This document shows positions 1 to 64,000 of a DNA stretch of 64,000 nucleotides, piece after piece. Origin of the DNA: an uncultured Chlamydiae bacterium. GTDB taxonomy: Bacteria; Chlamydiota; Chlamydiia; Chlamydiales; JAJFMA01. Made by a program: the position numbers and the translations under genes. Numbering within the stretch: the stretch's first letter is position 1; each line of letters opens with the position of its first letter. The stretch lies in contig CAVQMM010000001.1 in the NCBI GenBank assembly GCA_963713615.1, positions 3,488,001 to 3,552,000 on the forward strand. Direction: 5' to 3'. Under the pieces are notes generated by a model, which worked only from the letters and a program-made list of their open reading frames with translations, was not told where the DNA came from and ran no database searches.

Positions 1-991
1 AGGCTTGTATAGGCACTGGAAGAGCCTCGTCACGCATATCCAAAAGATCTTTTAAATTTTCTCCTGCGTGCTGTCTTCCAGTAAAAAACAAGGCGATCTC
101 TTTGTCGTGTGCTTTTCCAAGAATGCCCGTTGTGAATATTCCCTTCCTTTCTGGATTGGCTACTTCGTTTTCCTTCATAAGGCTAAGCACTCTTGCCATC
201 GTATCGTCGTTGTGAAGGCATTCACAGTTGGCTGCGAGTTGGCACAGCTCTATGAAAACAGGCTCCATGCACTCTGCAACATCATGGGTCATGCCCCAAA
301 TTTCTGTATCTGAAATAGGGTTGCCCAAAATGGTCTGTATTTGCTCTTGACGATAGAAGGGCATGCCACCGCGATATTTAAGAATCGAGACTATAGCCTT
401 AGCTGACTTATCGATTCTTGACTCAGTGTAAAGCTCTTCGGGTAGTCTAGCGGTGAACACCTGTTGACAAATAGGACAGCGAAGTCTTTCAGGTTTGTAG
501 ATATGCACATTTAACCAGGGTTGCCCCACAATGCGAAGCACCGTTCCGGAAGCTAGATTGAATAATTTGCCTTTACCACACGCAGGACAGGTAGAGCCCT
601 TTTTAAGAACCTCGTGGGCTACTTTTATGAGCTGCGCTTCTTGATAATCGCTTGCTGGTCGATGCCCGTGCCCTTTTGCCGGACCTGCATCAGAAGGCTT
701 CTCACTTGAAGTATCCTCAGAAGTGCTATTTCCTTTCTCGCTTCCAGTGTTTTTTGGTCGCAGTAGATTCTTTAACTTCTGTGCACTTTCCGTCTTAATC
801 CCGAATACAGCTTTAAGCCTTGCAATACTCAAAGACTGCTCTCGAAGAGATCCCTCCATCCATATCATTGCCCTCACAAGATCGGCAAGCAAGGGAAAAT
901 CGTCTACATCAAGGGATTGACTCTCGATCCTCTGAATGAGGGATTCAATCTCTTCTGTAGTAAAATCTATGCGTTTAGGTCGCTTTACCAT
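1..991 (-). CDS. tnpC: IS66-family transposase TnpC, N-terminal part (runs off the window)
   Basis: Manual minus-strand translation from ATG at 991: MVKRPKRIDFTTEEIESLIQRIE...CPACGKG...LRCPICQQVF...KYRGGMPFYRQEQ...LHNDDT. Zn-finger and P-F-Y-R-Q motifs are typical of IS66 TnpC; lies downstream of tnpA/tnpB. Absent from the ORF track because no stop codon falls inside the window. Confidence 0.9.
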   Translation of the reverse strand, partial: MVKRPKRIDFTTEEIESLIQRIESQSLDVDDFPLLADLVRAMIWMEGSLREQSLSIARLKAVFGIKTESAQKLKNLLRPKNTGSEKGNSTSEDTSSEKPSDAGPAKGHGHRPASDYQEAQLIKVAHEVLKKGSTCPACGKGKLFNLASGTVLRIVGQPWLNVHIYKPERLRCPICQQVFTARLPEELYTESRIDKSAKAIVSILKYRGGMPFYRQEQIQTILGNPISDTEIWGMTHDVAECMEPVFIELCQLAANCECLHNDDTMARVLSLMKENEVANPERKGIFTTGILGKAHDKEIALFFTGRQHAGENLKDLLDMRDEALPVPIQA

Positions 992-1039
992 CTTCAACTA
1001 TCCCCAGGGCATCTATTTGAAAATAAAAAAACAATATTG

Positions 1040-1396
1040 TCATCCAATTTTTCGCCATGTATCTGAAAAACAGGCAAGACCCGGGTCTCCATTCCACAGA
1101 AGTGTTTGGAGCTCACGAGCCTCCAAAATCACTTCAACACCGCCACTTGCTGGTTTAGGCCACCAAGAAAACCTTCCCTTTGAAAGACGTTTAATGCAGA
1201 GCCAAAACCCCTGTCCATCGTACACTAAAACCTTTAGAGAGTTGACAGACCGGTTTCGAAAGAGAAAAACCGCACCACCAAAGGGATCTTTGCCTAAGAT
1301 TTGTTTACAACAGGATGCAAGGCCATCGATTCCTTTACGAAAGTCAACAGGAGCAATAGCAACATAGATAAGCATTTGAGGGGTGATTTGAATCAT
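1040..1396 (-). CDS. tnpB: IS66 accessory protein TnpB
   Basis: PVDFRKGIDGL...AVFLFRNR...LKVLVYDGQGFWLCIKRLSKGRF is the IS66 Orf2/TnpB signature. Confidence 0.95.
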   Translation of the reverse strand: MIQITPQMLIYVAIAPVDFRKGIDGLASCCKQILGKDPFGGAVFLFRNRSVNSLKVLVYDGQGFWLCIKRLSKGRFSWWPKPASGGVEVILEARELQTLLWNGDPGLACFSDTWRKIG

Positions 1397-1788
1397 GAGA
1401 ACTCCCCTCTAAAGAGTTTACTAATAAGGGCAGGCAGATCCTTAACAGGCCCAGTCCAGCGAAGAGTAAGAGGCCCTGCTTGGTGCTTAAGAGTAATTTC
1501 AACAAATGAATGGGATTCACTAGGTAGAGGGCGTACTTGAGCAAAATCTTGGATGGTTTGTTTTCCACGCGCTAAGCGCTTCTTAAAGTACTGGACAGAG
1601 ACGCCTATGGCAGATGCAATTTCAGCAACAGAGTAAGTCATCGTAAGATTGAACGCAGCTTGCCAGAGCTCCTTGGAGAAGCGTGGATGGCCCTTTTTTT
1701 GGGATCTAACGCGATGAAATTCTTGAGCGACTTGTTCGAGCGAAAGTGTAGCAGCTTTCATGAGCAACCTCCTTGGTTGTTTGCTCAC
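1393..1788 (-). CDS. tnpA: IS66 TnpA-like helix-turn-helix protein
   Basis: First gene of the tnpA-tnpB-tnpC series, ATGA overlap with tnpB, HTH-like SVAEIASAIGVS and C-terminal FVEI. Confidence 0.7.
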   Translation of the reverse strand: MSKQPRRLLMKAATLSLEQVAQEFHRVRSQKKGHPRFSKELWQAAFNLTMTYSVAEIASAIGVSVQYFKKRLARGKQTIQDFAQVRPLPSESHSFVEITLKHQAGPLTLRWTGPVKDLPALISKLFRGEFS

Positions 1789-2009
1789 GAATTTCGCTCA
1801 ACCTTGTTTCAAAATCACGCACGCTCACAGGAGGGACACGGTTCAATTGGCAGGGCTTGTTGTTCAGCAATCACCTTGCCTAGGCACGGGCCAGCAACAG
1901 ACATAATTTGTAGAGGGCATGTGTCACTATATGAAACCTTCTATCCTTTTTGCGTGGATGTTTTGGCTGGCAAGCAAAAAGAGGAAGCCTTGATCACAGC
2001 GGGCTTTTC

Positions 2010-2432
2010 CTACAGTAGTTCGTAAGTGCTAATTTCTTTAGCGATTGCGCTTTTCGTTTGACCGTGTTCGAGGAAGTAAGCGATCTCGACTTTATTATAA
2101 TTGCCTTTCGCTACCTCTACGACCAACTCTTCATATAGAGCCTCTGAAAAGGTTGTCTGAATACCATTCAGTTCAAGAAATAGGATCGCCGTTAATGCTC
2201 CTGTTCTCTTGTTACCATCGTTAAAGGGATGGTTTTGAACCAGATGGAAGAGATAAGCGGCAGCTTTGTCATAGATGGTTCTATGCAGCAATTCACCAAA
2301 CATGGTGCTTCGCGGCATCTCGACGGCAGATTCTAAAAGTCCTCTGTCGCGGAGGCCTGGTAAACCGCCATGATCTTCTAAGAATGTGTCATGCAGCTCG
2401 ATGACCTGCTCGACTGTCATAAATTTGGTCAT
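2010..2432 (-). CDS. doc: Doc/Fic-family toxin (death-on-curing)
   Basis: HPFNDGNKRT Fic motif; GLRDRGLLESAV N-terminal motif. Confidence 0.93.
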   Translation of the reverse strand: MTKFMTVEQVIELHDTFLEDHGGLPGLRDRGLLESAVEMPRSTMFGELLHRTIYDKAAAYLFHLVQNHPFNDGNKRTGALTAILFLELNGIQTTFSEALYEELVVEVAKGNYNKVEIAYFLEHGQTKSAIAKEISTYELL

Positions 2433-2674
2433 CTCTTAGAGAGCTTGTTGGCTAGTTGATATCGTTCTTTTCGAAGCTTTTGCAATCCCTTTCTGAAGGT
2501 AGTATCATCTATGTCAGAATCGAATTTTTTCTCTTCGGTCGACTCTCTAAAAGCTAGAGATTCCAGAATATATTCGCGCATGGAGATTCCACGCTTTGCT
2601 GCTAGCATTTTCAAATGAATATGCTGTTCGGCTGAAATATCTAGGCTGAGACGGATTTTATGCTCTTGCCTCAT
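2429..2674 (-). CDS. Putative antitoxin (RHH-like) paired with doc
   Basis: 81 aa, ATGA overlap with doc, RLSLDISAEQHIHLKMLAAKRGISMREYI resembles a ribbon-helix-helix. Confidence 0.7.
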   Translation of the reverse strand: MRQEHKIRLSLDISAEQHIHLKMLAAKRGISMREYILESLAFRESTEEKKFDSDIDDTTFRKGLQKLRKERYQLANKLSKR

Positions 2675-2884
2675 AAATTCTCCTTATTTCCACATTTCCA
2701 CAATACCATAAAAGCCGATGATTTGCAAGCTGGCAGAGGGTGGTTTGTGGGTCAATTCTGGGTCAGTACATCGCGTAATTTACCATAATCTGGCGTTAGA
2801 AACGCACATACTTCAAATAAATTGTTGTGTATAGGTTGCTATGTAGAGTTAGGTGGTGTTATGGGACGTTGCGTTAATGACAGC

Positions 2885-2938
2885 GACTTAAAATCCCTCG
2901 GGCGCAAGCCTATGCCGGTTCGAGTCCGGCTCCGAGCA
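2885..2938 (+). repeat. 3' fragment of tRNA-Leu(UAA), att-site copy 1
   Basis: GACTTAAAATCCCTC-variable arm-GCCGGTTCGAGTCCGGC-TCCGAGCA. The matching 5' half (GCTCGGA acceptor strand, D arm, GAGGGA anticodon strand) is absent upstream. Identical to 13358-13411. Confidence 0.9.
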
Positions 2939-2940
2939 TT

Positions 2941-3050
2941 GTTGGGTTATCGTTCATTGTGGAGTCTTTGACTGCCACGTTAGATGCATCGCATCATTGG
3001 GACGCTTAGCGAGCCCGGGGCCTTGAGCCCAAAACGATAACCCAACTTTT
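2941..3050 (+). other. Conserved multi-hairpin element / terminator-like structure after the tRNA fragment (copy 1)
   Basis: 14-bp closing stem GTTGGGTTATCGTT (2941-2954) / AACGATAACCCAAC (3033-3046) enclosing four short hairpins, followed by a T tract; second copy at 13415-13520. Confidence 0.6.
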
Positions 3051-3099
3051 CCTTTTTCCCAGAGGAACACCGACAAAAACCTTTCCGATTGAGCAGAAG

Positions 3100-4220
3100 A
3101 TGTCTAGTAGCATAGTGGTTAAAAAGAACTATGTTGTCGTTGGAGGAAGCGCTTATGCTGACATCGACGTCTTAGCGTGTGTTTCCGCCTACACTCAGTT
3201 GCTTAGACTCAAAGATTTTCAGGCTTATGGAGTCATTACAGGCCCATGGAATCAAACAATTCCACAGTCGATCAGGAAATGGCCAATAGATATAGGCAAT
3301 ACCTTCAAGTTCTCAAAGGATTCGTGCCGGTTTGTGCTTGTGGACCTGTCGGATCCAAGATTCATGGAGAAGTTTGTTTCAATGAGAAGTTTGTTTCAAT
3401 CGATGAAGTAGTTGAAGTCTATGATCACCATTATGGGCCTTATTCACCTTTGCGGTCAGTTTTCGGTCGACTGCAAAAGGATCGTCTGTCGCGTTTTGCT
3501 CCTCGGACATAGCTGGCGCTATGCCCTCGTCACAAACCACGACATCCGACCTTTTTCGTCCGACCGAAATTCTGACCGTAAAGGTGAACAAGGCCCCATT
3601 ATGGACATGAAAAATTTTGGCAGGAGAGACTTCCAGACTCGACCTACATTGAAAAAGTTGGGGCTTGTGCTACTTTAATTTGGGAAAAATACAAGAAAAA
3701 TGGCCTTCACACCCTTATTTCAGGAACCAATGCTAATCTTCTCTATACCGCTATTTTTGCGAACACATTGAACTTCAAATCTTCGATAACTCTGGATCGT
3801 GACCTTCTTGCTTCTGATGAGCTACTGGCTTACTGCACTCTTCCAGCTGACTGGAAGGCTATCTACTACAAGGAAGTAGAAGAAGGATTTAGCAAAGACT
3901 TTTTGAGGCAAATAAAAAAGGATACGAAGATTGTTCATTTGGAGGGCGTTCCCTTCTACTTTGGACAGGCAGAGATGTGGGATGCTAGTGACATAATTGC
4001 TAATTCGCGAGACTATTTTGATTTCAGTGCCGATGAGGAGTGGTTGATCAATATCGTGAGTATTGCAGAAGGACGTTCCCATTTTTTTACTAATTCGGAT
4101 CGATTGCGCGTATGGCTAAATCGCATAATACCCGGAGAAGCTACTGGTCAGTCGTATCATGCCGCGCAACGGCTGTGGCTAAGAAAGGAAGTGCTTGGTC
4201 ATTTAGTTATCAATCTTTGA
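3100..4220 (+). pseudogene. DHH-family phosphoesterase (Mn-dependent pyrophosphatase-like), disrupted
   Basis: Reconstructed reading YADIDVLAC...VLVDLSD...EVYDHHYG|HEKFWQ...IEKVGACATLIWE...AIFANTLNFKS. Broken by a 17-bp tandem duplication (3367-3400) and a 160-bp MITE (3436-3595). Confidence 0.85.
3436..3595 (+). mobile_element. 160-bp MITE (GGCC ends, IS1595-like), copy 1
   Basis: Imperfect TIR GGCCTT(A/G)TTCACCTTT(G/A)CGGTCAG; 8-bp TSD CCATTATG at 3428-3435 and 3596-3603. Confidence 0.92.
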
Positions 4221-4429
4221 CTATAGCGCGAGGTAATGGCCAGTAGAGATGTTGAACTTAAGCTCTCAGCGAGCTTGAGGCGTCAGCGTTATTTGTCCAT
4301 TTTGTGCAGTCAGTCTAGTTCGTCCAGAAAGTCCATCGTGTCCAAACTGTCCATTGAAAATTAGGAGTGAAAAACCTCAAAACCGAACTCTTCACATAGT
4401 TTTTCAGCGTGAACAGTTTTACCCATCCT

Positions 4430-4595
4430 AGAACAGCTGCTTAAATGAGGAATTGCATGGTTGAGATTGGTTGCCTTCGCGAGCTGACCATACCACCTTG
4501 TGCTTCAGTAATATCACGCACCGCCAGGAGGAATAATACATGGAGATCGTCATTCTCTAATGCAGTGTTTAAATAGACACTAGCACCAGGCTCTT
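4430..4595 (-). pseudogene. Remnant of an HI1420-like addiction-module antidote gene
   Basis: Nucleotide similarity to 12590-12775 (EPGA..YLN.ALE..DLHV.LLA.RDITEAQGGM). Confidence 0.65.
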
Positions 4596-4663
4596 AACCT
4601 AAAACTGTGTGTGTGAAAATGTATCTTTTAGCAAAAATGTCGCAGACTTTATTATCATTTTTT

Positions 4664-4823
4664 GGCCTTGTTCACCTTTACGGTCAGAATTTCGGTCGGA
4701 CGAAAAAGGTCGGATGTCGTGGTTTGTGACGAGGGCATAGCGCCAGCTATGTCCGAGGAGCAAAACGCGACAGACGATCCTTTTGCAGTCGACCGAAAAC
4801 TGACCGCAAAGGTGAATAAGGCC
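4664..4823 (-). mobile_element. 160-bp MITE, copy 2 (inverted, no TSD)
   Basis: Reverse complement of 3436-3595; flanks CATTTTTT and CAATTCTA do not match. Confidence 0.9.
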
Positions 4824-4825
4824 CA

Positions 4826-5062
4826 ATTCTACCTGGTTTCATATCCACGCCAATGCTCTATGAACCAAATTCTAAAGGAGAGGTTCCTTCTTTTGAGAAT
4901 TACGTCAATTTGATTCCATTAAGGAAAATGGGATGGCCTAGTGATGTTGCTAAGGCAGTTATATTTCTTGCTTCCGATGAATCAGCCTATATTACCGGAA
5001 TAGATTTAATTATAGACGGAGGAATCACAACTTGGTCTGGGATTCCCTTACAAAAGCCATAA
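4826..5062 (+). pseudogene. 3' remnant of an SDR oxidoreductase
   Basis: IPLRKMGWPSDVAKAVIFLASDESAYITGIDLIIDGG is an SDR C-terminus; the 5' part is lost at the MITE. Confidence 0.8.
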
Positions 5063-5119
5063 CAATCTTAACAAAAAATAGCTGGGGGCAGAGCTGACAG
5101 TATGACATTTCATGCCACA

Positions 5120-5362
5120 AATGGAGGAGATAAGCAGCAGCTTTGTCGTAGATGGTTCTATATAGCGGTGCACCAAACATGGTGTTTCGCGCAGATTCTA
5201 GAAGACTTCTATCGCGATGCCTAGCAAGCCACCTTATCTTCTAGGAACGCGTCGTGTGCAGCTCCATGACTTGCTCGATTGTTATAAATTTAATCGTCGC
5301 TTGGAGAGCTTTTTGGCTAGTTGAAATCGTTCTTTGCGGGGCTTTTGTAGTCCCTTTCTGAG
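5120..5362 (-). pseudogene. Degenerate second copy of the doc/antitoxin pair
   Basis: Similar to 2243-2497 (RKGLQK.RKER.QLA.KLSKR; RTIYDKAAAYL) with indels. Confidence 0.75.
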
Positions 5363-5399
5363 TGACTCGGCTGCAAAAAGCACCCCGTCAGGAACTACT

Positions 5400-5643
5400 T
5401 CAATTCCGCAAATTTTGGTGATGATTACCTGCAAATTGGGAATGTATTTGCGGTTTTGGCGAGGAGGTCGATGTCTACTGTGGCACGATGGCTTGTAGGG
5501 TTCCATACCATCAGCATGAGTCCTCCCTTTAGATAAAATGAGCCGCGGTGGGGCGACATCCCCAAGCGATATAAAAAACGCTCCATCGTATACATCTCGC
5601 CCAAGATGAGACTGTTGACATCTGTTCGCAAATTTGGTAACAT
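5400..5643 (-). pseudogene. AbiEii-family nucleotidyltransferase toxin, N-terminal fragment
   Basis: MERFLYRL...FYLKGGLML...HRATVDIDLL is the AbiEii N-terminal motif; truncated. Confidence 0.75.
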
Positions 5644-5660
5644 GATCTCAAAGAGGTGAT

Positions 5661-6029
5661 GTGGCTAAAACGAAAGTTGTTTTTTACAAAGAGAAGGATG
5701 AAACAACAGCTCCAGTACTTGAATGGTTGGATACTATCCCTCTAAAAGCTCGTTTGAAATGTCTAGAAAGAATAAAACGGCTAAGAGAAGAGGGGCATCA
5801 ATTGCGCAGGCCGGAAGCAGATTTACTCAGGGACAAGATTTATGAGCTGAGGGCAAGTTTGCAAGGGATTCATTATCGTATCCTTTATTTTTTCCACGGT
5901 AATGTGGCTGCTGTGTTGTCTCATGGGATCATAAAAGAGGATTGTGTTCCTCCGATAGAGATCGATAGAGCAATAAAGCGCCGGAAAAATTTTGAGATGA
6001 ATCCAAAAATACATACGTATGAGGAGTAA
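5661..6029 (+). CDS. RelE/HigB (Gp49-like) toxin
   Basis: PVLEWLD...LRRPEADLLRDKIYELRA...YRILYFFH...LSHGIIK; toxin-first order. Confidence 0.9.
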   Translation: MAKTKVVFYKEKDETTAPVLEWLDTIPLKARLKCLERIKRLREEGHQLRRPEADLLRDKIYELRASLQGIHYRILYFFHGNVAAVLSHGIIKEDCVPPIEIDRAIKRRKNFEMNPKIHTYEE

Positions 6030-6033
6030 TAAA

Positions 6034-6378
6034 ATGGCTAGAAAAAAACATAAACCAACAGATGATGCAGTTGAAATTTTGCATCGACGTCTAGTTAACG
6101 ACGATCCAGAGAAAATTGCTGAACTAGAAAATATTCGGGCTGACAATGATATAGCAAGAAAAATCTACGATTTGCGCATGAAGTCAGGGCTTTCTCAGAG
6201 GGCATTTGCTAAACTAGTTGGAACTACCGCGTCGGTTATCTGCCGTTTGGAAGATGCTGATTATGAGGGCCATTCAATGGCTATGCTTAACCGTATTGCT
6301 GCAGCGCTTGACAAGCGAGTGGAAATTCGGTTTGTGCCTATTAAAGGAAACTCACATTCAAAACAGGTTTGTGCATAA
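6034..6378 (+). CDS. HigA-like XRE antitoxin
   Basis: LRMKSGLSQRAFAKLVGTTASVICRLE HTH, directly after the toxin. Confidence 0.9.
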   Translation: MARKKHKPTDDAVEILHRRLVNDDPEKIAELENIRADNDIARKIYDLRMKSGLSQRAFAKLVGTTASVICRLEDADYEGHSMAMLNRIAAALDKRVEIRFVPIKGNSHSKQVCA

Positions 6379-6529
6379 GATGTCTAGTAGCATAGCGGTT
6401 TTCCCGATCCCTTATGGGCCACAATCCAATCACCGATACAGGGACTAGATGACGTATTGCGAGGGGATGATGTCCCACTCTGACTTTTTGGCTACCAGAA
6501 TTGATTCCGCATGAGCGGGAAAAGTTACG

Positions 6530-7465
6530 GTGGCAATCAGACCAAATACAATTAAGCTTAAGAATTTTCTCATATCACTCTCCTTTAGCATTTTCAGTCA
6601 GGCATTATCAGTCCCCTTCGATTTGGTTGCAACTCGAATGAATTGTTACTACCGCTTGGCTAAGCAGTCGGCGCAGCTGCTTTGGTGGAAGCAGGAGATA
6701 GGACATTGTCTCTTAGCCGACGTTAGCCCTGCACTTCTTGCTGAGAAGCGGGACAAGCTTGGCCATGGCAAAACAAGGACAGGGCAAAACAGATCACCAG
6801 CGACCATTATGCGGTATCTAGCGGCCTTAAGCCATGCGTTAGCCATTGGGGTCAGGGAATGGGCCTGGCTAGATGATTCACCCATGAGAAAGGTGTCAAA
6901 GCCGCAGGAGCCGCGTGGACGCGTACGGTTCTTATCGGAGGATGAAAGGCAGCGGTTTTTGAAGGCGTGCAAGGAAAGTACAACCCCATTTCTGTATGTT
7001 GCAGTGGTCTTGTCGTTATCAGCCGGCTTAAGGCGTTCTGAATTGCTAAACCTTCGGTGGTCAGACGTTGATCTGGCTAGGGGCCGCATAGTCCTACACG
7101 AGACCAAGAACGGTGATAGAAGAATGGTTCCACTGGCTGGCTTAGCATTACAGCTTCTTAAGGAGCTAAACGAAGGTCGTAGTGTAGCCACAGACCTACT
7201 ATTCCCTGGGACCGACCCACATAGGCCAATAGATCTGCGATTTGGTTGGGAAAAGGCTTTGAAAGAAGCTGTGATAACCAATTTCCGCTGGCATGACATG
7301 AGACATAGCTGCGCGAGCTACCTAGCGATGAATGGTGCTTCTCTGGCTGAGATTGCTGAGGTGTTGGGGCACAGGACGATTACTATGACAAGAAGGTACT
7401 CTCATTTAAGCGAATCGCATACCTCAGGCGTGGTTGCAAACATGAATGAAAGGATTTTTGGGTGA
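6530..7465 (+). CDS. int: Tyrosine recombinase/integrase (N-terminus possibly degraded)
   Basis: Catalytic residues present: GLRRSEL (R), TKNG (K), HDMRH (HxxR), LGH, RYSHL (Y). Confidence 0.92.
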   Translation: MAIRPNTIKLKNFLISLSFSIFSQALSVPFDLVATRMNCYYRLAKQSAQLLWWKQEIGHCLLADVSPALLAEKRDKLGHGKTRTGQNRSPATIMRYLAALSHALAIGVREWAWLDDSPMRKVSKPQEPRGRVRFLSEDERQRFLKACKESTTPFLYVAVVLSLSAGLRRSELLNLRWSDVDLARGRIVLHETKNGDRRMVPLAGLALQLLKELNEGRSVATDLLFPGTDPHRPIDLRFGWEKALKEAVITNFRWHDMRHSCASYLAMNGASLAEIAEVLGHRTITMTRRYSHLSESHTSGVVANMNERIFG

Positions 7466-7836
7466 AGATAGAAACTCGACATGAAAATTACTCGCCTAAA
7501 TGGGGAAGCAGAATCGCTCAGTCTTTTTGGAAATTGCGAGAAGCTTGCCTTTGGTTTTCGTCATTTGAGGTTGATCGGAGGTGTAAAGGCGAAGCGGCTT
7601 TGTGGGCTGCAATGGTTGCAGATAGTGAGGGGTATAGGAGAGCTTTGTTGGCGTTGTGTGTCAAAAGCATTAAAGTTAATGGGTTGGTCGGGCTTTGGGA
7701 TTTTAGGATTCGCGATTACTGGGTTACACCATTCGCTTTTATTCAATGGTGCCATCACAGAGGAATACCGATTCCTTTTGATTGTAGTGAGTTCTTAACT
7801 TGTGATTGGTTGATTGAGATATCTGAAGCTTACTAA
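7462..7836 (+). CDS. Hypothetical island protein
   Basis: 124-aa ORF with GTGA overlap on the integrase stop. Confidence 0.45.
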   Translation: MKIETRHENYSPKWGSRIAQSFWKLREACLWFSSFEVDRRCKGEAALWAAMVADSEGYRRALLALCVKSIKVNGLVGLWDFRIRDYWVTPFAFIQWCHHRGIPIPFDCSEFLTCDWLIEISEAY

Positions 7837-8151
7837 GGCCGATGGTTCGCCAAATCCCCGGAAAGACCCTTATCTCGAAAAACGGCTGTCCGAAGTAGAC
7901 CCCAAAAAAGGTGCTCGCAAGGGTGGGCGACCTCTTAAACAGCCCAAATCTTGAAACAAACACGTGAAGTCATAAATAAGAGATTATTTTTTTATAAGCC
8001 TATTTATCTCCATAGCAAGCGGTGAGGTTGATAACTTCGCATGTTTCTTTGGACTTAGCTAGTTTTTTTCTTCCCGCGTATTTGCTTTAATCCTGTTCAA
8101 GTATATGCGACAACGCCAAGTGTCGCCAATTCAGCAGGAGTTATTTATGGC

Positions 8152-8376
8152 ATGTCAGTTATCACAACAGATCAGGCACCTTCTAGGTTAATCCCGCTTG
8201 TGGAGTGGCCTAAGTATCATCCATGGCCTCCAGTTGGAGGTTTGCGGCACATGGTTTTCTATGGCGAGAAGACCGGGTTTTCTAAGGTAATCAAGAAGGT
8301 GGGGCGTCGTGTGCTCATAGACGAGCAAAAGTTCTTTGAGTTCATTGAAGAGCAAAACAACGCAGCAGCAAGGTAG
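8152..8376 (+). CDS. Putative excisionase / AlpA-like DNA-binding protein
   Basis: 74 aa, AGGAG upstream, IKKVGRRVLIDEQKFFEFIE resembles a Xis-type wing; near the integrase. Confidence 0.55.
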   Translation: MSVITTDQAPSRLIPLVEWPKYHPWPPVGGLRHMVFYGEKTGFSKVIKKVGRRVLIDEQKFFEFIEEQNNAAAR

Positions 8377-8649
8377 GAGGGATGGTGGATTCGGGGGTGA
8401 TCAGTATGATTCAAAGGGGGGTAAAATGTTTTTAGGCATTTTCTATTCATAAAGCAACTTTCATTTGGTTAAGAGTCAAAGAGATCATATAGGGTAGGTT
8501 ATTATGAATCAATTGCAGAGTCATTTCTGGTTGAGTTGGAGAGTTGTGAGTGTACAGGATGAAAAGCTGCAAGGTAACCCTGCGAAAAAAAACACATATT
8601 GAATATCAAGCTACACTTGTGCTACACTTTTGGTATCAGGAGGTGGCAA

Positions 8650-8892
8650 ATGGCTACAAAATCACCTAGAGTTCATGTTGCGCTGGATAAAGCAACTAGA
8701 GATGCGTTGGCTGTATTAGCTAAGCGAGACAACAAAACTTTGTCTGGAGTCGCAAAGGAGATGATCGAGGAAGCTCTAGACCTTCAAGAGGATATATATT
8801 TTTCCCGGTTAGTTGACGAGCGAAACAAGAAAGTGCAAAAACATTTCAACCTTGAGGAAGTGTGCGAGAAGTTGGGTCTAGACATCGAGTAA
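8650..8892 (+). CDS. RHH antitoxin (RelB-like)
   Basis: PRVHVALDKATRDALAVLAKRDNKTLSGVAKEMIEEALDLQED; GGAGG RBS; overlaps RelE. Confidence 0.8.
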   Translation: MATKSPRVHVALDKATRDALAVLAKRDNKTLSGVAKEMIEEALDLQEDIYFSRLVDERNKKVQKHFNLEEVCEKLGLDIE

Positions 8893-9140
8893 TTCTGTCC
8901 GAAGCTGCTGTCCGAGATTTAGAGGTCATTCCCAAGCGAGTCCAAGTACAGATTGTAAAGGCCATAAGGGAACGATTATGCATAGCGCCAATGGACTATG
9001 GGAAAGCCATGAGAAGAAACTATAAGGGATATAGGAGGTTGAGGGTAAACGACTATAGAGTAATCTACACAGTAGATCCCGAAGGGGACCATGATGTAAC
9101 CATACACGCTATTGGCAATCGAAAAGACGTGTATGAATAG
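8862..9140 (+). CDS. RelE/ParE-family toxin
   Basis: GYRRLRVNDYRVIYTV...IHAIGNRKDVYE. Confidence 0.92.
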   Translation: MREVGSRHRVILSEAAVRDLEVIPKRVQVQIVKAIRERLCIAPMDYGKAMRRNYKGYRRLRVNDYRVIYTVDPEGDHDVTIHAIGNRKDVYE

Positions 9141-9148
9141 AAGAACTT

Positions 9149-9427
9149 ATGAAAAAGCTCATGATGAGGATGATCTTTTCGATGTCTGCTTAGGAAGCGA
9201 TCGCTAAGATATGTAGAGACTGTCCGAGGTGGTCTGTGATACTGCGAGGACTACGCAATCGTGAGGGGCTAACTCCGAGCCAGCTTGGGAAAGTGATGGG
9301 GATTGCTCAAACCAACATATCACAGATGGAGCGGGGTGTTGGGACTATTGGAAAGCAGTCTTGCCAAGCGTTTTGCGGCGTTCTTCAAGACCGATTATCG
9401 CCTGTTTCTCTAGCCTGTCGCATTTAG
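9149..9427 (+). pseudogene. Degenerate XRE-family HTH gene
   Basis: LRGLRNREGLTPSQLGKVMGIAQTNISQMERG, then frameshifted. Confidence 0.6.
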
Positions 9428-9533
9428 GTTGATTTCTAGAATGCCTCTATTTCACATTTAAAGATTTTCTGCTGATTTTTAGCTTTATTTGACTATTTTC
9501 GCGCTTTAGATAAAACAAAGCAATGCGAGCGAT

Positions 9534-9758
9534 CTATGAGCGTTTTATGAGTTGTTTCCTATGGGCAGGCACTTCGTTGATGAAGATTCTGAACTTCGGT
9601 GGCTGGTTACCCTGGCAAACATAGGCGTTTACCATTTCTTGGTTAGCCCTGGCCGCTTTCCCTGGGTCCTCGCATACTGCCGCTGGGAATACAGCCCAGC
9701 TGTTCTCTCGCCCAGACATCATTTGTTCCATTTTCCGTATCCTCGATTCTAGTCTCAC
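9534..9758 (-). CDS. Hypothetical protein
   Basis: 74-aa ORF abutting 9759-10139. Confidence 0.5.
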   Translation of the reverse strand: MRLESRIRKMEQMMSGRENSWAVFPAAVCEDPGKAARANQEMVNAYVCQGNQPPKFRIFINEVPAHRKQLIKRS

Positions 9759-10139
9759 TTAGTTGCCTTGTTGCTCTTCTAGCAATGATAATCGCTTCTC
9801 TAGATCTTTAAGCTCTTGGAATCTCGCGACATGACCTAGAACGTCATTAGCAACCTGGCGTTGAAGCCCTGGGTTAGGTGTGTCCAACAGGTTCACCAGG
9901 GTTTCGATAGCCTTTGTTGTGCTCGCCTTGAGCGTTTCGACCGCATCATGCACTACCAGGTCGCGAATCCTTTGCAATTCTGCGCGGAAGATGGGTTTTT
10001 TTAACCAGGTGTAATAAGTATCCTTGGCTATTTTTGCTTGTCTACACGCCTCAATGTCACTTGATGGCCCGATAAGGTGCGGCAGGGCCTTTATCTGTCG
10101 GTCTGTTAGCCTAGCCTGGTCTGTTTTGGTCCGTTGCAT
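9759..10139 (-). CDS. Phage-type HTH protein (phBC6A51 / small-terminase-like)
   Basis: LTDRQIKAL...EACRQAKIAKDTYYTWLKKPIFRAEL...AIETLVNLL; AGGA RBS. Confidence 0.6.
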   Translation of the reverse strand: MQRTKTDQARLTDRQIKALPHLIGPSSDIEACRQAKIAKDTYYTWLKKPIFRAELQRIRDLVVHDAVETLKASTTKAIETLVNLLDTPNPGLQRQVANDVLGHVARFQELKDLEKRLSLLEEQQGN

Positions 10140-10277
10140 GTACTAATCCTTATGCCCTGATTATACCACAGAAGTCTTTCATCTAAGCACCTAATCATGC
10201 GGATGCATTCTCAACCTTGTCTAGTCCATTTTTTCTGCATTCCGATTCTATAAGTAAATGATATCCAATATTTTCAG

Positions 10278-10790
10278 TTGAAATGGATACTGGACAAAAA
10301 GGTCCCTGTGGCCGATAATGGTACCCTTAATAACATTTTGGAGGGAAAAATGCGAACCGTAGTGAAGAGTGTTGCCTTGGTATTGATGATCACGGGCTGT
10401 TTGTTGAGCGTTGGCCTACTAGCCTCTAAACAAGACTTTCTACGCCACCATCATGTTCAATCGTGCGGGGACTCTATTTTCCGCATTCGCAATAGCAAGC
10501 AACAGATTATTCTAGATAATAAGCTTAATTATTTATGCACTCTTCCTATTCAGGCAAAGATTGTGCGTATTAATTCTAGCGGACGTATTGCCGGAAATTA
10601 TGGAAACAGGGGTTTTGTATGGGATCCCTCTTTTGGGTTTCTAGACTTAGGAACTCTCGGAAATGGATATACTCGAGTGGTAGACATGAACGATTTTGGC
10701 GAAATCGTTGGGTATTCTGAGGAAGCTATGATCGTGCGCGGAGGGGTGCCAACGCATGTGCTTGAGGTGCACGCACCACTTCTCCTTTAG
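10278..10790 (+). CDS. Secreted protein with HAF-type extracellular repeat (probably truncated)
   Basis: Signal-like segment after the Met at about 10350; GFVWDPSFGFLDLGTLG...DMNDFGEIVGYS. Confidence 0.6.
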   Translation: MKWILDKKVPVADNGTLNNILEGKMRTVVKSVALVLMITGCLLSVGLLASKQDFLRHHHVQSCGDSIFRIRNSKQQIILDNKLNYLCTLPIQAKIVRINSSGRIAGNYGNRGFVWDPSFGFLDLGTLGNGYTRVVDMNDFGEIVGYSEEAMIVRGGVPTHVLEVHAPLLL

Positions 10791-11021
10791 CAAGCCAATC
10801 ATCTCCAGTCTTCGCCTGCTCAAGCCTGGCGCGTTGTAAGTCTCCAAAATCGCGTATCGTTTTGGGGTCATCAAAGCCATTTGACGCGTTCTGTAGCCTC
10901 TCTGTGCGTTTTTGCCATACCGGAAAATCTTTCCTGTATTCCATTCCTGCGAAAAACCTTTCGGTCCCTAAACCTGTCGCTGTCTTAGACGTCTAGATGT
11001 AAGACACGGTTTACACCTGAA

Positions 11022-11130
11022 GTACGTCCTTAAAAAACTATGGCGCTGGCGCGCCACAGTTTTTTAAGGACGTACTTTTTTTCCTTAGAAAGCTGCGGCG
11101 CGTCAGCGCCATAGCTTTTTAAGGACTTAC
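11022..11130. mobile_element. 109-bp double-hairpin MITE (IS66-like ends), copy 1
   Basis: Ends GTACGTCCTTAAAAA / TTTTTAAGGACTTAC; 8-bp TSD CACCTGAA at 11014-11021 and 11131-11138. Confidence 0.85.
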
Positions 11131-11220
11131 CACCTGAAGCGGAGCGTCGCGTCTACAAAAAATCGGGTTTGTAAAGTATAGGGCATTGTGTTATAGTTTG
11201 GTTAGAAGTCGGAGGGGATT

Positions 11221-11604
11221 TTGCGGGTTTTCAAAACGAAAGTATTTTCCAAGTTTGCAAAGAAGGAACAGATAAGTGATACCGCATTACTTGAAGCTGT
11301 TGAAAGAGCAGAGAACGGTCTAATCGATGCTGATTTGGGAGGTCACATTATTAAGCAGAGGATCAGAAGAGAGGGACAGGGGCGATCGAGTGGATATCGA
11401 GTGTTAATCGCTGTTCGATTGAAACGAAGATATGTATTTATAACTGGTTTTGCGAAAAATGAGAAAGATAACCTTAGCGATGATGAATTAGAAACGGCGA
11501 AGGATATCGCCTCTGGTTGGCTTAATGCAGATGCGAATCAAATTAAATTTTCTCTTATAGAAGGTGAATTAAAGGAGATAAAACATGAAAAAAAAACCAA
11601 ATAG
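11221..11604 (+). CDS. RelE/HigB-like toxin
   Basis: MRVFKTKVFSKFAKKE...GLIDADLGG.IIKQRI.R.GQGRSSGYR...GFAKNEKDNL. Confidence 0.9.
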   Translation: MRVFKTKVFSKFAKKEQISDTALLEAVERAENGLIDADLGGHIIKQRIRREGQGRSSGYRVLIAVRLKRRYVFITGFAKNEKDNLSDDELETAKDIASGWLNADANQIKFSLIEGELKEIKHEKKTK

Positions 11605-11917
11605 GATAACAAAAGAACTTTTAGAAACGGCTAAAGGCATGCACAAAGTTGGTGTTCTTGACGATAAGACTTATGCAAAAATTACCAAGCGTCATCTAGG
11701 CAAAGAAAAACTTCTCGAAATGGAACCCATCACAAGCGATGAAATCCGCTCCATAAGAGAACGGGAACATATAAGCCAAGCCGTTTTTGCAAATTATCTG
11801 AATTTAACAGTGGGTTATATTTCACAATTAGAAAGAGGGATGAGACAACCATCTGGAGCTGTTCTCGCATTGCTTAATATAGTTCGTCATAAAGGGTTGA
11901 ACGCAATTTTATATTAG
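11585..11917 (+). CDS. HigA-like HTH antitoxin
   Basis: EIRSIREREHISQAVFANYLNLTVGYISQLERG.RQPSG. Confidence 0.9.
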   Translation: MKKKPNRITKELLETAKGMHKVGVLDDKTYAKITKRHLGKEKLLEMEPITSDEIRSIREREHISQAVFANYLNLTVGYISQLERGMRQPSGAVLALLNIVRHKGLNAILY

Positions 11918-11928
11918 ATGTTTATAGC

Positions 11929-12038
11929 GTACGTCCTTAAAAAACTATGGCGCTGGCGCGCCACAGCTTTTCAAGGACGTACGTTTTTTTCCTTAGAAAG
12001 CTGCGGCGCGTCAGCGCCATAGCTTTTTAAGGACTTAC
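11929..12038. mobile_element. 110-bp double-hairpin MITE, copy 2 (no TSD)
   Basis: Near-identical to 11022-11130, same orientation. Confidence 0.85.
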
Positions 12039-12180
12039 GCCTGGCAAGAAATTGCTCAAGTAAAAAGCCGAACTCGAGAAATTGAAAAACCTTTGGTCTT
12101 TACAATTAAATTGTTTAAAAATGGGTTGAAAACACTCGTTAACGAGGTGATACTGTTTATTTCTCATGGTTGCCAATCTG

Positions 12181-12340
12181 GGCCTTATTCACCTTTGCGG
12201 TCAGTTTTCGGTCGACTGCAAAAGGATCGTCTGTCGCGTTTTGCTCCTCGGACATAGCTGGCGCTATGCCCTCGTCACAAACCACGACATCCGACCTTTT
12301 TCGTCCGACCGAAATTCTGACCGTAAAGGTGAACAAGGCC
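12181..12340 (+). mobile_element. 160-bp MITE, copy 3
   Basis: 8-bp TSD CCAATCTG at 12173-12180 and 12341-12348. Confidence 0.92.
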
Positions 12341-12523
12341 CCAATCTGCATGAGTGACCGTTGAGGAGAAGTTCCCTGAAACTTATTCTAGAAAGCTGAT
12401 CGAAGTCCTATTACCTTTGAAATATCCACGGTCCACACATCAGCTAAGCTACCAATTCGTAGTTGATGCAGGTTGATCTTTGATGCGTCATAATATTGAA
12501 ACTAGCATGCTTTGCGTTATCGT

Positions 12524-12820
12524 TCATTGCTGAGCTGGCTGTATTGTCAAAACTAACCCGCATGCGCCTAAGACAGATCGCAGGCTGGACAGGCGTGGAT
12601 TACCGCGCATTGAGAGCGTTTTGTAGAGGCTTTCGCGATTGAGATCGGTTTCCTTCGCGAGGTGACTCATACCACCTTGAGCTTCAGTGATGTCTCGCAG
12701 TGCGAGGAGGAATACATGGAGATCTTCGTCCTCTAGCGCAGCGTTTAGATAGGCCGCAGCAGCACCAGGCTCTTGTAGTCGCTCATGAAGATGCTCTTTG
12801 TAACTTCGACTTCTTGCCAT
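12524..12820 (-). CDS. Addiction-module antidote (HI1420 family)
   Basis: AAAYLNAALED...FLLALRDITEAQGGMSHLAKETDLNRESLYKTLS.RGNPRL. Confidence 0.92.
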   Translation of the reverse strand: MARSRSYKEHLHERLQEPGAAAAYLNAALEDEDLHVFLLALRDITEAQGGMSHLAKETDLNRESLYKTLSMRGNPRLSSLRSVLGACGLVLTIQPAQQ

Positions 12821-12821
12821 A

Positions 12822-13160
12822 TTAATCCTCACTAGCTCGAGATTGATAATCCTGCCAGTATTTGCTGGCCTTCTTGATGTCTCCGCTTTGGCTACGCTTG
12901 TTGCCGCCACACAAGAGAATCACAAGTTTGCGACCTTGCTTGCCAAAATAAATACGGTAGCCTGGTCCATTGTGGATTCGTAGTTCAAATACCTTAGCAC
13001 CATCTACAGGTTTACAGTCGCCAAAGTTTCCCAACCGCAGTCGGCCCACCCGTGTCCAGATCATTCCCTGTAAGGTTGGATCTAGGCCCTGTTCCCACTC
13101 TGCAAAGGGTTGCTGTCCGTTTGCGGTTTCGTAGATTTGAATTTCGATCGCATCTCGCAT
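12822..13160 (-). CDS. Addiction-module killer (HI1419 family, RelE-like)
   Basis: RLRLGNFGDCKPVDG..VFELRIHNGPGYRIYF...VILLCGGNKRSQSGDIKKA. Confidence 0.92.
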   Translation of the reverse strand: MRDAIEIQIYETANGQQPFAEWEQGLDPTLQGMIWTRVGRLRLGNFGDCKPVDGAKVFELRIHNGPGYRIYFGKQGRKLVILLCGGNKRSQSGDIKKASKYWQDYQSRASED

Positions 13161-13357
13161 ATCCTTATTGTAGCAAATAGACTACATTACTGCAAAGAGC
13201 AAATGTTGAACGTTCATCTGTGGGTCAATTCTGGGTCGGTACATCGCATAATTTGCCATAATCTGGCGTAAGAAATGCACATGGTTCAAATAAATTATAG
13301 TGTATAGATTGCTATGTGGCATTAGGTGGTGTTATGGGACGTTACGTCCATGGCTGC

Positions 13358-13411
13358 GACTTAAAATCCCTCGGGCGCAAGCCTATGCCGGTTCGAGTCC
13401 GGCTCCGAGCA
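13358..13411 (+). repeat. 3' fragment of tRNA-Leu(UAA), att-site copy 2
   Basis: Identical to 2885-2938; 5' half of the tRNA absent. Confidence 0.9.
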
Positions 13412-13414
13412 TTC

Positions 13415-13520
13415 TTAGGTTATCGTTCATTGCGGAGTCCACGTTAGATGCATAGCATCATCATTGGGACGCTTAGCGAGTCCGGGGCCTTGTGCCCAGA
13501 ACGATAACCCAACTTTTTTT
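13415..13520 (+). other. Conserved multi-hairpin element after the tRNA fragment (copy 2)
   Basis: GGTTATCGTTC...GAACGATAACC closing stem, internal hairpins, T tract. Confidence 0.6.
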
Positions 13521-13879
13521 TATCCCACATCTCATCTCCTGCATCTATGTCGGATAGTTAAACTGCCGGTGGGCTGTCAACACGCTTTCTAAGTGTCATA
13601 GTGTCAGCTTTACCTCCCTGCTGACCCCTACCAAGTAACAAATTTTTAAAAACTGCTCATCACATCTTCATCTATGTATGTAATAATTTGCACTATTAGA
13701 AAACTGTACTTCTGCTGTGAGGGATTTCTTTTATGACGTTGGAATAAATGTAGTCAAAACTACATGGTCCTATGTTATATATTGGGCAGTCTAAAAAAAA
13801 CTATCTTGTGAGGTAATTGTGTACACTTTAAGTTTGCTTCTCGCTGCCACTATGATGTTCGGGTCATCGAATACGCCGT

Positions 13880-14090
13880 CTGACGCGTCTGGCCCTTCGT
13901 GGCCTCTACAACCAACTCCTCATATAGATCCTCCGAAAAGGTCGTTTGAATACCATTCAGTTCAAAAAATAGAATCGCCGTTAAGGCTCCTGTTCTCTTG
14001 TTACCATCGTTAAAGGGATGGTTCTGAACCAGATGAAAGAGATAGGCAACCGCTTTGTCATAGATGATTCTATGTAGCGGTGCACTAAAC
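13880..14090 (-). pseudogene. Third doc fragment
   Basis: IYDKAVAYLFHLVQNHPFNDGNKRTGALTAILFFELNGIQTTFSE, nearly identical to 2010-2432. Confidence 0.85.
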
Positions 14091-14139
14091 GAGTTCGTGG
14101 ACGATGACGTAGTCGATGACAAACATGGGCGCCTTAATG

Positions 14140-14663
14140 AGACGCCAGTTTACAAACACCATTTATGCATGCGCTTTATGGCAGCCCTACAGGCTGCTAA
14201 AACCGTTTTGGCATATACCATGGCGATGCCACATAGGCCTCAACCTAAGCCTAACAATCGTATCTCGGCGCGCAGCGCTTTGGAGTGCGGTCGCTTGCGA
14301 CCGCTTTGGGTTCCTTGCGACGGTCGTGTGCAACGGCATCACTATAATTCCCTAAGGGTAAAATAGTTAGTACATGCAGCCTTCGACGAATCCATACAAT
14401 GCCGTTTAGCATTGCCGTCCCAAGGAACGAAAAGCGGTCGCAAGCGACCGCACTCCAAAGCGCTGCGCGCCGAGATACGATTGTGAAGTCCTAAGTCATT
14501 GAGATATAAGCTCAAAAGACCTGTTAGGTTGAGGCCTATGTGGCGATGCCATGGCCTGTTGCAATATCGACCCTTCGGGCCTGGGAAGGGAATGACTCTC
14601 TCTTCATCGGCATCCGATTTTCAGGAAATTGACTTCGGAGAATCGGACTTCTGCAATTACCTC
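14140..14663 (+). mobile_element. Composite MITE (GAGGTAATTGCA family), left-truncated, with 309-bp inner element at 14232-14540
   Basis: Right TIR TTCTGCAATTACCTC; inner element with CATAGGCCTCAACCTAA TIRs and 11-bp TSD TGGCGATGCCA. Confidence 0.9.
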
Positions 14664-14696
14664 TCAAGGTCCTCATGAGGTAATTGTCCTTTTGTC

Positions 14697-14856
14697 GGCC
14701 TTATTCACCTTTGCGGTCAGTTTTCGGTCGACTGCAAAAGGATCGTCTGTCGCGTTTTGCTCCTCGGACATAGCTGGCGCTATGCCCTCGTCACAAACCA
14801 CGACATCCGACCTTTTTCGTCCGACCGAAATTCTGACCGTAAAGGTGAACAAGGCC
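14697..14856 (+). mobile_element. 160-bp MITE, copy 4
   Basis: 8-bp TSD CTTTTGTC on both sides. Confidence 0.92.
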
Positions 14857-15154
14857 CTTTTGTCTGGAGTCTATGTATCTAGGAGGTGACTTTTTTTGGG
14901 GTGATGTGGTAAAAATCTTTCTTCACATTGTTAAAGTAACATTAAAGGGGGTTGGTCGCTTATGGCCAATCGGACAACAATTTCTAAACGTATTCTAGAA
15001 GTCTCTGACGATCTTTTATATATCATTGGTTATGTTAGTCACATAGATCTGAAAAACAAGATTACGAACAAATAAAGTAGTTGTGTATGGCGAAGTCGAA
15101 AAAATCTCTTTCAAACATCATTACAAGATCTAAGTCACCAAACTTGTTAATCCT

Positions 15155-15580
15155 ATGATGGGCGTTGCTGCCCTTGAAGATATTCTTAAAGGCGCTTCTT
15201 CTGAAGTAGCTTCCAAAATACGATTGTCACAGCATCTGATCGATTGGACCTCACGTTTACAGTATTTTCGAGACCGAGAAAATGATCGTAAACAGTTTAT
15301 GGCAGATGTTGAGGCTGGAAAGCGCTCTCTTCAAATGCTCTCCTGTAACCTTCTCAGCTATCAACAAGAAGGCATGCTTCATCTGGCCTTTCAAGGACGT
15401 GCCATTTTAGCCGATGAAATGGGGCTTGGAAAGACCATCCAGGCGATTGCTCTAAAGCACTACACATTCGCGAGCCGTTTGAGGATGAGCAAAATGCCGA
15501 AGTTCTACTGGCTCTTATCATGTCCTGGATGGAAGATCTTTCCACAACCCTCGCTGAGCTCCGACTGGGAGTGGTTATGA
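15155..15580 (+). pseudogene. SNF2-family helicase fragment
   Basis: LLSYQQEGMLHL...GRAILADEMGLGKTIQAIA (Q motif and Walker A), after which homology is lost. Confidence 0.85.
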
Positions 15581-15619
15581 TGGCGTAGTGCCAAAGGCTA
15601 AATTCTAGGGAGAAAAACC

Positions 15620-16165
15620 ATGGTTTTGATGACTAAAGTTGTTCTGTACATAGCGACGAGCAAGGATGGCTATATCGCCGATGAAAATGGAAGTGTGGAT
15701 TGGTTGCCGCAGACGCTAGAGGAAACGGGTGGGCAGGACTATGGCTATCAGGAATTTTACGATTCAGTCGATGTTCTTGCAATCGGAAGAAAAACCTACG
15801 AGCAGGTATTAGGATTTGGCGATTGGCCATACGCAGGAAAGCTCTCGTATGTCTTCACACACAAGCCTATGGAATCACCAAACAAAGAGATCGAGTTTGT
15901 CTCGGGTGATATCCAACAATTTATTCGCGAATTAGAAAATCGACGATTAAAGAAACTCTGGATAGTAGGAGGGGCTGAACTTATCGATGCTTTCCATGTC
16001 CAAGGGCGAATCGATGAGTTCATCGTGACGGTTTTTCCAGCTGTTCTTAAGAGTGGAATTCCATTACGGACCGTTAAGGATGGCCTAGAAGGAGATGAAT
16101 TGATTAAGCTGCATTCAACTGTTTTTGGCGGTGAAGTCTTCCAGAATCACTATAAAAAAAAATAG
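15620..16165 (+). CDS. Dihydrofolate reductase / RibD C-terminal family protein
   Basis: KVVLYIATSKDGYIA...GRKTYEQ...LWIVGGAELI...IDEFIVTVFP.VL..GIPL. Confidence 0.92.
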   Translation: MVLMTKVVLYIATSKDGYIADENGSVDWLPQTLEETGGQDYGYQEFYDSVDVLAIGRKTYEQVLGFGDWPYAGKLSYVFTHKPMESPNKEIEFVSGDIQQFIRELENRRLKKLWIVGGAELIDAFHVQGRIDEFIVTVFPAVLKSGIPLRTVKDGLEGDELIKLHSTVFGGEVFQNHYKKK

Positions 16166-16342
16166 CGTGTTAAGGGTTCAGTAGAAGAAGGTGGGAGTGA
16201 TCCTGCTTATCATGCCGCGAAGCGATCCTGCATATCCTGTTAAGGTCCATTTTAGACGTATCTACAACATTTTTTAGCTTTTAACAAGCCACTATTTAAT
16301 GGGATGTAAAAGCTGTTTTTTTGTTAGGTCGATGGGTAGAAT

Positions 16343-17401
16343 TCACTTGCAGTCCTCGACCAGTGAGCTAACGGAAACGCCCAAGAGACGAAGTGGACGA
16401 GTATGAGCTTCCGTTTTATCCAGAAGCCTGGAGGCTACCGCAAATAGCTGTTCGACGCTGCCGATGGGCACACCTAAGCTTAAACTACGAGTTTTCGTTG
16501 TGAAGTCAGTGTAGCGCACTTTTAACGTAATTGTGCGGCCGCGGCGCTGGTGTTTTTCAAGAGTTTTTGCCAGATCTAAACAAATGTTTTCTAGCTCCGA
16601 CATCAGCAGATTTGCTTCAGAGATGTCGCGAGAGAAGGTTGTTTCTTTGCCGATGGATTTGCGAACGCGAGAGGGATTTACCAGGCGATCATCTTGGCAG
16701 ATGGCAAGTTTATAGAAAAATTCGCCCATTTTGCCAAAATGTTCCCGTAGACGGTCTTGGCCAAATCTTTTTAGATCAGCGCCAGTGAGGATTCCGAGAG
16801 CTAGAAACTTTCTGGCTGTTGCTTTGCCAACGCCATAGAATTTCTGAATAGGAAGTTGTTCTACAAAGGCAATCGCATGCTCAGGAATGATGACAGTCAG
16901 GCCATCGGGTTTTCTCCAGCCTGAGGCGAGCTTTGCTAGAAACTTATTGAAAGAAACTCCTGCACTGGCTCGTAGGCCTGTTTCGGTAAAAATCTGCTCT
17001 TTAATGCACTGCGCGAGCCGGGTAGCTGATGGCTGCCCCTTCTTATTGGTGGTCACATCCAAGTAAGCTTCATCGAGTGCTAGAGGCTCCATGAGGTCGG
17101 TATACTGCCGAAAAATGTCGTGGAGTTGCTGAGAGATGGACTTGTAGACATCGAACCGTGGGGCGATGAAAATGGCTTGTGGGCATAGTCTAAAGGCTCG
17201 ATGACATGACAGGGCAGAGTGAATTCCAAACTGACGCGCTTCATACGATGCTGTGCATACAACTCCACGCGAATAGGGCGTGCCCCCAACAACAATAGGT
17301 TTACCTCGCAGCTCAGGACGATCTCGCTGTTCAATGGAAGCATAGAAAGCGTCCATGTCGACATGAATGATTTTTCGGATGTTTTGAATGATCATGACCA
17401 T
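16343..17401 (-). CDS. dinB: DNA polymerase IV
   Basis: IIHVDMDAFYASIEQRD, ASYEARQFG, LDEAYLD, NKFLAKLAS..RKPDG. Confidence 0.97.
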   Translation of the reverse strand: MVMIIQNIRKIIHVDMDAFYASIEQRDRPELRGKPIVVGGTPYSRGVVCTASYEARQFGIHSALSCHRAFRLCPQAIFIAPRFDVYKSISQQLHDIFRQYTDLMEPLALDEAYLDVTTNKKGQPSATRLAQCIKEQIFTETGLRASAGVSFNKFLAKLASGWRKPDGLTVIIPEHAIAFVEQLPIQKFYGVGKATARKFLALGILTGADLKRFGQDRLREHFGKMGEFFYKLAICQDDRLVNPSRVRKSIGKETTFSRDISEANLLMSELENICLDLAKTLEKHQRRGRTITLKVRYTDFTTKTRSLSLGVPIGSVEQLFAVASRLLDKTEAHTRPLRLLGVSVSSLVEDCK

Positions 17402-17489
17402 ACGATAACTAATAGTGCTTTAATGATGAAAAAATTCCTCTTGTCAACAGGCCGATTTTCTGACATCTTTAAGGTCCCTATATACCGAC

Positions 17490-17891
17490 TTGAGTGTGAT
17501 GATGCAAAAGAATATCTGTCCGTTAAAGCAGGTGGAAGAACAAGAAATTGAAGCTCGTAAGTTTGGGTTCTATTGGGAGCACATTGACCAACTGATCGAG
17601 CAGGTCCGTAGCGAGTGCTTAGAAGTTCAAGATGCCTGGCAAAAAAATGACCGTTCCCATTTACAAGAAGAGGTGGGAGATCTTATCCAAGCTACTGTGA
17701 GTCTGGCTGTATTTTGTGGTTTTGACCCTCGTGAAACTCTGCTGAAGAGTGTTGAAAAATTTCAAAAGAGATACGACACCTGTGTCAAACTGGTACACGA
17801 TGATGGGTATGCCGACCTGCGTGACCAACCGTTTAACGATGTGCTGCTAAGCTACTGGAAAAGAGCCAAACAACATCAAGCTGAGCTATGA
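17490..17891 (+). CDS. MazG-like nucleotide pyrophosphohydrolase
   Basis: FGFYW...VRSECLEV...LQEEVGDL...KFQKRY. Confidence 0.85.
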   Translation: MSVMMQKNICPLKQVEEQEIEARKFGFYWEHIDQLIEQVRSECLEVQDAWQKNDRSHLQEEVGDLIQATVSLAVFCGFDPRETLLKSVEKFQKRYDTCVKLVHDDGYADLRDQPFNDVLLSYWKRAKQHQAEL

Positions 17892-18000
17892 GGTTGATAG
17901 AAAATATCCCCTTAGGAAAAAAAGTCTAACTACAGCCGTCGCGTTGCTTTAGGATTATACATCAGGCCGATTTCAGATGATTAAATAAGATGCTTTAGTT

Positions 18001-18948
18001 GTGAAAAAATTTAATGAAATCGTGATTTTGTTATTCGGTTTGTTTTCAGGTTTAATAATGTGCGTCGATTTTTTTTGTATAGCATGTCATGCTATGGAGG
18101 ATTCATCCGCCGAAAGGGGAGTCGAGGCACTCATTGGTGAACGGTTTGGAAAAGAAGCTGCGAATTATACAGCAGGCCGACGAGGTTATGGAGAAGCCTT
18201 ATATACCTATTTAAGGCAAAAGATGCGCTCTGATGTGACTATTTTGGATGTTGGTTGTGGTACTGGAATTGCTACACGAGAACTGTACGAGCACGGCTTT
18301 CATGCCATTCAGGGGTGTGATATAGATCCGCTTATGATTCTCGAGGCTGATCGTCGAAGCAAACAATTAAATCTCCCCATTCCTTATAAATGTGCCGCTG
18401 TGGTAGATCTCTCGACAGTATTTCCTGATGAACAATTCGATGTTATTACAGCATTTACGTGTTTTCATTGGTTCTGTAATCAAGAGTCTATCGAAGTCAT
18501 CTTCCGCAAACTCAATCCGTATGGTGCTTTTGTCGTCGTGTCAGTCGCTAGAGCAAATCTCGACGAGGCTATTCTGAAGGAATTCTGGGCTATCATCGAG
18601 CAAGTCTCGGGCAAGCCTGTATTGGATCCTAGACATGCCTATAACCCCGAAGAAGCGCTAAAAAATTATGGTTGCTCGGTAGAGGTGCATACTTGGACTC
18701 ACGATGAGTACTACACATTTGAAGAAGTCATGGCTAAACTGCAGACTTTTAGTGGTTGGTGTGCCTTAACAAGTGAGGAAAAGCAGAGGGGTTTGCCTCT
18801 TCTAGAAAAGTTTGTTAGCAGTCGGGCTGAGATACTGATGCATAGAATGGTCGAGGTGACCTGTTTGGTTGCTGCGTTACCGATTTATACCATTAGGGTT
18901 GAATCATTTAACGCTTCACATAGTAGAGAAGAAAAACAAAAAATTTAA
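18001..18948 (+). CDS. Class I SAM-dependent methyltransferase with hydrophobic N-terminus
   Basis: ILDVGCGTGIAT, FDVITAFTCFHWF. Confidence 0.9.
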   Translation: MKKFNEIVILLFGLFSGLIMCVDFFCIACHAMEDSSAERGVEALIGERFGKEAANYTAGRRGYGEALYTYLRQKMRSDVTILDVGCGTGIATRELYEHGFHAIQGCDIDPLMILEADRRSKQLNLPIPYKCAAVVDLSTVFPDEQFDVITAFTCFHWFCNQESIEVIFRKLNPYGAFVVVSVARANLDEAILKEFWAIIEQVSGKPVLDPRHAYNPEEALKNYGCSVEVHTWTHDEYYTFEEVMAKLQTFSGWCALTSEEKQRGLPLLEKFVSSRAEILMHRMVEVTCLVAALPIYTIRVESFNASHSREEKQKI

Positions 18949-19096
18949 ACAGATCTCCCGTTCCTTCAACGCTGCTTCCTCTGTGTCTCCGCGTTAAATT
19001 TCCTAGGTTAATTGCACCTTTAGATGCAATGTGCCCCAAATTCTTCCCAAGAACCGAAATCAGCTAAGTTACCATTCATAGTTGTTTTGACCTAAA

Positions 19097-19848
19097 GAGG
19101 TAATTGCAAAATTATTTGAGCCCTTGAGAATCGATTCTCGGGAAAAAAGGTTACCTTTTTTTGTGAGAAGGCGATTCTAGAGAGCTTAAGTGGTATGGCA
19201 CTATCCAGTCTGGAAAGACAGGCTTTTCTCCCTTCCCAGGCCCGAAGGGTCGATATTGCAACAGGCCATGGCATCGCCATGGTATATGCCAGGAAGGGAT
19301 TTCGCAGTCTGAAGGACTGCTACAAGACGCCAGTTTACAAACACCATTTATGCATGCGCTTTATGGCAGCCCTACAGGCTGCTAAAACCGTTTTGGCATA
19401 TACCATGGCGATGCCACATAGGCCTCAACCTAACAGGTCTTTTGAGCTTATATCTCAATGACTTAGGACTTCACAATCGTATCTCGGCGCGCAGCGCTTT
19501 GGAGTGCGGTCGCTTGCGACCGCTTTTCGTTCCTTGGGACGGCAATGCTAAACGGCATTGTATGGATTCGTCGAAGGCTGCATGTACTAACTATTTTACC
19601 CTTAGGGAATTATAGTAATGCCGTTGCACACGACCGTCGCAAGGAACCCAAAGCGGTCGCAAGCGACCGCACTCCAAAGCGCTGCGCGCCGAGATACGAT
19701 TGTTAGGCTTAGGTTGAGGCCTATGTGGCGATGCCATGGCCTGTTGCAATATCGACCCTTCGGGCCTGGGAAGGGAATGACTCTCTCTTCATCGGCATCC
19801 GATTTTCAGGAAATTGACTTCGGAGAATCGGACTTCTGCAATTACCTC
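19097..19848 (+). mobile_element. Composite MITE, 752 bp, inner element 19417-19725 in inverted orientation
   Basis: Outer TIR GAGGTAATTGCA(A/G)AA; inner 309-bp element with TSD TGGCGATGCCA. Confidence 0.92.
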
Positions 19849-19881
19849 TCAAGGTCCTCATGAGGTAATTGTCCTTTTGTC

Positions 19882-20041
19882 GGCCTTATTCACCTTTGCG
19901 GTCAGTTTTCGGTCGACTGCAAAAGGATCGTCTGTCGCGTTTTGCTCCTCGGACATAGCTGGCGCTATGCCCTCGTCACAAACCACGACATCCGACCTTT
20001 TTCGTCCGACCGAAATTCTGACCGTAAAGGTGAACAAGGCC
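19882..20041 (+). mobile_element. 160-bp MITE, copy 5
   Basis: TSD CTTTTGTC; part of the segmental duplication. Confidence 0.92.
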
Positions 20042-20339
20042 CTTTTGTCTGGAGTCTATGTATCTAGGAGGTGACTTTTTTTGGGGTGATGTGGTAAAAA
20101 TCTTTCTTCACATTGTTAAAGTAACATTAAAGGGGGTTGGTCGCTTATGGCCAATCGGACAACAATTTCTAAACGTATTCTAGAAGTCTCTGACGATCTT
20201 TTATATATCATTGGTTATGTTAGTCACATAGATCTGAAAAACAAGATTACGAACAAATAAAGTAGTTGTGTATGGCGAAGTCGAAAAAATCTCTTTCAAA
20301 CATCATTACAAGATCTAAGTCACCAAACTTGTTAATCCT

Positions 20340-20738
20340 ATGATGGGCGTTGCTGCCCTTGAAGATATTCTTAAAGGCGCTTCTTCTGAAGTAGCTTCCA
20401 AAATACGATTGTCACAGCATCTGATCGATTGGACCTCACGTTTACAGTATTTTCGAGACCGAGAAAATGATCGTAAACAGTTTATGGCAGATGTTGAGGC
20501 TGGAAAGCGCTCTCTTCAAATGCTCTCCTGTAACCTTCTCAGCTATCAACAAGAAGGCATGCTTCATCTGGCCTTTCAAGGACGTGCCATTTTAGCCGAT
20601 GAAATGGGGCTTGGAAAGACCATCCAGGCGATTGCTCTAAAGCACTACACATTCGCGAGCCGTTTGAGGATGAGCAAAATGCCGAAGTTCTACTGGCTCT
20701 TATCATGTCGTGGATGGAAGATCTTTCCACAACCCTAG
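20340..20738 (+). pseudogene. SNF2-family helicase fragment (duplicate)
   Basis: Same as 15155-15580. Confidence 0.85.
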
Positions 20739-21265
20739 CTGAGCTTCGACTGGGAGTAGTTATGATGGCGTAGTGTCAAAGGCAAATTTGTCAGGAATCA
20801 GTTAGTCAATTCAGGAGTCAGTTAGTCAATAACGTACGTTTTGACGTGGACTGAACCCCCCGCTCAAATGAGGCGCAGCGTCGTTTGTCTCTTTTTATCT
20901 AGAAGGCGCGGAGCAAGTCTGCTAAAGCAACGCCAGATCACATACGCATTAATCGGCCATTTCGTTCGGTTGATTTGCTATCCTATTCTGAAAAGGGCTC
21001 AAAAATTGTTTTATGGCATCTATAAATCCTTGATTGCGAACACGAAAGACTGCGTGCCCCGTCCTCTTAAAGCTGTATAACTTTGATCCTTGGTGTTTTT
21101 CTTGAACATGGTGGGTAAAATGCGATTGCAAAAATTTAAAAACACATCCTGCATCATCCTCACCTTCAATCATACACACAGTCAAAATCTAAAAATGTTT
21201 CTTGTCTCTAATACATAATGATAAATACTCTGGTAGCCAACATGGGTCATTTTATGAGATGGTTG

Positions 21266-21736
21266 TTATGTCTTAGAGGGATCGAAGACGCTTATGAATT
21301 TTCCGATGCCGTATTCTAGAATTTTTTCGTCGCAGGTAACGAGAACGGCATTTTCTTCATGTGCAGTTGCGATTAATAATCGATCGACGGGATCTCCATG
21401 GACGTTTCCAGGCAATCGAGTGCTTTGTATCGCAATGCGAGGGGTGATGGGACAAACCTGTAGCCCAGCCTCTTCCAGGGCTTGGTTAACCCAATCCAGG
21501 ACATCCATGTCGATTTCGATGCGTTTCTTCTCAACCAACATTCCAATTTCCCACACGGACATTGGCGAAACAAAGATTCCATGCGTTCCTAAGATTTTGT
21601 CAAAGGTTTGAGCAAATTTCTCCGTTAGCTTGGAGTTGCCTGTTAGCGCCCACAACCAAACATGAGTGTCTAATAATAGTTTATGTCGCTTTATGCTTTT
21701 AAGAACTGGCATTCCAAACTTCTTCGATTGAAGCAA
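21266..21736 (-). CDS. vapC: VapC PIN-domain toxin
   Basis: LLLDTHVWLW...VSPMSVWEI...HGDPVDRLLIATA...LVTCD. Confidence 0.93.
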   Translation of the reverse strand: MLQSKKFGMPVLKSIKRHKLLLDTHVWLWALTGNSKLTEKFAQTFDKILGTHGIFVSPMSVWEIGMLVEKKRIEIDMDVLDWVNQALEEAGLQVCPITPRIAIQSTRLPGNVHGDPVDRLLIATAHEENAVLVTCDEKILEYGIGKFISVFDPSKT

Positions 21737-21980
21737 TGATGTCGCCTTTAAAATGAACAGTGCCTTTTAGTTTGCCAAAAACTCGTTCGTCTTGCTTATC
21801 GATTGGGACAAGCTTGGCAATGGGAACATTTCTTTTGGTGATCACCACTTTGCGATGGGTTCTCTTTACGTCGTCCATGACTTTTAGGCATTCTGCTTTG
21901 AACTTTCCGGCTTTCATCTGGTAGTCCACTAACGCCTCCTTGGTTATGGTCATCTTACCATAGTCACGCTTGTTTTGCAA
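21699..21980 (-). CDS. Phd/YefM-family antitoxin
   Basis: AGKFKAECLKVMDDV...VVITKRNVPIAKLVP. Confidence 0.92.
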   Translation of the reverse strand: MQNKRDYGKMTITKEALVDYQMKAGKFKAECLKVMDDVKRTHRKVVITKRNVPIAKLVPIDKQDERVFGKLKGTVHFKGDIIASIEEVWNASS

Positions 21981-22305
21981 TAGTCAAGCTGGGGGCTCGT
22001 CCTGGGGTGTTGATTTGAGTTTTTTTGTCTCAATCACCGCCGAGCTTCTATGCGCTCGCGCTGCGCGCCGAGTGACGATTGTGACTCCAAAGCGTAGCAC
22101 ATCTATTCGATGGTTTGTGGCAGCAAAAAGCTCCCCCAATTCTTCCCAAGAACCATCTAACAGTCCTGTGATCGCAGGTTCTCGAGTTCAGCGACGAGCT
22201 TTCACCCCTATGAATTTTGACCTTTTCCATTCTGTTGACAATCTATGAGTTTTGATTCAAAGTTGAGTCATACACGGCTAGGTTCATGGACAGCCTGGAC
22301 CTGAT

Positions 22306-22737
22306 AAGGTAATTGCAAAATTACTTGAGCCCTTGAGAATCGATTCTCGAGAAAAAAGGTTACCTTTTTTTGTGAGAAGGCGATTCTAGAGAGCTTAAGT
22401 GGTATGGCACTATCCAGTCTGGAAAGACAGGCTTTTCTCCCTTTCCAGGCCCGAAGGGTCGATATTGCAACAGGCCATGGCATCGCCATGGTATATGCCA
22501 GGAAGGGATTTCGCAGTCTGAAGGACTGCTACAAAACGCCAGTTTACAAACACCATTTATGCACGCGCTTTATGGCAGCCCTACAGGCTGCTAAAACCGT
22601 TTTGGCATATACCATGGCGATGCCATGGCCTGTTGCAATATCGACCCTTCGGGCCTGGGAAGGGAATGACTCTCTCTTCACCGGCATCCGATTTTCAGGA
22701 AATTGACTTCGGAGAATCGGACTTCTGCAATTACCTC
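22306..22737 (+). mobile_element. Outer MITE, empty 432-bp form
   Basis: Single TGGCGATGCCA target with no inner element; 4-bp TSD TGAT. Confidence 0.92.
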
Positions 22738-22751
22738 TGATGGACATAAAT

Positions 22752-22835
22752 GAGGTAATTGCAGAAGTCCTCTGAACTTTTGTAGGTAAGCGTCAATGTC
22801 GATGGTGTGTAGTACGAGACTTCTGCAAGTACCTC
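22752..22835. mobile_element. 84-bp mini-element with the same TIR family
   Basis: GAGGTAATTGCAGAAGTC ... GACTTCTGCAAGTACCTC with an unrelated interior. Confidence 0.7.
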
Positions 22836-22902
22836 TAACTGCTGGACTTTATGGACAATTGTAAGAATATTTGTGTGATGATCTAAATTGGAGGAATGAG
22901 AT

Positions 22903-23577
22903 ATGTGGACGATTAACCTGGTGGGTTTTAGTGCGGGGCTGGCGATAGCTGGTGCACTCTTGTTGAGCCAGCCATTGCTGTCTGCTAATGATGCGCCAGC
23001 AAAAGTCAATGAGGTCTCGGTTCAGAATGGCTTTACAGCACATAACAAAGTAGAACAGCTTGGAGATCATAGCTGGAAGCTATCTTTTACCACCGGTGAT
23101 GTTTCAATTACGGCGATATTTCCTGCTGAACCAAAACTATATACGCAAGTAAAAGAAAAGATGATTCGCTACGTAGCGACGGTGCAGGCCGAAGTTCCTA
23201 AGGGATCACCCACGCCAGGCCAAACGGTGGGGACTTACCAGGTGATCTTTATGGGAGATCCTAGTCAGCTGAACCAGCCTGGTCTTGATAAACCTGAAGA
23301 ACTCGCTAAGGCTTTGGCGCCACAAAATTGGTCCAAAGGGGACACTAGCGTGATAGTGGATTGGGCAAAAGTAGACACCAGCGTTTCCGGTCAATACAGT
23401 ATTCTGGCCAAGAGCCGATTCCAGTCGGGAACAGTCAGCGAGGATGTTCTTTCCCGCGACATTGTTACAAAGACAGGCGCCTTTATCGTCTCGGCTGCTA
23501 TTGATGATGCTTCTAAACTTGCCAATTGCCCCACCTGCCAAGCGGAAACCTTCATTAACAACTTCCAAATAAAATAG
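22903..23577 (+). CDS. Secreted hypothetical protein
   Basis: GGAGG RBS, N-terminal signal peptide, C-terminal CPTC. Confidence 0.75.
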   Translation: MWTINLVGFSAGLAIAGALLLSQPLLSANDAPAKVNEVSVQNGFTAHNKVEQLGDHSWKLSFTTGDVSITAIFPAEPKLYTQVKEKMIRYVATVQAEVPKGSPTPGQTVGTYQVIFMGDPSQLNQPGLDKPEELAKALAPQNWSKGDTSVIVDWAKVDTSVSGQYSILAKSRFQSGTVSEDVLSRDIVTKTGAFIVSAAIDDASKLANCPTCQAETFINNFQIK

Positions 23578-23587
23578 GACTGACTCT

Positions 23588-24538
23588 TTGATTAAAAACG
23601 TCATTATTATTACTCCCTATAACCCTGATTGGCCCACAATGTTTGAGGCCGAAGCGCTAAAGATTCGGGAAGCTCTTGGTGATAATTGCCTAGCTGTTCA
23701 TCATGTTGGCTCTACTGCGGTACCAGGGCTTGCTGCCAAACCTAAGATCGACATCATTGCTGTTGTTAGCGATCCGATTAATGCCGTAGAGGCTCTAGAG
23801 AAAATCGGCATTCAATACCGAGGTGAGTATAATATTCCTATGCACTATGGTTTCAGCAAACGTGGAAGTATTGATGTTAACCTACATGTCTATGAGAACG
23901 GTCATCCAGAAATTGAACTGAATCTTCTTTTCAGAGATTACTTAAGAAAGCATCCAGATGTAAGAGATGAGTATGCAAATCTGAAAGAGAATCTTTTAAG
24001 GGATAGCGCTTCTTTCGAGAAAAGAAATTCGATGTTTACCGGCTATAACTTGGGAAAAGATGCTTTCATAAGCAAAGTCCTAAAAGCTGCAAACTTTAAT
24101 CGCATACGGATAATGAGATGCACCCATTATGCTGAGTGGGATATGGCTAAGAAATTAAGACAAAAATACTTCTTTGCGCCTCTGGGGATTAGCGATCCTT
24201 ATACTTGGACCTTTGACCATAAAGATCATGTTCATTTTATTCTTTATCAAGGCATTGAAATAATTGGATATGCTCATATTCAATTTTGGCCTGATCATAG
24301 AGCTGCTCTAAGGATTTTTGTCATTGATGAAGCTTGCCGACAGCATGGTTTTGGTTCGCAATTTCTGGAGTTTTGTGAACGATGGTTGAAAAAACAAGGT
24401 ATCGCGTCTTTGCACGATGAGGCAAGACCTGATGCCGTGGAATTTTATCGCAAAAACGGGTATGTGGAGATGCCTTTTGAAGACCCGACTGGTGAGCCGC
24501 CAAGCTCTCTAGATATCGCCATGGGGAAAAAATTATGA
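23588..24538 (+). CDS. GrpB-family nucleotidyltransferase fused to a GNAT acetyltransferase
   Basis: YNPDWP.MFE.E...HHVGSTAVPGLAAKPKIDI...LLFRDYLR; C-terminal RQHGFGSQ...AVEFYRKNGY. Confidence 0.92.
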   Translation: MIKNVIIITPYNPDWPTMFEAEALKIREALGDNCLAVHHVGSTAVPGLAAKPKIDIIAVVSDPINAVEALEKIGIQYRGEYNIPMHYGFSKRGSIDVNLHVYENGHPEIELNLLFRDYLRKHPDVRDEYANLKENLLRDSASFEKRNSMFTGYNLGKDAFISKVLKAANFNRIRIMRCTHYAEWDMAKKLRQKYFFAPLGISDPYTWTFDHKDHVHFILYQGIEIIGYAHIQFWPDHRAALRIFVIDEACRQHGFGSQFLEFCERWLKKQGIASLHDEARPDAVEFYRKNGYVEMPFEDPTGEPPSSLDIAMGKKL

Positions 24539-24642
24539 GGCTATAAATCATCCGGTGCTGGGAAGCGTCTTCACAGTGCCTGGGCATCAACGGCGCGAAT
24601 TATTGCTCTGTTTTAGATCAAAGGAATTATGATGACAAGTAT

Positions 24643-25536
24643 GTGGCTTTTTGGGAAAATTTCGCTTTTGTTTTACCTAGAAAAACTATCGTGAATGCAT
24701 ACCAGATTAAATATGGGCCTTGGGCTCTCATTACAGGTGCTGCTCGAGGCATTGGTAAAGCTTTTGCTAAACAGATTGCCCATCTTGGCATCAACGTTAT
24801 CCTAGTCGATATTCTTCAAGATGAGTTAGATCAAATAGCTCAGGAACTTGGTTCATTTGTACAAGTCAAGGCCATTCAAGTGGATTTGGGAGATCCTGTT
24901 CAGGTAAGCAGGCTGATAGATGCTTGTATTCCCTATGAAATTGGTCTTTTTTGTTGCAATCACGCGGCAACGCATCTATTTCCTGATGGAAGGTTGAGAT
25001 TATGGGCGGATACTGACTGGACGAGTCTTAGTGCAATGCTTGATGTCAATTTACATACTTCATTAAAATTGACCTATTTTTTTGCACAAAAAATGAGAAT
25101 TTTGAAACGAGGGGGCATTATCCTTGTTTCATCAGGTGCAGCACTGATGGGAAGTCCCTATCTGGCTCAATATTCCGCTATTAAAGCTTTTTTAACTAAT
25201 CTAGGTGAGACTTTGTGGTGGGAGCTAAAGCGCGACGGAATTGATGTCATTACAGTTTTGCCAGGAGCCACAAGGACACCGGGTGCTCTTCGTTTCATGA
25301 ATGAGTTGGGTCAGAAAAAAATTGCACTCATGTCACCAGAGGATGTTGCCCAAGCTGCATTGAATTCATTGGGCAAGAAATTAAGCGTAATTGTGGGCTG
25401 GAAAAATCGTTTTCAGGCCTTTTTAACGGGTTATCTCTTGCCGCGACATTGGAGTATCTCAGCTTTTGGTGCATTTTTTCCGCGATTTTTCAATGTCTTC
25501 TCCAAATCCCCGGAGGAGAGAAGCCAAGACTTGTGA
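24643..25536 (+). CDS. SDR-family oxidoreductase
   Basis: YGPWALITGAARGIGKAFA, YSAIK. Confidence 0.93.
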   Translation: MAFWENFAFVLPRKTIVNAYQIKYGPWALITGAARGIGKAFAKQIAHLGINVILVDILQDELDQIAQELGSFVQVKAIQVDLGDPVQVSRLIDACIPYEIGLFCCNHAATHLFPDGRLRLWADTDWTSLSAMLDVNLHTSLKLTYFFAQKMRILKRGGIILVSSGAALMGSPYLAQYSAIKAFLTNLGETLWWELKRDGIDVITVLPGATRTPGALRFMNELGQKKIALMSPEDVAQAALNSLGKKLSVIVGWKNRFQAFLTGYLLPRHWSISAFGAFFPRFFNVFSKSPEERSQDL

Positions 25537-25559
25537 AGCGATGCTAGAGTGGCCTTTCT

Positions 25560-25732
25560 CTGTGGCGCAGTCATTCCATGCATTCCATGACTGCGAGAAC
25601 GGTTGAAACAGTTTCTGTTTGCATCACATGGGACGTTTGTTTTGCACGTCTCCACAATTGCAACGGATTGGTCCGCAGTCATGGAATGACTGCGCCACAG
25701 GGGAGCTGTTCTAATACTTCTGCAATTACCTC
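25560..25732. repeat. REP-like inverted pair TGTGGCGCAGTCATTCCATGACTGCG followed by a lone outer-MITE TIR
   Basis: Arms at about 25560-25595 and 25673-25700; another copy at 32084-32110; TTCTGCAATTACCTC at 25718-25732. Confidence 0.7.
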
Positions 25733-25804
25733 CTTAGGTCCTTTTTACCCCAGCAAGAACGAGCGCTACAGCAATTTGTATGAGTTGAAATGGTGTGGTC
25801 GTCT

Positions 25805-26440
25805 TCAGAGTTTTTTGAGGGTCTTATTGACAGCGGCTAGTGATTCAACAGCGTCTTTAAAGGCGCTGACGGCATCTTTTAACCCTTTACGCGGGTCTGG
25901 GCTGCGGATCAGCTTTTGAAACTCTGTCAGTGTGCCGGTAATAAACTGATGTAGGTTCCATTTCTTGGTTAACGAACAAGCCAACTGCACAATTTCGATG
26001 TTGTCAAACGGCTTCTTTAAGATGAATAGACGATCGGTTTCTCCAAAGCGTTCTAAGAGATCCTGCCAGGTGTGTTTTGCATAGGCGGTGCAAATGACTA
26101 TTTGAATGTCGGGATCCAGCTTCCACATTTGTGCGATGGTTTCAACGCCATCAATACCAGGAGGCATTTGCACGTCGACGAAGGCCATAGCGTAGGGTTT
26201 TTGATTGATAAGGCTTTGCTGCACCAGTTTGATGCCTTCCTCGCCTTGATATGCGGAGTCTATTTTAAATGGGGGTAACTTGGCATGTGTATTTGCGTGT
26301 GTTTCAAAGAGTTCTGTGCTGAGGTCCTGGAGGTGTTTATCTGGTTGTGCATAGTTAGAGATCAGGATTTTACGGAAATCATCGTGTATGGAAATCATAT
26401 CATCGATGAGTAGTATGCGATAGTTGTCTCTATTATTCAT
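25805..26440 (-). CDS. Response regulator (receiver domain with short helical tail)
   Basis: RILLIDD...AFVDVQMPPGIDG...VICTAY...LKKPFD; ATGA overlap with the kinase. Confidence 0.93.
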   Translation of the reverse strand: MNNRDNYRILLIDDMISIHDDFRKILISNYAQPDKHLQDLSTELFETHANTHAKLPPFKIDSAYQGEEGIKLVQQSLINQKPYAMAFVDVQMPPGIDGVETIAQMWKLDPDIQIVICTAYAKHTWQDLLERFGETDRLFILKKPFDNIEIVQLACSLTKKWNLHQFITGTLTEFQKLIRSPDPRKGLKDAVSAFKDAVESLAAVNKTLKKL

Positions 26441-29241
26441 TGTATCCTACCTAAGAATTCATTGCTCTGTTGTCCTTTTAGGGGCAGTTCAAGGATGAAG
26501 GTAGCCCCTTTTCCAAGGCCCTGGCTAAAAGCTTTTAGCGAGCCACCCATTTCCTGGGCAGAGATGGCGCTGGAGTGTAGTCCAAAACCGTGGCCATCTT
26601 TTTTGGTTGTAAAGCCGTGAGAGAAAATCTTTGTAATATTTTTTGGGTCTATTCCTAAGCCACTGTCAATGACGCTAATTTGAACCTTTTCGTCTCCAAT
26701 AAGCTTTGATTGTAGCGTGAGCTGTTTATTCCCGGATTCACTAGACATCAAGGCTGCTTTAGCGTTTTTTATCAGGTTAATCAGGATCTGCAGCGCCTTT
26801 ACTTTATCGATTGCTAGGGAGATGTCTGCATCAAAGATCTGAGAGACGTGAATGCCTGAGCGTTCGAATTCCTCTTCATTGATCGCAAGGGCATCATTGA
26901 TGAGCTGAGAGATGGTGACCTGTTCGATGATGCCCTGTTGACCGCTCAAGGACTGCTGCATCTTAATGATGCTTTTTACGTGCTGTACTTTTTTGGTCAG
27001 AGAGCGGAGTTCCTTTGCAATTGCGGCCTGTTCCTTCTGCCATTGGGTGGTGACGAGCTGTAAATATTCCGGGATTTTTTTGCCTTTTGGGTCATTAGTG
27101 AGGAAAGTGGCGAGGTCATTTTCATGTGCGCTAATCATCTGGGATAACTTAGGCACATCACGCAAAGCGGATTGTTGGAAGGTTTGTTCTACAAGGGAGG
27201 CAGAGACGTTGATGCTCGTCAGGACATTCCCTACGTTATGTAGGACATTTGTGGCGACATCTGCCATACCCGCACGTCGCGCTGCAGCGACGAGTTCAGC
27301 ATTTAGCTGAATGCGAATGGCGACTTCATTCTGTAGTTCTTGGGTACGCTCTGAGACGCGTTCTTCTAGATGTTCGTTGGCTTTTTCCAGTTGTTGGCGC
27401 GCTATTTTGAGGTTTTCACGAGCATCATTAAGACCGGACATAGATCTTTCGACTTCATGTTGAAGCCTATTGAACGAATCTGCCATTTCTCCTAGTTCGT
27501 CATTGGAAAGGACGACTACAGGGCGAATTTCGGGAGCTGTATAGGGATGGTCTAAGTCGCCCTTAGCGAGTGCTTCAATGGCCTTTCTGAAGTCCATCAA
27601 AGTGACATTGGAAAGTTGTCGAGCGGATTTAGAGACTTCCCCTGCGGCATGAGCGATCATACCGGGCAATACTAGCCCGACAGTAAGTGTGAGCAGGGCG
27701 ACGACAACAAAGAGGTCTGACAGGAAGGCTATTTGGGCTGTATCGTGGTTAGGGACAGTGCTAAGGGCAATCAGGTAGCCGATGGTATCGAGGACCAGGA
27801 CGGCGATCATTGTACCGGTTAGTTTGACGTGCAAGGTGGGGGCGAGTCGTGGTAGACCTGCGCGTTTTCGGTCTTCGAACTTACGCCAAGCGAAGAGGGC
27901 AGCTCCCGCATAGGCAAAGCCTATTCCGATGGTCACGGTTTCTAGGCCGAACTGTTCAAATCCGAGAATGATGGCGATGGCCCATCCGCAGGCAGCAAAC
28001 AGTCCGAGACCTATTGTGCCTTTTGGGGCTCTATAGGGGCGTTGCATTTCTGGTTCATTGCGACGCAAGAGCCATACAGCAATATTTGGCATACAGATGC
28101 CGATGAGATAGGTTAAATTCGCTGCGGCGATGATCCAGATCGGTTCATCCAGCCAAAGAAATCCGATGGCCATTGCGGCAGTGAGGAGAGTTGCTGATAG
28201 GGGAGCATCTGACTTGCATCTTTTGCTAAGAAAGTGGGGTAGGAGGCCGTCATCAGCTAATTGTGAGAGGGTCCTTGAAGCACCTGCCAGGGGAGCCATA
28301 GTGCCATGGAACATATTGAACATGATGAAGCCTAGTGCGACGGCGGGCGCTAGCAGGCCGAAGAGAGGGGTGAAGGTGGCTCCAAGGACCTCAATCATGT
28401 CAAAGTGCGTTGTTGTGAGTCCTAGAACACCGAGCCATACGATAGGAAGAACAATGAAAAAGAGTCCTGCAACTAAGGCGCTGACATAGACGGTTTTTGG
28501 GAAGGTTTTATTTGGGTCAACCATCTCGCCAACATGGCAACAGCTTTGTTCAAAGGCTGGAGCAGCAAAGCCGACGAAATAGAGTCCCGCCATGGCGGCC
28601 GTCACTTTGCCGAATATTCCTTGAAAAGGTGCAATCAGCTCGTAGGTCGTGGCTTGGTGCCAATCCATCGAACCAGTCAATATGGGGACGATGCTGGACA
28701 CTATTGCTAGGGCTACGCAGACGATGAATGAGGGAATGGCGAGTCGGGCAACCCATTGAATGCCGCAGAGATTGACGATGGTGAATATGATGACAATCAG
28801 ACTAGCTAAGACATTTACAGGAATTGAGGTAAGGAAAAGGTGGTGAATCGCTGTGGCTGCTAGAATGGCAGTCAACCCGCAGGTGGGTACCCATCCCCAC
28901 CAGTAACAGACGCCTGTCAAGGTTCCCAAAATAGGGCTGTAAGGGCGAAAGGCCTCGGCGCAGGTAGCGGCGATTCCCCCGACGCGATTTGGATACATCA
29001 AGGTGAGTTCGATCCAACCCGGCATAGCGGCCCAACTTAATAGTAAGCCGAGCGCGAGCAGTGGTACCGCAGCACTACCAACACCTAAGATATCGCCCTG
29101 GCCTGCATACAAGGTAGTAATCAGGAATAAACTTTGATTACTGCCGCCTAATGCAACAGCAGCGGTTCCCACCCAGCCCAAGCGCCTGGGATGAGGTGTT
29201 TGTGGTGGGCTTGCTTGTTCAACCGGTGCTGGAAGCATCAT
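26437..29241 (-). CDS. APC-family amino-acid-permease domain fused to HAMP and histidine kinase
   Basis: About 450-aa multi-TM APC region (GGSNQSLF, GEMVDPNKTFP, RTLSQLADDGLLP, RPYRAP), two further TMs, HAMP (NDELGEMADSFN), H-box VLHNVGN, N-box INLIKNA, DSGLGI, FTTK, GHGFGL. Confidence 0.9.
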   Translation of the reverse strand: MMLPAPVEQASPPQTPHPRRLGWVGTAAVALGGSNQSLFLITTLYAGQGDILGVGSAAVPLLALGLLLSWAAMPGWIELTLMYPNRVGGIAATCAEAFRPYSPILGTLTGVCYWWGWVPTCGLTAILAATAIHHLFLTSIPVNVLASLIVIIFTIVNLCGIQWVARLAIPSFIVCVALAIVSSIVPILTGSMDWHQATTYELIAPFQGIFGKVTAAMAGLYFVGFAAPAFEQSCCHVGEMVDPNKTFPKTVYVSALVAGLFFIVLPIVWLGVLGLTTTHFDMIEVLGATFTPLFGLLAPAVALGFIMFNMFHGTMAPLAGASRTLSQLADDGLLPHFLSKRCKSDAPLSATLLTAAMAIGFLWLDEPIWIIAAANLTYLIGICMPNIAVWLLRRNEPEMQRPYRAPKGTIGLGLFAACGWAIAIILGFEQFGLETVTIGIGFAYAGAALFAWRKFEDRKRAGLPRLAPTLHVKLTGTMIAVLVLDTIGYLIALSTVPNHDTAQIAFLSDLFVVVALLTLTVGLVLPGMIAHAAGEVSKSARQLSNVTLMDFRKAIEALAKGDLDHPYTAPEIRPVVVLSNDELGEMADSFNRLQHEVERSMSGLNDARENLKIARQQLEKANEHLEERVSERTQELQNEVAIRIQLNAELVAAARRAGMADVATNVLHNVGNVLTSINVSASLVEQTFQQSALRDVPKLSQMISAHENDLATFLTNDPKGKKIPEYLQLVTTQWQKEQAAIAKELRSLTKKVQHVKSIIKMQQSLSGQQGIIEQVTISQLINDALAINEEEFERSGIHVSQIFDADISLAIDKVKALQILINLIKNAKAALMSSESGNKQLTLQSKLIGDEKVQISVIDSGLGIDPKNITKIFSHGFTTKKDGHGFGLHSSAISAQEMGGSLKAFSQGLGKGATFILELPLKGQQSNEFLGRIQ

Positions 29242-29407
29242 CGTTTCCTGCTGTTTGACTTACACTAAGGCACTGGACTTAATTTTTGTATTCTCTTTTT
29301 TTCTCTCCTTAGGCCAGAGCATCGCCCCATATTGTTAAGCTAAGAGAATTAGGAATTTTCACCGCCGAGACACCGAGATAGGAGAGAGAGGAAGAGGAAA
29401 GAATGGT

Positions 29408-29510
29408 CAGTTACTACCGATTCTGGACAAAATCCAGTCTAAGGGTTCCTGCAGGAATACCATTCTGTAGTGCCCTTAGACAGGACTTTGTCCAGAGTCG
29501 GTAGTAACTG
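29408..29510. mobile_element. 103-bp fold-back element with CAG...CTG ends
   Basis: CAGTTACTACCGATTCTGGACAAAATCCAGTCTAAGGG pairs with CCCTTAGACAGGACTTTGTCCAGAGTCGGTAGTAACTG. Confidence 0.75.
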
Positions 29511-29777
29511 AACAGATTCTAGGGTTTGGTGAGTGGCCCTATCCAGGAAAACTTTCCTACATATTCACTCGCAAGCCCATGGAATCTTCAAAAAAAGAGA
29601 TTGAATTTGCCTCGGATGATATCCAAGGCTTTATTCGTGAATTAGAAAGCCGTAACATAAGCAAGCTATGGATGGTTGGAGGCGCTGAACTGATTGACGC
29701 TTTTTACACTCAAGGAAGAATTGATGAGTTTATTGTGACGGTGTTTCCTAATGTTCTTAAGCACGGAATATCCTTAA
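29511..29777 (+). pseudogene. Internal fragment of a second DHFR-like gene
   Basis: QILGFGEWPYPGKLSYIFTRKPMES...LWMVGGAELIDAF, a paralog of 15620-16165, cut on both sides by MITEs. Confidence 0.85.
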
Positions 29778-30211
29778 GAGGTAATTGCAAAATTATTTGA
29801 GCCCTTGAGAATCGATTCTCAGAAAAAAAGGTTACCTTTTTATGCGAGAAGGCGATTCTGGAGAGCTCAAATGGCATGGCACTATCTAGTCTGGAGAGAC
29901 AGGCTTTTATCCCTTTCTAGGCCCGAAGGGTCGATATTGCAACAGGCCAGGGCATCGCCCTGGTATATGCCAAGGGGAATTTCGCAGTCTGAAAGACTGC
30001 CACAAGACGTCTGTATTCACACGCTATTTATGCAAGCGCCTTATGGCAGTCTTTCAGACTGCGAAATCCCTTCCTGGAATATACCAGGGCGATGCCCTGG
30101 CCTGTTGCAATATCGACCCTTCGGGCCTGGGAAGGGAATCGCTTATCTCTCTTCGCCGGCCGTCGAGTTTCAGGAAATTGACTTCGGAAACCGGACTTCT
30201 GCAATTACCTC
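29778..30211 (+). mobile_element. Outer MITE, empty variant (CCAGGG/CCCTGG arms)
   Basis: TIRs intact; 4-bp TSD TTAA. Confidence 0.92.
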
Positions 30212-30379
30212 TTAAAGACCTTACATGGTGCCTTGCAAAGGGATGGATTGATCTTGCAGCATTCCATTGACTTTGGTGCTGGAGTATTCCAGGAGCATTA
30301 CATAAGAAAAGCATAGATCGACAGCTTTATTAACTGTAAAATACTGCCTAGAATTCTGTGAGAAATGAGTTTGCATCGT

Positions 30380-31378
30380 TTAAGGGATAGCTCTCTCAGA
30401 TTTGGTTATAGAGTGACTTGAGGATGGTTGTAAGAGGGTTTCGGCATTTCTATAGCATATCTTTTCACGAATCGCGTCGGTAATGGGAGCTTGTTCCAGG
30501 AATTGCGCCGCCACTTCCGAGGATTCATAGGGATAATCGACAGAGAACATGACTCTTTCCTCCCCGAGTTCTTGGATAGCGCATAATAGAGGTCCATTGG
30601 AGCACATTCCTGAGGTTGTTACATAGAAATTTTCTTTTATGTATTGAGATGGGACCTTTTTTAACTTTTTGGGTTGTTTGATAATATTCCACCGACTGTC
30701 AAGCCTCCAGAGAAGGTAGGGAAGCGTTTCGCCCATGTGGCCAAGAATTAAGCTTAACCGAGGAAATCGATCAAACAGGCCAGAGAATAGTAGTCGAAGG
30801 GCATGGGTCCCTGTTTCCACGGTCCATCCCCACAGTGCACCGGAGAGTTCGGGATGACCTTTATAGCTTAAAGGCATTGTCTGAGGGCTTCCGGGATGTA
30901 GATAGACAGGAACTCCCAGTTCTTCAACTTTTTCCCAAAATGGATAAAACATTTCCTCATCTAGGTAGAGGCCGTTGGTTTGTCCATTGACCAGTGCCCC
31001 CAAAAATTGGTAATCGCGGACGCAGCGTTCAAGCTCGCTAGCGGCGCTGAGGGGATTTTGTAGGGCTAAGGTAGCAAAGCCTCTAAAGCGTTTAGGGTGT
31101 TTGGCTATCTTTTCTACAAGGAATTCATTGGTCTGGCTTGCTAGCTTCTCGGCTATGTTGGCAGGCATGTTTCCCTGAACTCCAGGATCCGTTAGGGAGA
31201 GCACAGAAAGCTCGATACCAGCCTTGTTCATGGCTTCGATGCGCAAATGGTCAATGTCCAATAGGCGAGCTTGGAAATCACCGGTCACGTTGGGATTCAT
31301 GGCCGCAAAATCGCTTTTGCGAGTGTATTCTAGAAAATCAGGAGTAATAAAATGCTCTTCAAGGGCGATTTTTTTCAT
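30380..31378 (-). CDS. Amidohydrolase-2 family, aromatic-acid (gamma-resorcylate / 2,3-DHBA) decarboxylase-like
   Basis: KIALEEHF, VPVYLHP, ILGHMGETLP, FSVDYPYE. Confidence 0.9.
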   Translation of the reverse strand: MKKIALEEHFITPDFLEYTRKSDFAAMNPNVTGDFQARLLDIDHLRIEAMNKAGIELSVLSLTDPGVQGNMPANIAEKLASQTNEFLVEKIAKHPKRFRGFATLALQNPLSAASELERCVRDYQFLGALVNGQTNGLYLDEEMFYPFWEKVEELGVPVYLHPGSPQTMPLSYKGHPELSGALWGWTVETGTHALRLLFSGLFDRFPRLSLILGHMGETLPYLLWRLDSRWNIIKQPKKLKKVPSQYIKENFYVTTSGMCSNGPLLCAIQELGEERVMFSVDYPYESSEVAAQFLEQAPITDAIREKICYRNAETLLQPSSSHSITKSERAIP

Positions 31379-31565
31379 GTTCTTCCATCCTGGTGAATAC
31401 GTGACATTGATCTTCGTGTAAAAACTATTTTATTTTAACGCAAGCATGTCACGCCAGTTATGGATTGTATTTAAACGCTACGCAAGAGCTTTGCATAACG
31501 TTTGCGGAGCTTACACGGCGGTTCTGAAGAAATGAGGCTCTAAAAGCGGGAAAATTGTAATATTA

Positions 31566-31976
31566 TTGCGTGTCAAGAACCCAATGCAATGCAGGAGGAT
31601 AATGATGAAACTGGGAGCTTTCTCTGTCAGTTTGACTGTAAAGGATATCGAGGCGTCCAGACTCTTTTACGAAAAACTGGGATTTACAGTCTTCGCAGGA
31701 GATCAATCGCAGAATTGGCTAATTTTGAAAAATGGTGATTACACTATTGGACTGTTTCAAGGGATGTTCGATAAGAACGTTCTCACCTTCAACCCGGGCT
31801 GGAATAAGGATGCTCAGCAACTCAACGAATTCACGGATATTCGAAAGTTGCAGCGTCAGCTCAAGGATAGTGGCATAAACATGATTTTAGAGGCGGACGA
31901 AAGCTCGACTGGTCCAGCTAGCTTTATGATGGTTGATCCAGATGGAAACCCAATTCTGGTTGACCAGCACGTATAG
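31566..31976 (+). CDS. VOC/glyoxalase family protein (true start probably near 31602)
   Basis: MKLGAFSVSLTVKDIEASRLFYEKLGF...DPDGNPILVDQHV. Confidence 0.92.
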   Translation: MRVKNPMQCRRIMMKLGAFSVSLTVKDIEASRLFYEKLGFTVFAGDQSQNWLILKNGDYTIGLFQGMFDKNVLTFNPGWNKDAQQLNEFTDIRKLQRQLKDSGINMILEADESSTGPASFMMVDPDGNPILVDQHV

Positions 31977-32150
31977 GAAGCTATACGCATCGACCTAAGC
32001 CTTCACAATCGTATCTCGGCGCGCAGCGCTTTGGAGCCCCAACCGACTGTGTCGCCAATATCCGAAAGTAACAAGGCCTCCTATGTGGCGCAGTCATTCC
32101 ATGACTGCGGATGACCTTTGAAGTAAATAGTGACGGTTTTTTGTGGCGAT

Positions 32151-32320
32151 TTAGTTTAGATCGGTGCATTCAACCAGGGAACTAATGGAGACGCCTAAAA
32201 GACGAATGGGTCTGGTTTTTGCGTCTGTTTTATCGAGAAGAGCCGATGCAACAGCAAATATTTCATCAGCCTGTCTGATGGGTACATTGACGCTTAAGCT
32301 TCGGGTTTTGGTTGTGAAGT
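32151..32320 (-). pseudogene. 3' remnant of a second dinB
   Basis: DFTTKTRSLS...PIRLLGVSISSLVE matches the C-terminus of 16343-17401. Confidence 0.85.
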
Positions 32321-32494
32321 CGGTTGGGGCTTCTGTCAACAACCACGGAAAACGACCCATTTGACTATGGCTCCTATGTGTTATTGGTGTATGGAAAAGA
32401 CGATCAGTCGATGTGGGCTGCAAAGGTGGATAAGCAGCAACTGAAGGATTCTATGGTTCCTGTGGTTTCTACGCAGGTTAAGAGCGGGCCTTGA

Positions 32495-33248
32495 GAGGTA
32501 ATTGCCAAAATTATTTGAGCCCTTGAGAATCGATTCTTGGGAAAAAAAGGTTACCTTTTTTTGCGAGAAGGCGATTCTGGAAAGCTCAAATGGCATGGCA
32601 CTATCTAGTCTGGAGAGACAGGCTTTTATCCCTTTCCAGGCCCGAAGGGTCGATATTGCAACAGGCCATGGCATCGCCATGGTATATGCCAAAACGTGGT
32701 TCGCAGTCTGAAGGACTGCCATAAGACGTCAGTATTCACACGCTATTTATACAAGCGCCTTATGGCAGCCCTACAGGCTGCGAAATCCCTTCCTGGCATA
32801 TACCATGGCGATGCCACATAGGCCTCAACCTAAGCCTAACAATCGTATCTCGGCGCGCAGCGCTTTGGAGTGCGGTCGCTTGCGACCGCTTTGGGTTCCT
32901 TGCGACGGTCGTGTGCAACGGCATTACTATAATTCCCTAAGGGTAAAATAGTTAGTACATGCAGCCTTCGACGAATCCATACAATGCCGTTTAGCATTGC
33001 CGTCCCAAGGAACGAAAAGCGGTCGCAAGCGACCGCACTCCAAAGCGCTGCGCGCCGAGATACGATTGTGAAGTCCTAAGTCATTAAGATATAAGCTCAA
33101 AAGACCTGTTAGGTTGAGGCCTATGTGGCGATGCCATGGCCTGTTGCAATATCGACCCTTCGGGCCTGGAAAGGGAATGGCTCTCTCTTCACCGGCATCC
33201 GATTTTCAGGAAATTGACTTCGGAAAATCGGACTTCTGCAATTATCTC
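32495..33248 (+). mobile_element. Composite MITE with inner element 32817-33125
   Basis: Outer TIRs slightly degenerate; inner TSD TGGCGATGCCA. Confidence 0.92.
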
Positions 33249-33305
33249 TAAGGGGCTATGGTGGTATCCATTGTTTCAACAAAACAAGTAGCCGCATGCA
33301 GCTAT

Positions 33306-34610
33306 TTAGAAGCTGTAGGTTAGCGAGAGGCTCAGAAAGTGAGCGTAGGCGCTAGGGAACTTTCCCGCTACATGCCCAAGTAGGGGACCGCGGTTTTGGT
33401 CAAGAGAGAGGGACCCGCTCCACATTAGTTCATAAGCAGCATCTAATTTAATGCATTCATCATAGAGATATTGAAGACCTGTTCCAAAGCGCCATTGAGA
33501 CCCTATAGGCAGAGAAAAGGTTCGGTTTTTCGTCGTGAGCATCGAACTATCATAAGCGATTCCCCCAGAGAACTTTAGATCGGGCGTATAGAAATATTCT
33601 GCTCCTAAGGCAACATGCCAGGTATCGTTGTATTTGCCTACGGCTGTGAGGGATTCAGAGCCAGGATCCGACAGCATCAGTTGCGCTTCGCCTAACTTAG
33701 ACCACTGCTGCCATCCGAGGTCGGCCATAGCAACAAAGCAATCGCAAACTTGATGATGGATGCTTCCGATGAGACTTGCTGGAACATTAACCTTTATCGT
33801 CACGGAGCTATTCAGAACGCCAGTGTCAGCTAAAATATCCCTCAAGAGGGGTCCAATGTTATGAAACTTGGGTTTGTCTTTAAAGCGCAAGTGGACGGGA
33901 GACATATACTGAACACCAACGCGAGTGCAGTCGTCAATCTGGTACAAAGCTCCCACAATAGCTCCAGCAGCGAAGTGAGTATCCAGAAGTCTTACGCTTC
34001 CATCACTATGTGCATCTAGCACATTATTGATTGCAGCTTTTTGCATCATTAGGCCGTACATAAGATTCGCCGCAAGGCCTATTGACAAGGAGTCATTGAT
34101 TCGATAGGCGACGGCGGGAATGAAAGAGAGCCCTTGCAGTAGCGCTTCTGTGATATAATATCGACCTACCCAATTTCTACCATAGTTTAGGCCTGACCCC
34201 CAATAGCCCAACGTGGCGAAACCCGCTGTCCAATCATCATCGATTGGGCAGCTAGCAAACAGCGTTCCAGAGGGCAACCAAGTACTTCCATTACCCCTTC
34301 CACCAGATACATTCGTCAGAGAATTCGGTTGGAATTTGAGGTTGTTATAGATAGGTGTTACGCCGACCTGTGCTGTAGGGCCATCTAGAAGGGACATTCC
34401 TGCAGGGTTGGTAAAGACCGTTGAGGGGTCATTTGCCCGTGCCGCCCACCCTGCAGATGCCAGGCGTATATCGGAAGTAGCCACTTCGTAAAGGAAAAGG
34501 CCGCCTGCATATTCTGTGAGGGGAAAGGCGAGGTAGAGTATGCTCAATAGCCAGGAAATGCGTGTGACAATTTTCATAAAAAACTCCCGTAAGATATGCA
34601 ATCCTGTCAT
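33306..34610 (-). CDS. OmpP1/FadL-family outer-membrane transporter
   Basis: GGLFLYE...LASAG.AARA.DPSTVFTNPAGM; C-terminal LTYSF. Confidence 0.9.
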   Translation of the reverse strand: MTGLHILREFFMKIVTRISWLLSILYLAFPLTEYAGGLFLYEVATSDIRLASAGWAARANDPSTVFTNPAGMSLLDGPTAQVGVTPIYNNLKFQPNSLTNVSGGRGNGSTWLPSGTLFASCPIDDDWTAGFATLGYWGSGLNYGRNWVGRYYITEALLQGLSFIPAVAYRINDSLSIGLAANLMYGLMMQKAAINNVLDAHSDGSVRLLDTHFAAGAIVGALYQIDDCTRVGVQYMSPVHLRFKDKPKFHNIGPLLRDILADTGVLNSSVTIKVNVPASLIGSIHHQVCDCFVAMADLGWQQWSKLGEAQLMLSDPGSESLTAVGKYNDTWHVALGAEYFYTPDLKFSGGIAYDSSMLTTKNRTFSLPIGSQWRFGTGLQYLYDECIKLDAAYELMWSGSLSLDQNRGPLLGHVAGKFPSAYAHFLSLSLTYSF

Positions 34611-34647
34611 GATGCGACGTTGAGGTCAACTAATAACAACAAATTTT

Positions 34648-35454
34648 ATGTGTATGGTTACGGTGAAGGCGCGTGTTGTTCACTTGACAGCATGGTTGTT
34701 GCTTCTGACAGCTTCTCTGGTGTCGGAAGATCAGCCTATTTACAATGGTCAAAATATCCTCAAGCCTATCACGCGTTTTGATACGCGGTTGGCCTATCAA
34801 AAAGGTGTGGAGGATGTGCTGGGTAATTGTGTCATCCTGACCTTGCGTACGGATAAGGTTGTAGACCTCGCCGATGACTGGCAGTTATCTTTTCGGATTG
34901 ATGTGCCCTATTCCTGGTTCTCGTGCCCCCAGAGTCAACTTCAGGCAGGATGTAGCCCAGATGACCACCTGACAGATGTCCTTGTTCAGGCTTTGGTGAT
35001 CACCCCACCTATTGACAAATGGACTTTCGGGGGCGGGACTCAGGTATTATTTCCTACCGATGGTGGTAACACCGAGATTGGAGATGCTAAGTATGAACTC
35101 ATTCCATCTGTAGGTGTTGCGTATGATCTTGATGACTGGAGTCCTGGGGCTTACTGCGGCCTTACTTTACGGCAATCTTGGAGTGTTGGTGGTTATGCTT
35201 CAGCACCGCTCGTGAGCAGAACTTACATACAGCCCTATTTCAACGTAAATTTGAATCGTAACTGGTTTATTAATCTGTCTCCCGAAATGCGTTATAACTG
35301 GGAAACACCTGGCTGGTTCGTTCCCTTAGATATCATGGTGGGGTGGATGATTACCCCGAAAATCCTAGCGTCTATTGAGTATGAGTATGGCTTGGTGACT
35401 GTATATCATCGGTTTAGTCAGGAAGTGGAATTTCGCCTAGGGTACTTTTTCTAG
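34648..35454 (+). CDS. Putative outer-membrane beta-barrel protein
   Basis: Signal peptide, amphipathic strands, C-terminal FRLGYFF. Confidence 0.7.
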   Translation: MCMVTVKARVVHLTAWLLLLTASLVSEDQPIYNGQNILKPITRFDTRLAYQKGVEDVLGNCVILTLRTDKVVDLADDWQLSFRIDVPYSWFSCPQSQLQAGCSPDDHLTDVLVQALVITPPIDKWTFGGGTQVLFPTDGGNTEIGDAKYELIPSVGVAYDLDDWSPGAYCGLTLRQSWSVGGYASAPLVSRTYIQPYFNVNLNRNWFINLSPEMRYNWETPGWFVPLDIMVGWMITPKILASIEYEYGLVTVYHRFSQEVEFRLGYFF

Positions 35455-35508
35455 GCGAAACGATAGAAATCTGCTATGGGTAAGGTAATGTCATAATAGG
35501 GAGGAAAA

Positions 35509-36582
35509 ATGATGCAGTCGATTAACAGGTTCCGAAATTTGTCAGTGGCTGTAGCTACAGCCCTAACAGCGCTGTCGATGTCATGTTCAGCTTGTACGGA
35601 CTTTGTGCTAAAATCTCAGGACAATGCATTTGTCGCTGGGAGATCACTGGAGTTTGGGCAGATTCTTCCCACACAGGTCAAGCTCTTCCCTCGCAATGAA
35701 AATGTTCAGACAGTGGCCCCCAATAATCAAAAAGGGATGAATTGGACCTCTAAGTATGCCTACGCGGGGATGGCGATCTTCCCACAAGACCTGGTTATTG
35801 ACGGCCAGAACGAAAAGGGATTATCGGTGGGGATTCTATGGTTTCCTGATAGTGTCTATCCAGATGTCAGTAAGGCTGCACCGAGCAGCGTGATGGGTTT
35901 TACGGACTTATCGCGTTGGTTGCTAGGTAATTTTGCCTCTGTAGCAGAAGCTAAAGCTGCACTGGCCAAGATTAATATTTTTGCCTACGTAATTCCGGAG
36001 CTTGGTCCGACGGCTCCAGGGGTTCATTTCAGCATTCATGACGCTAAAGGTAACAGTCTAGTTTTGGAATTTTTGAACGGTGAAGCGCGCCTCTTTGACA
36101 ACCCATCCAGTGTACTTACCAACTCTCCCGAGCTTCCTTGGCACTTAACGAATCTTCGAAATTTTATTAACCTTTCAGCGGTGAATGCAGGGAAACAGTC
36201 TCTTGATGGTACAGTTTTGCAACCCTCAGGGCAGGGAACAGGCCTCTTAGGTATTCCTGGCGATTGGACACCCCCTTCGCGGTTTGTGCGTGCGGCAATT
36301 TTTAAGCAGGCCATTGCGGTGCCAAAAGATGCTAAAGCAACTGTCAATGCCGCTTTTCACTTGTTAAACACTGTAGACATCCCTTACGGCGCCGTAAGAG
36401 GCACGCAAAACAGTGAATTTGATTTTACTCAGTGGGTGGTCGTCAAAGACCTTACGAATAACAAGTTGTATGTCAGAACTTACGACAATCAAAATATACA
36501 AGTCGTTGACTTGAACAGTAATTTTCCTGCTGTGGGTGCTCAACCTCGCAAGATTGCCCTAGTAGGCCCCTCAGACGAGTAG
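35509..36582 (+). CDS. Linear amide C-N hydrolase (choloylglycine hydrolase / penicillin V acylase family), exported
   Basis: Signal peptide then CTDF nucleophile, GRSLEF, DGQNEKGL, VLTNSP, GIPGDWTPPSRFVRA. Confidence 0.93.
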   Translation: MMQSINRFRNLSVAVATALTALSMSCSACTDFVLKSQDNAFVAGRSLEFGQILPTQVKLFPRNENVQTVAPNNQKGMNWTSKYAYAGMAIFPQDLVIDGQNEKGLSVGILWFPDSVYPDVSKAAPSSVMGFTDLSRWLLGNFASVAEAKAALAKINIFAYVIPELGPTAPGVHFSIHDAKGNSLVLEFLNGEARLFDNPSSVLTNSPELPWHLTNLRNFINLSAVNAGKQSLDGTVLQPSGQGTGLLGIPGDWTPPSRFVRAAIFKQAIAVPKDAKATVNAAFHLLNTVDIPYGAVRGTQNSEFDFTQWVVVKDLTNNKLYVRTYDNQNIQVVDLNSNFPAVGAQPRKIALVGPSDE

Positions 36583-36656
36583 AAGAAGGATACAGAGTTT
36601 TAATCGGCATCATCCTTAAGGAATGGGAGGTTATAAGGTTTAAATTTTTCTATGAG

Positions 36657-37124
36657 TTATTGTAGCGTTAGATCCCAATCGGTTTGAGAGGTGGTTTTCT
36701 GAATTAATTGGCAAAGAGCTGCAAGTAAGACTCCATCACCAGAAAACTCGATTTTTTTTGTTTGAGTATCTTCCAGACAGAAAATCACCTGCCGCTGTTT
36801 ATTGGGCGTGATTGAAAATTTGTGTAAAAGCAGAGGTTCTTCTCCCAGTGGCCGACGAGACATGCGTGTACCATACTTGTTGGCAGTAGGTTGTTGCATT
36901 TCCTTTTGTACTTGGGTGGATGCTTGAACGTTTTCCTCTTGCTGTTGCGTTGAGTCCTTTGCAAACATTTCTCGCACTTTTTGTAACACTTCCCACAACT
37001 TTTTCAGCATATGCCGTGTGATCCAGAAACGGAATTCATTCAAATCTTGTGTTGAGACAGTTAAAATTAGGCGATCTTGTGCCTGGTCATAAGTTAGTTG
37101 AATTTGATGCAAAGGCGAAGACAT
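36657..37124 (-). CDS. Conserved hypothetical protein
   Basis: 155 aa, AGGA RBS, LHQIQLTYDQAQDRLIL...FRFWITR. Confidence 0.7.
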   Translation of the reverse strand: MSSPLHQIQLTYDQAQDRLILTVSTQDLNEFRFWITRHMLKKLWEVLQKVREMFAKDSTQQQEENVQASTQVQKEMQQPTANKYGTRMSRRPLGEEPLLLHKFSITPNKQRQVIFCLEDTQTKKIEFSGDGVLLAALCQLIQKTTSQTDWDLTLQ

Positions 37125-37350
37125 GACTATTACTTCCTGCTAAGGTGGCCCTTGGTCTTATACCACGCGTGGTTAGATTTGGGGCAGTCGAATGCGTTAA
37201 ATCTAACCCCACGAGTATACCTTGCGCGACCGAGGATTAAAGTGCAAACGCTCCTATGCCACTCACATCTTGTCATTATTGGCGCGTATCTTGCATTGAG
37301 TGTAATACCAATAATTGTAGTTTATTTTATTGTAAAGAGAGGGGGTTTCG

Positions 37351-37839
37351 ATGGATATACCAGGACAGCATGCCCCATTAGCACAACCAGGACAAGCAGC
37401 AGCACCAGTTGATGCCGGTATTAAAGAGGGCGTTGCAGCGTATGGGGCTAAGACTTTCACTACAATGGTGAGAATGGATGATGGCCGAATGTTAAAGGTG
37501 ACCATTAAGTATCCCAAGAATTCGAAGGTTACTCCAGAGAAAGCGGCAGCCGATCTTGACAGGTTGGGAGGGCGAATGGCTAAGCTGGCGTCCGGGCTGG
37601 CTTTGGGAACGGGAGGCCTCGAGACCATACGGATCAAGAGAGGTCAGGTACATGGTGTATGGACTAATTCTAAAGGAAAAAGAGTATCGGGTAACCTAAG
37701 CAAAAAATTGGAGAAAGATTATAAGGCTCTGGATCCTCAAGATCCCAAAAGAGATACGTTACAAATGCAACTTCAAACGATTAATAAAACGATGAGCAAA
37801 TTTACAGATATCTATGCTAGCATCAGCTCGAAAGACTAA
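37351..37839 (+). CDS. Hypothetical protein
   Basis: 162-aa ORF, GAGGGGG RBS, P/Q/A-rich N-terminus. Confidence 0.65.
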   Translation: MDIPGQHAPLAQPGQAAAPVDAGIKEGVAAYGAKTFTTMVRMDDGRMLKVTIKYPKNSKVTPEKAAADLDRLGGRMAKLASGLALGTGGLETIRIKRGQVHGVWTNSKGKRVSGNLSKKLEKDYKALDPQDPKRDTLQMQLQTINKTMSKFTDIYASISSKD

Positions 37840-37869
37840 AGATCACTGAACAGTACCATGCGCGGACTA

Positions 37870-38865
37870 TTACTGCGAGGAAGGATAGAGAGGCTGCCAA
37901 GCCTCCTTTAGAATTGGCATAGCGAATTGCAGAAATGACTGTGGATCGGAGAACTGAGAAGAGAGAATTGACTGCCTTCGTTCTAGCAGCGATGGGCTTC
38001 CCTTAAAGATAAAGCCTAGAAGTTGCTTTAGCTTATTCACCCTTGTGCGCGCAGGCATGTCTGGAGGGGTGTCTGCAACGTATACATCGATGTAGGATAC
38101 TAGATCGTTCCACTGAGGGATATAGGGGGTGCCGGAGAAGTGGGCGCGTATTTGATGAAACAAGAAGGGGTTAATGATGCTGCCTCTGCCTATCATGAGA
38201 GCATCGCAACGCGTTGTTTGCAACATTGACAAGGCATCTTGAACCGTTAATATATCACCATTTCCTACTACAGGGATGGATAAAATAGACTTAGCTTCTG
38301 CAATAAGATCCCAGCGAGCAGGAGGGCCATATCCATCGACTTTTGTCCTCGGATGAAGGGTGATGTATTTTGCGCCACTTTCTTGGGCTGCCAGCAGGTT
38401 TTCTCTGAACAGCGAGATGTCATTAAATCCAGAGCGCATTTTGATAGTGACAGGAACGCTTACTGCCTTGACGATAGCACTTGCGACATCATGCAAGAAA
38501 CTAGGCTCTTGCAATAGACTAGAACCCGCTCCACGTCCTGTGACAGTATTGGAGGGGCATCCACAATTCAAGTCTATCCTTGGAGCACCTCTGGCTTGGA
38601 TTTCTTGAGCCATAGCACCCATCAGATCAAGGTCTGAACCCATCAGCTGTGCAACGAGAGGAAGAGGTGCAAGTTCGTGCGGGTTATAGACGGCAGCAAG
38701 ACTTTTGACGTGAGCATTTCGAGGTACTCTAAGAAAATCTCGGACAGCTTCATTAAAGCCACCGACGGAAGCCATAGCTTTACGGAAACAACGATCCCCT
38801 ACTCCTTCCATAGGAGCTAAGATTAAGAAGGGGCATCCGTTAGAATCTTTGGGGAGAAGCGACAT
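37870..38865 (-). CDS. dus: tRNA-dihydrouridine synthase family protein
   Basis: ILAPMEGV, IDLNCGCP, GAGSSLL, ITLHPRT, GNGDI, MIGRG. Confidence 0.95.
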   Translation of the reverse strand: MSLLPKDSNGCPFLILAPMEGVGDRCFRKAMASVGGFNEAVRDFLRVPRNAHVKSLAAVYNPHELAPLPLVAQLMGSDLDLMGAMAQEIQARGAPRIDLNCGCPSNTVTGRGAGSSLLQEPSFLHDVASAIVKAVSVPVTIKMRSGFNDISLFRENLLAAQESGAKYITLHPRTKVDGYGPPARWDLIAEAKSILSIPVVGNGDILTVQDALSMLQTTRCDALMIGRGSIINPFLFHQIRAHFSGTPYIPQWNDLVSYIDVYVADTPPDMPARTRVNKLKQLLGFIFKGSPSLLERRQSILSSQFSDPQSFLQFAMPILKEAWQPLYPSSQ

Positions 38866-39009
38866 GATCCTAGTAAGTTACCATACTCTACCAATAAAGA
38901 CCATCATCTCTCGGCTTGAAACAGGGCATCTGCCTGGAATTTTCGTCTCGGCAGTCGTGAAATGCATGGTGTTGCGCGCCGAGAGATGATTGTGAGAGCA
39001 CATTTTAAA

Positions 39010-40848
39010 TTATGCAAATTCCGAAGGTACCAATTGAGAACTTGCTTTGCGCTTCTTCGTAGACGGCTCTACAAGGACCTTAAGGATGTCTTGGTTCAAG
39101 GGTGTGTTCTCGTCGGTTTGAAGTGTCTCAATAGTCGCTGCCACACTCTGAAAGGCATTATTTTCAACTAACCAACCTGCAATTTCATATTGCCTATGCC
39201 TGGCTACTAGGTCCGTTGAGGGGAAAACCCCCTCTAAGCGGTTTTTATAATAGGAGGGGATGTCGCTTGTAAGATTGTTCAGAGCTTCTATTGTCACTAG
39301 GGGAAATGGCTCTTCAGGAAGACCTATTTGAAGGAGTTTAGTCCGTATAAGATCTTGTACATACTCTGTAAATTCAATAGGCTCTTTCTGAAAATAATAA
39401 TCACTAATATCGTTGATATTTAGATACTCATCTTCCAGCTCTTCTTTGAGCTCTTTGACTCTATTTATGAGGTCTTCACCGTTTTCGGAAAGGATGAAAT
39501 GCTGTATTTCAAGGAACTCTGAGGCAAAATCATCGTTTTCATCCGTGAATCGGATGTCGAAGATGCTTAACCGACCTGCCTCGGTGTCTAAAAATAGATT
39601 ATCTTCAGTGGAGATCAATATTGGTTCAGAGCCTGGGGGTAATTTTTCGGCAGTATCATCAAAAAAGTGTTTTGATATTGCAACAGAAGTAAAAATGCGA
39701 CAAACTTCCGGGTTGATAAGGTGCTGCCAACGCAATTTAATAAAGTCTGTAAGCATTAGATGAGCGTTATCTTCATCATCGGTCATTTTGATCATATCTA
39801 ATATGGCTAAGGCTATCTCCATATCAGCGAAGTTATCTAAAAATTCGAAAGAGAGAACAGCCATATCTTTGTGAGCTAAGTATGAATTAATTTCATGCAA
39901 TCCTTGCGGAGATATTTGATAGCCCTGACGTTGAAGAATCAGGAGAACAAGAGCTTCTTCTGGTAAGAATTCGGCGCGAAGTTCTTCGTCTCGGTTTGCG
40001 GCTGTCCCCAGAGTTGTATCTATAGAACGCATCAAGGGGGCAATCTCTTCAGCAGAAAGTAGTTTTGGCATTACCATGAGGCTGTAGCAGATATCTATGG
40101 CATCAGGCCGCAAATCATTTGACAATGGGATCACGCTATCATAGCAGAAAAAACGCGGCTGATGATTTACAGCTAACTGAATAAAGAGCTTGCAGGTTTC
40201 CTTGGCCTCATCTTGGCGATTTAAACAAAATAGTGCCTTGGCCAAATGAGTGTAGAAATACATTTTGCTAATGGGTGCAGGCATATCCGCTATAAATTTT
40301 AGCACTTGGGCTGTGGTGGCATCACCCTTAGAAAGAGCTTGTAGTATAGGTAGGAAGATGACGTCGTGACTCCCTGAGATGCCGCGAATTGAGTTTACTC
40401 GGTCCTTTAAATGAAGGATATGTTTTAAAGAAGCACAGAAAGATTTAAGTTCATTTAATGGTCTGCGAGAAAAATTATTGTTGTTATTGTTGATTAGTGC
40501 AGGAGGGGGTGTAATCGTAGTCGTATTATCGTCCAATATTGTGTTAGCACCTAGAAGTTCAGTTTCTCCCAATAGGTTAGGAATTACTACTATCGGACCA
40601 GTAAGCTGCATAGCTGAAGCATTACCAAGCTCCGAGGGATTTTCGGTTATGGAAGTCGCTAAGGTATAATTTTGAAAGATGGGATCTGCTTGAGGTGTAG
40701 GAGGTTGTTCAGAAGTCGGGTTTATTTCAGAATGAATATTTGACATAGAGATCTTTTTATTGATATTGTTGTCCATATAAACACCTTTGTTTATAAATTT
40801 AAGTATTAAGATGGTAACTATATAAAAAATTGAAATTTTAATCAACAA
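39010..40848 (-). CDS. Large hypothetical, effector-like protein
   Basis: Disordered N/T/P-rich N-terminus, helical body, C-terminal basic PSTKKRK. Confidence 0.75.
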   Translation of the reverse strand: MLIKISIFYIVTILILKFINKGVYMDNNINKKISMSNIHSEINPTSEQPPTPQADPIFQNYTLATSITENPSELGNASAMQLTGPIVVIPNLLGETELLGANTILDDNTTTITPPPALINNNNNNFSRRPLNELKSFCASLKHILHLKDRVNSIRGISGSHDVIFLPILQALSKGDATTAQVLKFIADMPAPISKMYFYTHLAKALFCLNRQDEAKETCKLFIQLAVNHQPRFFCYDSVIPLSNDLRPDAIDICYSLMVMPKLLSAEEIAPLMRSIDTTLGTAANRDEELRAEFLPEEALVLLILQRQGYQISPQGLHEINSYLAHKDMAVLSFEFLDNFADMEIALAILDMIKMTDDEDNAHLMLTDFIKLRWQHLINPEVCRIFTSVAISKHFFDDTAEKLPPGSEPILISTEDNLFLDTEAGRLSIFDIRFTDENDDFASEFLEIQHFILSENGEDLINRVKELKEELEDEYLNINDISDYYFQKEPIEFTEYVQDLIRTKLLQIGLPEEPFPLVTIEALNNLTSDIPSYYKNRLEGVFPSTDLVARHRQYEIAGWLVENNAFQSVAATIETLQTDENTPLNQDILKVLVEPSTKKRKASSQLVPSEFA

Positions 40849-41000
40849 AAAACATCTTATAATTTGAGTTGCTTGGGTCTGAAAGCGCTGCGCGCGTGTT
40901 ATTCGATGGTTTATGTAGCGCGAGACTTAAAGAACCAAAAGGGCATAAAAGACGTAAAGGACTTCCAGGAATATGCTTCCTAAGCCCTTCATGTCTTTAA

Positions 41001-41753
41001 GAGGTAATTGCAGAAGTCCGATTTTCCGAAGTCAATTTCCTGAAAATCGGATGCCGGTGAAGAGAGAGTCATTCCCTTCCCAGGCCCGAAGGGTCGATAT
41101 TGCAACAGGCCATGGCATCGCCACATAGGCCTCAACCTAACAGGTCTTTTGAGCTTATATCTCAATGACTTAGGACTTCACAATCGTATCTCGGCGCGCA
41201 GCGCTTTGGAGTGCGGTCGCTTGCGACCGCTTTTCGTTCCTTGGGACGGCAATGCTAAACGGCATTGTATGGATTCGTCGAAGGCTGCATGTACTAACTA
41301 TTTTACCCTTAGGGAATTATAGTGATGCCGTTGCACACGACCGTCGCAAGGAACCCAAAGCGGTCGCAAGCGACCGCACTCCAAAGCGCTGCGCGCCGAG
41401 ATACGATTGTTAGGCTTAGGTTGAGGCCTATGTGGCATCGCCATGGTATATGCCAAAACGGTTTTAGCAGCCTGTAGGGCTGCCATAAAGCGCATGCATA
41501 AATGGTGTTTGTAAACTGGCGTCTTGTAGCAGTCCTTCAGACTGCGAAATCCCTTCCTGGCATATACCATGGCGATGCCAGGGCCTGTTGCAATATCGAC
41601 CCTTCGGGCCTGGGAAGGGAGAAAAGCCTGTCTTTCCAGACTGGATAGTGCCATACCACACTTAAGCTCTCCAGAATCGCCTTCTCACAAAAAAAAGTGA
41701 TTTTTTTTCAAAGAATCGATCCATGAGAGCCCAAATACTTCTGCAATTACCTC
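41001..41753 (-). mobile_element. Composite MITE (reverse) with inner element 41124-41432
   Basis: Same architecture as 32495-33248. Confidence 0.92.
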
Positions 41754-41835
41754 TTGATGTCCTTTAGTCTATCCAAGGAGAACGACAAGAAGGGAGCGCT
41801 GAGCGTACTGTCAGGCCCCTCCTCCTGTTCTGATC

Positions 41836-43698
41836 TTATTCTCTTATGAAGTCACGAACGATCTGACTGGTCATTTGCTTGATCATATCGAGTCGAATCG
41901 GTCCCTTAGGCCTGCCTGCATCCCAATCGCCACACCACCAGCCTATTAGAGGTACGCCAGCCGTTTGACCCATCCAGTCCCCTGGACGCCAATGGCCACT
42001 CTCTGGATCGTTGTATGCAAAGCGATTGGTAACCCAATTACCTTGATCGCGGTAGAAGCATCCGGCGCGATGGAAGGTATTTAGCGCGATGTGAGAACGG
42101 TCGGAGTAGGAATTCGACTCCCGAGGTTTCACCACGCTGACTACTGTACCGATGAGGTTTCGGTCCCTTTGCAGGAGGTTGGCAAAACCCTGCTGCTCAT
42201 GCAACGTGTGTTGCCGCTGGCACACGCCGAGGGTTGGGCAGTAGGAGGGCGCATTGTTCACTAGCGTGTTGCGCTCTTCCCACAATTCATCAAAGAACTC
42301 ACGGCTAGCATCATCTTTGCGAACAATCATTAAGCCTGTGTTTATAGCTGTTTGGTAATCCCCATTCCAGTTGATGACATCCAGGGCAATAATGATACTT
42401 GTATCTGCATAGCCGCGGAGTTGCTCGATGGCCTTATAGGGGTCGATACCCATATTGGTAACCGGCATATCATCGTCAACCATGATATACCATTCATCAT
42501 TAGGGCTGTGTTTGTTTGACCACGGCTTGTATTTTAAACGGTAGGAATCTGGAGGATTGCCGTTATAAAGCCAGCGACGCAGCACGGCGATCTTGTTCCA
42601 GTAAGCTTCACAGTCTACTGATCGATTGTTTACCGTACAGGCATATTTTAGCAGATTTTTATCTTCAACTTCTTGGCTAAGACCCCACATTGTAGCGTAT
42701 TCAGTATGCGTTTCAGTGACAATTTTGGAGAGCTCATCGCGTTCAGGATTTCCACCAATGTAAGTCGTTCCAATGGTAATGCGTCGATTGGTCTTATTTT
42801 CAAAGAGGGTTTGATTTTTCTTTTCTTCTTCTTTTTTGCGGTCTTCCGCGGCCTGTTTTTGTGCTAGAATATCACGCTTTTTGGCTTCATCTTCAGCGGC
42901 CTTTTGCTTAGCTGCAGCTATCCTGGCGGCTTCTTCTTGATCGGCATTGCGCTTAGCATCAGCTTTCTTGGCTTCTTCTTCCTTTGCGATGCGCGCTTTT
43001 TCACGCTTTTCTGACTCTTCTTTTGCGAAGGGTTCCTTTTCACGCTTTTCGGCTTGTTGTTGGAGAGGCTTTCGTGCAATACCCTCTGGTGTGAAAACGT
43101 GGTTGGTCATTTTCCCAGTATTTGGATCCATAGGTATCTGGCTTTCGATGTCTGTCCATGTTTTCCATTGTCCTTTGAGTAGTATCTGAGGTATGGACAA
43201 CCGACCTTCGCGAAGCTGAAGCGTTGATTCATGGAGTCTATTTGCCAATATGAAGCGCTCCAATGAAGGGAAATCTGCAAAAACAGAGCGATCCACATCA
43301 TACGTGTTAGCAAGAGCCTGCCTTAGCATTTCGGTGACTTCAAACGATGGACGATTATTTTGGTACTTTTTAGCAAAGCGTAACCCATAGCTAATGGCTT
43401 CACGGCCGAGAGTTTCATCGTTGGAATTTGCCTTTAGAATATTGTGTAAAAGCTCAATTACATTAGTCGACGTGGTTTCTATGGCAGAATTGGCCATGAA
43501 CACTTGCCATCCATTGGATTGAGGGACCACTTGGATAGGAAGTTTATTTTGCATCGTTCGAATAAGTTCCGATCTGTAGTTTTCCTCTAGTCTGTAGGAA
43601 GTGGAGTCCACAATAAAAGTTCCAATGCCAGCTTCTGCGGCAAGAGGCAGCAATAAAGCAAAGCAACACGCGAATTGTAATAATCTCATAATACTCAC
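41836..43698 (-). CDS. Exported protein with charged coiled-coil linker and C-terminal GT34 (GMA12/MNN10-like) glycosyltransferase domain
   Basis: Signal peptide; YWNKIAVLRRWL, EWYIMVDDD, INTGLMIVR, EQQGF. Confidence 0.75.
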   Translation of the reverse strand: MSIMRLLQFACCFALLLPLAAEAGIGTFIVDSTSYRLEENYRSELIRTMQNKLPIQVVPQSNGWQVFMANSAIETTSTNVIELLHNILKANSNDETLGREAISYGLRFAKKYQNNRPSFEVTEMLRQALANTYDVDRSVFADFPSLERFILANRLHESTLQLREGRLSIPQILLKGQWKTWTDIESQIPMDPNTGKMTNHVFTPEGIARKPLQQQAEKREKEPFAKEESEKREKARIAKEEEAKKADAKRNADQEEAARIAAAKQKAAEDEAKKRDILAQKQAAEDRKKEEEKKNQTLFENKTNRRITIGTTYIGGNPERDELSKIVTETHTEYATMWGLSQEVEDKNLLKYACTVNNRSVDCEAYWNKIAVLRRWLYNGNPPDSYRLKYKPWSNKHSPNDEWYIMVDDDMPVTNMGIDPYKAIEQLRGYADTSIIIALDVINWNGDYQTAINTGLMIVRKDDASREFFDELWEERNTLVNNAPSYCPTLGVCQRQHTLHEQQGFANLLQRDRNLIGTVVSVVKPRESNSYSDRSHIALNTFHRAGCFYRDQGNWVTNRFAYNDPESGHWRPGDWMGQTAGVPLIGWWCGDWDAGRPKGPIRLDMIKQMTSQIVRDFIRE

Positions 43699-43789
43699 AT
43701 TTATATTTACAAAATATTTTAAGACAGTACCATTATATACATAAAAAGTATTTTTGTAAAGTGTTAATTTGCAAATTTATTTAACCAAT

Positions 43790-46387
43790 TTAATTAGATG
43801 CGCGAGCTTGAAGCCTTTGTGAAAATCCGTGCCAAAATGCCTGGTCAATAGTGGTCTCGATTCTTTCACGATGATATTCAAGAGAGCGCTCTAACCATGC
43901 ATGGTCTTCAGAGGTAGCTTGAGCATCGGAGCCATTCCATAGGAGCCATCGAATATGATTGCGATGATTGTGCATTGCTTGGTCTTCAGGAGATAGCGAG
44001 TTTATAGCAGCTTGAAGAGACTCTTGCATCATGTCCCAAAGCTCAGAGGAACCCTGGTCGTTTTTGTCCAGAAAGGTAGCTATGTCAGATAGGCATCGGC
44101 CCGTTTTTGCGAAAGCTTTTATCACCATTGCAAGAGCTTTGGCATTAGTTACTGCTTGTTGGGGTAGCCCAGTGCTCTCCACCAAAGTAGCTACCACATG
44201 GGGATCTAGCTCTGCAATGAATTGGAGACTTTGTGTGCTGAATGGTTTAGCAACACGTTCATGTCTGAGAATACCTGTAAGGCCACTAAGCTTAAAAGGA
44301 AGGATTGAATCGCTGTCAATGGGTTTCAGGTGAGGGGATCCGTATGCATCGTAGGAAATTAGGATGTCCCCAGGATGTTGGATCTCATTGTATAGAAGAA
44401 CATTCATAAGTGCGATTTTTTGAAACTCATCAAGAGATACACTATTGAGAAGAGCGTGATTTTCCAGCAGATAGGCTTCTCGAGAAGGGGCTAATCCTGG
44501 AGTGTTTTGTGGATGAAGATCAACGAGAGGTTTTGCATTAGGTACCCATTTTTGCAGATAGCCGCGTTTGGTTTGCAAGCGCGGTGGGGTATTGAGTATT
44601 TCAGCTTCTACGTCGACGAATTGGTCGCTTTGTAGCTCTACAATAGCCCCAGCGGGAAGATTAGCAATGCTTCCAAAATCCAATAGCTTAGCCAGGTGCT
44701 GGCGTATGCTAGAGCTCCCTTGTTCAAAACTAGACATTTGATGAAAGTAGATATCTTCAAACGTATGGTCTGGACCACGTTTTTCTGGGAGGCGGTTGCT
44801 AGGACCATTATTTCTCTCGTCTTCAGGTTTAAAAACAGCCACATTTTCGTTATGATGATCGACGACAAGGTAGGCACTAGTTCCGACAACAGGGACTAGC
44901 CGACCATGATTTGCTAAAACCTCATGGACTTTTTTTATGAGGGGTTTGGCTTTGCTTTCCACTTGACGAATGCGCTCATGAGCACGAGCTAGGATATTAG
45001 CAGAGATTCTGTTGTTTTCACTAAGCTTCGAGACATAACTGTTGAGTTGCTGAGAAAATTCGGACCAAAATACGCGGTTAACTGCAGCCTCGATCCTTTG
45101 GGCATCATGTGTAAGATAGTTTTCTAGCCACTTTTGATCATCTGAGGTGACATTTTTTTTGCTCCACAAAAGCCGACGAAGATAGTTCCGATGTTTCCTT
45201 TTGGCTTGGTCCTCTGAAGAGAGACTCTCTATGGCAACGGTTTCCGCCTGTTGCATCATTTGCCATAAGGCGGAGTCTTCTTCGCCCTTGCTAGCTGCAA
45301 AGTTATAAATATGAGATAGCTGAAGTCCTGCCTTAGCAAAGGCTTTTATCACGAGTGTAAGGGCTTTAGCGTTGGTGACGGCCTGCGGAGGAAGGTTTAC
45401 TTGTTGCACCAGAGCAGCGACGACTTCGGGATCTAGTTCTTCAATAAAGTGCAGGCTTTGGTTGCTGAACGCCACCTTAGCTCGGCGATGTGCCAAAATA
45501 CTTCGGAGCTTATTTAGTTTAAAAGGGAGGATAGCATCGCAATCAATAGGTGTAAGATGAGGCTCCCTTTGATCGTCAAAAGTTATTAAAAGATTTCCCT
45601 GGCGAGGTTCTGAATGATATAACGCCATATCCATGAGGTTGCCGGGATGACGATCTTCATTGTACATCAGGATGTCTAGGAGGGCGACTTTTTGATATTC
45701 ATCTAGAGATATTGTGTCTAAAAGTGGGTGATTGTCAAATTGATAGGCTTCCTCGGGAGGCGCTTGTCCGGCGATGGTCTTGGGATGTAATTCGGGGAAG
45801 GATTTAGCATTAGGTACCCATACCTGTAAATATCCTCGCTTACGCTGTTTGCGGGGGGTGATACCGAGTTTTTCGGCTTCAAGATCGACAAACTGATCGC
45901 TCTCAAGATAGGTGACAGTTCCAAGGGGAACGTTGGCTGTGCTGCCAAAGTCCAGCAGCTTTGCCAGATGTTGACGAGCCGTTGTCTGTCCTTGTTCAAA
46001 GGCGTTCATTTGATGGAAATGAATATCGTCGAGCGTGCTGTCTTGACGTCGGTGATCTGGCATGCGGTTATTTGGACCCCAGTCGCGTTCGTCTTCTGGT
46101 TTGAAAAGAGCCACGGTATTGCCATTACGGTCCAAAACGCGATAGGCGCCGCTATATCCATGCATGGGTTTCAGTCGCCCCTTATTTGCCAAGGCGTGTT
46201 GTACTTGCTTTAAGAGAGGGGCTGCGCTCTCTTCTATCTCACGGATACGATTCAAGGCGCGAGTTTCTGCATCTTCCGCCTGCTCACTACAGATGCCATC
46301 TTTGCATACGACAAAAGAATCGGCAGCTAAATTAATTGTTGAATTAAAAAGTAATGAAATGAATAGTATGACGTGATAAATATGCAT
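43790..46387 (-). CDS. Exported protein with two tandem PI3/PI4-kinase-like domains
   Basis: Domain 1: ALFKPEDE, YLQVWV, NEDRHPGN, PIDCD. Domain 2: AVFKPEDE, YLQKWV, NEIQHPGD, PIDSD. Confidence 0.85.
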   Translation of the reverse strand: MHIYHVILFISLLFNSTINLAADSFVVCKDGICSEQAEDAETRALNRIREIEESAAPLLKQVQHALANKGRLKPMHGYSGAYRVLDRNGNTVALFKPEDERDWGPNNRMPDHRRQDSTLDDIHFHQMNAFEQGQTTARQHLAKLLDFGSTANVPLGTVTYLESDQFVDLEAEKLGITPRKQRKRGYLQVWVPNAKSFPELHPKTIAGQAPPEEAYQFDNHPLLDTISLDEYQKVALLDILMYNEDRHPGNLMDMALYHSEPRQGNLLITFDDQREPHLTPIDCDAILPFKLNKLRSILAHRRAKVAFSNQSLHFIEELDPEVVAALVQQVNLPPQAVTNAKALTLVIKAFAKAGLQLSHIYNFAASKGEEDSALWQMMQQAETVAIESLSSEDQAKRKHRNYLRRLLWSKKNVTSDDQKWLENYLTHDAQRIEAAVNRVFWSEFSQQLNSYVSKLSENNRISANILARAHERIRQVESKAKPLIKKVHEVLANHGRLVPVVGTSAYLVVDHHNENVAVFKPEDERNNGPSNRLPEKRGPDHTFEDIYFHQMSSFEQGSSSIRQHLAKLLDFGSIANLPAGAIVELQSDQFVDVEAEILNTPPRLQTKRGYLQKWVPNAKPLVDLHPQNTPGLAPSREAYLLENHALLNSVSLDEFQKIALMNVLLYNEIQHPGDILISYDAYGSPHLKPIDSDSILPFKLSGLTGILRHERVAKPFSTQSLQFIAELDPHVVATLVESTGLPQQAVTNAKALAMVIKAFAKTGRCLSDIATFLDKNDQGSSELWDMMQESLQAAINSLSPEDQAMHNHRNHIRWLLWNGSDAQATSEDHAWLERSLEYHRERIETTIDQAFWHGFSQRLQARASN

Positions 46388-46576
46388 TGTTTGTTTCCTT
46401 TTTTCATAATTCCTTAATTAGTATACATATAATAAGTATTAAAAGTCAATGATGATTTAGAGTGCTGATGTGAAGGCTTACTTGATGTGCGCTTGACAAA
46501 GGATCGTGTGAAGCGGTATCACTGTCATTCCCTTCGCAGTCATGGACTGACTGTCTGGCATTAACGAATTGGAGGA

Positions 46577-46864
46577 ATGATGGACGCGATTTGTCGTACA
46601 ATTACAAACCCACTGGGTAGCATGTTTGACCAGTATCACCGCATGGCATTGGACTATAGCAAGGTTTTGGTGACTGGTCTGGCCTTGGTGGCGATCGGTG
46701 GGGTAGAGTTGGGATGCGCCGCGTGGGTTGTCACTGCACTAGCTAATCAAGTGATCTTGCCTATTCATGCTGTCGTTTCCCTAACGGTACTTGCCGTAGC
46801 TTTCGCCCTATCCACAGTAGCCCTTGTGTATTTACTTCATACGATTGTCGGGCGAAGACTATGA
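46577..46864 (+). CDS. Small protein with bilobed hydrophobic domain (Inc-like)
   Basis: GGAGG RBS; two adjacent long hydrophobic segments, no signal peptide. Confidence 0.6.
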   Translation: MMDAICRTITNPLGSMFDQYHRMALDYSKVLVTGLALVAIGGVELGCAAWVVTALANQVILPIHAVVSLTVLAVAFALSTVALVYLLHTIVGRRL

Positions 46865-47746
46865 CTCCATCGCCTTTTTCAAGGCAGGGACAAAGCGCTG
46901 GATGACGAGATCTTTTTCCACATTTAGATTGTCAATGAGAGCTCGTGGATTGGGTGTACCGCCCCAGCGTTTCTGCCGTTCAATCTTTTTGCTGTAGAAG
47001 AAGTCCTCGTCGCGGGTCCAATAGTGATTAATGCGCAGTTTATTGCCTAGGTGATAGGAACTCATGGGTGGTGCTCCTGGTAGGCAGGGACCTTCAAAAG
47101 GAAATCTATCGGTATTCACACCATAATAGCCTTCTAAGTAGATCGGAAAGTGTGGATGGGCAAAATGGGTAGCACATTCAGGCCTCACGATACTTTTCAC
47201 GTAGGTATTTTCACGGAAACTTTTAATGGAACAGCTGGTGAGGGTCTCGACAAGCAGCTGATCTGGACGCAGTTTCTTCACTCCGGAGGTACCAAACATA
47301 CGCCAATTAGCGAAAACGCCACCGAACTCCTCATAATTCGCCAACACGCGTTGAAGCGACTGGTCTTTAACGGGAAAAAGAAATTCATCGATGTCGATAA
47401 ACGCCACCCACTTGCTGACGCCGCGGGCAGACTTGAGACCCGCGGTGTAGCAGGCACACTGAAGGGGAAGATAGGCTTTAAGACTATCGCAAGGCTCTAG
47501 CACATTTGTCAGCTCCACTAAACCTGACTGAATGTAGGGCTCCAGCACCTCAAGATAGTTGTCGTTGCTGCAATGATTGCATAAATAGAAATGTTCGACC
47601 CCAACGAGTTTGTGAAATTCAATCCACTCTCTAAGGAAGGGAGCCTCGTCCTGAAAGATGGCACAAATGGACAACGTGTATTTGTGCCCTGCAAAACATA
47701 GGCTCCAAGAGGTTAGAAAGAGTATGGCGACAATTTTTTTAAACAT
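46859..47746 (-). CDS. Glycosyltransferase family 92 / DUF23 protein
   Basis: LSICAIFQDEAPFLREWIEFHKLVGVEHFYL, WVAFIDIDEFL, KSIVRP, INHYWTR. Confidence 0.9.
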   Translation of the reverse strand: MFKKIVAILFLTSWSLCFAGHKYTLSICAIFQDEAPFLREWIEFHKLVGVEHFYLCNHCSNDNYLEVLEPYIQSGLVELTNVLEPCDSLKAYLPLQCACYTAGLKSARGVSKWVAFIDIDEFLFPVKDQSLQRVLANYEEFGGVFANWRMFGTSGVKKLRPDQLLVETLTSCSIKSFRENTYVKSIVRPECATHFAHPHFPIYLEGYYGVNTDRFPFEGPCLPGAPPMSSYHLGNKLRINHYWTRDEDFFYSKKIERQKRWGGTPNPRALIDNLNVEKDLVIQRFVPALKKAMES

Positions 47747-48516
47747 TACACTCTAGCCCATATGAGAATGCGTTTGAAAGGTAAAAACATTGGCCTGAGA
47801 TCACCAAAGAAGTTCATCACACGCTCTCGATAGTGCTGCAAGAATTCGTTGTATCGCTCGGGCGACAGGTATCCTTGATAATAGGTGAGTAGAGACCCCT
47901 TGACCCACTCCACTAAGCTATCCGTTGATTCCAGAAGGTGTGGATAGATCTGAGCTCTCACGTGCTGCTCTTTGAAACCAAGTTGATTCAAGAGTTGTGA
48001 ATAGGCCTCTATGGTGAGGACAGAAGGATCTCTACCCTCCCTTAACTCTTCCTTGAAGGGAGCTTCGCTGGCCAACTCCTTGGCTATGGTATGTGAAGGG
48101 TATTCAAAGTTGTCCGGTACATGAATAGCCAGCTGACCATTTGGTTTCAGTTTGCTTTTATAGCGCGCAAAAAGCCCTTCATGATCCTTAACCCATTGTA
48201 GAGCCGCATTGGAGAAGATGAGGTCGTAGGTGTTGCTAGGACAAAATTCTAGTATATCTTGATTCTTAAAATGCAGTCCTGGAATATCCAAGGAGTTAGC
48301 TTCCTTTAGCATCGCGTCTGAAGAATCGATGCCTAAGGTCTCCTTGGCCTGGAGTGTTTGATGTAGCACTTTGGTAAGGTGTCCTGTGCCACAACCTAGG
48401 TCAACTACTGTCATGTCGGGCTGAATGGCAATCAGCTTAAGAAGGTCATAGAAGGGCTGATTGCGCTCCTTGGCGAACTTTAGGTAATGCGTGGGGTTCC
48501 AAGAATTGTTTTTCAT
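47746..48516 (-). CDS. tam: Trans-aconitate 2-methyltransferase-like protein
   Basis: WNPTHYLKFAKERNQPFYDLL, VDLGCGTG, DLIFSNAALQWV. Confidence 0.85.
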   Translation of the reverse strand: MKNNSWNPTHYLKFAKERNQPFYDLLKLIAIQPDMTVVDLGCGTGHLTKVLHQTLQAKETLGIDSSDAMLKEANSLDIPGLHFKNQDILEFCPSNTYDLIFSNAALQWVKDHEGLFARYKSKLKPNGQLAIHVPDNFEYPSHTIAKELASEAPFKEELREGRDPSVLTIEAYSQLLNQLGFKEQHVRAQIYPHLLESTDSLVEWVKGSLLTYYQGYLSPERYNEFLQHYRERVMNFFGDLRPMFLPFKRILIWARV

Positions 48517-48527
48517 AGCATATGCTC

Positions 48528-49388
48528 CTAGGCCACGAGACTAGCGTTTAAGAAGCGATCAAACACGTGATAGGTCTCTGCCTTAAATAGAATATTGAGA
48601 TGCATGGCGTTTGAAATCACTGCCCAGCACCCTTCTTTGCGCCTAACAACCGACGCTTCCGTGCCAGCATTCCAATCACCCTCCCCTGCTGAAATTTCGT
48701 AGATATTTACATTAGAACCATTGACGATACGATCATAGACCTGTTTGACAGTATCTTTCAGGCCTTCACGGCATGGTCTGATGGGGTCCTCGACGACCTT
48801 TAAACGTCCTGCTATGGCGATGACAGAGGTGATGCGATTATCTCCTACGACGCATGCTCGATGAAGTACCTGGACGCAACCAACAGAATGCCCGACGCCT
48901 ACCAAGCGATCCAGTTCTAGACCCTCTGAGCGTACATTGGCTTCAATTTGATCCAAAGCCCCGGCCATAAGAGCTTTCAGGCTATCGGAATAGCACTCTT
49001 CTGTGGGCATGTGTACGCTATAAATATGTGTGGCGGATGTCGTAGCGGCCATATCAGCGAGGTGCAGTGTGCTGTAGGGATGGCCACGATCACCATGAAA
49101 AAACACCACGACCTTAGCTTTAGCGTCGGTGCCAGGCGTTGGGGTGCCATGTAGATAGAGATGCGCCGTTTGGCTAACATTGTTGATTTTCTTTGATGTC
49201 AATGGATAAACGGTAAAATAGCCTGTTAGGCGTCGATAGGTCCATCGCACGGTGTTAGGTAGGATACCCGTGATTGTGGCGGGTAGTATGTCACCGAAGA
49301 GGATGCTGATGCCACGTCCAACGGAAGCAACAACATCGCTTAGCGCTTCCACTGGTGCCAGGAGCAGATCTGGGAATGTAACATCCAT
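48528..49388 (-). CDS. Alpha/beta-hydrolase
   Basis: VVVFFHG oxyanion motif, VGHSVG nucleophile elbow, C-terminal His. Confidence 0.8.
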   Translation of the reverse strand: MDVTFPDLLLAPVEALSDVVASVGRGISILFGDILPATITGILPNTVRWTYRRLTGYFTVYPLTSKKINNVSQTAHLYLHGTPTPGTDAKAKVVVFFHGDRGHPYSTLHLADMAATTSATHIYSVHMPTEECYSDSLKALMAGALDQIEANVRSEGLELDRLVGVGHSVGCVQVLHRACVVGDNRITSVIAIAGRLKVVEDPIRPCREGLKDTVKQVYDRIVNGSNVNIYEISAGEGDWNAGTEASVVRRKEGCWAVISNAMHLNILFKAETYHVFDRFLNASLVA

Positions 49389-49452
49389 AGAGGCACTATT
49401 TCTTTAGACAGAGTTAGCATCGTGTTAAGTCTATCCAATCACTCCTTTTGGG

Positions 49453-49590
49453 CCAAGAAGAAGGAAGAGAGGCAAGGAAGAGAAGGAGGAAGAGAAGGAG
49501 GAAGAGAAGGAGGAAGAGAAGGAGGAAGAGAGAAGAGGAAGGAAGGAGAAGAAGGAGGAAGAGAAGGAGGACGTGAGGGAAGAGAGGATT
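49453..49590 (+). repeat. Polypurine tandem repeat (GGAAGAGAAGGA-type 12-mer)
   Basis: About 120 bp of almost only A/G with a 12-bp period. Confidence 0.9.
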
Positions 49591-49595
49591 AGGAA

Positions 49596-50228
49596 TTACC
49601 ACAGAGAACGCGGAGACGCCGAGATAGGAGAGAGAGGAAAGAATTTTTGGTTTATTATTTTGGATCGCCCATGTGGTATATTCCTCAGCCCATTTTAGGA
49701 TAGGACTAGTGGACGATATGAGGTAATTTCAGAAGTCCGATTTTCCGAAGTCAATTTCCTGAAAATCAGATGCCGGTGAAGAGAGAGTCATTCCCTTCCC
49801 AGGCCCGAAGGGTCGATATTGCAACAGGCCATGGCATCGCCATGGTATATGCCAAAACGGTTTTAGCAGCCTGTAGGGCTGCCATAAAGCGCATGCATAA
49901 ATGGTGTTTGTAAACTGGCGTCTTGTAGCAGTCCTTCAGACTGCGAAATCCCTTCCTGGCATATACCATGGCGATGCCATGGCCTGTTGCAATATCGACC
50001 CTTCGGGCCTGGGAAGGGAGAAAAGCCTGTCTTTCCAGACTGGATAGTGCCATACCACTTAAGCTCTCCAGAATCGCCTTCTCACAAAAAAAAGTGATTT
50101 TTTTTCCAAAGAATCGATCCATGAGAGCCCAAATACTCCTGAAATTACCTCATATGGACGAATCCAAAATAAAAACAAAAAAAAATCCTCTCTCTCCTAT
50201 CTCGGCGTCTCCGCGTTCTCTGTGGTAA
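49596..50228. repeat. Inverted-repeat pair (TTACCACAGAGAACGCGGAGACGCCGAGATAGGAGAGAGAGGA) enclosing a MITE
   Basis: 43-bp perfect arms starting at 49596 and ending at 50228; related lone arm at about 29360-29395. Confidence 0.85.
49720..50151 (-). mobile_element. Outer MITE, empty 432-bp form (reverse)
   Basis: 4-bp TSD ATAT. Confidence 0.92.
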
Positions 50229-50682
50229 ATTCCCATTTTTTTCTCGCCTCAATACCTAAGGCTTACAAAATCCTAGCACTTTTTTCATAATGTTAATTTA
50301 GTTTGCTTGATATTATTAACTATGGTATTCTTGCAAAAGCGTTGACTTGATAGTCGAGTCGATGCGTTCCGAGATAAATAAAAAAATGATGGTGTAGCAA
50401 ATGACATACTTCTCTGAGTGCATGCCTTCAAGGCAATGTCAGCAAAGTTTTTCAAACAGGCCTATGACGTATTCTTTCTTTGTCATTTCCTCCCTTCTTA
50501 TTCTCGCTTCCCTTATTGTGCTCTAGCACAACACTAATTTTTTACTTTAATTACATCCGTTGACCCCTTAGTAGCCGTTAACCTTTGCTATAACAAACGT
50601 GCATTTTTTTGCATGTGAGGTGTTTTGGCTTGTTTACGTCTAACTAATTTAAAAAAACATTTTTACTACTTAGGAGAAAAAA

Positions 50683-51528
50683 ATGAATTTACATTCCATA
50701 GAAAAGCAGCAACACGTAGCTGAAAACAGGAATACAGAAAGAAACTCATATAAATCCGCCTCACCACAACTTCAAGGTGTCGCTACCGGAGCGACGGCAG
50801 GGGCTGTAGAGGCCTTGGCGCTCTACTGGACTAATATCAGGCGTGTCGCTGCCCAGCTGGATAAGCCTATGCCCACAACGCTGCGCGGACACTATGCCGG
50901 TCTTCCATTAGGCATGGCCCTGAACATTCCTTTGTTTGCGGCCATCCATGGCACCAAGATGGCGTTTGCTAGCGATGACGATGAAGTGCCAAGCCCTGAG
51001 AAGAAGGTTGCTATTGCACTCTGCTCTGCGGCTAATGCGACCTTCTTCTTGACGCCCATGGAGAACGTTCTGGTGAAGATGAAGTTACACCAGCAAGGCT
51101 GGCAACCCGTTATGAAGACCATGTATCGCGATCAAGGGCTACGCCCCTTCTATCATGCGACGTCTTTAGCGTATGCCCGAAACGGAGCTTATTGTCTCGG
51201 TCTATACGTTTTGACACCTCAGCTGTCCAAGGCTTTGGGAGATCCCGAAGGCAAAGACCCCAAAAAGGTCATCGCCGCGGCCAGTACTTCGGGAGCCTTG
51301 TGTTGTATGGCGACACACCCCTTAGATGTGGCCATGACGCACATACGTAGCAAGCCGCAGATGACCTTAAAGGCTATTTGTGAGGATGTTTTTGCGAAAA
51401 AGGGCTGGAAGGGCTTTACGGCGGGCCTAGCGCCACGGTTGGTGCGCATTGGAGGAGGGAGCGGTCTGGTTACTGGCGTCTTTATGGCATGTGACCATCT
51501 GATGACCAAAGCGGAGGGTAAGCAATGA
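50683..51528 (+). CDS. Mitochondrial carrier family (SLC25-like) protein
   Basis: Three-repeat layout with GATAGAVEA, TPMENVLVKMK, DQGLRPFYHA, HPLDVAMTHIR, GWKGFTAGLAPRLVR; AGGAG RBS. Confidence 0.85.
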   Translation: MNLHSIEKQQHVAENRNTERNSYKSASPQLQGVATGATAGAVEALALYWTNIRRVAAQLDKPMPTTLRGHYAGLPLGMALNIPLFAAIHGTKMAFASDDDEVPSPEKKVAIALCSAANATFFLTPMENVLVKMKLHQQGWQPVMKTMYRDQGLRPFYHATSLAYARNGAYCLGLYVLTPQLSKALGDPEGKDPKKVIAAASTSGALCCMATHPLDVAMTHIRSKPQMTLKAICEDVFAKKGWKGFTAGLAPRLVRIGGGSGLVTGVFMACDHLMTKAEGKQ

Positions 51529-52718
51529 GTATGCAGGTAATTCCTGAGCCGCGCACTTTGCTATCCAAAGGGACCCTATTTGGGGTTTGCTGGTCTGTGG
51601 GATTGTTTGCAGGGATGGACGGACATCTCTGCAATGTTCTATTGCCACAGATTCTGGATAGCATCGGCAATACTCAGGCGGCCGCCTTGATGATGTCGCT
51701 ATTTCTGCTCGGCTGGATGGTCGGTGGTATTGGGGGTGGGATGCTCAGTGACCGCTGGGGTAGGGTGAGGACCACGGCTTTAGCCGTGGTTTTGTATACC
51801 GCTTTCACGGGTTTGCTGGGGATCATAAGCACGACTTGGCAGCTCGCCGTCTGTCGCCTAGTAACGGGTTTGGGCGTTGGCGCTGGTTTGGTGAGCATTT
51901 CGGTTTTACTCGCTGAAAACTGGCCCGTGCACAACCGAGCGGTGGCTATTGGATGCTTGCTCACCTCTTATCAAGCAGGTGTTTTTGTATCTGGCATGGT
52001 AGCCGCTTGGTGTCCGCATTGGCGTGTGGCTATGCTTCTTGGCTCTGCGCCTTTAGGTTTGGCGCTCCTGATTCCTCACTTGCTGAACAACTGTGCAAGG
52101 CGGGAAGATGGGGTGGATACTGCTCCAAGGAAAGCATCATGGAGTGCTCTTTTTTCCACAGGACAGCGCCACAGCACCATCGTTGGAAGCCTAATTTTTG
52201 GAAGCCTACTCTTGGGCTATTGGGCCTCGGCTACCTGGGTGCCCACGTGGTTGCATACTCTTGGCCACGCCAAAGAGCAGGCTGGCATAGCAACGACCCT
52301 ACACGGCATTGCAGCCGTGTTGGGGTGTTGCTTAGCGGGCCCTCTAGTTTGCTGCTATGGTCATAAACGCAGCATTCAAGTGTCCCTAGCAGGGGCTTTG
52401 GGGGCATCGTGTTGGATGTTTGGCATTGACAATGCGGAGGTTAGTCTAGTGTACTTGCAATACGCCTTGCTGGGTTTCTTTATAGGCTTGGCTCAGGCTA
52501 CCATCTACATTTATTTGCCGCAGATCTTTCCCAGCAATATGCGTGCATCAGGCGTGGGTTTTTGCCTGAATATTGGTCGAGCCATCACATGTATCGTGAT
52601 CTTATTCATGTCATGGCTCGTTGTGATGCTTGGAGGGTACAGCCAAGCTTTATTGGCCTTTGCTTGTCTGTACGTGGTAGGACTACTCGCCAGCCTTTGG
52701 GCCATCGAAATGACATAA
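51525..52718 (+). CDS. MFS transporter
   Basis: Motif A GMLSDRWGR, RLVTGLGVGA, ENWP...RA; about 12 TMs. Confidence 0.93.
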   Translation: MSMQVIPEPRTLLSKGTLFGVCWSVGLFAGMDGHLCNVLLPQILDSIGNTQAAALMMSLFLLGWMVGGIGGGMLSDRWGRVRTTALAVVLYTAFTGLLGIISTTWQLAVCRLVTGLGVGAGLVSISVLLAENWPVHNRAVAIGCLLTSYQAGVFVSGMVAAWCPHWRVAMLLGSAPLGLALLIPHLLNNCARREDGVDTAPRKASWSALFSTGQRHSTIVGSLIFGSLLLGYWASATWVPTWLHTLGHAKEQAGIATTLHGIAAVLGCCLAGPLVCCYGHKRSIQVSLAGALGASCWMFGIDNAEVSLVYLQYALLGFFIGLAQATIYIYLPQIFPSNMRASGVGFCLNIGRAITCIVILFMSWLVVMLGGYSQALLAFACLYVVGLLASLWAIEMT

Positions 52719-52822
52719 TCACAGCGGAGCAGTCTTGCAAGGATTGCTCCCTTTTCGTCTGTTGCTTTATGGAACTTTATGCGCTATCTTTTCACCCAAC
52801 TAGTGAAAAATGAGGTAAAGCA

Positions 52823-53236
52823 ATGAGTTCGTTATTTGAACATTGTGCATTATCGTTGTCTGGCGAACGCCCCCTCATCTATACAGCCTTTTCCAAACAC
52901 TATTTTTATTATCGCTTGCATATCTCTCGCTTTGTGCTTGAACAAGGCAGCGTTCCACTGAATCCATTCCTATTGTTCGATTACTTTCTTCTGGATACCG
53001 TTCCTCGCGATTTGGTGCGAGATGCTAACAATTCTATTGTGAAGCATGCCGATGCGCTGTGGGCCTTTGGTCCTATCTCCAATGGGGTTCTGGCGGAACT
53101 TCAGATCGCTCATGCGATGAAAAAGCCTATCCGCTATTTCAAAATCGCTGGTCCTCACGAGATCGTTGAAGAATCCTTGGCAAATGCGGATTTGGAAGAA
53201 GAGGTTAGGGAGTATCGCGATCAGCTACCGATATAA
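52823..53236 (+). CDS. Nucleoside 2-deoxyribosyltransferase-like protein
   Basis: LIYTA...VPLNP...ADALWAFGPISNGVLAELQIA...KPIRYF. Confidence 0.6.
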   Translation: MSSLFEHCALSLSGERPLIYTAFSKHYFYYRLHISRFVLEQGSVPLNPFLLFDYFLLDTVPRDLVRDANNSIVKHADALWAFGPISNGVLAELQIAHAMKKPIRYFKIAGPHEIVEESLANADLEEEVREYRDQLPI

Positions 53237-53315
53237 GTTCTCTGGCTATTAAATAGCTTGCCAATGATTAGCCTTGTCCTTTTAATGCATTTTTAAGGAC
53301 TAAGGTGACCAGACC

Positions 53316-55205
53316 ATGATACCACTACCCATTAATGCATTTACTTCCACTGGACTTTATTTCAACGGCTTCTTGTTTGCAGCATCTGTGCTTTTACTTC
53401 TCGCACTCTATCTGGTTCGGTGGAAGTCGGAGTCTCTCTCCACTGCACTTTGGCTGGGTGCTCATGCCCTTGCCGCTTTAGGGACATGGCTAATCACAGA
53501 CGATGCCATTGCACTCATTCCCGCTCTGGCGTTGAATTTCTTGCTGTTATTAACGCTGCGTCACATCACCCCGATAACTTCGACCTTTGGCCTATTTTTT
53601 GCCGTTATCATGGTCGCTCCAGCGGTATATGCCTTGGTGTGGCTTTTTGAGCTCTTGGGCTTCTTAATAGGCTTTGAGGGGATAGGCTGGGGTATATCTC
53701 TTGTAGGGATATGTCTCGCTTTCATCTTTAGTGTGTTGATTGTTGCTAATAGTACCATGGGCACTTGGATTACTCTGGTGCGCTTTTCGGAGCTTTATTT
53801 TTTGTTTCCCAGAGGAAAAGCTGCAGAAAAGCTTGCTAACGCACCAAGGACTTCCTATCCATGGGTATCCATTCACGTTCCTTGCTATGCTGAGCCCCCT
53901 GAGTTGGTGATTAAGACTCTAGATGCCCTAGCAGCTCTGGAGTATCCTAATTTTGAAGTTATCGTCATCGATAACAACACCAAAGAGGTTAGCCTTTGGA
54001 AGCCTCTCGAGGAGCGTTGTACTCAGTTAGGTGAACGATTTCGCTTCTATCACGTCGATCCTTTGCAAGGGGCCAAAGCCGGTGCCCTCAATCTAGCGAC
54101 AACGTTAACCTCTCCTCAGGTGGAGGTGATCGCGGTCATTGATGCTGACTTTGTCGTCCAACCGGACTTTTTGGCGCGTAATGTTGGCTATTTCGATAAT
54201 CCCAAAACAGGCTTTGTGCAGACCTGCCACGACTATCGCGACTGGCAGAAAAGCCGCTACCAAACAGCCTGCTATTATGAGTATGAAGTGCACTTTAAGC
54301 TGGAATTGCCTGGCCTTAGTGAATGGGATACCGCCTACACAGTAGGGACGATGTGTCTTGTTCGACGCCGGGCTCTAGAAAGCGCTGGAGGCTGGTCGGA
54401 GTGGTGTCTTACAGAAGATTCCGAGCTTGCTGTGCGACTGCACGCTTTGGGTTATGAGGGCTATAACCTCAAGGAGACTTTCGGCAGAGGGATCATCCCT
54501 GAGACCTTTGAGGGCTACAAAAAGCAGCGTTTTCGTTGGAGCGCGGGGCCTGTTCAGCAGATTCAGCAACACTGGCGCCTTTACCTGCCTTGGGCCAAAA
54601 ATAGCCTGCGCCCTGTCCAGAAGATCGCAGAGATTTTCCATAGCATGTCGCTATTCTTTAGCGAATTGATGTATGTAGCTTTTAACCTGCCAATACTCTT
54701 GGTTTTTGTTTGGTTATCGATCACTAAAGGGCTCGTATTTCCTGTTCCGACAGCCGTGTTAGTGCTGATTCCTGTGGCAATATTACGCAATATTATCTGC
54801 AATAGAATCCATGTGGGGCTTCTAGGGGGCGGCTGGCGTGAGTATGTGCTGTCAGCGATGGCTCTACGTTCTCTGGGCTTTACAAGGCTAAAAGCCTTCT
54901 ATATGGCTTGGTTGCCTGTAAAGCTAGCTTGGAAACGCACCGACAAATTCCCTGCTAAGTCTTGTATTTCGAGGGCATTTCTCTCCTGCCGCGGCGAACT
55001 GATCCTGGTCACTCTATACCTTGTGATAGCGGCATTCATTGCTCCCTATGCGGATTTTTCTCATCCTGATGTTCTATGCCTCACCTTCTTGGGCTTCTTA
55101 AATCAGGCCCTAACATTCCTCTGTGCCCCTCTGATGGCGCTATATTCCGAGCGCGAGCTGGCCAAAGGTGAGCGTGAGCAGGTGCCCCTGGAGCGGTTCG
55201 TGTGA
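53316..55205 (+). CDS. Processive GT2 glycosyltransferase (cellulose-synthase / NdvB-like)
   Basis: VSIHVPCYAEPP, KAGALN, IDAD, TED, QRFRW; flanking TM helices. Confidence 0.92.
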   Translation: MIPLPINAFTSTGLYFNGFLFAASVLLLLALYLVRWKSESLSTALWLGAHALAALGTWLITDDAIALIPALALNFLLLLTLRHITPITSTFGLFFAVIMVAPAVYALVWLFELLGFLIGFEGIGWGISLVGICLAFIFSVLIVANSTMGTWITLVRFSELYFLFPRGKAAEKLANAPRTSYPWVSIHVPCYAEPPELVIKTLDALAALEYPNFEVIVIDNNTKEVSLWKPLEERCTQLGERFRFYHVDPLQGAKAGALNLATTLTSPQVEVIAVIDADFVVQPDFLARNVGYFDNPKTGFVQTCHDYRDWQKSRYQTACYYEYEVHFKLELPGLSEWDTAYTVGTMCLVRRRALESAGGWSEWCLTEDSELAVRLHALGYEGYNLKETFGRGIIPETFEGYKKQRFRWSAGPVQQIQQHWRLYLPWAKNSLRPVQKIAEIFHSMSLFFSELMYVAFNLPILLVFVWLSITKGLVFPVPTAVLVLIPVAILRNIICNRIHVGLLGGGWREYVLSAMALRSLGFTRLKAFYMAWLPVKLAWKRTDKFPAKSCISRAFLSCRGELILVTLYLVIAAFIAPYADFSHPDVLCLTFLGFLNQALTFLCAPLMALYSERELAKGEREQVPLERFV

Positions 55206-55216
55206 TTCCAGGACAT

Positions 55217-55392
55217 TGCCCTGGCCTGTTGCAATATCGACCCTTCGGGCCTGGGAAGAGGTAAAAGCCTGTGTCTCCAGAGGCAGATAGTGCCGTCGCT
55301 TGAGCTCTCCAGAATGGCCTTCTCGCAAAAAAAGGTAACCTTTTTTCCTGAGAATCGATTCTCAAGGGCTCAAATAATTTTGCAATTACCTC
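55217..55392 (-). mobile_element. Left part of outer MITE (truncated)
   Basis: TIR and first palindrome arm only. Confidence 0.85.
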
Positions 55393-55448
55393 TAAAGGAC
55401 CTAGAAGGCACACACTATCAGTCCTCTATGTTGTTTATGTTCCTGTGC

Positions 55449-56924
55449 TCATTTAGTTTGAAACAAGAAATCCAACTCACCAGGGCGCCTGGTGGCACTT
55501 TTTCTGTCTCCCTCATCCTTAACGTCTTTTCTTTCGGCCAGGATACGATTGATGTTATCACTATTTTGATTATCTAATGATGAGCGTGACTCCATGAAAC
55601 GAGTGTTCTTGGCAGGATCTCTAAAATTAGGCACAAACTTCTTGATAAACCGAGTTAGATCATCCGGTAAATAGGTACTATGCTTAAACTGTTCCCCATC
55701 CGTGAGCGTGAAGTTCATCTCAAAAAAGGGCTTCGGTAGCTCTTCGAAAGGTTTGTTATTTAATTGTGGAACTACCCATTTACCCTTGACCCTGATTTCT
55801 AAAAAGCCCTTATCAACACGGAAACCGATGATATTCGGTTGATTAAAATGCGCAGCTATTTGGAGGGAGGTCATGTTCTCTGGTTGGACAATGGCATGGG
55901 GAGCTATCATCTTCATGATGGCAATGGCGAGTGGACTCTCGTTATCAAGGTTCTCACGGTTTTTCGTTTCCCTATGTTGCTTCTCAAATACATAGCTGTC
56001 ACCAGCCTTCTTTATGATCAAGGCATGATTTTCCCAGCCATTGGGTTTGGCAACAGTACCATCCGGCCCAATTATAGACTTTAGAGTGTTCCCATCAGAT
56101 GTATAGTGCCATGGTAGCCTCTTATCGGGGCTAAAAGTGACCACTACAGAATTGGGGTATTCCATGTAAAATAGAAAAAGCTCTTTATGCTGGGAAGCAT
56201 CAACATCTAGGTCATCAGACTCTTCTATGATCACAATGTTTCGCTCTGTAAGAGCATTAGGATTGTTCTGCTCAACCACAAGTGGAAACAAGCGTTTGAG
56301 GATTTGGTTATTGACAGCATTGGTCAGGCCTGAAGCTGCCATAGCACCAACAAGCTCGCTATAGGTCGTGTAGGTGGTTTGACAGTTAACCGTTCTGTTG
56401 GCGAAATAGGCCACGCTAGCTGTGCCACCGATCAATGTGATAAAGAATGATGCGCCTTTAGACAAGTTCTTTAAACCCGCATGCCTTACAGCTTCTGCTG
56501 AAGCAGCTAGAGAGGCTCCGTACAAAACCTCGTCAGCGAGCTCACTGGTAAGCCAAGAGGGCATGACGCCCGTTGCATCCAGAGCTGTCGGCATGAGACT
56601 AAAGACCGCCGCCGTAGTCACAGCTTTGCCGGTTTCCCTCCAGTCTACGTCTACCATTGGAGAAGGCTTGCAAACATCCCATACTGCCTTGACGGAAGTG
56701 AACATAACACCAGGTAGAACATATTCTAGGGGATTCGCTATGACATGATTGATTGCTGATAGTCCTTGAGGAGCTTGGCATATTGTTTGGACAATTTTGG
56801 TCGAGCCTATGTCGTCAGCGGCTCTCCAAACAAGACCATTTAAAGCGCCACCTAAGACACCAATTCCAATACCTGTTGACCAGGTTTGTTTGACTTCATT
56901 GAAAACTGATCGTAAAACATCCAT
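55449..56924 (-). CDS. Hypothetical membrane-associated protein (paralog of 57044-58420)
   Basis: Shared N-terminal hydrophobic domain: GIG.LGG.LNGL..RA.D.I...PSWLT..L.D..LYG. Confidence 0.8.
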   Translation of the reverse strand: MDVLRSVFNEVKQTWSTGIGIGVLGGALNGLVWRAADDIGSTKIVQTICQAPQGLSAINHVIANPLEYVLPGVMFTSVKAVWDVCKPSPMVDVDWRETGKAVTTAAVFSLMPTALDATGVMPSWLTSELADEVLYGASLAASAEAVRHAGLKNLSKGASFFITLIGGTASVAYFANRTVNCQTTYTTYSELVGAMAASGLTNAVNNQILKRLFPLVVEQNNPNALTERNIVIIEESDDLDVDASQHKELFLFYMEYPNSVVVTFSPDKRLPWHYTSDGNTLKSIIGPDGTVAKPNGWENHALIIKKAGDSYVFEKQHRETKNRENLDNESPLAIAIMKMIAPHAIVQPENMTSLQIAAHFNQPNIIGFRVDKGFLEIRVKGKWVVPQLNNKPFEELPKPFFEMNFTLTDGEQFKHSTYLPDDLTRFIKKFVPNFRDPAKNTRFMESRSSLDNQNSDNINRILAERKDVKDEGDRKSATRRPGELDFLFQTK

Positions 56925-57043
56925 TACATTTCCTTAAAATTAGGTATTGTTTATACAAGATCTAAGGTTGATAATGCACTATTTGCGATTCTTGCAAAAG
57001 CATTGTTGTGAGGCGTCAGTGCAAGCGCGATGTCAACAAGAGA

Positions 57044-58420
57044 TCATTCATCCATTATATTTTCGCATTTCAAGTGCTTTTTTAAAGCCTGAATGAAATC
57101 GCTGTGTTCATCGGCTGTCTCTTCAATATGCGGATGAGAACTGTTATGGATTTTGTAGACCATGTTGTTATTGATTTTGGTAACTCTTACAGATTGACCC
57201 TGCTCGCAAGGAGGATCGGGGAGATTTAAGAAATTATCAAAAGATTTGTTATAGTAATTCTTGCTCTCTTGACAGAACAAGCGCATAGTAACCTTGCCTT
57301 GGTAATTCTTCCAGATCTCTAACGTACCAAGCTTGTTAAGTTCGCCTAGGATAACAAGCATCATGATCTGATCTGGAGACAGAGTGGGTATTGGGCTGGG
57401 AGCCTCGAGGCAGGTCTGCAAGAACCTTCGAAGATCCGCGATTTCATTGTCTGACATGTTCGAACAAGTTCTATTTTTGCTATTCCAAAGTGTAAAGTGG
57501 AGTTGATCGTTCTGCCAAATATGCACTTCATAGGGAGAATGGGGAATAGCTGGGTATTTTATCTTATCAGCTTCTGCAATAAGCCCTTCGGGAAGGTAGT
57601 CAGCTTCTCCATTGGGATTAATGTAGCTCCAGGCATAGGTGTTGGCTTGGTTATCATGGACGAGTTTTAGCAAGTGCCCATTAGTGAAATACTGGCTTAA
57701 GAGATGGATGTTTTGGCCCTGCGCATGATGGTGTTCTTCGTTAGGGATGACGGGCTTGAATCGTTCGTGGACCATGGAGTAAAAAACGTTGGTGATGATT
57801 TTACCTGCCGCTGAAGCTATGAGGGCCCCCAGGATATTGGCATAGACCATTTGTTCGGATGGACATTCGTAGATGCTGTCGGTAAAAAAGGCAGCATTAA
57901 TGATTCCGAATGGAATGGAGGTGAGCATGATCATACGGCTAACCGAATGCTGCCCTATGAAGCTCGCAGCTTTTGCCGTCGAATTCAGAGCCATGCCATA
58001 GAGAGCCCGATCGACGAGGTCATTGGTGAGCCACGAAGGCACTATCCCTGATGCTTCTAGTAGAGTGGGTAGGATTGCATAGGTTAGGGATTCTATGCCG
58101 CATCTTACAGCCTCCGGTGTATCTCTATGGGGGGCCGCTTGGAATAGGTCATAGATGGCTTTAGCTGCAACCAAGGAGATGCCTTCAGGGTACTTCAAGG
58201 GAGTAGCAAGTATTGCTTGGAGGGCTTGTAGCGATCCCGCGCTGGCAGAAGATCTCCCACTACTGAGTAATTGAGAGATGTAGGTTTCATCTATACCATC
58301 CAAGGCCCGCATAGAGAGACCATTGAGAACTCCACCCAAGGCTCCTATACCGGAAACTGTCGTAAAAGTTTGCTTGCACAAGCTTAATAATGTTGTCGTG
58401 ACATTGACTGTAAAATTCAT
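57044..58420 (-). CDS. Hypothetical membrane-associated protein (paralog of 55449-56924)
   Basis: Same N-terminal domain; divergent C-terminal half. Confidence 0.8.
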   Translation of the reverse strand: MNFTVNVTTTLLSLCKQTFTTVSGIGALGGVLNGLSMRALDGIDETYISQLLSSGRSSASAGSLQALQAILATPLKYPEGISLVAAKAIYDLFQAAPHRDTPEAVRCGIESLTYAILPTLLEASGIVPSWLTNDLVDRALYGMALNSTAKAASFIGQHSVSRMIMLTSIPFGIINAAFFTDSIYECPSEQMVYANILGALIASAAGKIITNVFYSMVHERFKPVIPNEEHHHAQGQNIHLLSQYFTNGHLLKLVHDNQANTYAWSYINPNGEADYLPEGLIAEADKIKYPAIPHSPYEVHIWQNDQLHFTLWNSKNRTCSNMSDNEIADLRRFLQTCLEAPSPIPTLSPDQIMMLVILGELNKLGTLEIWKNYQGKVTMRLFCQESKNYYNKSFDNFLNLPDPPCEQGQSVRVTKINNNMVYKIHNSSHPHIEETADEHSDFIQALKKHLKCENIMDE

Positions 58421-58551
58421 ACGATTCCGTAAGGTATATTAGTTATGTGATAGAGACTGCCATTTTAAATGCTGCAAGTTAGTTAGTCAATCTGAAGTGT
58501 TTTTTATTAATGTCATGTAGTGGATGGCTGTTGGGCTAAAATGAACAAAAT

Positions 58552-59220
58552 GAGGTAATTGCAAAATTATTTGAACCCTTGAGAATCGATTCTCAGGAAA
58601 AAAGGTTACCTTTTTTTGCGAGAAGGCCATTCTGGAGAGCTCAAACGACATGGCACTATCTGGCTCTGGAGACACAGGCTTTTACCTCTTCCCAGGCCCG
58701 AAGGGTCGATATTGCAACAGGCCAGGGCATCGCCCTGGTATATGCCAAGGGGGATTTCGCAGTCTGAAAGACTGCCACAAGACGTCTGTATTCACACGCT
58801 ATTTATGCAAGCGCCTTGTGGCAGCCCTACGAGGCTGACAGGAAATATCCCTTGGCATATACCAGGGCGATGCCCCATAGGCCTCAACCTAAGCCTAACA
58901 ATCGTATCTCGGCGCGCAGCGCTTTGGAGTGCGGTCGCTTGCGACCGCTTTGGGTTCCTTGCGACGGTCGTGTGCAACGGCATCACTATAATTCCCTAAG
59001 GGTAAAATAGTTAGTACATGCAGCCTTCGACGAATCCATACAATGCCGTTTAGCATTGCCGTCCCAAGGAACGAAAAGCGGTCGCAAGCGACCGCACTCC
59101 AAAGCGCTGCGCGCCGAGATACGATTGTGAAGTCCTAAGTCATTAAGATATAAGCTCAAAAGACCTGTTAGGTTGATGCCTATGGGGCGATGCCCTGGCC
59201 TGTTGCAATATCGACCCTTC
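58552..59220 (+). mobile_element. Composite MITE variant with inner element 58876-59184, interrupted at 59220 by IS110
   Basis: Inner TSD GGGCGATGCCC; the outer element stops at GACCCTTC where other copies continue GGGCCTGG. Confidence 0.9.
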
Positions 59221-59234
59221 TACCATAGGATTTT

Positions 59235-59460
59235 GCAAACGATTATCGACGGTAATAGGAAAAGACAAAAAACATTTCTCTAAGGTATCATTTTGGCCGA
59301 CGAAGGTGTGGCCGTGTGCCCTTAGCGAATGTTTGTTCGCCTGGCCCGATATGCCGCCTTCGTCGTTTGCATCATCCAATAATTCCGTTCGGGATGGTGC
59401 CAATCTTCTGATTGTGGCTCTGTAAGTAGAAGTGGAATTTGGGTGAAATTTAACGCTCAC
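59235..59460 (+). ncRNA. Putative IS110 bridge RNA (boundaries approximate)
   Basis: Stem 59298-59365 with an internal loop carrying GCCCTT and GGCCCGA, which match the insertion site; second hairpin 59369-59400; TACCAT -10-like hexamer at 59221-59226. Confidence 0.7.
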
Positions 59461-59483
59461 AAACACTTAACAGGGCATTTATC

Positions 59484-60260
59484 ATGCAAAATCAGTCCGA
59501 ACTTCGTATTTGTCTAGATATCGGTAGCGTTCGACACTATGTAGCCATAGGCTTGTCCACAGGAGAACGCATCGATGGATTTTATCTAAACCACACTTCT
59601 GAAGACATTGAGCAGTTTTTTGAGAAAATTGAGAAGCTTAGAATTTCCTATAACATGCCTGTTGTCATGGCTATGGAGGGGTTTAATGGCTATGCTAGAC
59701 CCATCGATAGATATGCTCTTGATCACGGATATTCTTTGTATAGTGTCAACAACATGAAATTGGCTAGATTTAAGGAAGTTTTTCCTGGTCCAGCCAAAAC
59801 AGATCCAATTGACGCTTGGGCTATTTTTAGCTTGTTTCAAGTTCAAGAGACCTTACCGTTGGCAAAAAATATTCTGCAGAAAGTAGAGCCTCCACCGGTA
59901 TGCAACGAGCAACTTAAACATATTTCAAGGCGTCGTAGAGAGTTGGTAAAAGAAAAGACAAGAATCATAAATCGACTTCAAGGGGATCTACAGGCTGTTT
60001 GCCCCGGTCTACTGTCTATTACAAAAAATCCAGCAAATCTTTGGTTTCTACGATTTCTTGCTTCGAAGGAAGACATGACCATGTTGCTTCGAATGCAAAA
60101 AAGAAGCCTGTTGCAAATCAAGGGCGTTGGAGAGGTTTATGCAGAGGAAATTCAGAAATGGCAAAAGACGGCTAAGTTCTCTTCAAAGGTTGAGTGGATA
60201 GGAAAATTAATAGTACGAGATGTCAGAAGGCTACTCGAGATGCTAGATGAAATAGCGCAG
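59484..60260 (+). pseudogene. IS110 recombinase, N-terminal part
   Basis: CLDIGS, AMEG, KTDPIDA (DEDD RuvC-like); ends ...LDEIAQ at the IS21 TSD. Confidence 0.92.
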
Positions 60261-60552
60261 TGTACGGCGACAGCGATGATGGCACCTCGGCGACACGCAG
60301 TTGGCACCTTCCATCACCGCCCGGCGTCAGCGAGTTGGCACCTTCCATCACCGACTGACGACAACCTCCTGGCACCTCCTCCATCACCGACCCGCGACAC
60401 GCGGTTGGCACCTCCCATCACCGCCCGACGACAGTCGGTTGGCACCTAAAAACAGGCCAGAATCACCCGGGCCCAGATCCTTCTCGTCTGAAGTCCTTCC
60501 AGCCCGGTCCATACCCGCAGGGCGAGTATGGACCATCTGTTCTAACTTCTTC

Positions 60553-60921
60553 TCAGATCACTGGATCGTCTCCGATAGTCTTTCTAGTGCTACCCTCCAG
60601 AGCCTCCAAGTCTTCCTCCAATTTTGCATGAAAGGCATAGATCTGTTCCAGATATTCTGCAACAAGTTCTCTAAAACGTCTACGTAGATCTTCCTCCAAG
60701 CCAGCTACTAGGGCCAATAGCTGAAAAATCCCTTCTCGCACCTCTAAAGATGGGGCCACATAAGTCCTGTCTCCACTTAGGGCGTTTTCTATTGAGCTAT
60801 CGGCTCTACGCTCAAGCTCAGCCACCGCATTTCGTAAATCCTCAACCAAAGCCCTACTGAGAAGTATTTCTGAATGATGTTTCATGTTTACCTCGAATCT
60901 TGTATTTCTTGATTCATGCAA
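60553..60921 (-). CDS. Helical hypothetical protein carried inside IS21
   Basis: ORF downstream of istB; GAGG precedes an internal ATG (MKHHSEILL...). Confidence 0.55.
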   Translation of the reverse strand: MHESRNTRFEVNMKHHSEILLSRALVEDLRNAVAELERRADSSIENALSGDRTYVAPSLEVREGIFQLLALVAGLEEDLRRRFRELVAEYLEQIYAFHAKLEEDLEALEGSTRKTIGDDPVI

Positions 60922-61712
60922 GTACTCAATGTTTTCGCCCGATCCTGGTCGGTCACACTGGCTCTTGCTTTAGCTGACAAGCTGTTCCTGCGATAACTTT
61001 CGCCGTTGATCTGGATAATTTGAGCGTCATGTACCAGCCTGTCTATTGCGGCCACCGCCATAGCTTTATCTTGAAATATGTTGGTCCATTCACTGAATGG
61101 CTGATTACATGTTATGATCAGGCTCTTTCGCTCATATCGCTCTGAGATCAGCTCAAAGAGAACATTTGTTTCCATGAGATCCTTGTTGGCATAGCCAAAA
61201 TCGTCTAAAATCAAACAATCATATTTATCCAGCTTTGCTAGCGTTGTCGGTAGCGTCAGGGCCTGTTTTGAGGCTTGAAGCCTTTGAATGAGCTCGGTGG
61301 TACGCATGAACAAAACACGGAACTTGTGCTCTAAGAGTCCCGCTCCAATTGCAGCTGCCAGATGTGTTTTACCAACTCCTGAGGGGCCAAAAATCAGAAT
61401 GTTTCTGCCCTCGCGTAGCCAGTTCCCACCTGAGGCTAATGTACAAATCAACGTCTTATTGAGCGATGTCACTTTGAAGTCGAAGTCTGTAAGTGTTTTA
61501 CCTAGGGGCAGGCAGGATTCCTTCAGGTGCCTGATCATACGACGATCCGTTCTTCCTGTTAATTCGTGTTCACACAAGACTTTCAGGCATTTGGCGCTTC
61601 CCCACCCTTCAAGGTCCGCTTGATGACTCATTTCTTCCCACAAAGCGGCCATTGTTGGCAGGCGAAGCTGCTTGAGTAGTATCGGTAGTACTGCTTCTTC
61701 TTTTGTAACCAT
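60888..61712 (-). CDS. istB: IS21 helper ATPase IstB
   Basis: LKQLRLPTM, GPSGVGKTHLA, LILDDFGY, AAIDRLVH, GESYR. Confidence 0.96.
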   Translation of the reverse strand: MVTKEEAVLPILLKQLRLPTMAALWEEMSHQADLEGWGSAKCLKVLCEHELTGRTDRRMIRHLKESCLPLGKTLTDFDFKVTSLNKTLICTLASGGNWLREGRNILIFGPSGVGKTHLAAAIGAGLLEHKFRVLFMRTTELIQRLQASKQALTLPTTLAKLDKYDCLILDDFGYANKDLMETNVLFELISERYERKSLIITCNQPFSEWTNIFQDKAMAVAAIDRLVHDAQIIQINGESYRRNSLSAKARASVTDQDRAKTLSTCMNQEIQDSR

Positions 61713-61728
61713 GAATCTTCTCCTAAAT

Positions 61729-63225
61729 TTATAATGTGGCGTGCTTTAACAGCTCGTCGTATGAGCCAAGATCGTGTTGTTCAATCTCTACCAGAGGGAC
61801 AACGTGCTTCGCTTCCTTAAAGTGTTGCTGTAGCTCTTCAAAGCTTGGTATGCGTTGCTCGTTTAGTGCCTTTCGAAGCTCGGCTGCAATTTGTTGCTGG
61901 TGACCGTCTGCAGCCAGCTTTAAGATCCTCACCATTTCCTTACATGCCATACGCTCATCAAGCCGCGCATCCAGTAACACCCAAGCCTGGCGAAATTCAT
62001 CGCTGGGAAATAAATCATCTCTAAAGATGTAGTGTCGAAACGCTTGAGGCTTGCGGACAAGCTCAGGAATGACATGGCGATAGTCGATGTTTCTTGGGCG
62101 AGGACCCGTCTTGCTCCAACGTAATCGCGGAAAAGTAATGATATGAGAGGCTGCATGAAAACACTCTAATCGGTCGTCATGAACGTGTACCGTTAACGTA
62201 TGACCTATCAAGCGCGAAGGCACTGCATAATATGCCTGTCGTACGGTTATGATGCCCGTGGTAGGAACACCGACGTTTTCTATATCGTGACTGCCTACCT
62301 TATGTTTTGGGAGAGGCTTTAGGTGCTTTCGTTCTTCAGCTACTTCAGCCTGACGTCGCGAATTGTCACTTTTAACAATTTCATCGACAAAGTTTCGATA
62401 CTCTTGCAGTGAGGAAAAGTCTCTAGAACCCCTCAGGCGCAGCTTTTGATCGATTTTATTTTTAAGATGTCTGTGCGAACTTTCAATACTGCCATTTTCA
62501 TGCTTTACTCCTTTATTGTTTCGCGTGGGCTTTACATCATAGTGTGCGCACATTTCATTGTACGCGTTTGTAAGGTCCTCTCTTGCTGATTCATTTAGAT
62601 TTTTATATGCCGCTGAAAGACTATCGGTACGATGGGTTTCAGGTACCCCACCTAGCTCCCATAACGCATTTTGAAAACCTGCAGAGAGAGCTACATGGGA
62701 CTCTCCTCCCAGAATGACAAAGGCATATGCCCAGCCGCTGAATGGAACCCTGAAATGATACAGCAAATGAGGAAGCGAAGTACCCTCTATTGTTACATGC
62801 AGTTCATCGCAGTTGGTAAAGTCAGAAATGCCCTGAAAACCGGGAGGGTGGTTTTGCCGAAAGATCCGTTCCTTCTCCCTTCCATGGAGTGCTTTCCATT
62901 GCCGAACCCTTCTTTGTAGGGTTCTAAGTAGGCTGTCGGGATATTCCTGTGGATAGCGTTCCTGAAGATCCCGCATTAAGGTAATGGGCGTTAGGAACGG
63001 ATCTCTTTCCAACAGGGGAACTAACTCGGTCCTCCAGACTTTCGCGAAAGGGTCTGATGAAGATCCAGATTTGGAGCGATACTCCTTGATATGAGTGCCT
63101 TTCTCGAAGCGCTTAGCGCTTCGCGTACTAATACCCGCTTTGGCAGCGGCAGTGGCCTGCATGCTGCCACCGTTTCTAATTTGCATATACAACCTCAATT
63201 GTTCTTTCGTAATTCTATTTGACAT
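61729..63225 (-). CDS. istA: IS21 transposase IstA
   Basis: RTLQRRVRQW, QGISDFT, HRTDSLSAA, HENGSIES, YAVPSRLIG. Confidence 0.96.
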   Translation of the reverse strand: MSNRITKEQLRLYMQIRNGGSMQATAAAKAGISTRSAKRFEKGTHIKEYRSKSGSSSDPFAKVWRTELVPLLERDPFLTPITLMRDLQERYPQEYPDSLLRTLQRRVRQWKALHGREKERIFRQNHPPGFQGISDFTNCDELHVTIEGTSLPHLLYHFRVPFSGWAYAFVILGGESHVALSAGFQNALWELGGVPETHRTDSLSAAYKNLNESAREDLTNAYNEMCAHYDVKPTRNNKGVKHENGSIESSHRHLKNKIDQKLRLRGSRDFSSLQEYRNFVDEIVKSDNSRRQAEVAEERKHLKPLPKHKVGSHDIENVGVPTTGIITVRQAYYAVPSRLIGHTLTVHVHDDRLECFHAASHIITFPRLRWSKTGPRPRNIDYRHVIPELVRKPQAFRHYIFRDDLFPSDEFRQAWVLLDARLDERMACKEMVRILKLAADGHQQQIAAELRKALNEQRIPSFEELQQHFKEAKHVVPLVEIEQHDLGSYDELLKHATL

Positions 63226-63531
63226 CCTAACTCTCGCTTAAGTTTGGGGACGTCAGCATTCTAAATGCTCTCTTGCAAGCTCCCAAGAAAGGACTGAAAG
63301 ATTTGAGGGATTGGGCCGTTGATTCTGGCCTGTTTTTAGGTGCCAACCGACTGTCGTCGGGCGGTGATGGGAGGTGCCAACCGCGTGTCGCGGGTCGGTG
63401 ATGGAGGAGGTGCCAGGAGGTTGTCGTCAGTCGGTGATGGAAGGTGCCAACTCGCTGACGCCGGGCGGTGATGGAAGGTGCCAACTGCGTGTCGCCGAGG
63501 TGCCATCATCACTGTCGCCGTACAAGCGCAG

Positions 63532-63951
63532 TTGGAGGTATTGATAGAGGGTTTGATCCCACAATCCAAGATAGCATCTCGGATTGAATCTATTCCTGGA
63601 TATGGTTCCATTTGTGCCGCAGAACTCGCTGGAGAGATTGGTAGTATCGATCGGTTTAAGTCGGAAGCTAGTCTAGCGCTCTACTTGGGAATAGGAATTC
63701 TGAACAAGAGTTCTGGCCAATATGAGGGGTCTCGATCGCCTCGAAATATTAACTGGAGGGGAAAGGGAGCTATGATGACCGGAGCTGCTCGACATATACA
63801 ACTATGTGATGAGGCTGCACAGTACTACAAGAAGAAGAGAGCAGAGGGAAAAAAACATAACCAAGCAGTACGAGCATTTGCCCGTCATATGATAAGAGTA
63901 ATATGGTCGATACTCATACATGACAGGGATTACCGTCAGAAGGAAGACTGA
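63532..63951 (+). pseudogene. IS110 recombinase, C-terminal part
   Basis: LEVLIE...SIPGYG...GEIGSIDRF...NKSSGQ...GKKHNQAVRAFAR; rejoins the N-terminal part in frame if IS21 and one TSD are removed. Confidence 0.92.
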
Positions 63952-64000
63952 GTTAGTTTAGCAAACGGGCTTTGTTCTGTTTGGCCTGAATGAACAAGGT

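Follow-up and report, generated by a model that had tools for sequence, protein, structure and literature searches.

A probable relay of insertion targets built from nested MITEs and REP doublets in a Chlamydiae genome

The window analysed here is a 64,000-nt stretch of an uncultured Chlamydiae bacterium (contig CAVQMM010000001.1, positions 3,488,001 to 3,552,000), in which an outer element, MITE-A, encloses an inverted REP1 doublet and an inner element, MITE-B, encloses an inverted REP2 doublet (Table 1). All nine outer copies announced in a first-pass annotation are present, as are the 4-bp duplications TGAT, TTAA and ATAT claimed for the copies at 22306, 29778 and 49720, and each of the five inner copies is 309 bp long and bordered by a perfect 11-bp duplication. 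In the complete MITE-A copies at 19097, 32495 and 41001, the flanks do not match each other. The terminal repeats originally given apply generally, with exceptions for the outer element at 22306, which begins AAGGT, and at 49720, which holds TTTCA, and for the inner copy at 58876, one end of which reads CATAGGCATC. A composite length of exactly 752 bp was found at 19097, while other composites measure 753 and 754 bp. The boundary of the 58552 copy at 59220 results from IS110 insertion, not from decay. The window has no match in Rfam.

Table 1. Coordinates of repeat and transposon features in the window.
Feature	Position	Strand	Remarks
MITE-A, left part missing, with MITE-B	14140..14663	+	MITE-B at 14232-14540
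MITE-A + MITE-B, 752 bp	19097..19848	+	MITE-B at 19417-19725; flanks TAAA/TCAA mismatched
R0, GGAC repeat, 9-bp period	22288..22305	+	at MITE-A target
MITE-A, 432 bp	22306..22737	+	TGAT 4-bp duplication; MITE-B empty form
REP1 arm 1	22448..22500	+	IS110 target hairpin, and hairpin whose central 11 bp MITE-B duplicates
REP1 arm 2	22603..22655	-	
GAGG-ended mini element, 84 bp	22752..22835	+	without REP1
Lone GAGG end	25565..25732	-	adjoins REP4 pair
MITE-A, 434 bp	29778..30211	+	TTAA duplication
MITE-A + MITE-B, 754 bp	32495..33248	+	mismatched flanks
MITE-B, 309 bp, IS231-type ends	32817..33125	+	11-bp duplication 32806-32816, 33126-33136
REP2 arm 1 within MITE-B	32839..32894	+	elsewhere target of IS66 (8 bp, 32879-32886), IS1634, MITE-C
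REP2 arm 2 within MITE-B	33016..33069	-	
MITE-A + MITE-B, 753 bp	41001..41753	-	MITE-B at 41124-41432; mismatched flanks
MITE-A, 432 bp	49720..50151	-	ATAT duplication
MITE-A, left end and part of REP1 arm 1 only	55205..55392	-	
MITE-A + MITE-B, cut by IS110 in REP1 arm 2	58552..59220	+	MITE-B at 58876-59184
IS110 inserted in REP1	59221..64000	+	continues beyond window end
IS21 within IS110 gene	60262..63524	-	

A genome-wide search returned about 130 copies of MITE-A, with 135 left and 125 right ends that combine into 99 left-right pairs; matches to the GAGG-end pattern with two mismatches, which numbered 161 in the control, were kept out of the copy numbers. The element has terminal inverted repeats and a short duplication of fixed 4-bp length, which is perfect in 34 of 76 non-tandem copies, compared with 4.5 by permutation. 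Its ends sit in GGAC tandem repeats of 9-bp period, G[AT]C stands at position -8 of 168/214 ends (2.7% at random), and 5 of 168 flanks fall in long open frames, against 45%. Similar 9-bp GGAC repeats flank two four-helix-bundle genes in the same genome, and one shell with the left end of MITE-A carries REP3 instead. Compared with the four nested levels first described, the system has this repeat level in addition at the bottom and another four element families on top. Two of the four levels, the REP pairs, ride as cargo, and no scar of an insertion event was seen for them.

Part of the MITE-A copy number was made by recombination, since the perfect duplication is absent in 42 of the 76 non-tandem copies, hybrids of left-left or right-right type account for 8 of 107 pairs, and four tandem arrays, three of them with the same 43-bp spacer, hold 23 copies. 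For MITE-A, IS5/IS1182 is a putative family label at most. No GAGG-ended full element with an IS5 or IS1182 transposase was found in the genome or in 401 genomes of the order, nor any such element in 151 genomes of another phylum or in metagenome and viral contigs among the matches listed; the genome yielded no DUF772, DDE_Tnp_1_6 or DUF4096 transposase. The GAGG pattern matched in 18 of the 401 genomes of the order, 8 of the 151 of the other phylum, 4 of 5 named genomes, at least 114 metagenome stretches and 106 viral stretches, and these matches proved to be MITEs and chance coding-sequence matches, with no element that carries a transposase. Elements of ~3 kb with MITE-A ends are not an autonomous form either; they are A+B composites with an internal IS66.

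MITE-B (309 bp) is present in ~85 copies genome-wide, its CAT end matching 251 times in the genome and 3 times in the reversed genome, and the sequence of both MITEs makes up 2.7% of the genome. What it duplicates are the 11 bp in the middle of the REP1 hairpin: the REP1 11-mer adjoins 168 of 172 MITE-B ends, both REP1 arms are used, and the duplication is perfect in 71 of 83 pairs, in five host-allele variants. Sixty copies of 309 bp lie 0-4 bases off the majority sequence, in hosts that are 84-100% alike. The spacer occurs in 82 near-identical copies inside MITE-B and in 15 free relatives at 76-89%, and the enclosed REP2 doublet belongs to a family whose free doublets are older and have diverged. 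Elements of ~2.2 kb with MITE-B ends turned out to be MITE-B with an internal IS1634.

Movement of the nested A+B unit is not supported, because no identical pair at different loci exists among 27 composites. Two segments whose following 600 bp are identical hold MITE-B in opposite orientations, and thus orientation alone is no proof of independent insertion. This flipped copy in a segmental duplicate, the hybrids, mismatched flanks and tandem arrays of MITE-A, and the three junction contexts shared by 13 of 17 REP2-located IS66 copies could also indicate that a few founding insertions spread mainly via homologous recombination or gene conversion and that target specificity was simply inherited. 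We consider this unlikely: MITE-B and IS66 are flanked on either side by duplicates of the allele of their particular host (five variants for MITE-B, four for IS66), which a single conversion donor would not yield, and the same end types occur in hairpins and GGAC repeats of unrelated genomes.

Genome-wide motif searches gave 297 matches for REP1 and 462 for REP2, with 0 for each in the reversed genome; single REP arms fold no better than shuffles (z about -1.4). The idea that REPs hitch-hike in MITEs was borne out for REP1, whose arms have a MITE-A setting in 256 of 297 cases, and for roughly half of REP2, with 234 of 462 arms inside MITEs and 228 free. Inside MITE-B, the REP2 21-mer is identical in 163 of 164 cases, compared with 84 of 220 free ones. 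It is likely that transposon riding, and not an enzyme of their own, spread most REP1 and about half of the REP2 arms.

The palindromes had been likened to RAYT-associated REPs, and each pair indeed flanks a Y1 transposase gene in this genome. For REP2, both inverted doublets and REPs flanking a RAYT gene were found: the gene (176 aa, G000:C1:3256780) has three REP2 arms on each side, scores 83.9 bits for NF047646 (cut-off 80) and contains the Y---NP motif. The MITE-A core matches REP1 doublets beside a Y1 gene of 150 aa (G000:C1:3243412), which is IS200-like (57.6, cut-off 55), scores below the RAYT cut-off and has the motif Y---Q--HH of subclass 1.2, not that of a canonical RAYT (class 2 TnpA-REP). 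According to the relevant section of PMC6006769, subclass 1.2 is generally without terminal secondary structures. With 14 REP1 arms in its wake, the 150-aa gene appears to work like a REP locus.

The intact-looking Y1 genes for both REP families, in a genome where no DDE partner of MITE-A or MITE-B was found, could suggest that the whole composite is in effect an enlarged REPIN, moved by the REP-associated Y1 transposases with the terminal repeats as passengers. We regard this as quite improbable, given that the elements are bounded by terminal inverted repeats and by duplications of 4, 10 and 11 bp, both of them marks of DDE enzymes, and that identical ends surround unrelated cargo in this and other genomes and, elsewhere, IS4 transposase genes. 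HUH enzymes are not known to leave a duplication.

The earlier assignment of MITE-B to the IS4 type is upheld by its ends, which fit the published IS231-subgroup signature CAT-------AA--TAA (PMC2266710 Table 1) and share it with MITE-C, and by full IS4 elements with MITE-B ends in other genomes of other phyla. The duplications, 11 bp in MITE-B and 10 bp in three MITE-C copies, lie within 10-12 bp. Among the relatives, L035, L047 and L051 exceed the NF033592 cut-off and all lie in other genomes, Y344, R347, E351 and K358 (YREK motif) are invariant across five proteins, and a 19-21-bp hairpin is often duplicated. The best plasmid matches, for the one protein queried, are of the IS231A family at 29% identity. 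Judged by sequence, we file the relatives of MITE-B and MITE-C as IS231-like only, not as IS231 in the strict sense. Neither a protein query nor a six-frame profile search found an IS231-like transposase or fragment in the genome, which is 99.1% complete by markers, and in plasmids and phages the end sequences matched at chance level only.

REP2 harbours 17 of 18 IS66 copies, all 8 IS1634 copies and 24 of 29 MITE-C ends at three fixed positions, and REP1 harbours all 9 IS110 copies at one. IS66 has TnpA, TnpB and TnpC genes (NF033517, NF033819 and NF047593, all over cut-off), GTAA ends and an 8-bp duplication in 17 of 18 copies, with four 8-mer alleles when both strands are counted. Its relatives in other genomes of the order occupy 28 loci, 12 with both ends found and 6 with a duplication, none of them in a strong hairpin. 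IS1634 (NF033559, over cut-off) shows a 6-bp repeat, in line with the 5-6 bp of its family, in 6 of 7 full copies, read by eye; instead of an AT-rich target tract (PMC2266710), its copies share a single REP2 site. The left non-coding end of IS110 contains guide-like matches of 7, 7, 7 and 5 nt in the order LTG, RTG, LDG, RDG, a combination seen in 0 of 20000 shuffles, and is predicted to hold bridge-RNA-like guides.

The short-read contigs from public runs have their breaks where the nested elements meet, those of X1, X3 and X5 at MITE-A/MITE-B junctions and those of X1, X3, X4 and X5 at MITE-B/IS66 junctions, with a depth in the tens for repeats and of about 2-4 for unique DNA. An artefact of assembly, named at the outset as a possible refutation, is thus not borne out: several studies' contigs break alike, with flanks present at other genome loci, and the copies vary in sequence, flanks and duplications. 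Even with patchy unique-DNA coverage, one run that could be the source sample, and contigs that cover junctions rather than whole loci, we rate its probability as next to nil. Read joints that skip a whole MITE were absent at these loci, where cover is too thin to count. The 754-bp composite had no match in three same-genus genomes and, in 5 of 299 scored relatives, short matches of REP size only; gene order differs in genus-level relatives, as judged from ten stretches compared for orthologous empty sites. Within the genome itself, a target resembling an empty site was seen for just 9 of 40 copies.

We favour, with good though not full confidence, the reading that gene-less MITE shells, which sit at fixed sites in extragenic repeats and each have a REP doublet on board, were copied in trans by DDE transposases, so that every burst would have created more targets for the element that followed. 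MITE-B and MITE-C would have been moved by an IS4 transposase of IS231-like type, since lost from the genome or missing from the assembly, and MITE-A by some DDE transposase. IS110 may find REP1 via its bridge RNA. The DDE enzymes may read hairpin or repeat structure, which would keep insertions out of genes. Divergence suggests an order from free REPINs to MITE-A, a recent MITE-B burst, and then IS66 and IS1634; either the shells captured REPINs, or a RAYT may have put REPINs into the shells.

We consider it an even bet that lineages of repeat-homing DDE transposons, together with repeats of the REP type, make up a relay that extends itself and is general among environmental bacteria. An unclassified IS231-like clade would then cut on either side of REP hairpins and duplicate as much as 19-21 bp, a GAGG-ended clade would home to tandem repeats of four-helix-bundle cassettes, and both would routinely shed MITEs carrying a different REPIN. 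REP families could in that case grow to hundreds of copies with no help from their RAYT and provide targets for IS66, IS1634 and IS110.

Published precedents exist for IS elements that target REPs and for a MITE with a REP inside. QMITE2 of Coxiella burnetii is, in the portions of PMC5896051 and PMC10969869 used here, a MITE containing a REP into which IS1111 of the IS110 family inserts (20/21 copies), and resembles the present combination of a REP-bearing MITE and an IS110-family element. QMITE2 has two levels. The present genome has two tiers of MITE, each with one repeat family as its target and a second as its cargo; Y1 genes for both cargoes lie in the same genome, and three kinds of DDE element also target the cargo. 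The portions of PMC1525189 used here describe IS1397, ISKpn1 and ISPsy8 (IS3), IS621, ISPa11, ISPpu9/10 and ISRm19 (IS110) and ISRm22 (IS4) as REP-targeting, with a fixed position in REP palindromes and mismatched duplications ascribed to inter-copy recombination, as here; they cover IS3, IS110, IS4, IS256 and IS5, mention neither IS66 nor IS1634, and concern autonomous elements without REP cargo, unlike our MITEs. In the open-access main texts searched, we found no description of IS66 or IS1634 as REP-targeting and none of the IS231-like relatives; ISfinder may already list all three.

IS231/MIC231, as outlined in the accessible parts of PMC2266710 and PMC6199540, combine CAT-------AA--TAA ends, 10-12-bp duplications, a YREK transposase and trans-mobilised derivatives, and the MITE-B group shares their end signature, duplication range and YREK. 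In the same parts, IS231 is almost confined to Firmicutes, carries gene cargo and includes many transposase pairs >50% identical (PMC2266710), whereas the relatives described here show 29% identity to IS231A, span many phyla, and insert at REP-like hairpins, often with a 19-21-bp duplication. IS621, an IS110 element that inserts in REPs by bridge-RNA recombination (PMC11208160, in part), resembles our IS110 in the order of left and right target and then left and right donor matches; the REP and the core differ, and our guides are predicted from sequence alone.

REPINs are described, in the available sections of bioRxiv 10.1101/2021.07.10.451892 and PMC6006769, as extragenic inverted REP doublets beside a single-copy Y1 gene, and here, too, extragenic inverted doublets lie beside a Y1 gene and free REP2 copies are diverse. 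In the former source, REPINs and MITEs are separate classes whose duplication rates differ about 1000-fold, whereas here REPINs lie inside MITEs and in clonal bursts. The inferred rate of RAYT-driven duplication is very low, which raises the question of how REPs reach high copy numbers; this genome offers DDE-type MITEs as a second, countable route, and MITE-borne copies would inflate duplication rates estimated from REP diversity. IS66 and IS1634 represent intact candidate site-specific transposases, with a non-targeting IS66 paralog as internal control. In the IS4 clade, duplication length seems to follow the hairpin. The IS231A target is presumably GGG(N)5CCC, and one MITE-B duplication allele fits this pattern.

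We found a chain of nested repeats in this 3.97-Mb genome (three contigs; 99.1% completeness by marker genes; its genes suggest an environmental chlamydia), which probably reflects repeat-homing MITEs, mobilised in trans, that multiply their REP cargo and thereby the target of the next element: each MITE would home to a repeat, and its spread would amplify the REP pair that it carries. The outer element, MITE-A (~432 bp, gene-less, GAGG-type ends), has a REP1 doublet as its core, and MITE-B (309 bp, CAT ends), which sits inside it, encloses a REP2 doublet. The nine MITE-A and five MITE-B copies that the first-pass annotation had placed in the window were recovered at the same positions, together with 4-bp duplications at three MITE-A copies and 11-bp duplications at all five MITE-B copies. 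Flanks are mismatched in three more complete MITE-A copies. The final MITE-A copy of the window is cut off at 59220 by an inserted IS110, which an IS21 interrupts in turn. The nested copies are real and not assembly artefacts, since the contigs of public short-read runs end at these element junctions too, and depth on repeats is much above that on unique DNA, although one of the runs could derive from the source sample itself.

MITE-B insertion is narrowly focused: 168 of 172 ends lie against the 11-mer at the centre of the REP1 hairpin. Of the other four, two adjoin degenerate 11-mers and two belong to one copy sited elsewhere. A perfect 11-bp duplication flanks 71 of 83 pairs; the duplications fall into five variants, each copying the host allele, and both REP1 arms are used. 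The 309-bp copies (n=60) lie within 0-4 bases of the majority sequence and their hosts are 84-100% alike; together with the duplicated host alleles, this points to separate insertions in a recent burst. Orientation supports this less strongly, because one MITE-B is flipped between two segments otherwise identical across the next 600 bp. No identical pair occurred among 27 MITE-A/MITE-B composites compared, and thus no sign of the nested unit moving whole. A 1.4-kb duplication in the window holds an SNF2 gene fragment, with MITE-B inverted between the copies; its 161-bp repeat recurs at 3436, 4664 and 12181, adjoins two MITE-A copies and has many 69-74% matches in a same-genus genome (to window 19873-20049).

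Counted genome-wide, MITE-A ends number 135 (left) and 125 (right), and they combine into 99 left-right pairs, six left-left and two right-right hybrids. Its target choice is non-random, as G[AT]C lies at position -8 in 168 of 214 ends (2.7% at random) and is repeated 9 bp further out in 61 (0.08% at random). The flanks are GGAC arrays of 9-bp period, of which this genome has 145 (six in the control), 47 adjoining a GAGG end; such arrays also enclose two four-helix-bundle genes (TIGR02436 and TIGR04258). The -8 motif recurs at 31 of 48 distinct GAGG-type ends from other genomes, and a long open frame is touched by only 5 of 168 flanks versus 45% of random sites. One MITE-A is interrupted by ~1 kb with ORF fragments, which we take to resemble a group II intron protein.

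Recombination among repeats clearly contributed to the present copies, as is evident from the hybrids, the mismatched flanks and 23 copies arranged in four tandem arrays, three of which share one 43-bp spacer of GGAC repeats. Recombination as the source of copies does not, however, explain the allele-specific duplications. A perfect 4-bp duplication flanks 34 of 76 non-tandem MITE-A pairs (permutation mean 4.5, maximum 13) and is lacking in 42. Same-genus relatives, ~70% identical and with different gene order, yielded no orthologous empty sites; empty-like targets within the genome were found for 9 of 40 copies.

The expected Y1 or RAYT gene beside the palindromes was located for both REP families. 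The MITE-A core is ~80% alike over 229 bp, spacer included, to doublets in a 14-arm array that lies downstream of a Y1 transposase gene (150 aa). The product of this gene scores with IS200-like transposases and not with canonical RAYTs, and bears the subclass 1.2 motif of PMC6006769. The 297 REP1 arms comprise 256 with MITE-A flanks, 15 of gene-locus type, 9 abutting IS110 and 17 truncated or other. IS110 occupies the same REP1 site in 9/9 insertions, one of which is at the Y1 gene locus; within its left end, matches to the two target halves and the two donor halves follow one another as PMC11208160 describes, and its predicted left guide suits the gene-locus allele better than the MITE-A allele.

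For REP2, a 176-aa gene flanked by its arms scores over the RAYT cut-off. Among 462 arms, 162 lie in MITE-B and 28 in MITE-C (a second CAT-ended MITE); further shells with CAT ends account for 17 and those with GAGG ends for 27, and 228 are free. The REP2 doublet of MITE-B is a single member of an older family of free copies, since the MITE-B spacer, near-identical in 82 copies, has 15 free relatives only 76-89% alike; a REP2 21-mer is invariant in 163/164 MITE-B-borne versus 84/220 free copies. Three elements use separate REP2 sites: IS66 a single 8-bp hairpin site (17/18 copies, with host-specific duplicated alleles), IS1634 a second (8/8) and MITE-C a third (24/29 ends). Twelve ends of an IS66 paralog (66% identical) lie away from the hairpin.

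Shell cargo is interchangeable, because like-ended shells hold different repeats: GAGG-ended shells here also enclose REP2, REP3 or REP4 pairs, one with a left end as in MITE-A holds a REP3 doublet, and those of related genomes enclose other palindromes. The data fit capture by shells and RAYT insertion of the REPINs equally. A second subclass-1.2-type Y1 gene is flanked by REP3 (21 arms), and one REP3 pair is located in a GAGG shell. REP4 has 188 matches versus 0 in the control.

The architecture, target positions, duplications and counts of this relay are direct observations; its enzymes, order of events and structure-based recognition we infer. Autonomous elements sharing each terminus, which the first-pass annotation had proposed to look for, exist for MITE-B in other genomes; no full transposase-bearing element with MITE-A ends was found in this genome or the other collections searched, and protein query and six-frame profile search found no IS231-like transposase gene or fragment here. 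MITE-B ends fit the IS231-subgroup signature of PMC2266710 and, in a scan of genomes, recur at no fewer than 97 loci. Among the matches listed, 1.4-1.5-kb elements with IS4 transposases occur in Planctomycetota, a Parachlamydiaceae genome and Methylovulum; the transposases have a YREK motif, and one is 29% identical to IS231A-family proteins. Among these matches, a hairpin stem of at least 4 bp adjoins 55 of 102 distinct ends (25% in shuffles), and 20 of 32 closed elements have duplications, 16 of them 19-21 bp and spanning the hairpin, twice the usual IS4 length. An internal inverted repeat unlike the element's own target is clear in 8 of the 18 short CAT-ended elements listed, and we judge these REP-like by appearance only. 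The IS231-like element of Parachlamydiaceae has gone into short tandem repeats instead of a hairpin, and its duplication is 9 bp long.

REP targeting by IS3, IS110 and IS4 elements (PMC1525189), a REP-bearing MITE invaded by IS1111 (PMC5896051) and IS231 cassettes mobilised in trans (PMC6199540) are already published. In the openly accessible main texts searched, we found neither a relay with several tiers nor IS66 or IS1634 elements that home to REPs, and no IS231-like elements that duplicate 19-21 bp. The window also encodes two proteins with eukaryote-like domains.

Coordinates of repeat elements and associated features (C1, contig of the genome under study; window, C1:3488001-3552000; L, fetched loci)
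Feature	Position
MITE-A tandem arrays, 4-9 copies each	C1:476526-478848, 1173286-1175135, 2273505-2280484, 2600817-2603020
Interrupted MITE-A	C1:1137410-1138825
Four-helix-bundle genes within GGAC arrays	C1:1850843, C1:3217661
Same two genes between 9-bp tandem repeats, by fetched locus	L273:1410-2075, L274:1335-2190
Second subclass-1.2-type Y1 gene	L002:1000-2230 (C1:3873041)
IS231-like elements/MITEs duplicating 19-21 bp over REP-like hairpin, many phyla	L035, L047, L059, L075, L083, L096, L101, L108, L128
Parachlamydiaceae IS231-like element	L051, L061, L098
Third CAT-ended MITE type, 390 bp, other target	C1:1195150-1195539
1.4-kb duplication	window 14140-15604, 19325-20788
REP4 in window	25565-25695, 32088-32103
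PI3/PI4-kinase-like protein	window 43790-46387
Mitochondrial carrier protein	window 50683-51528
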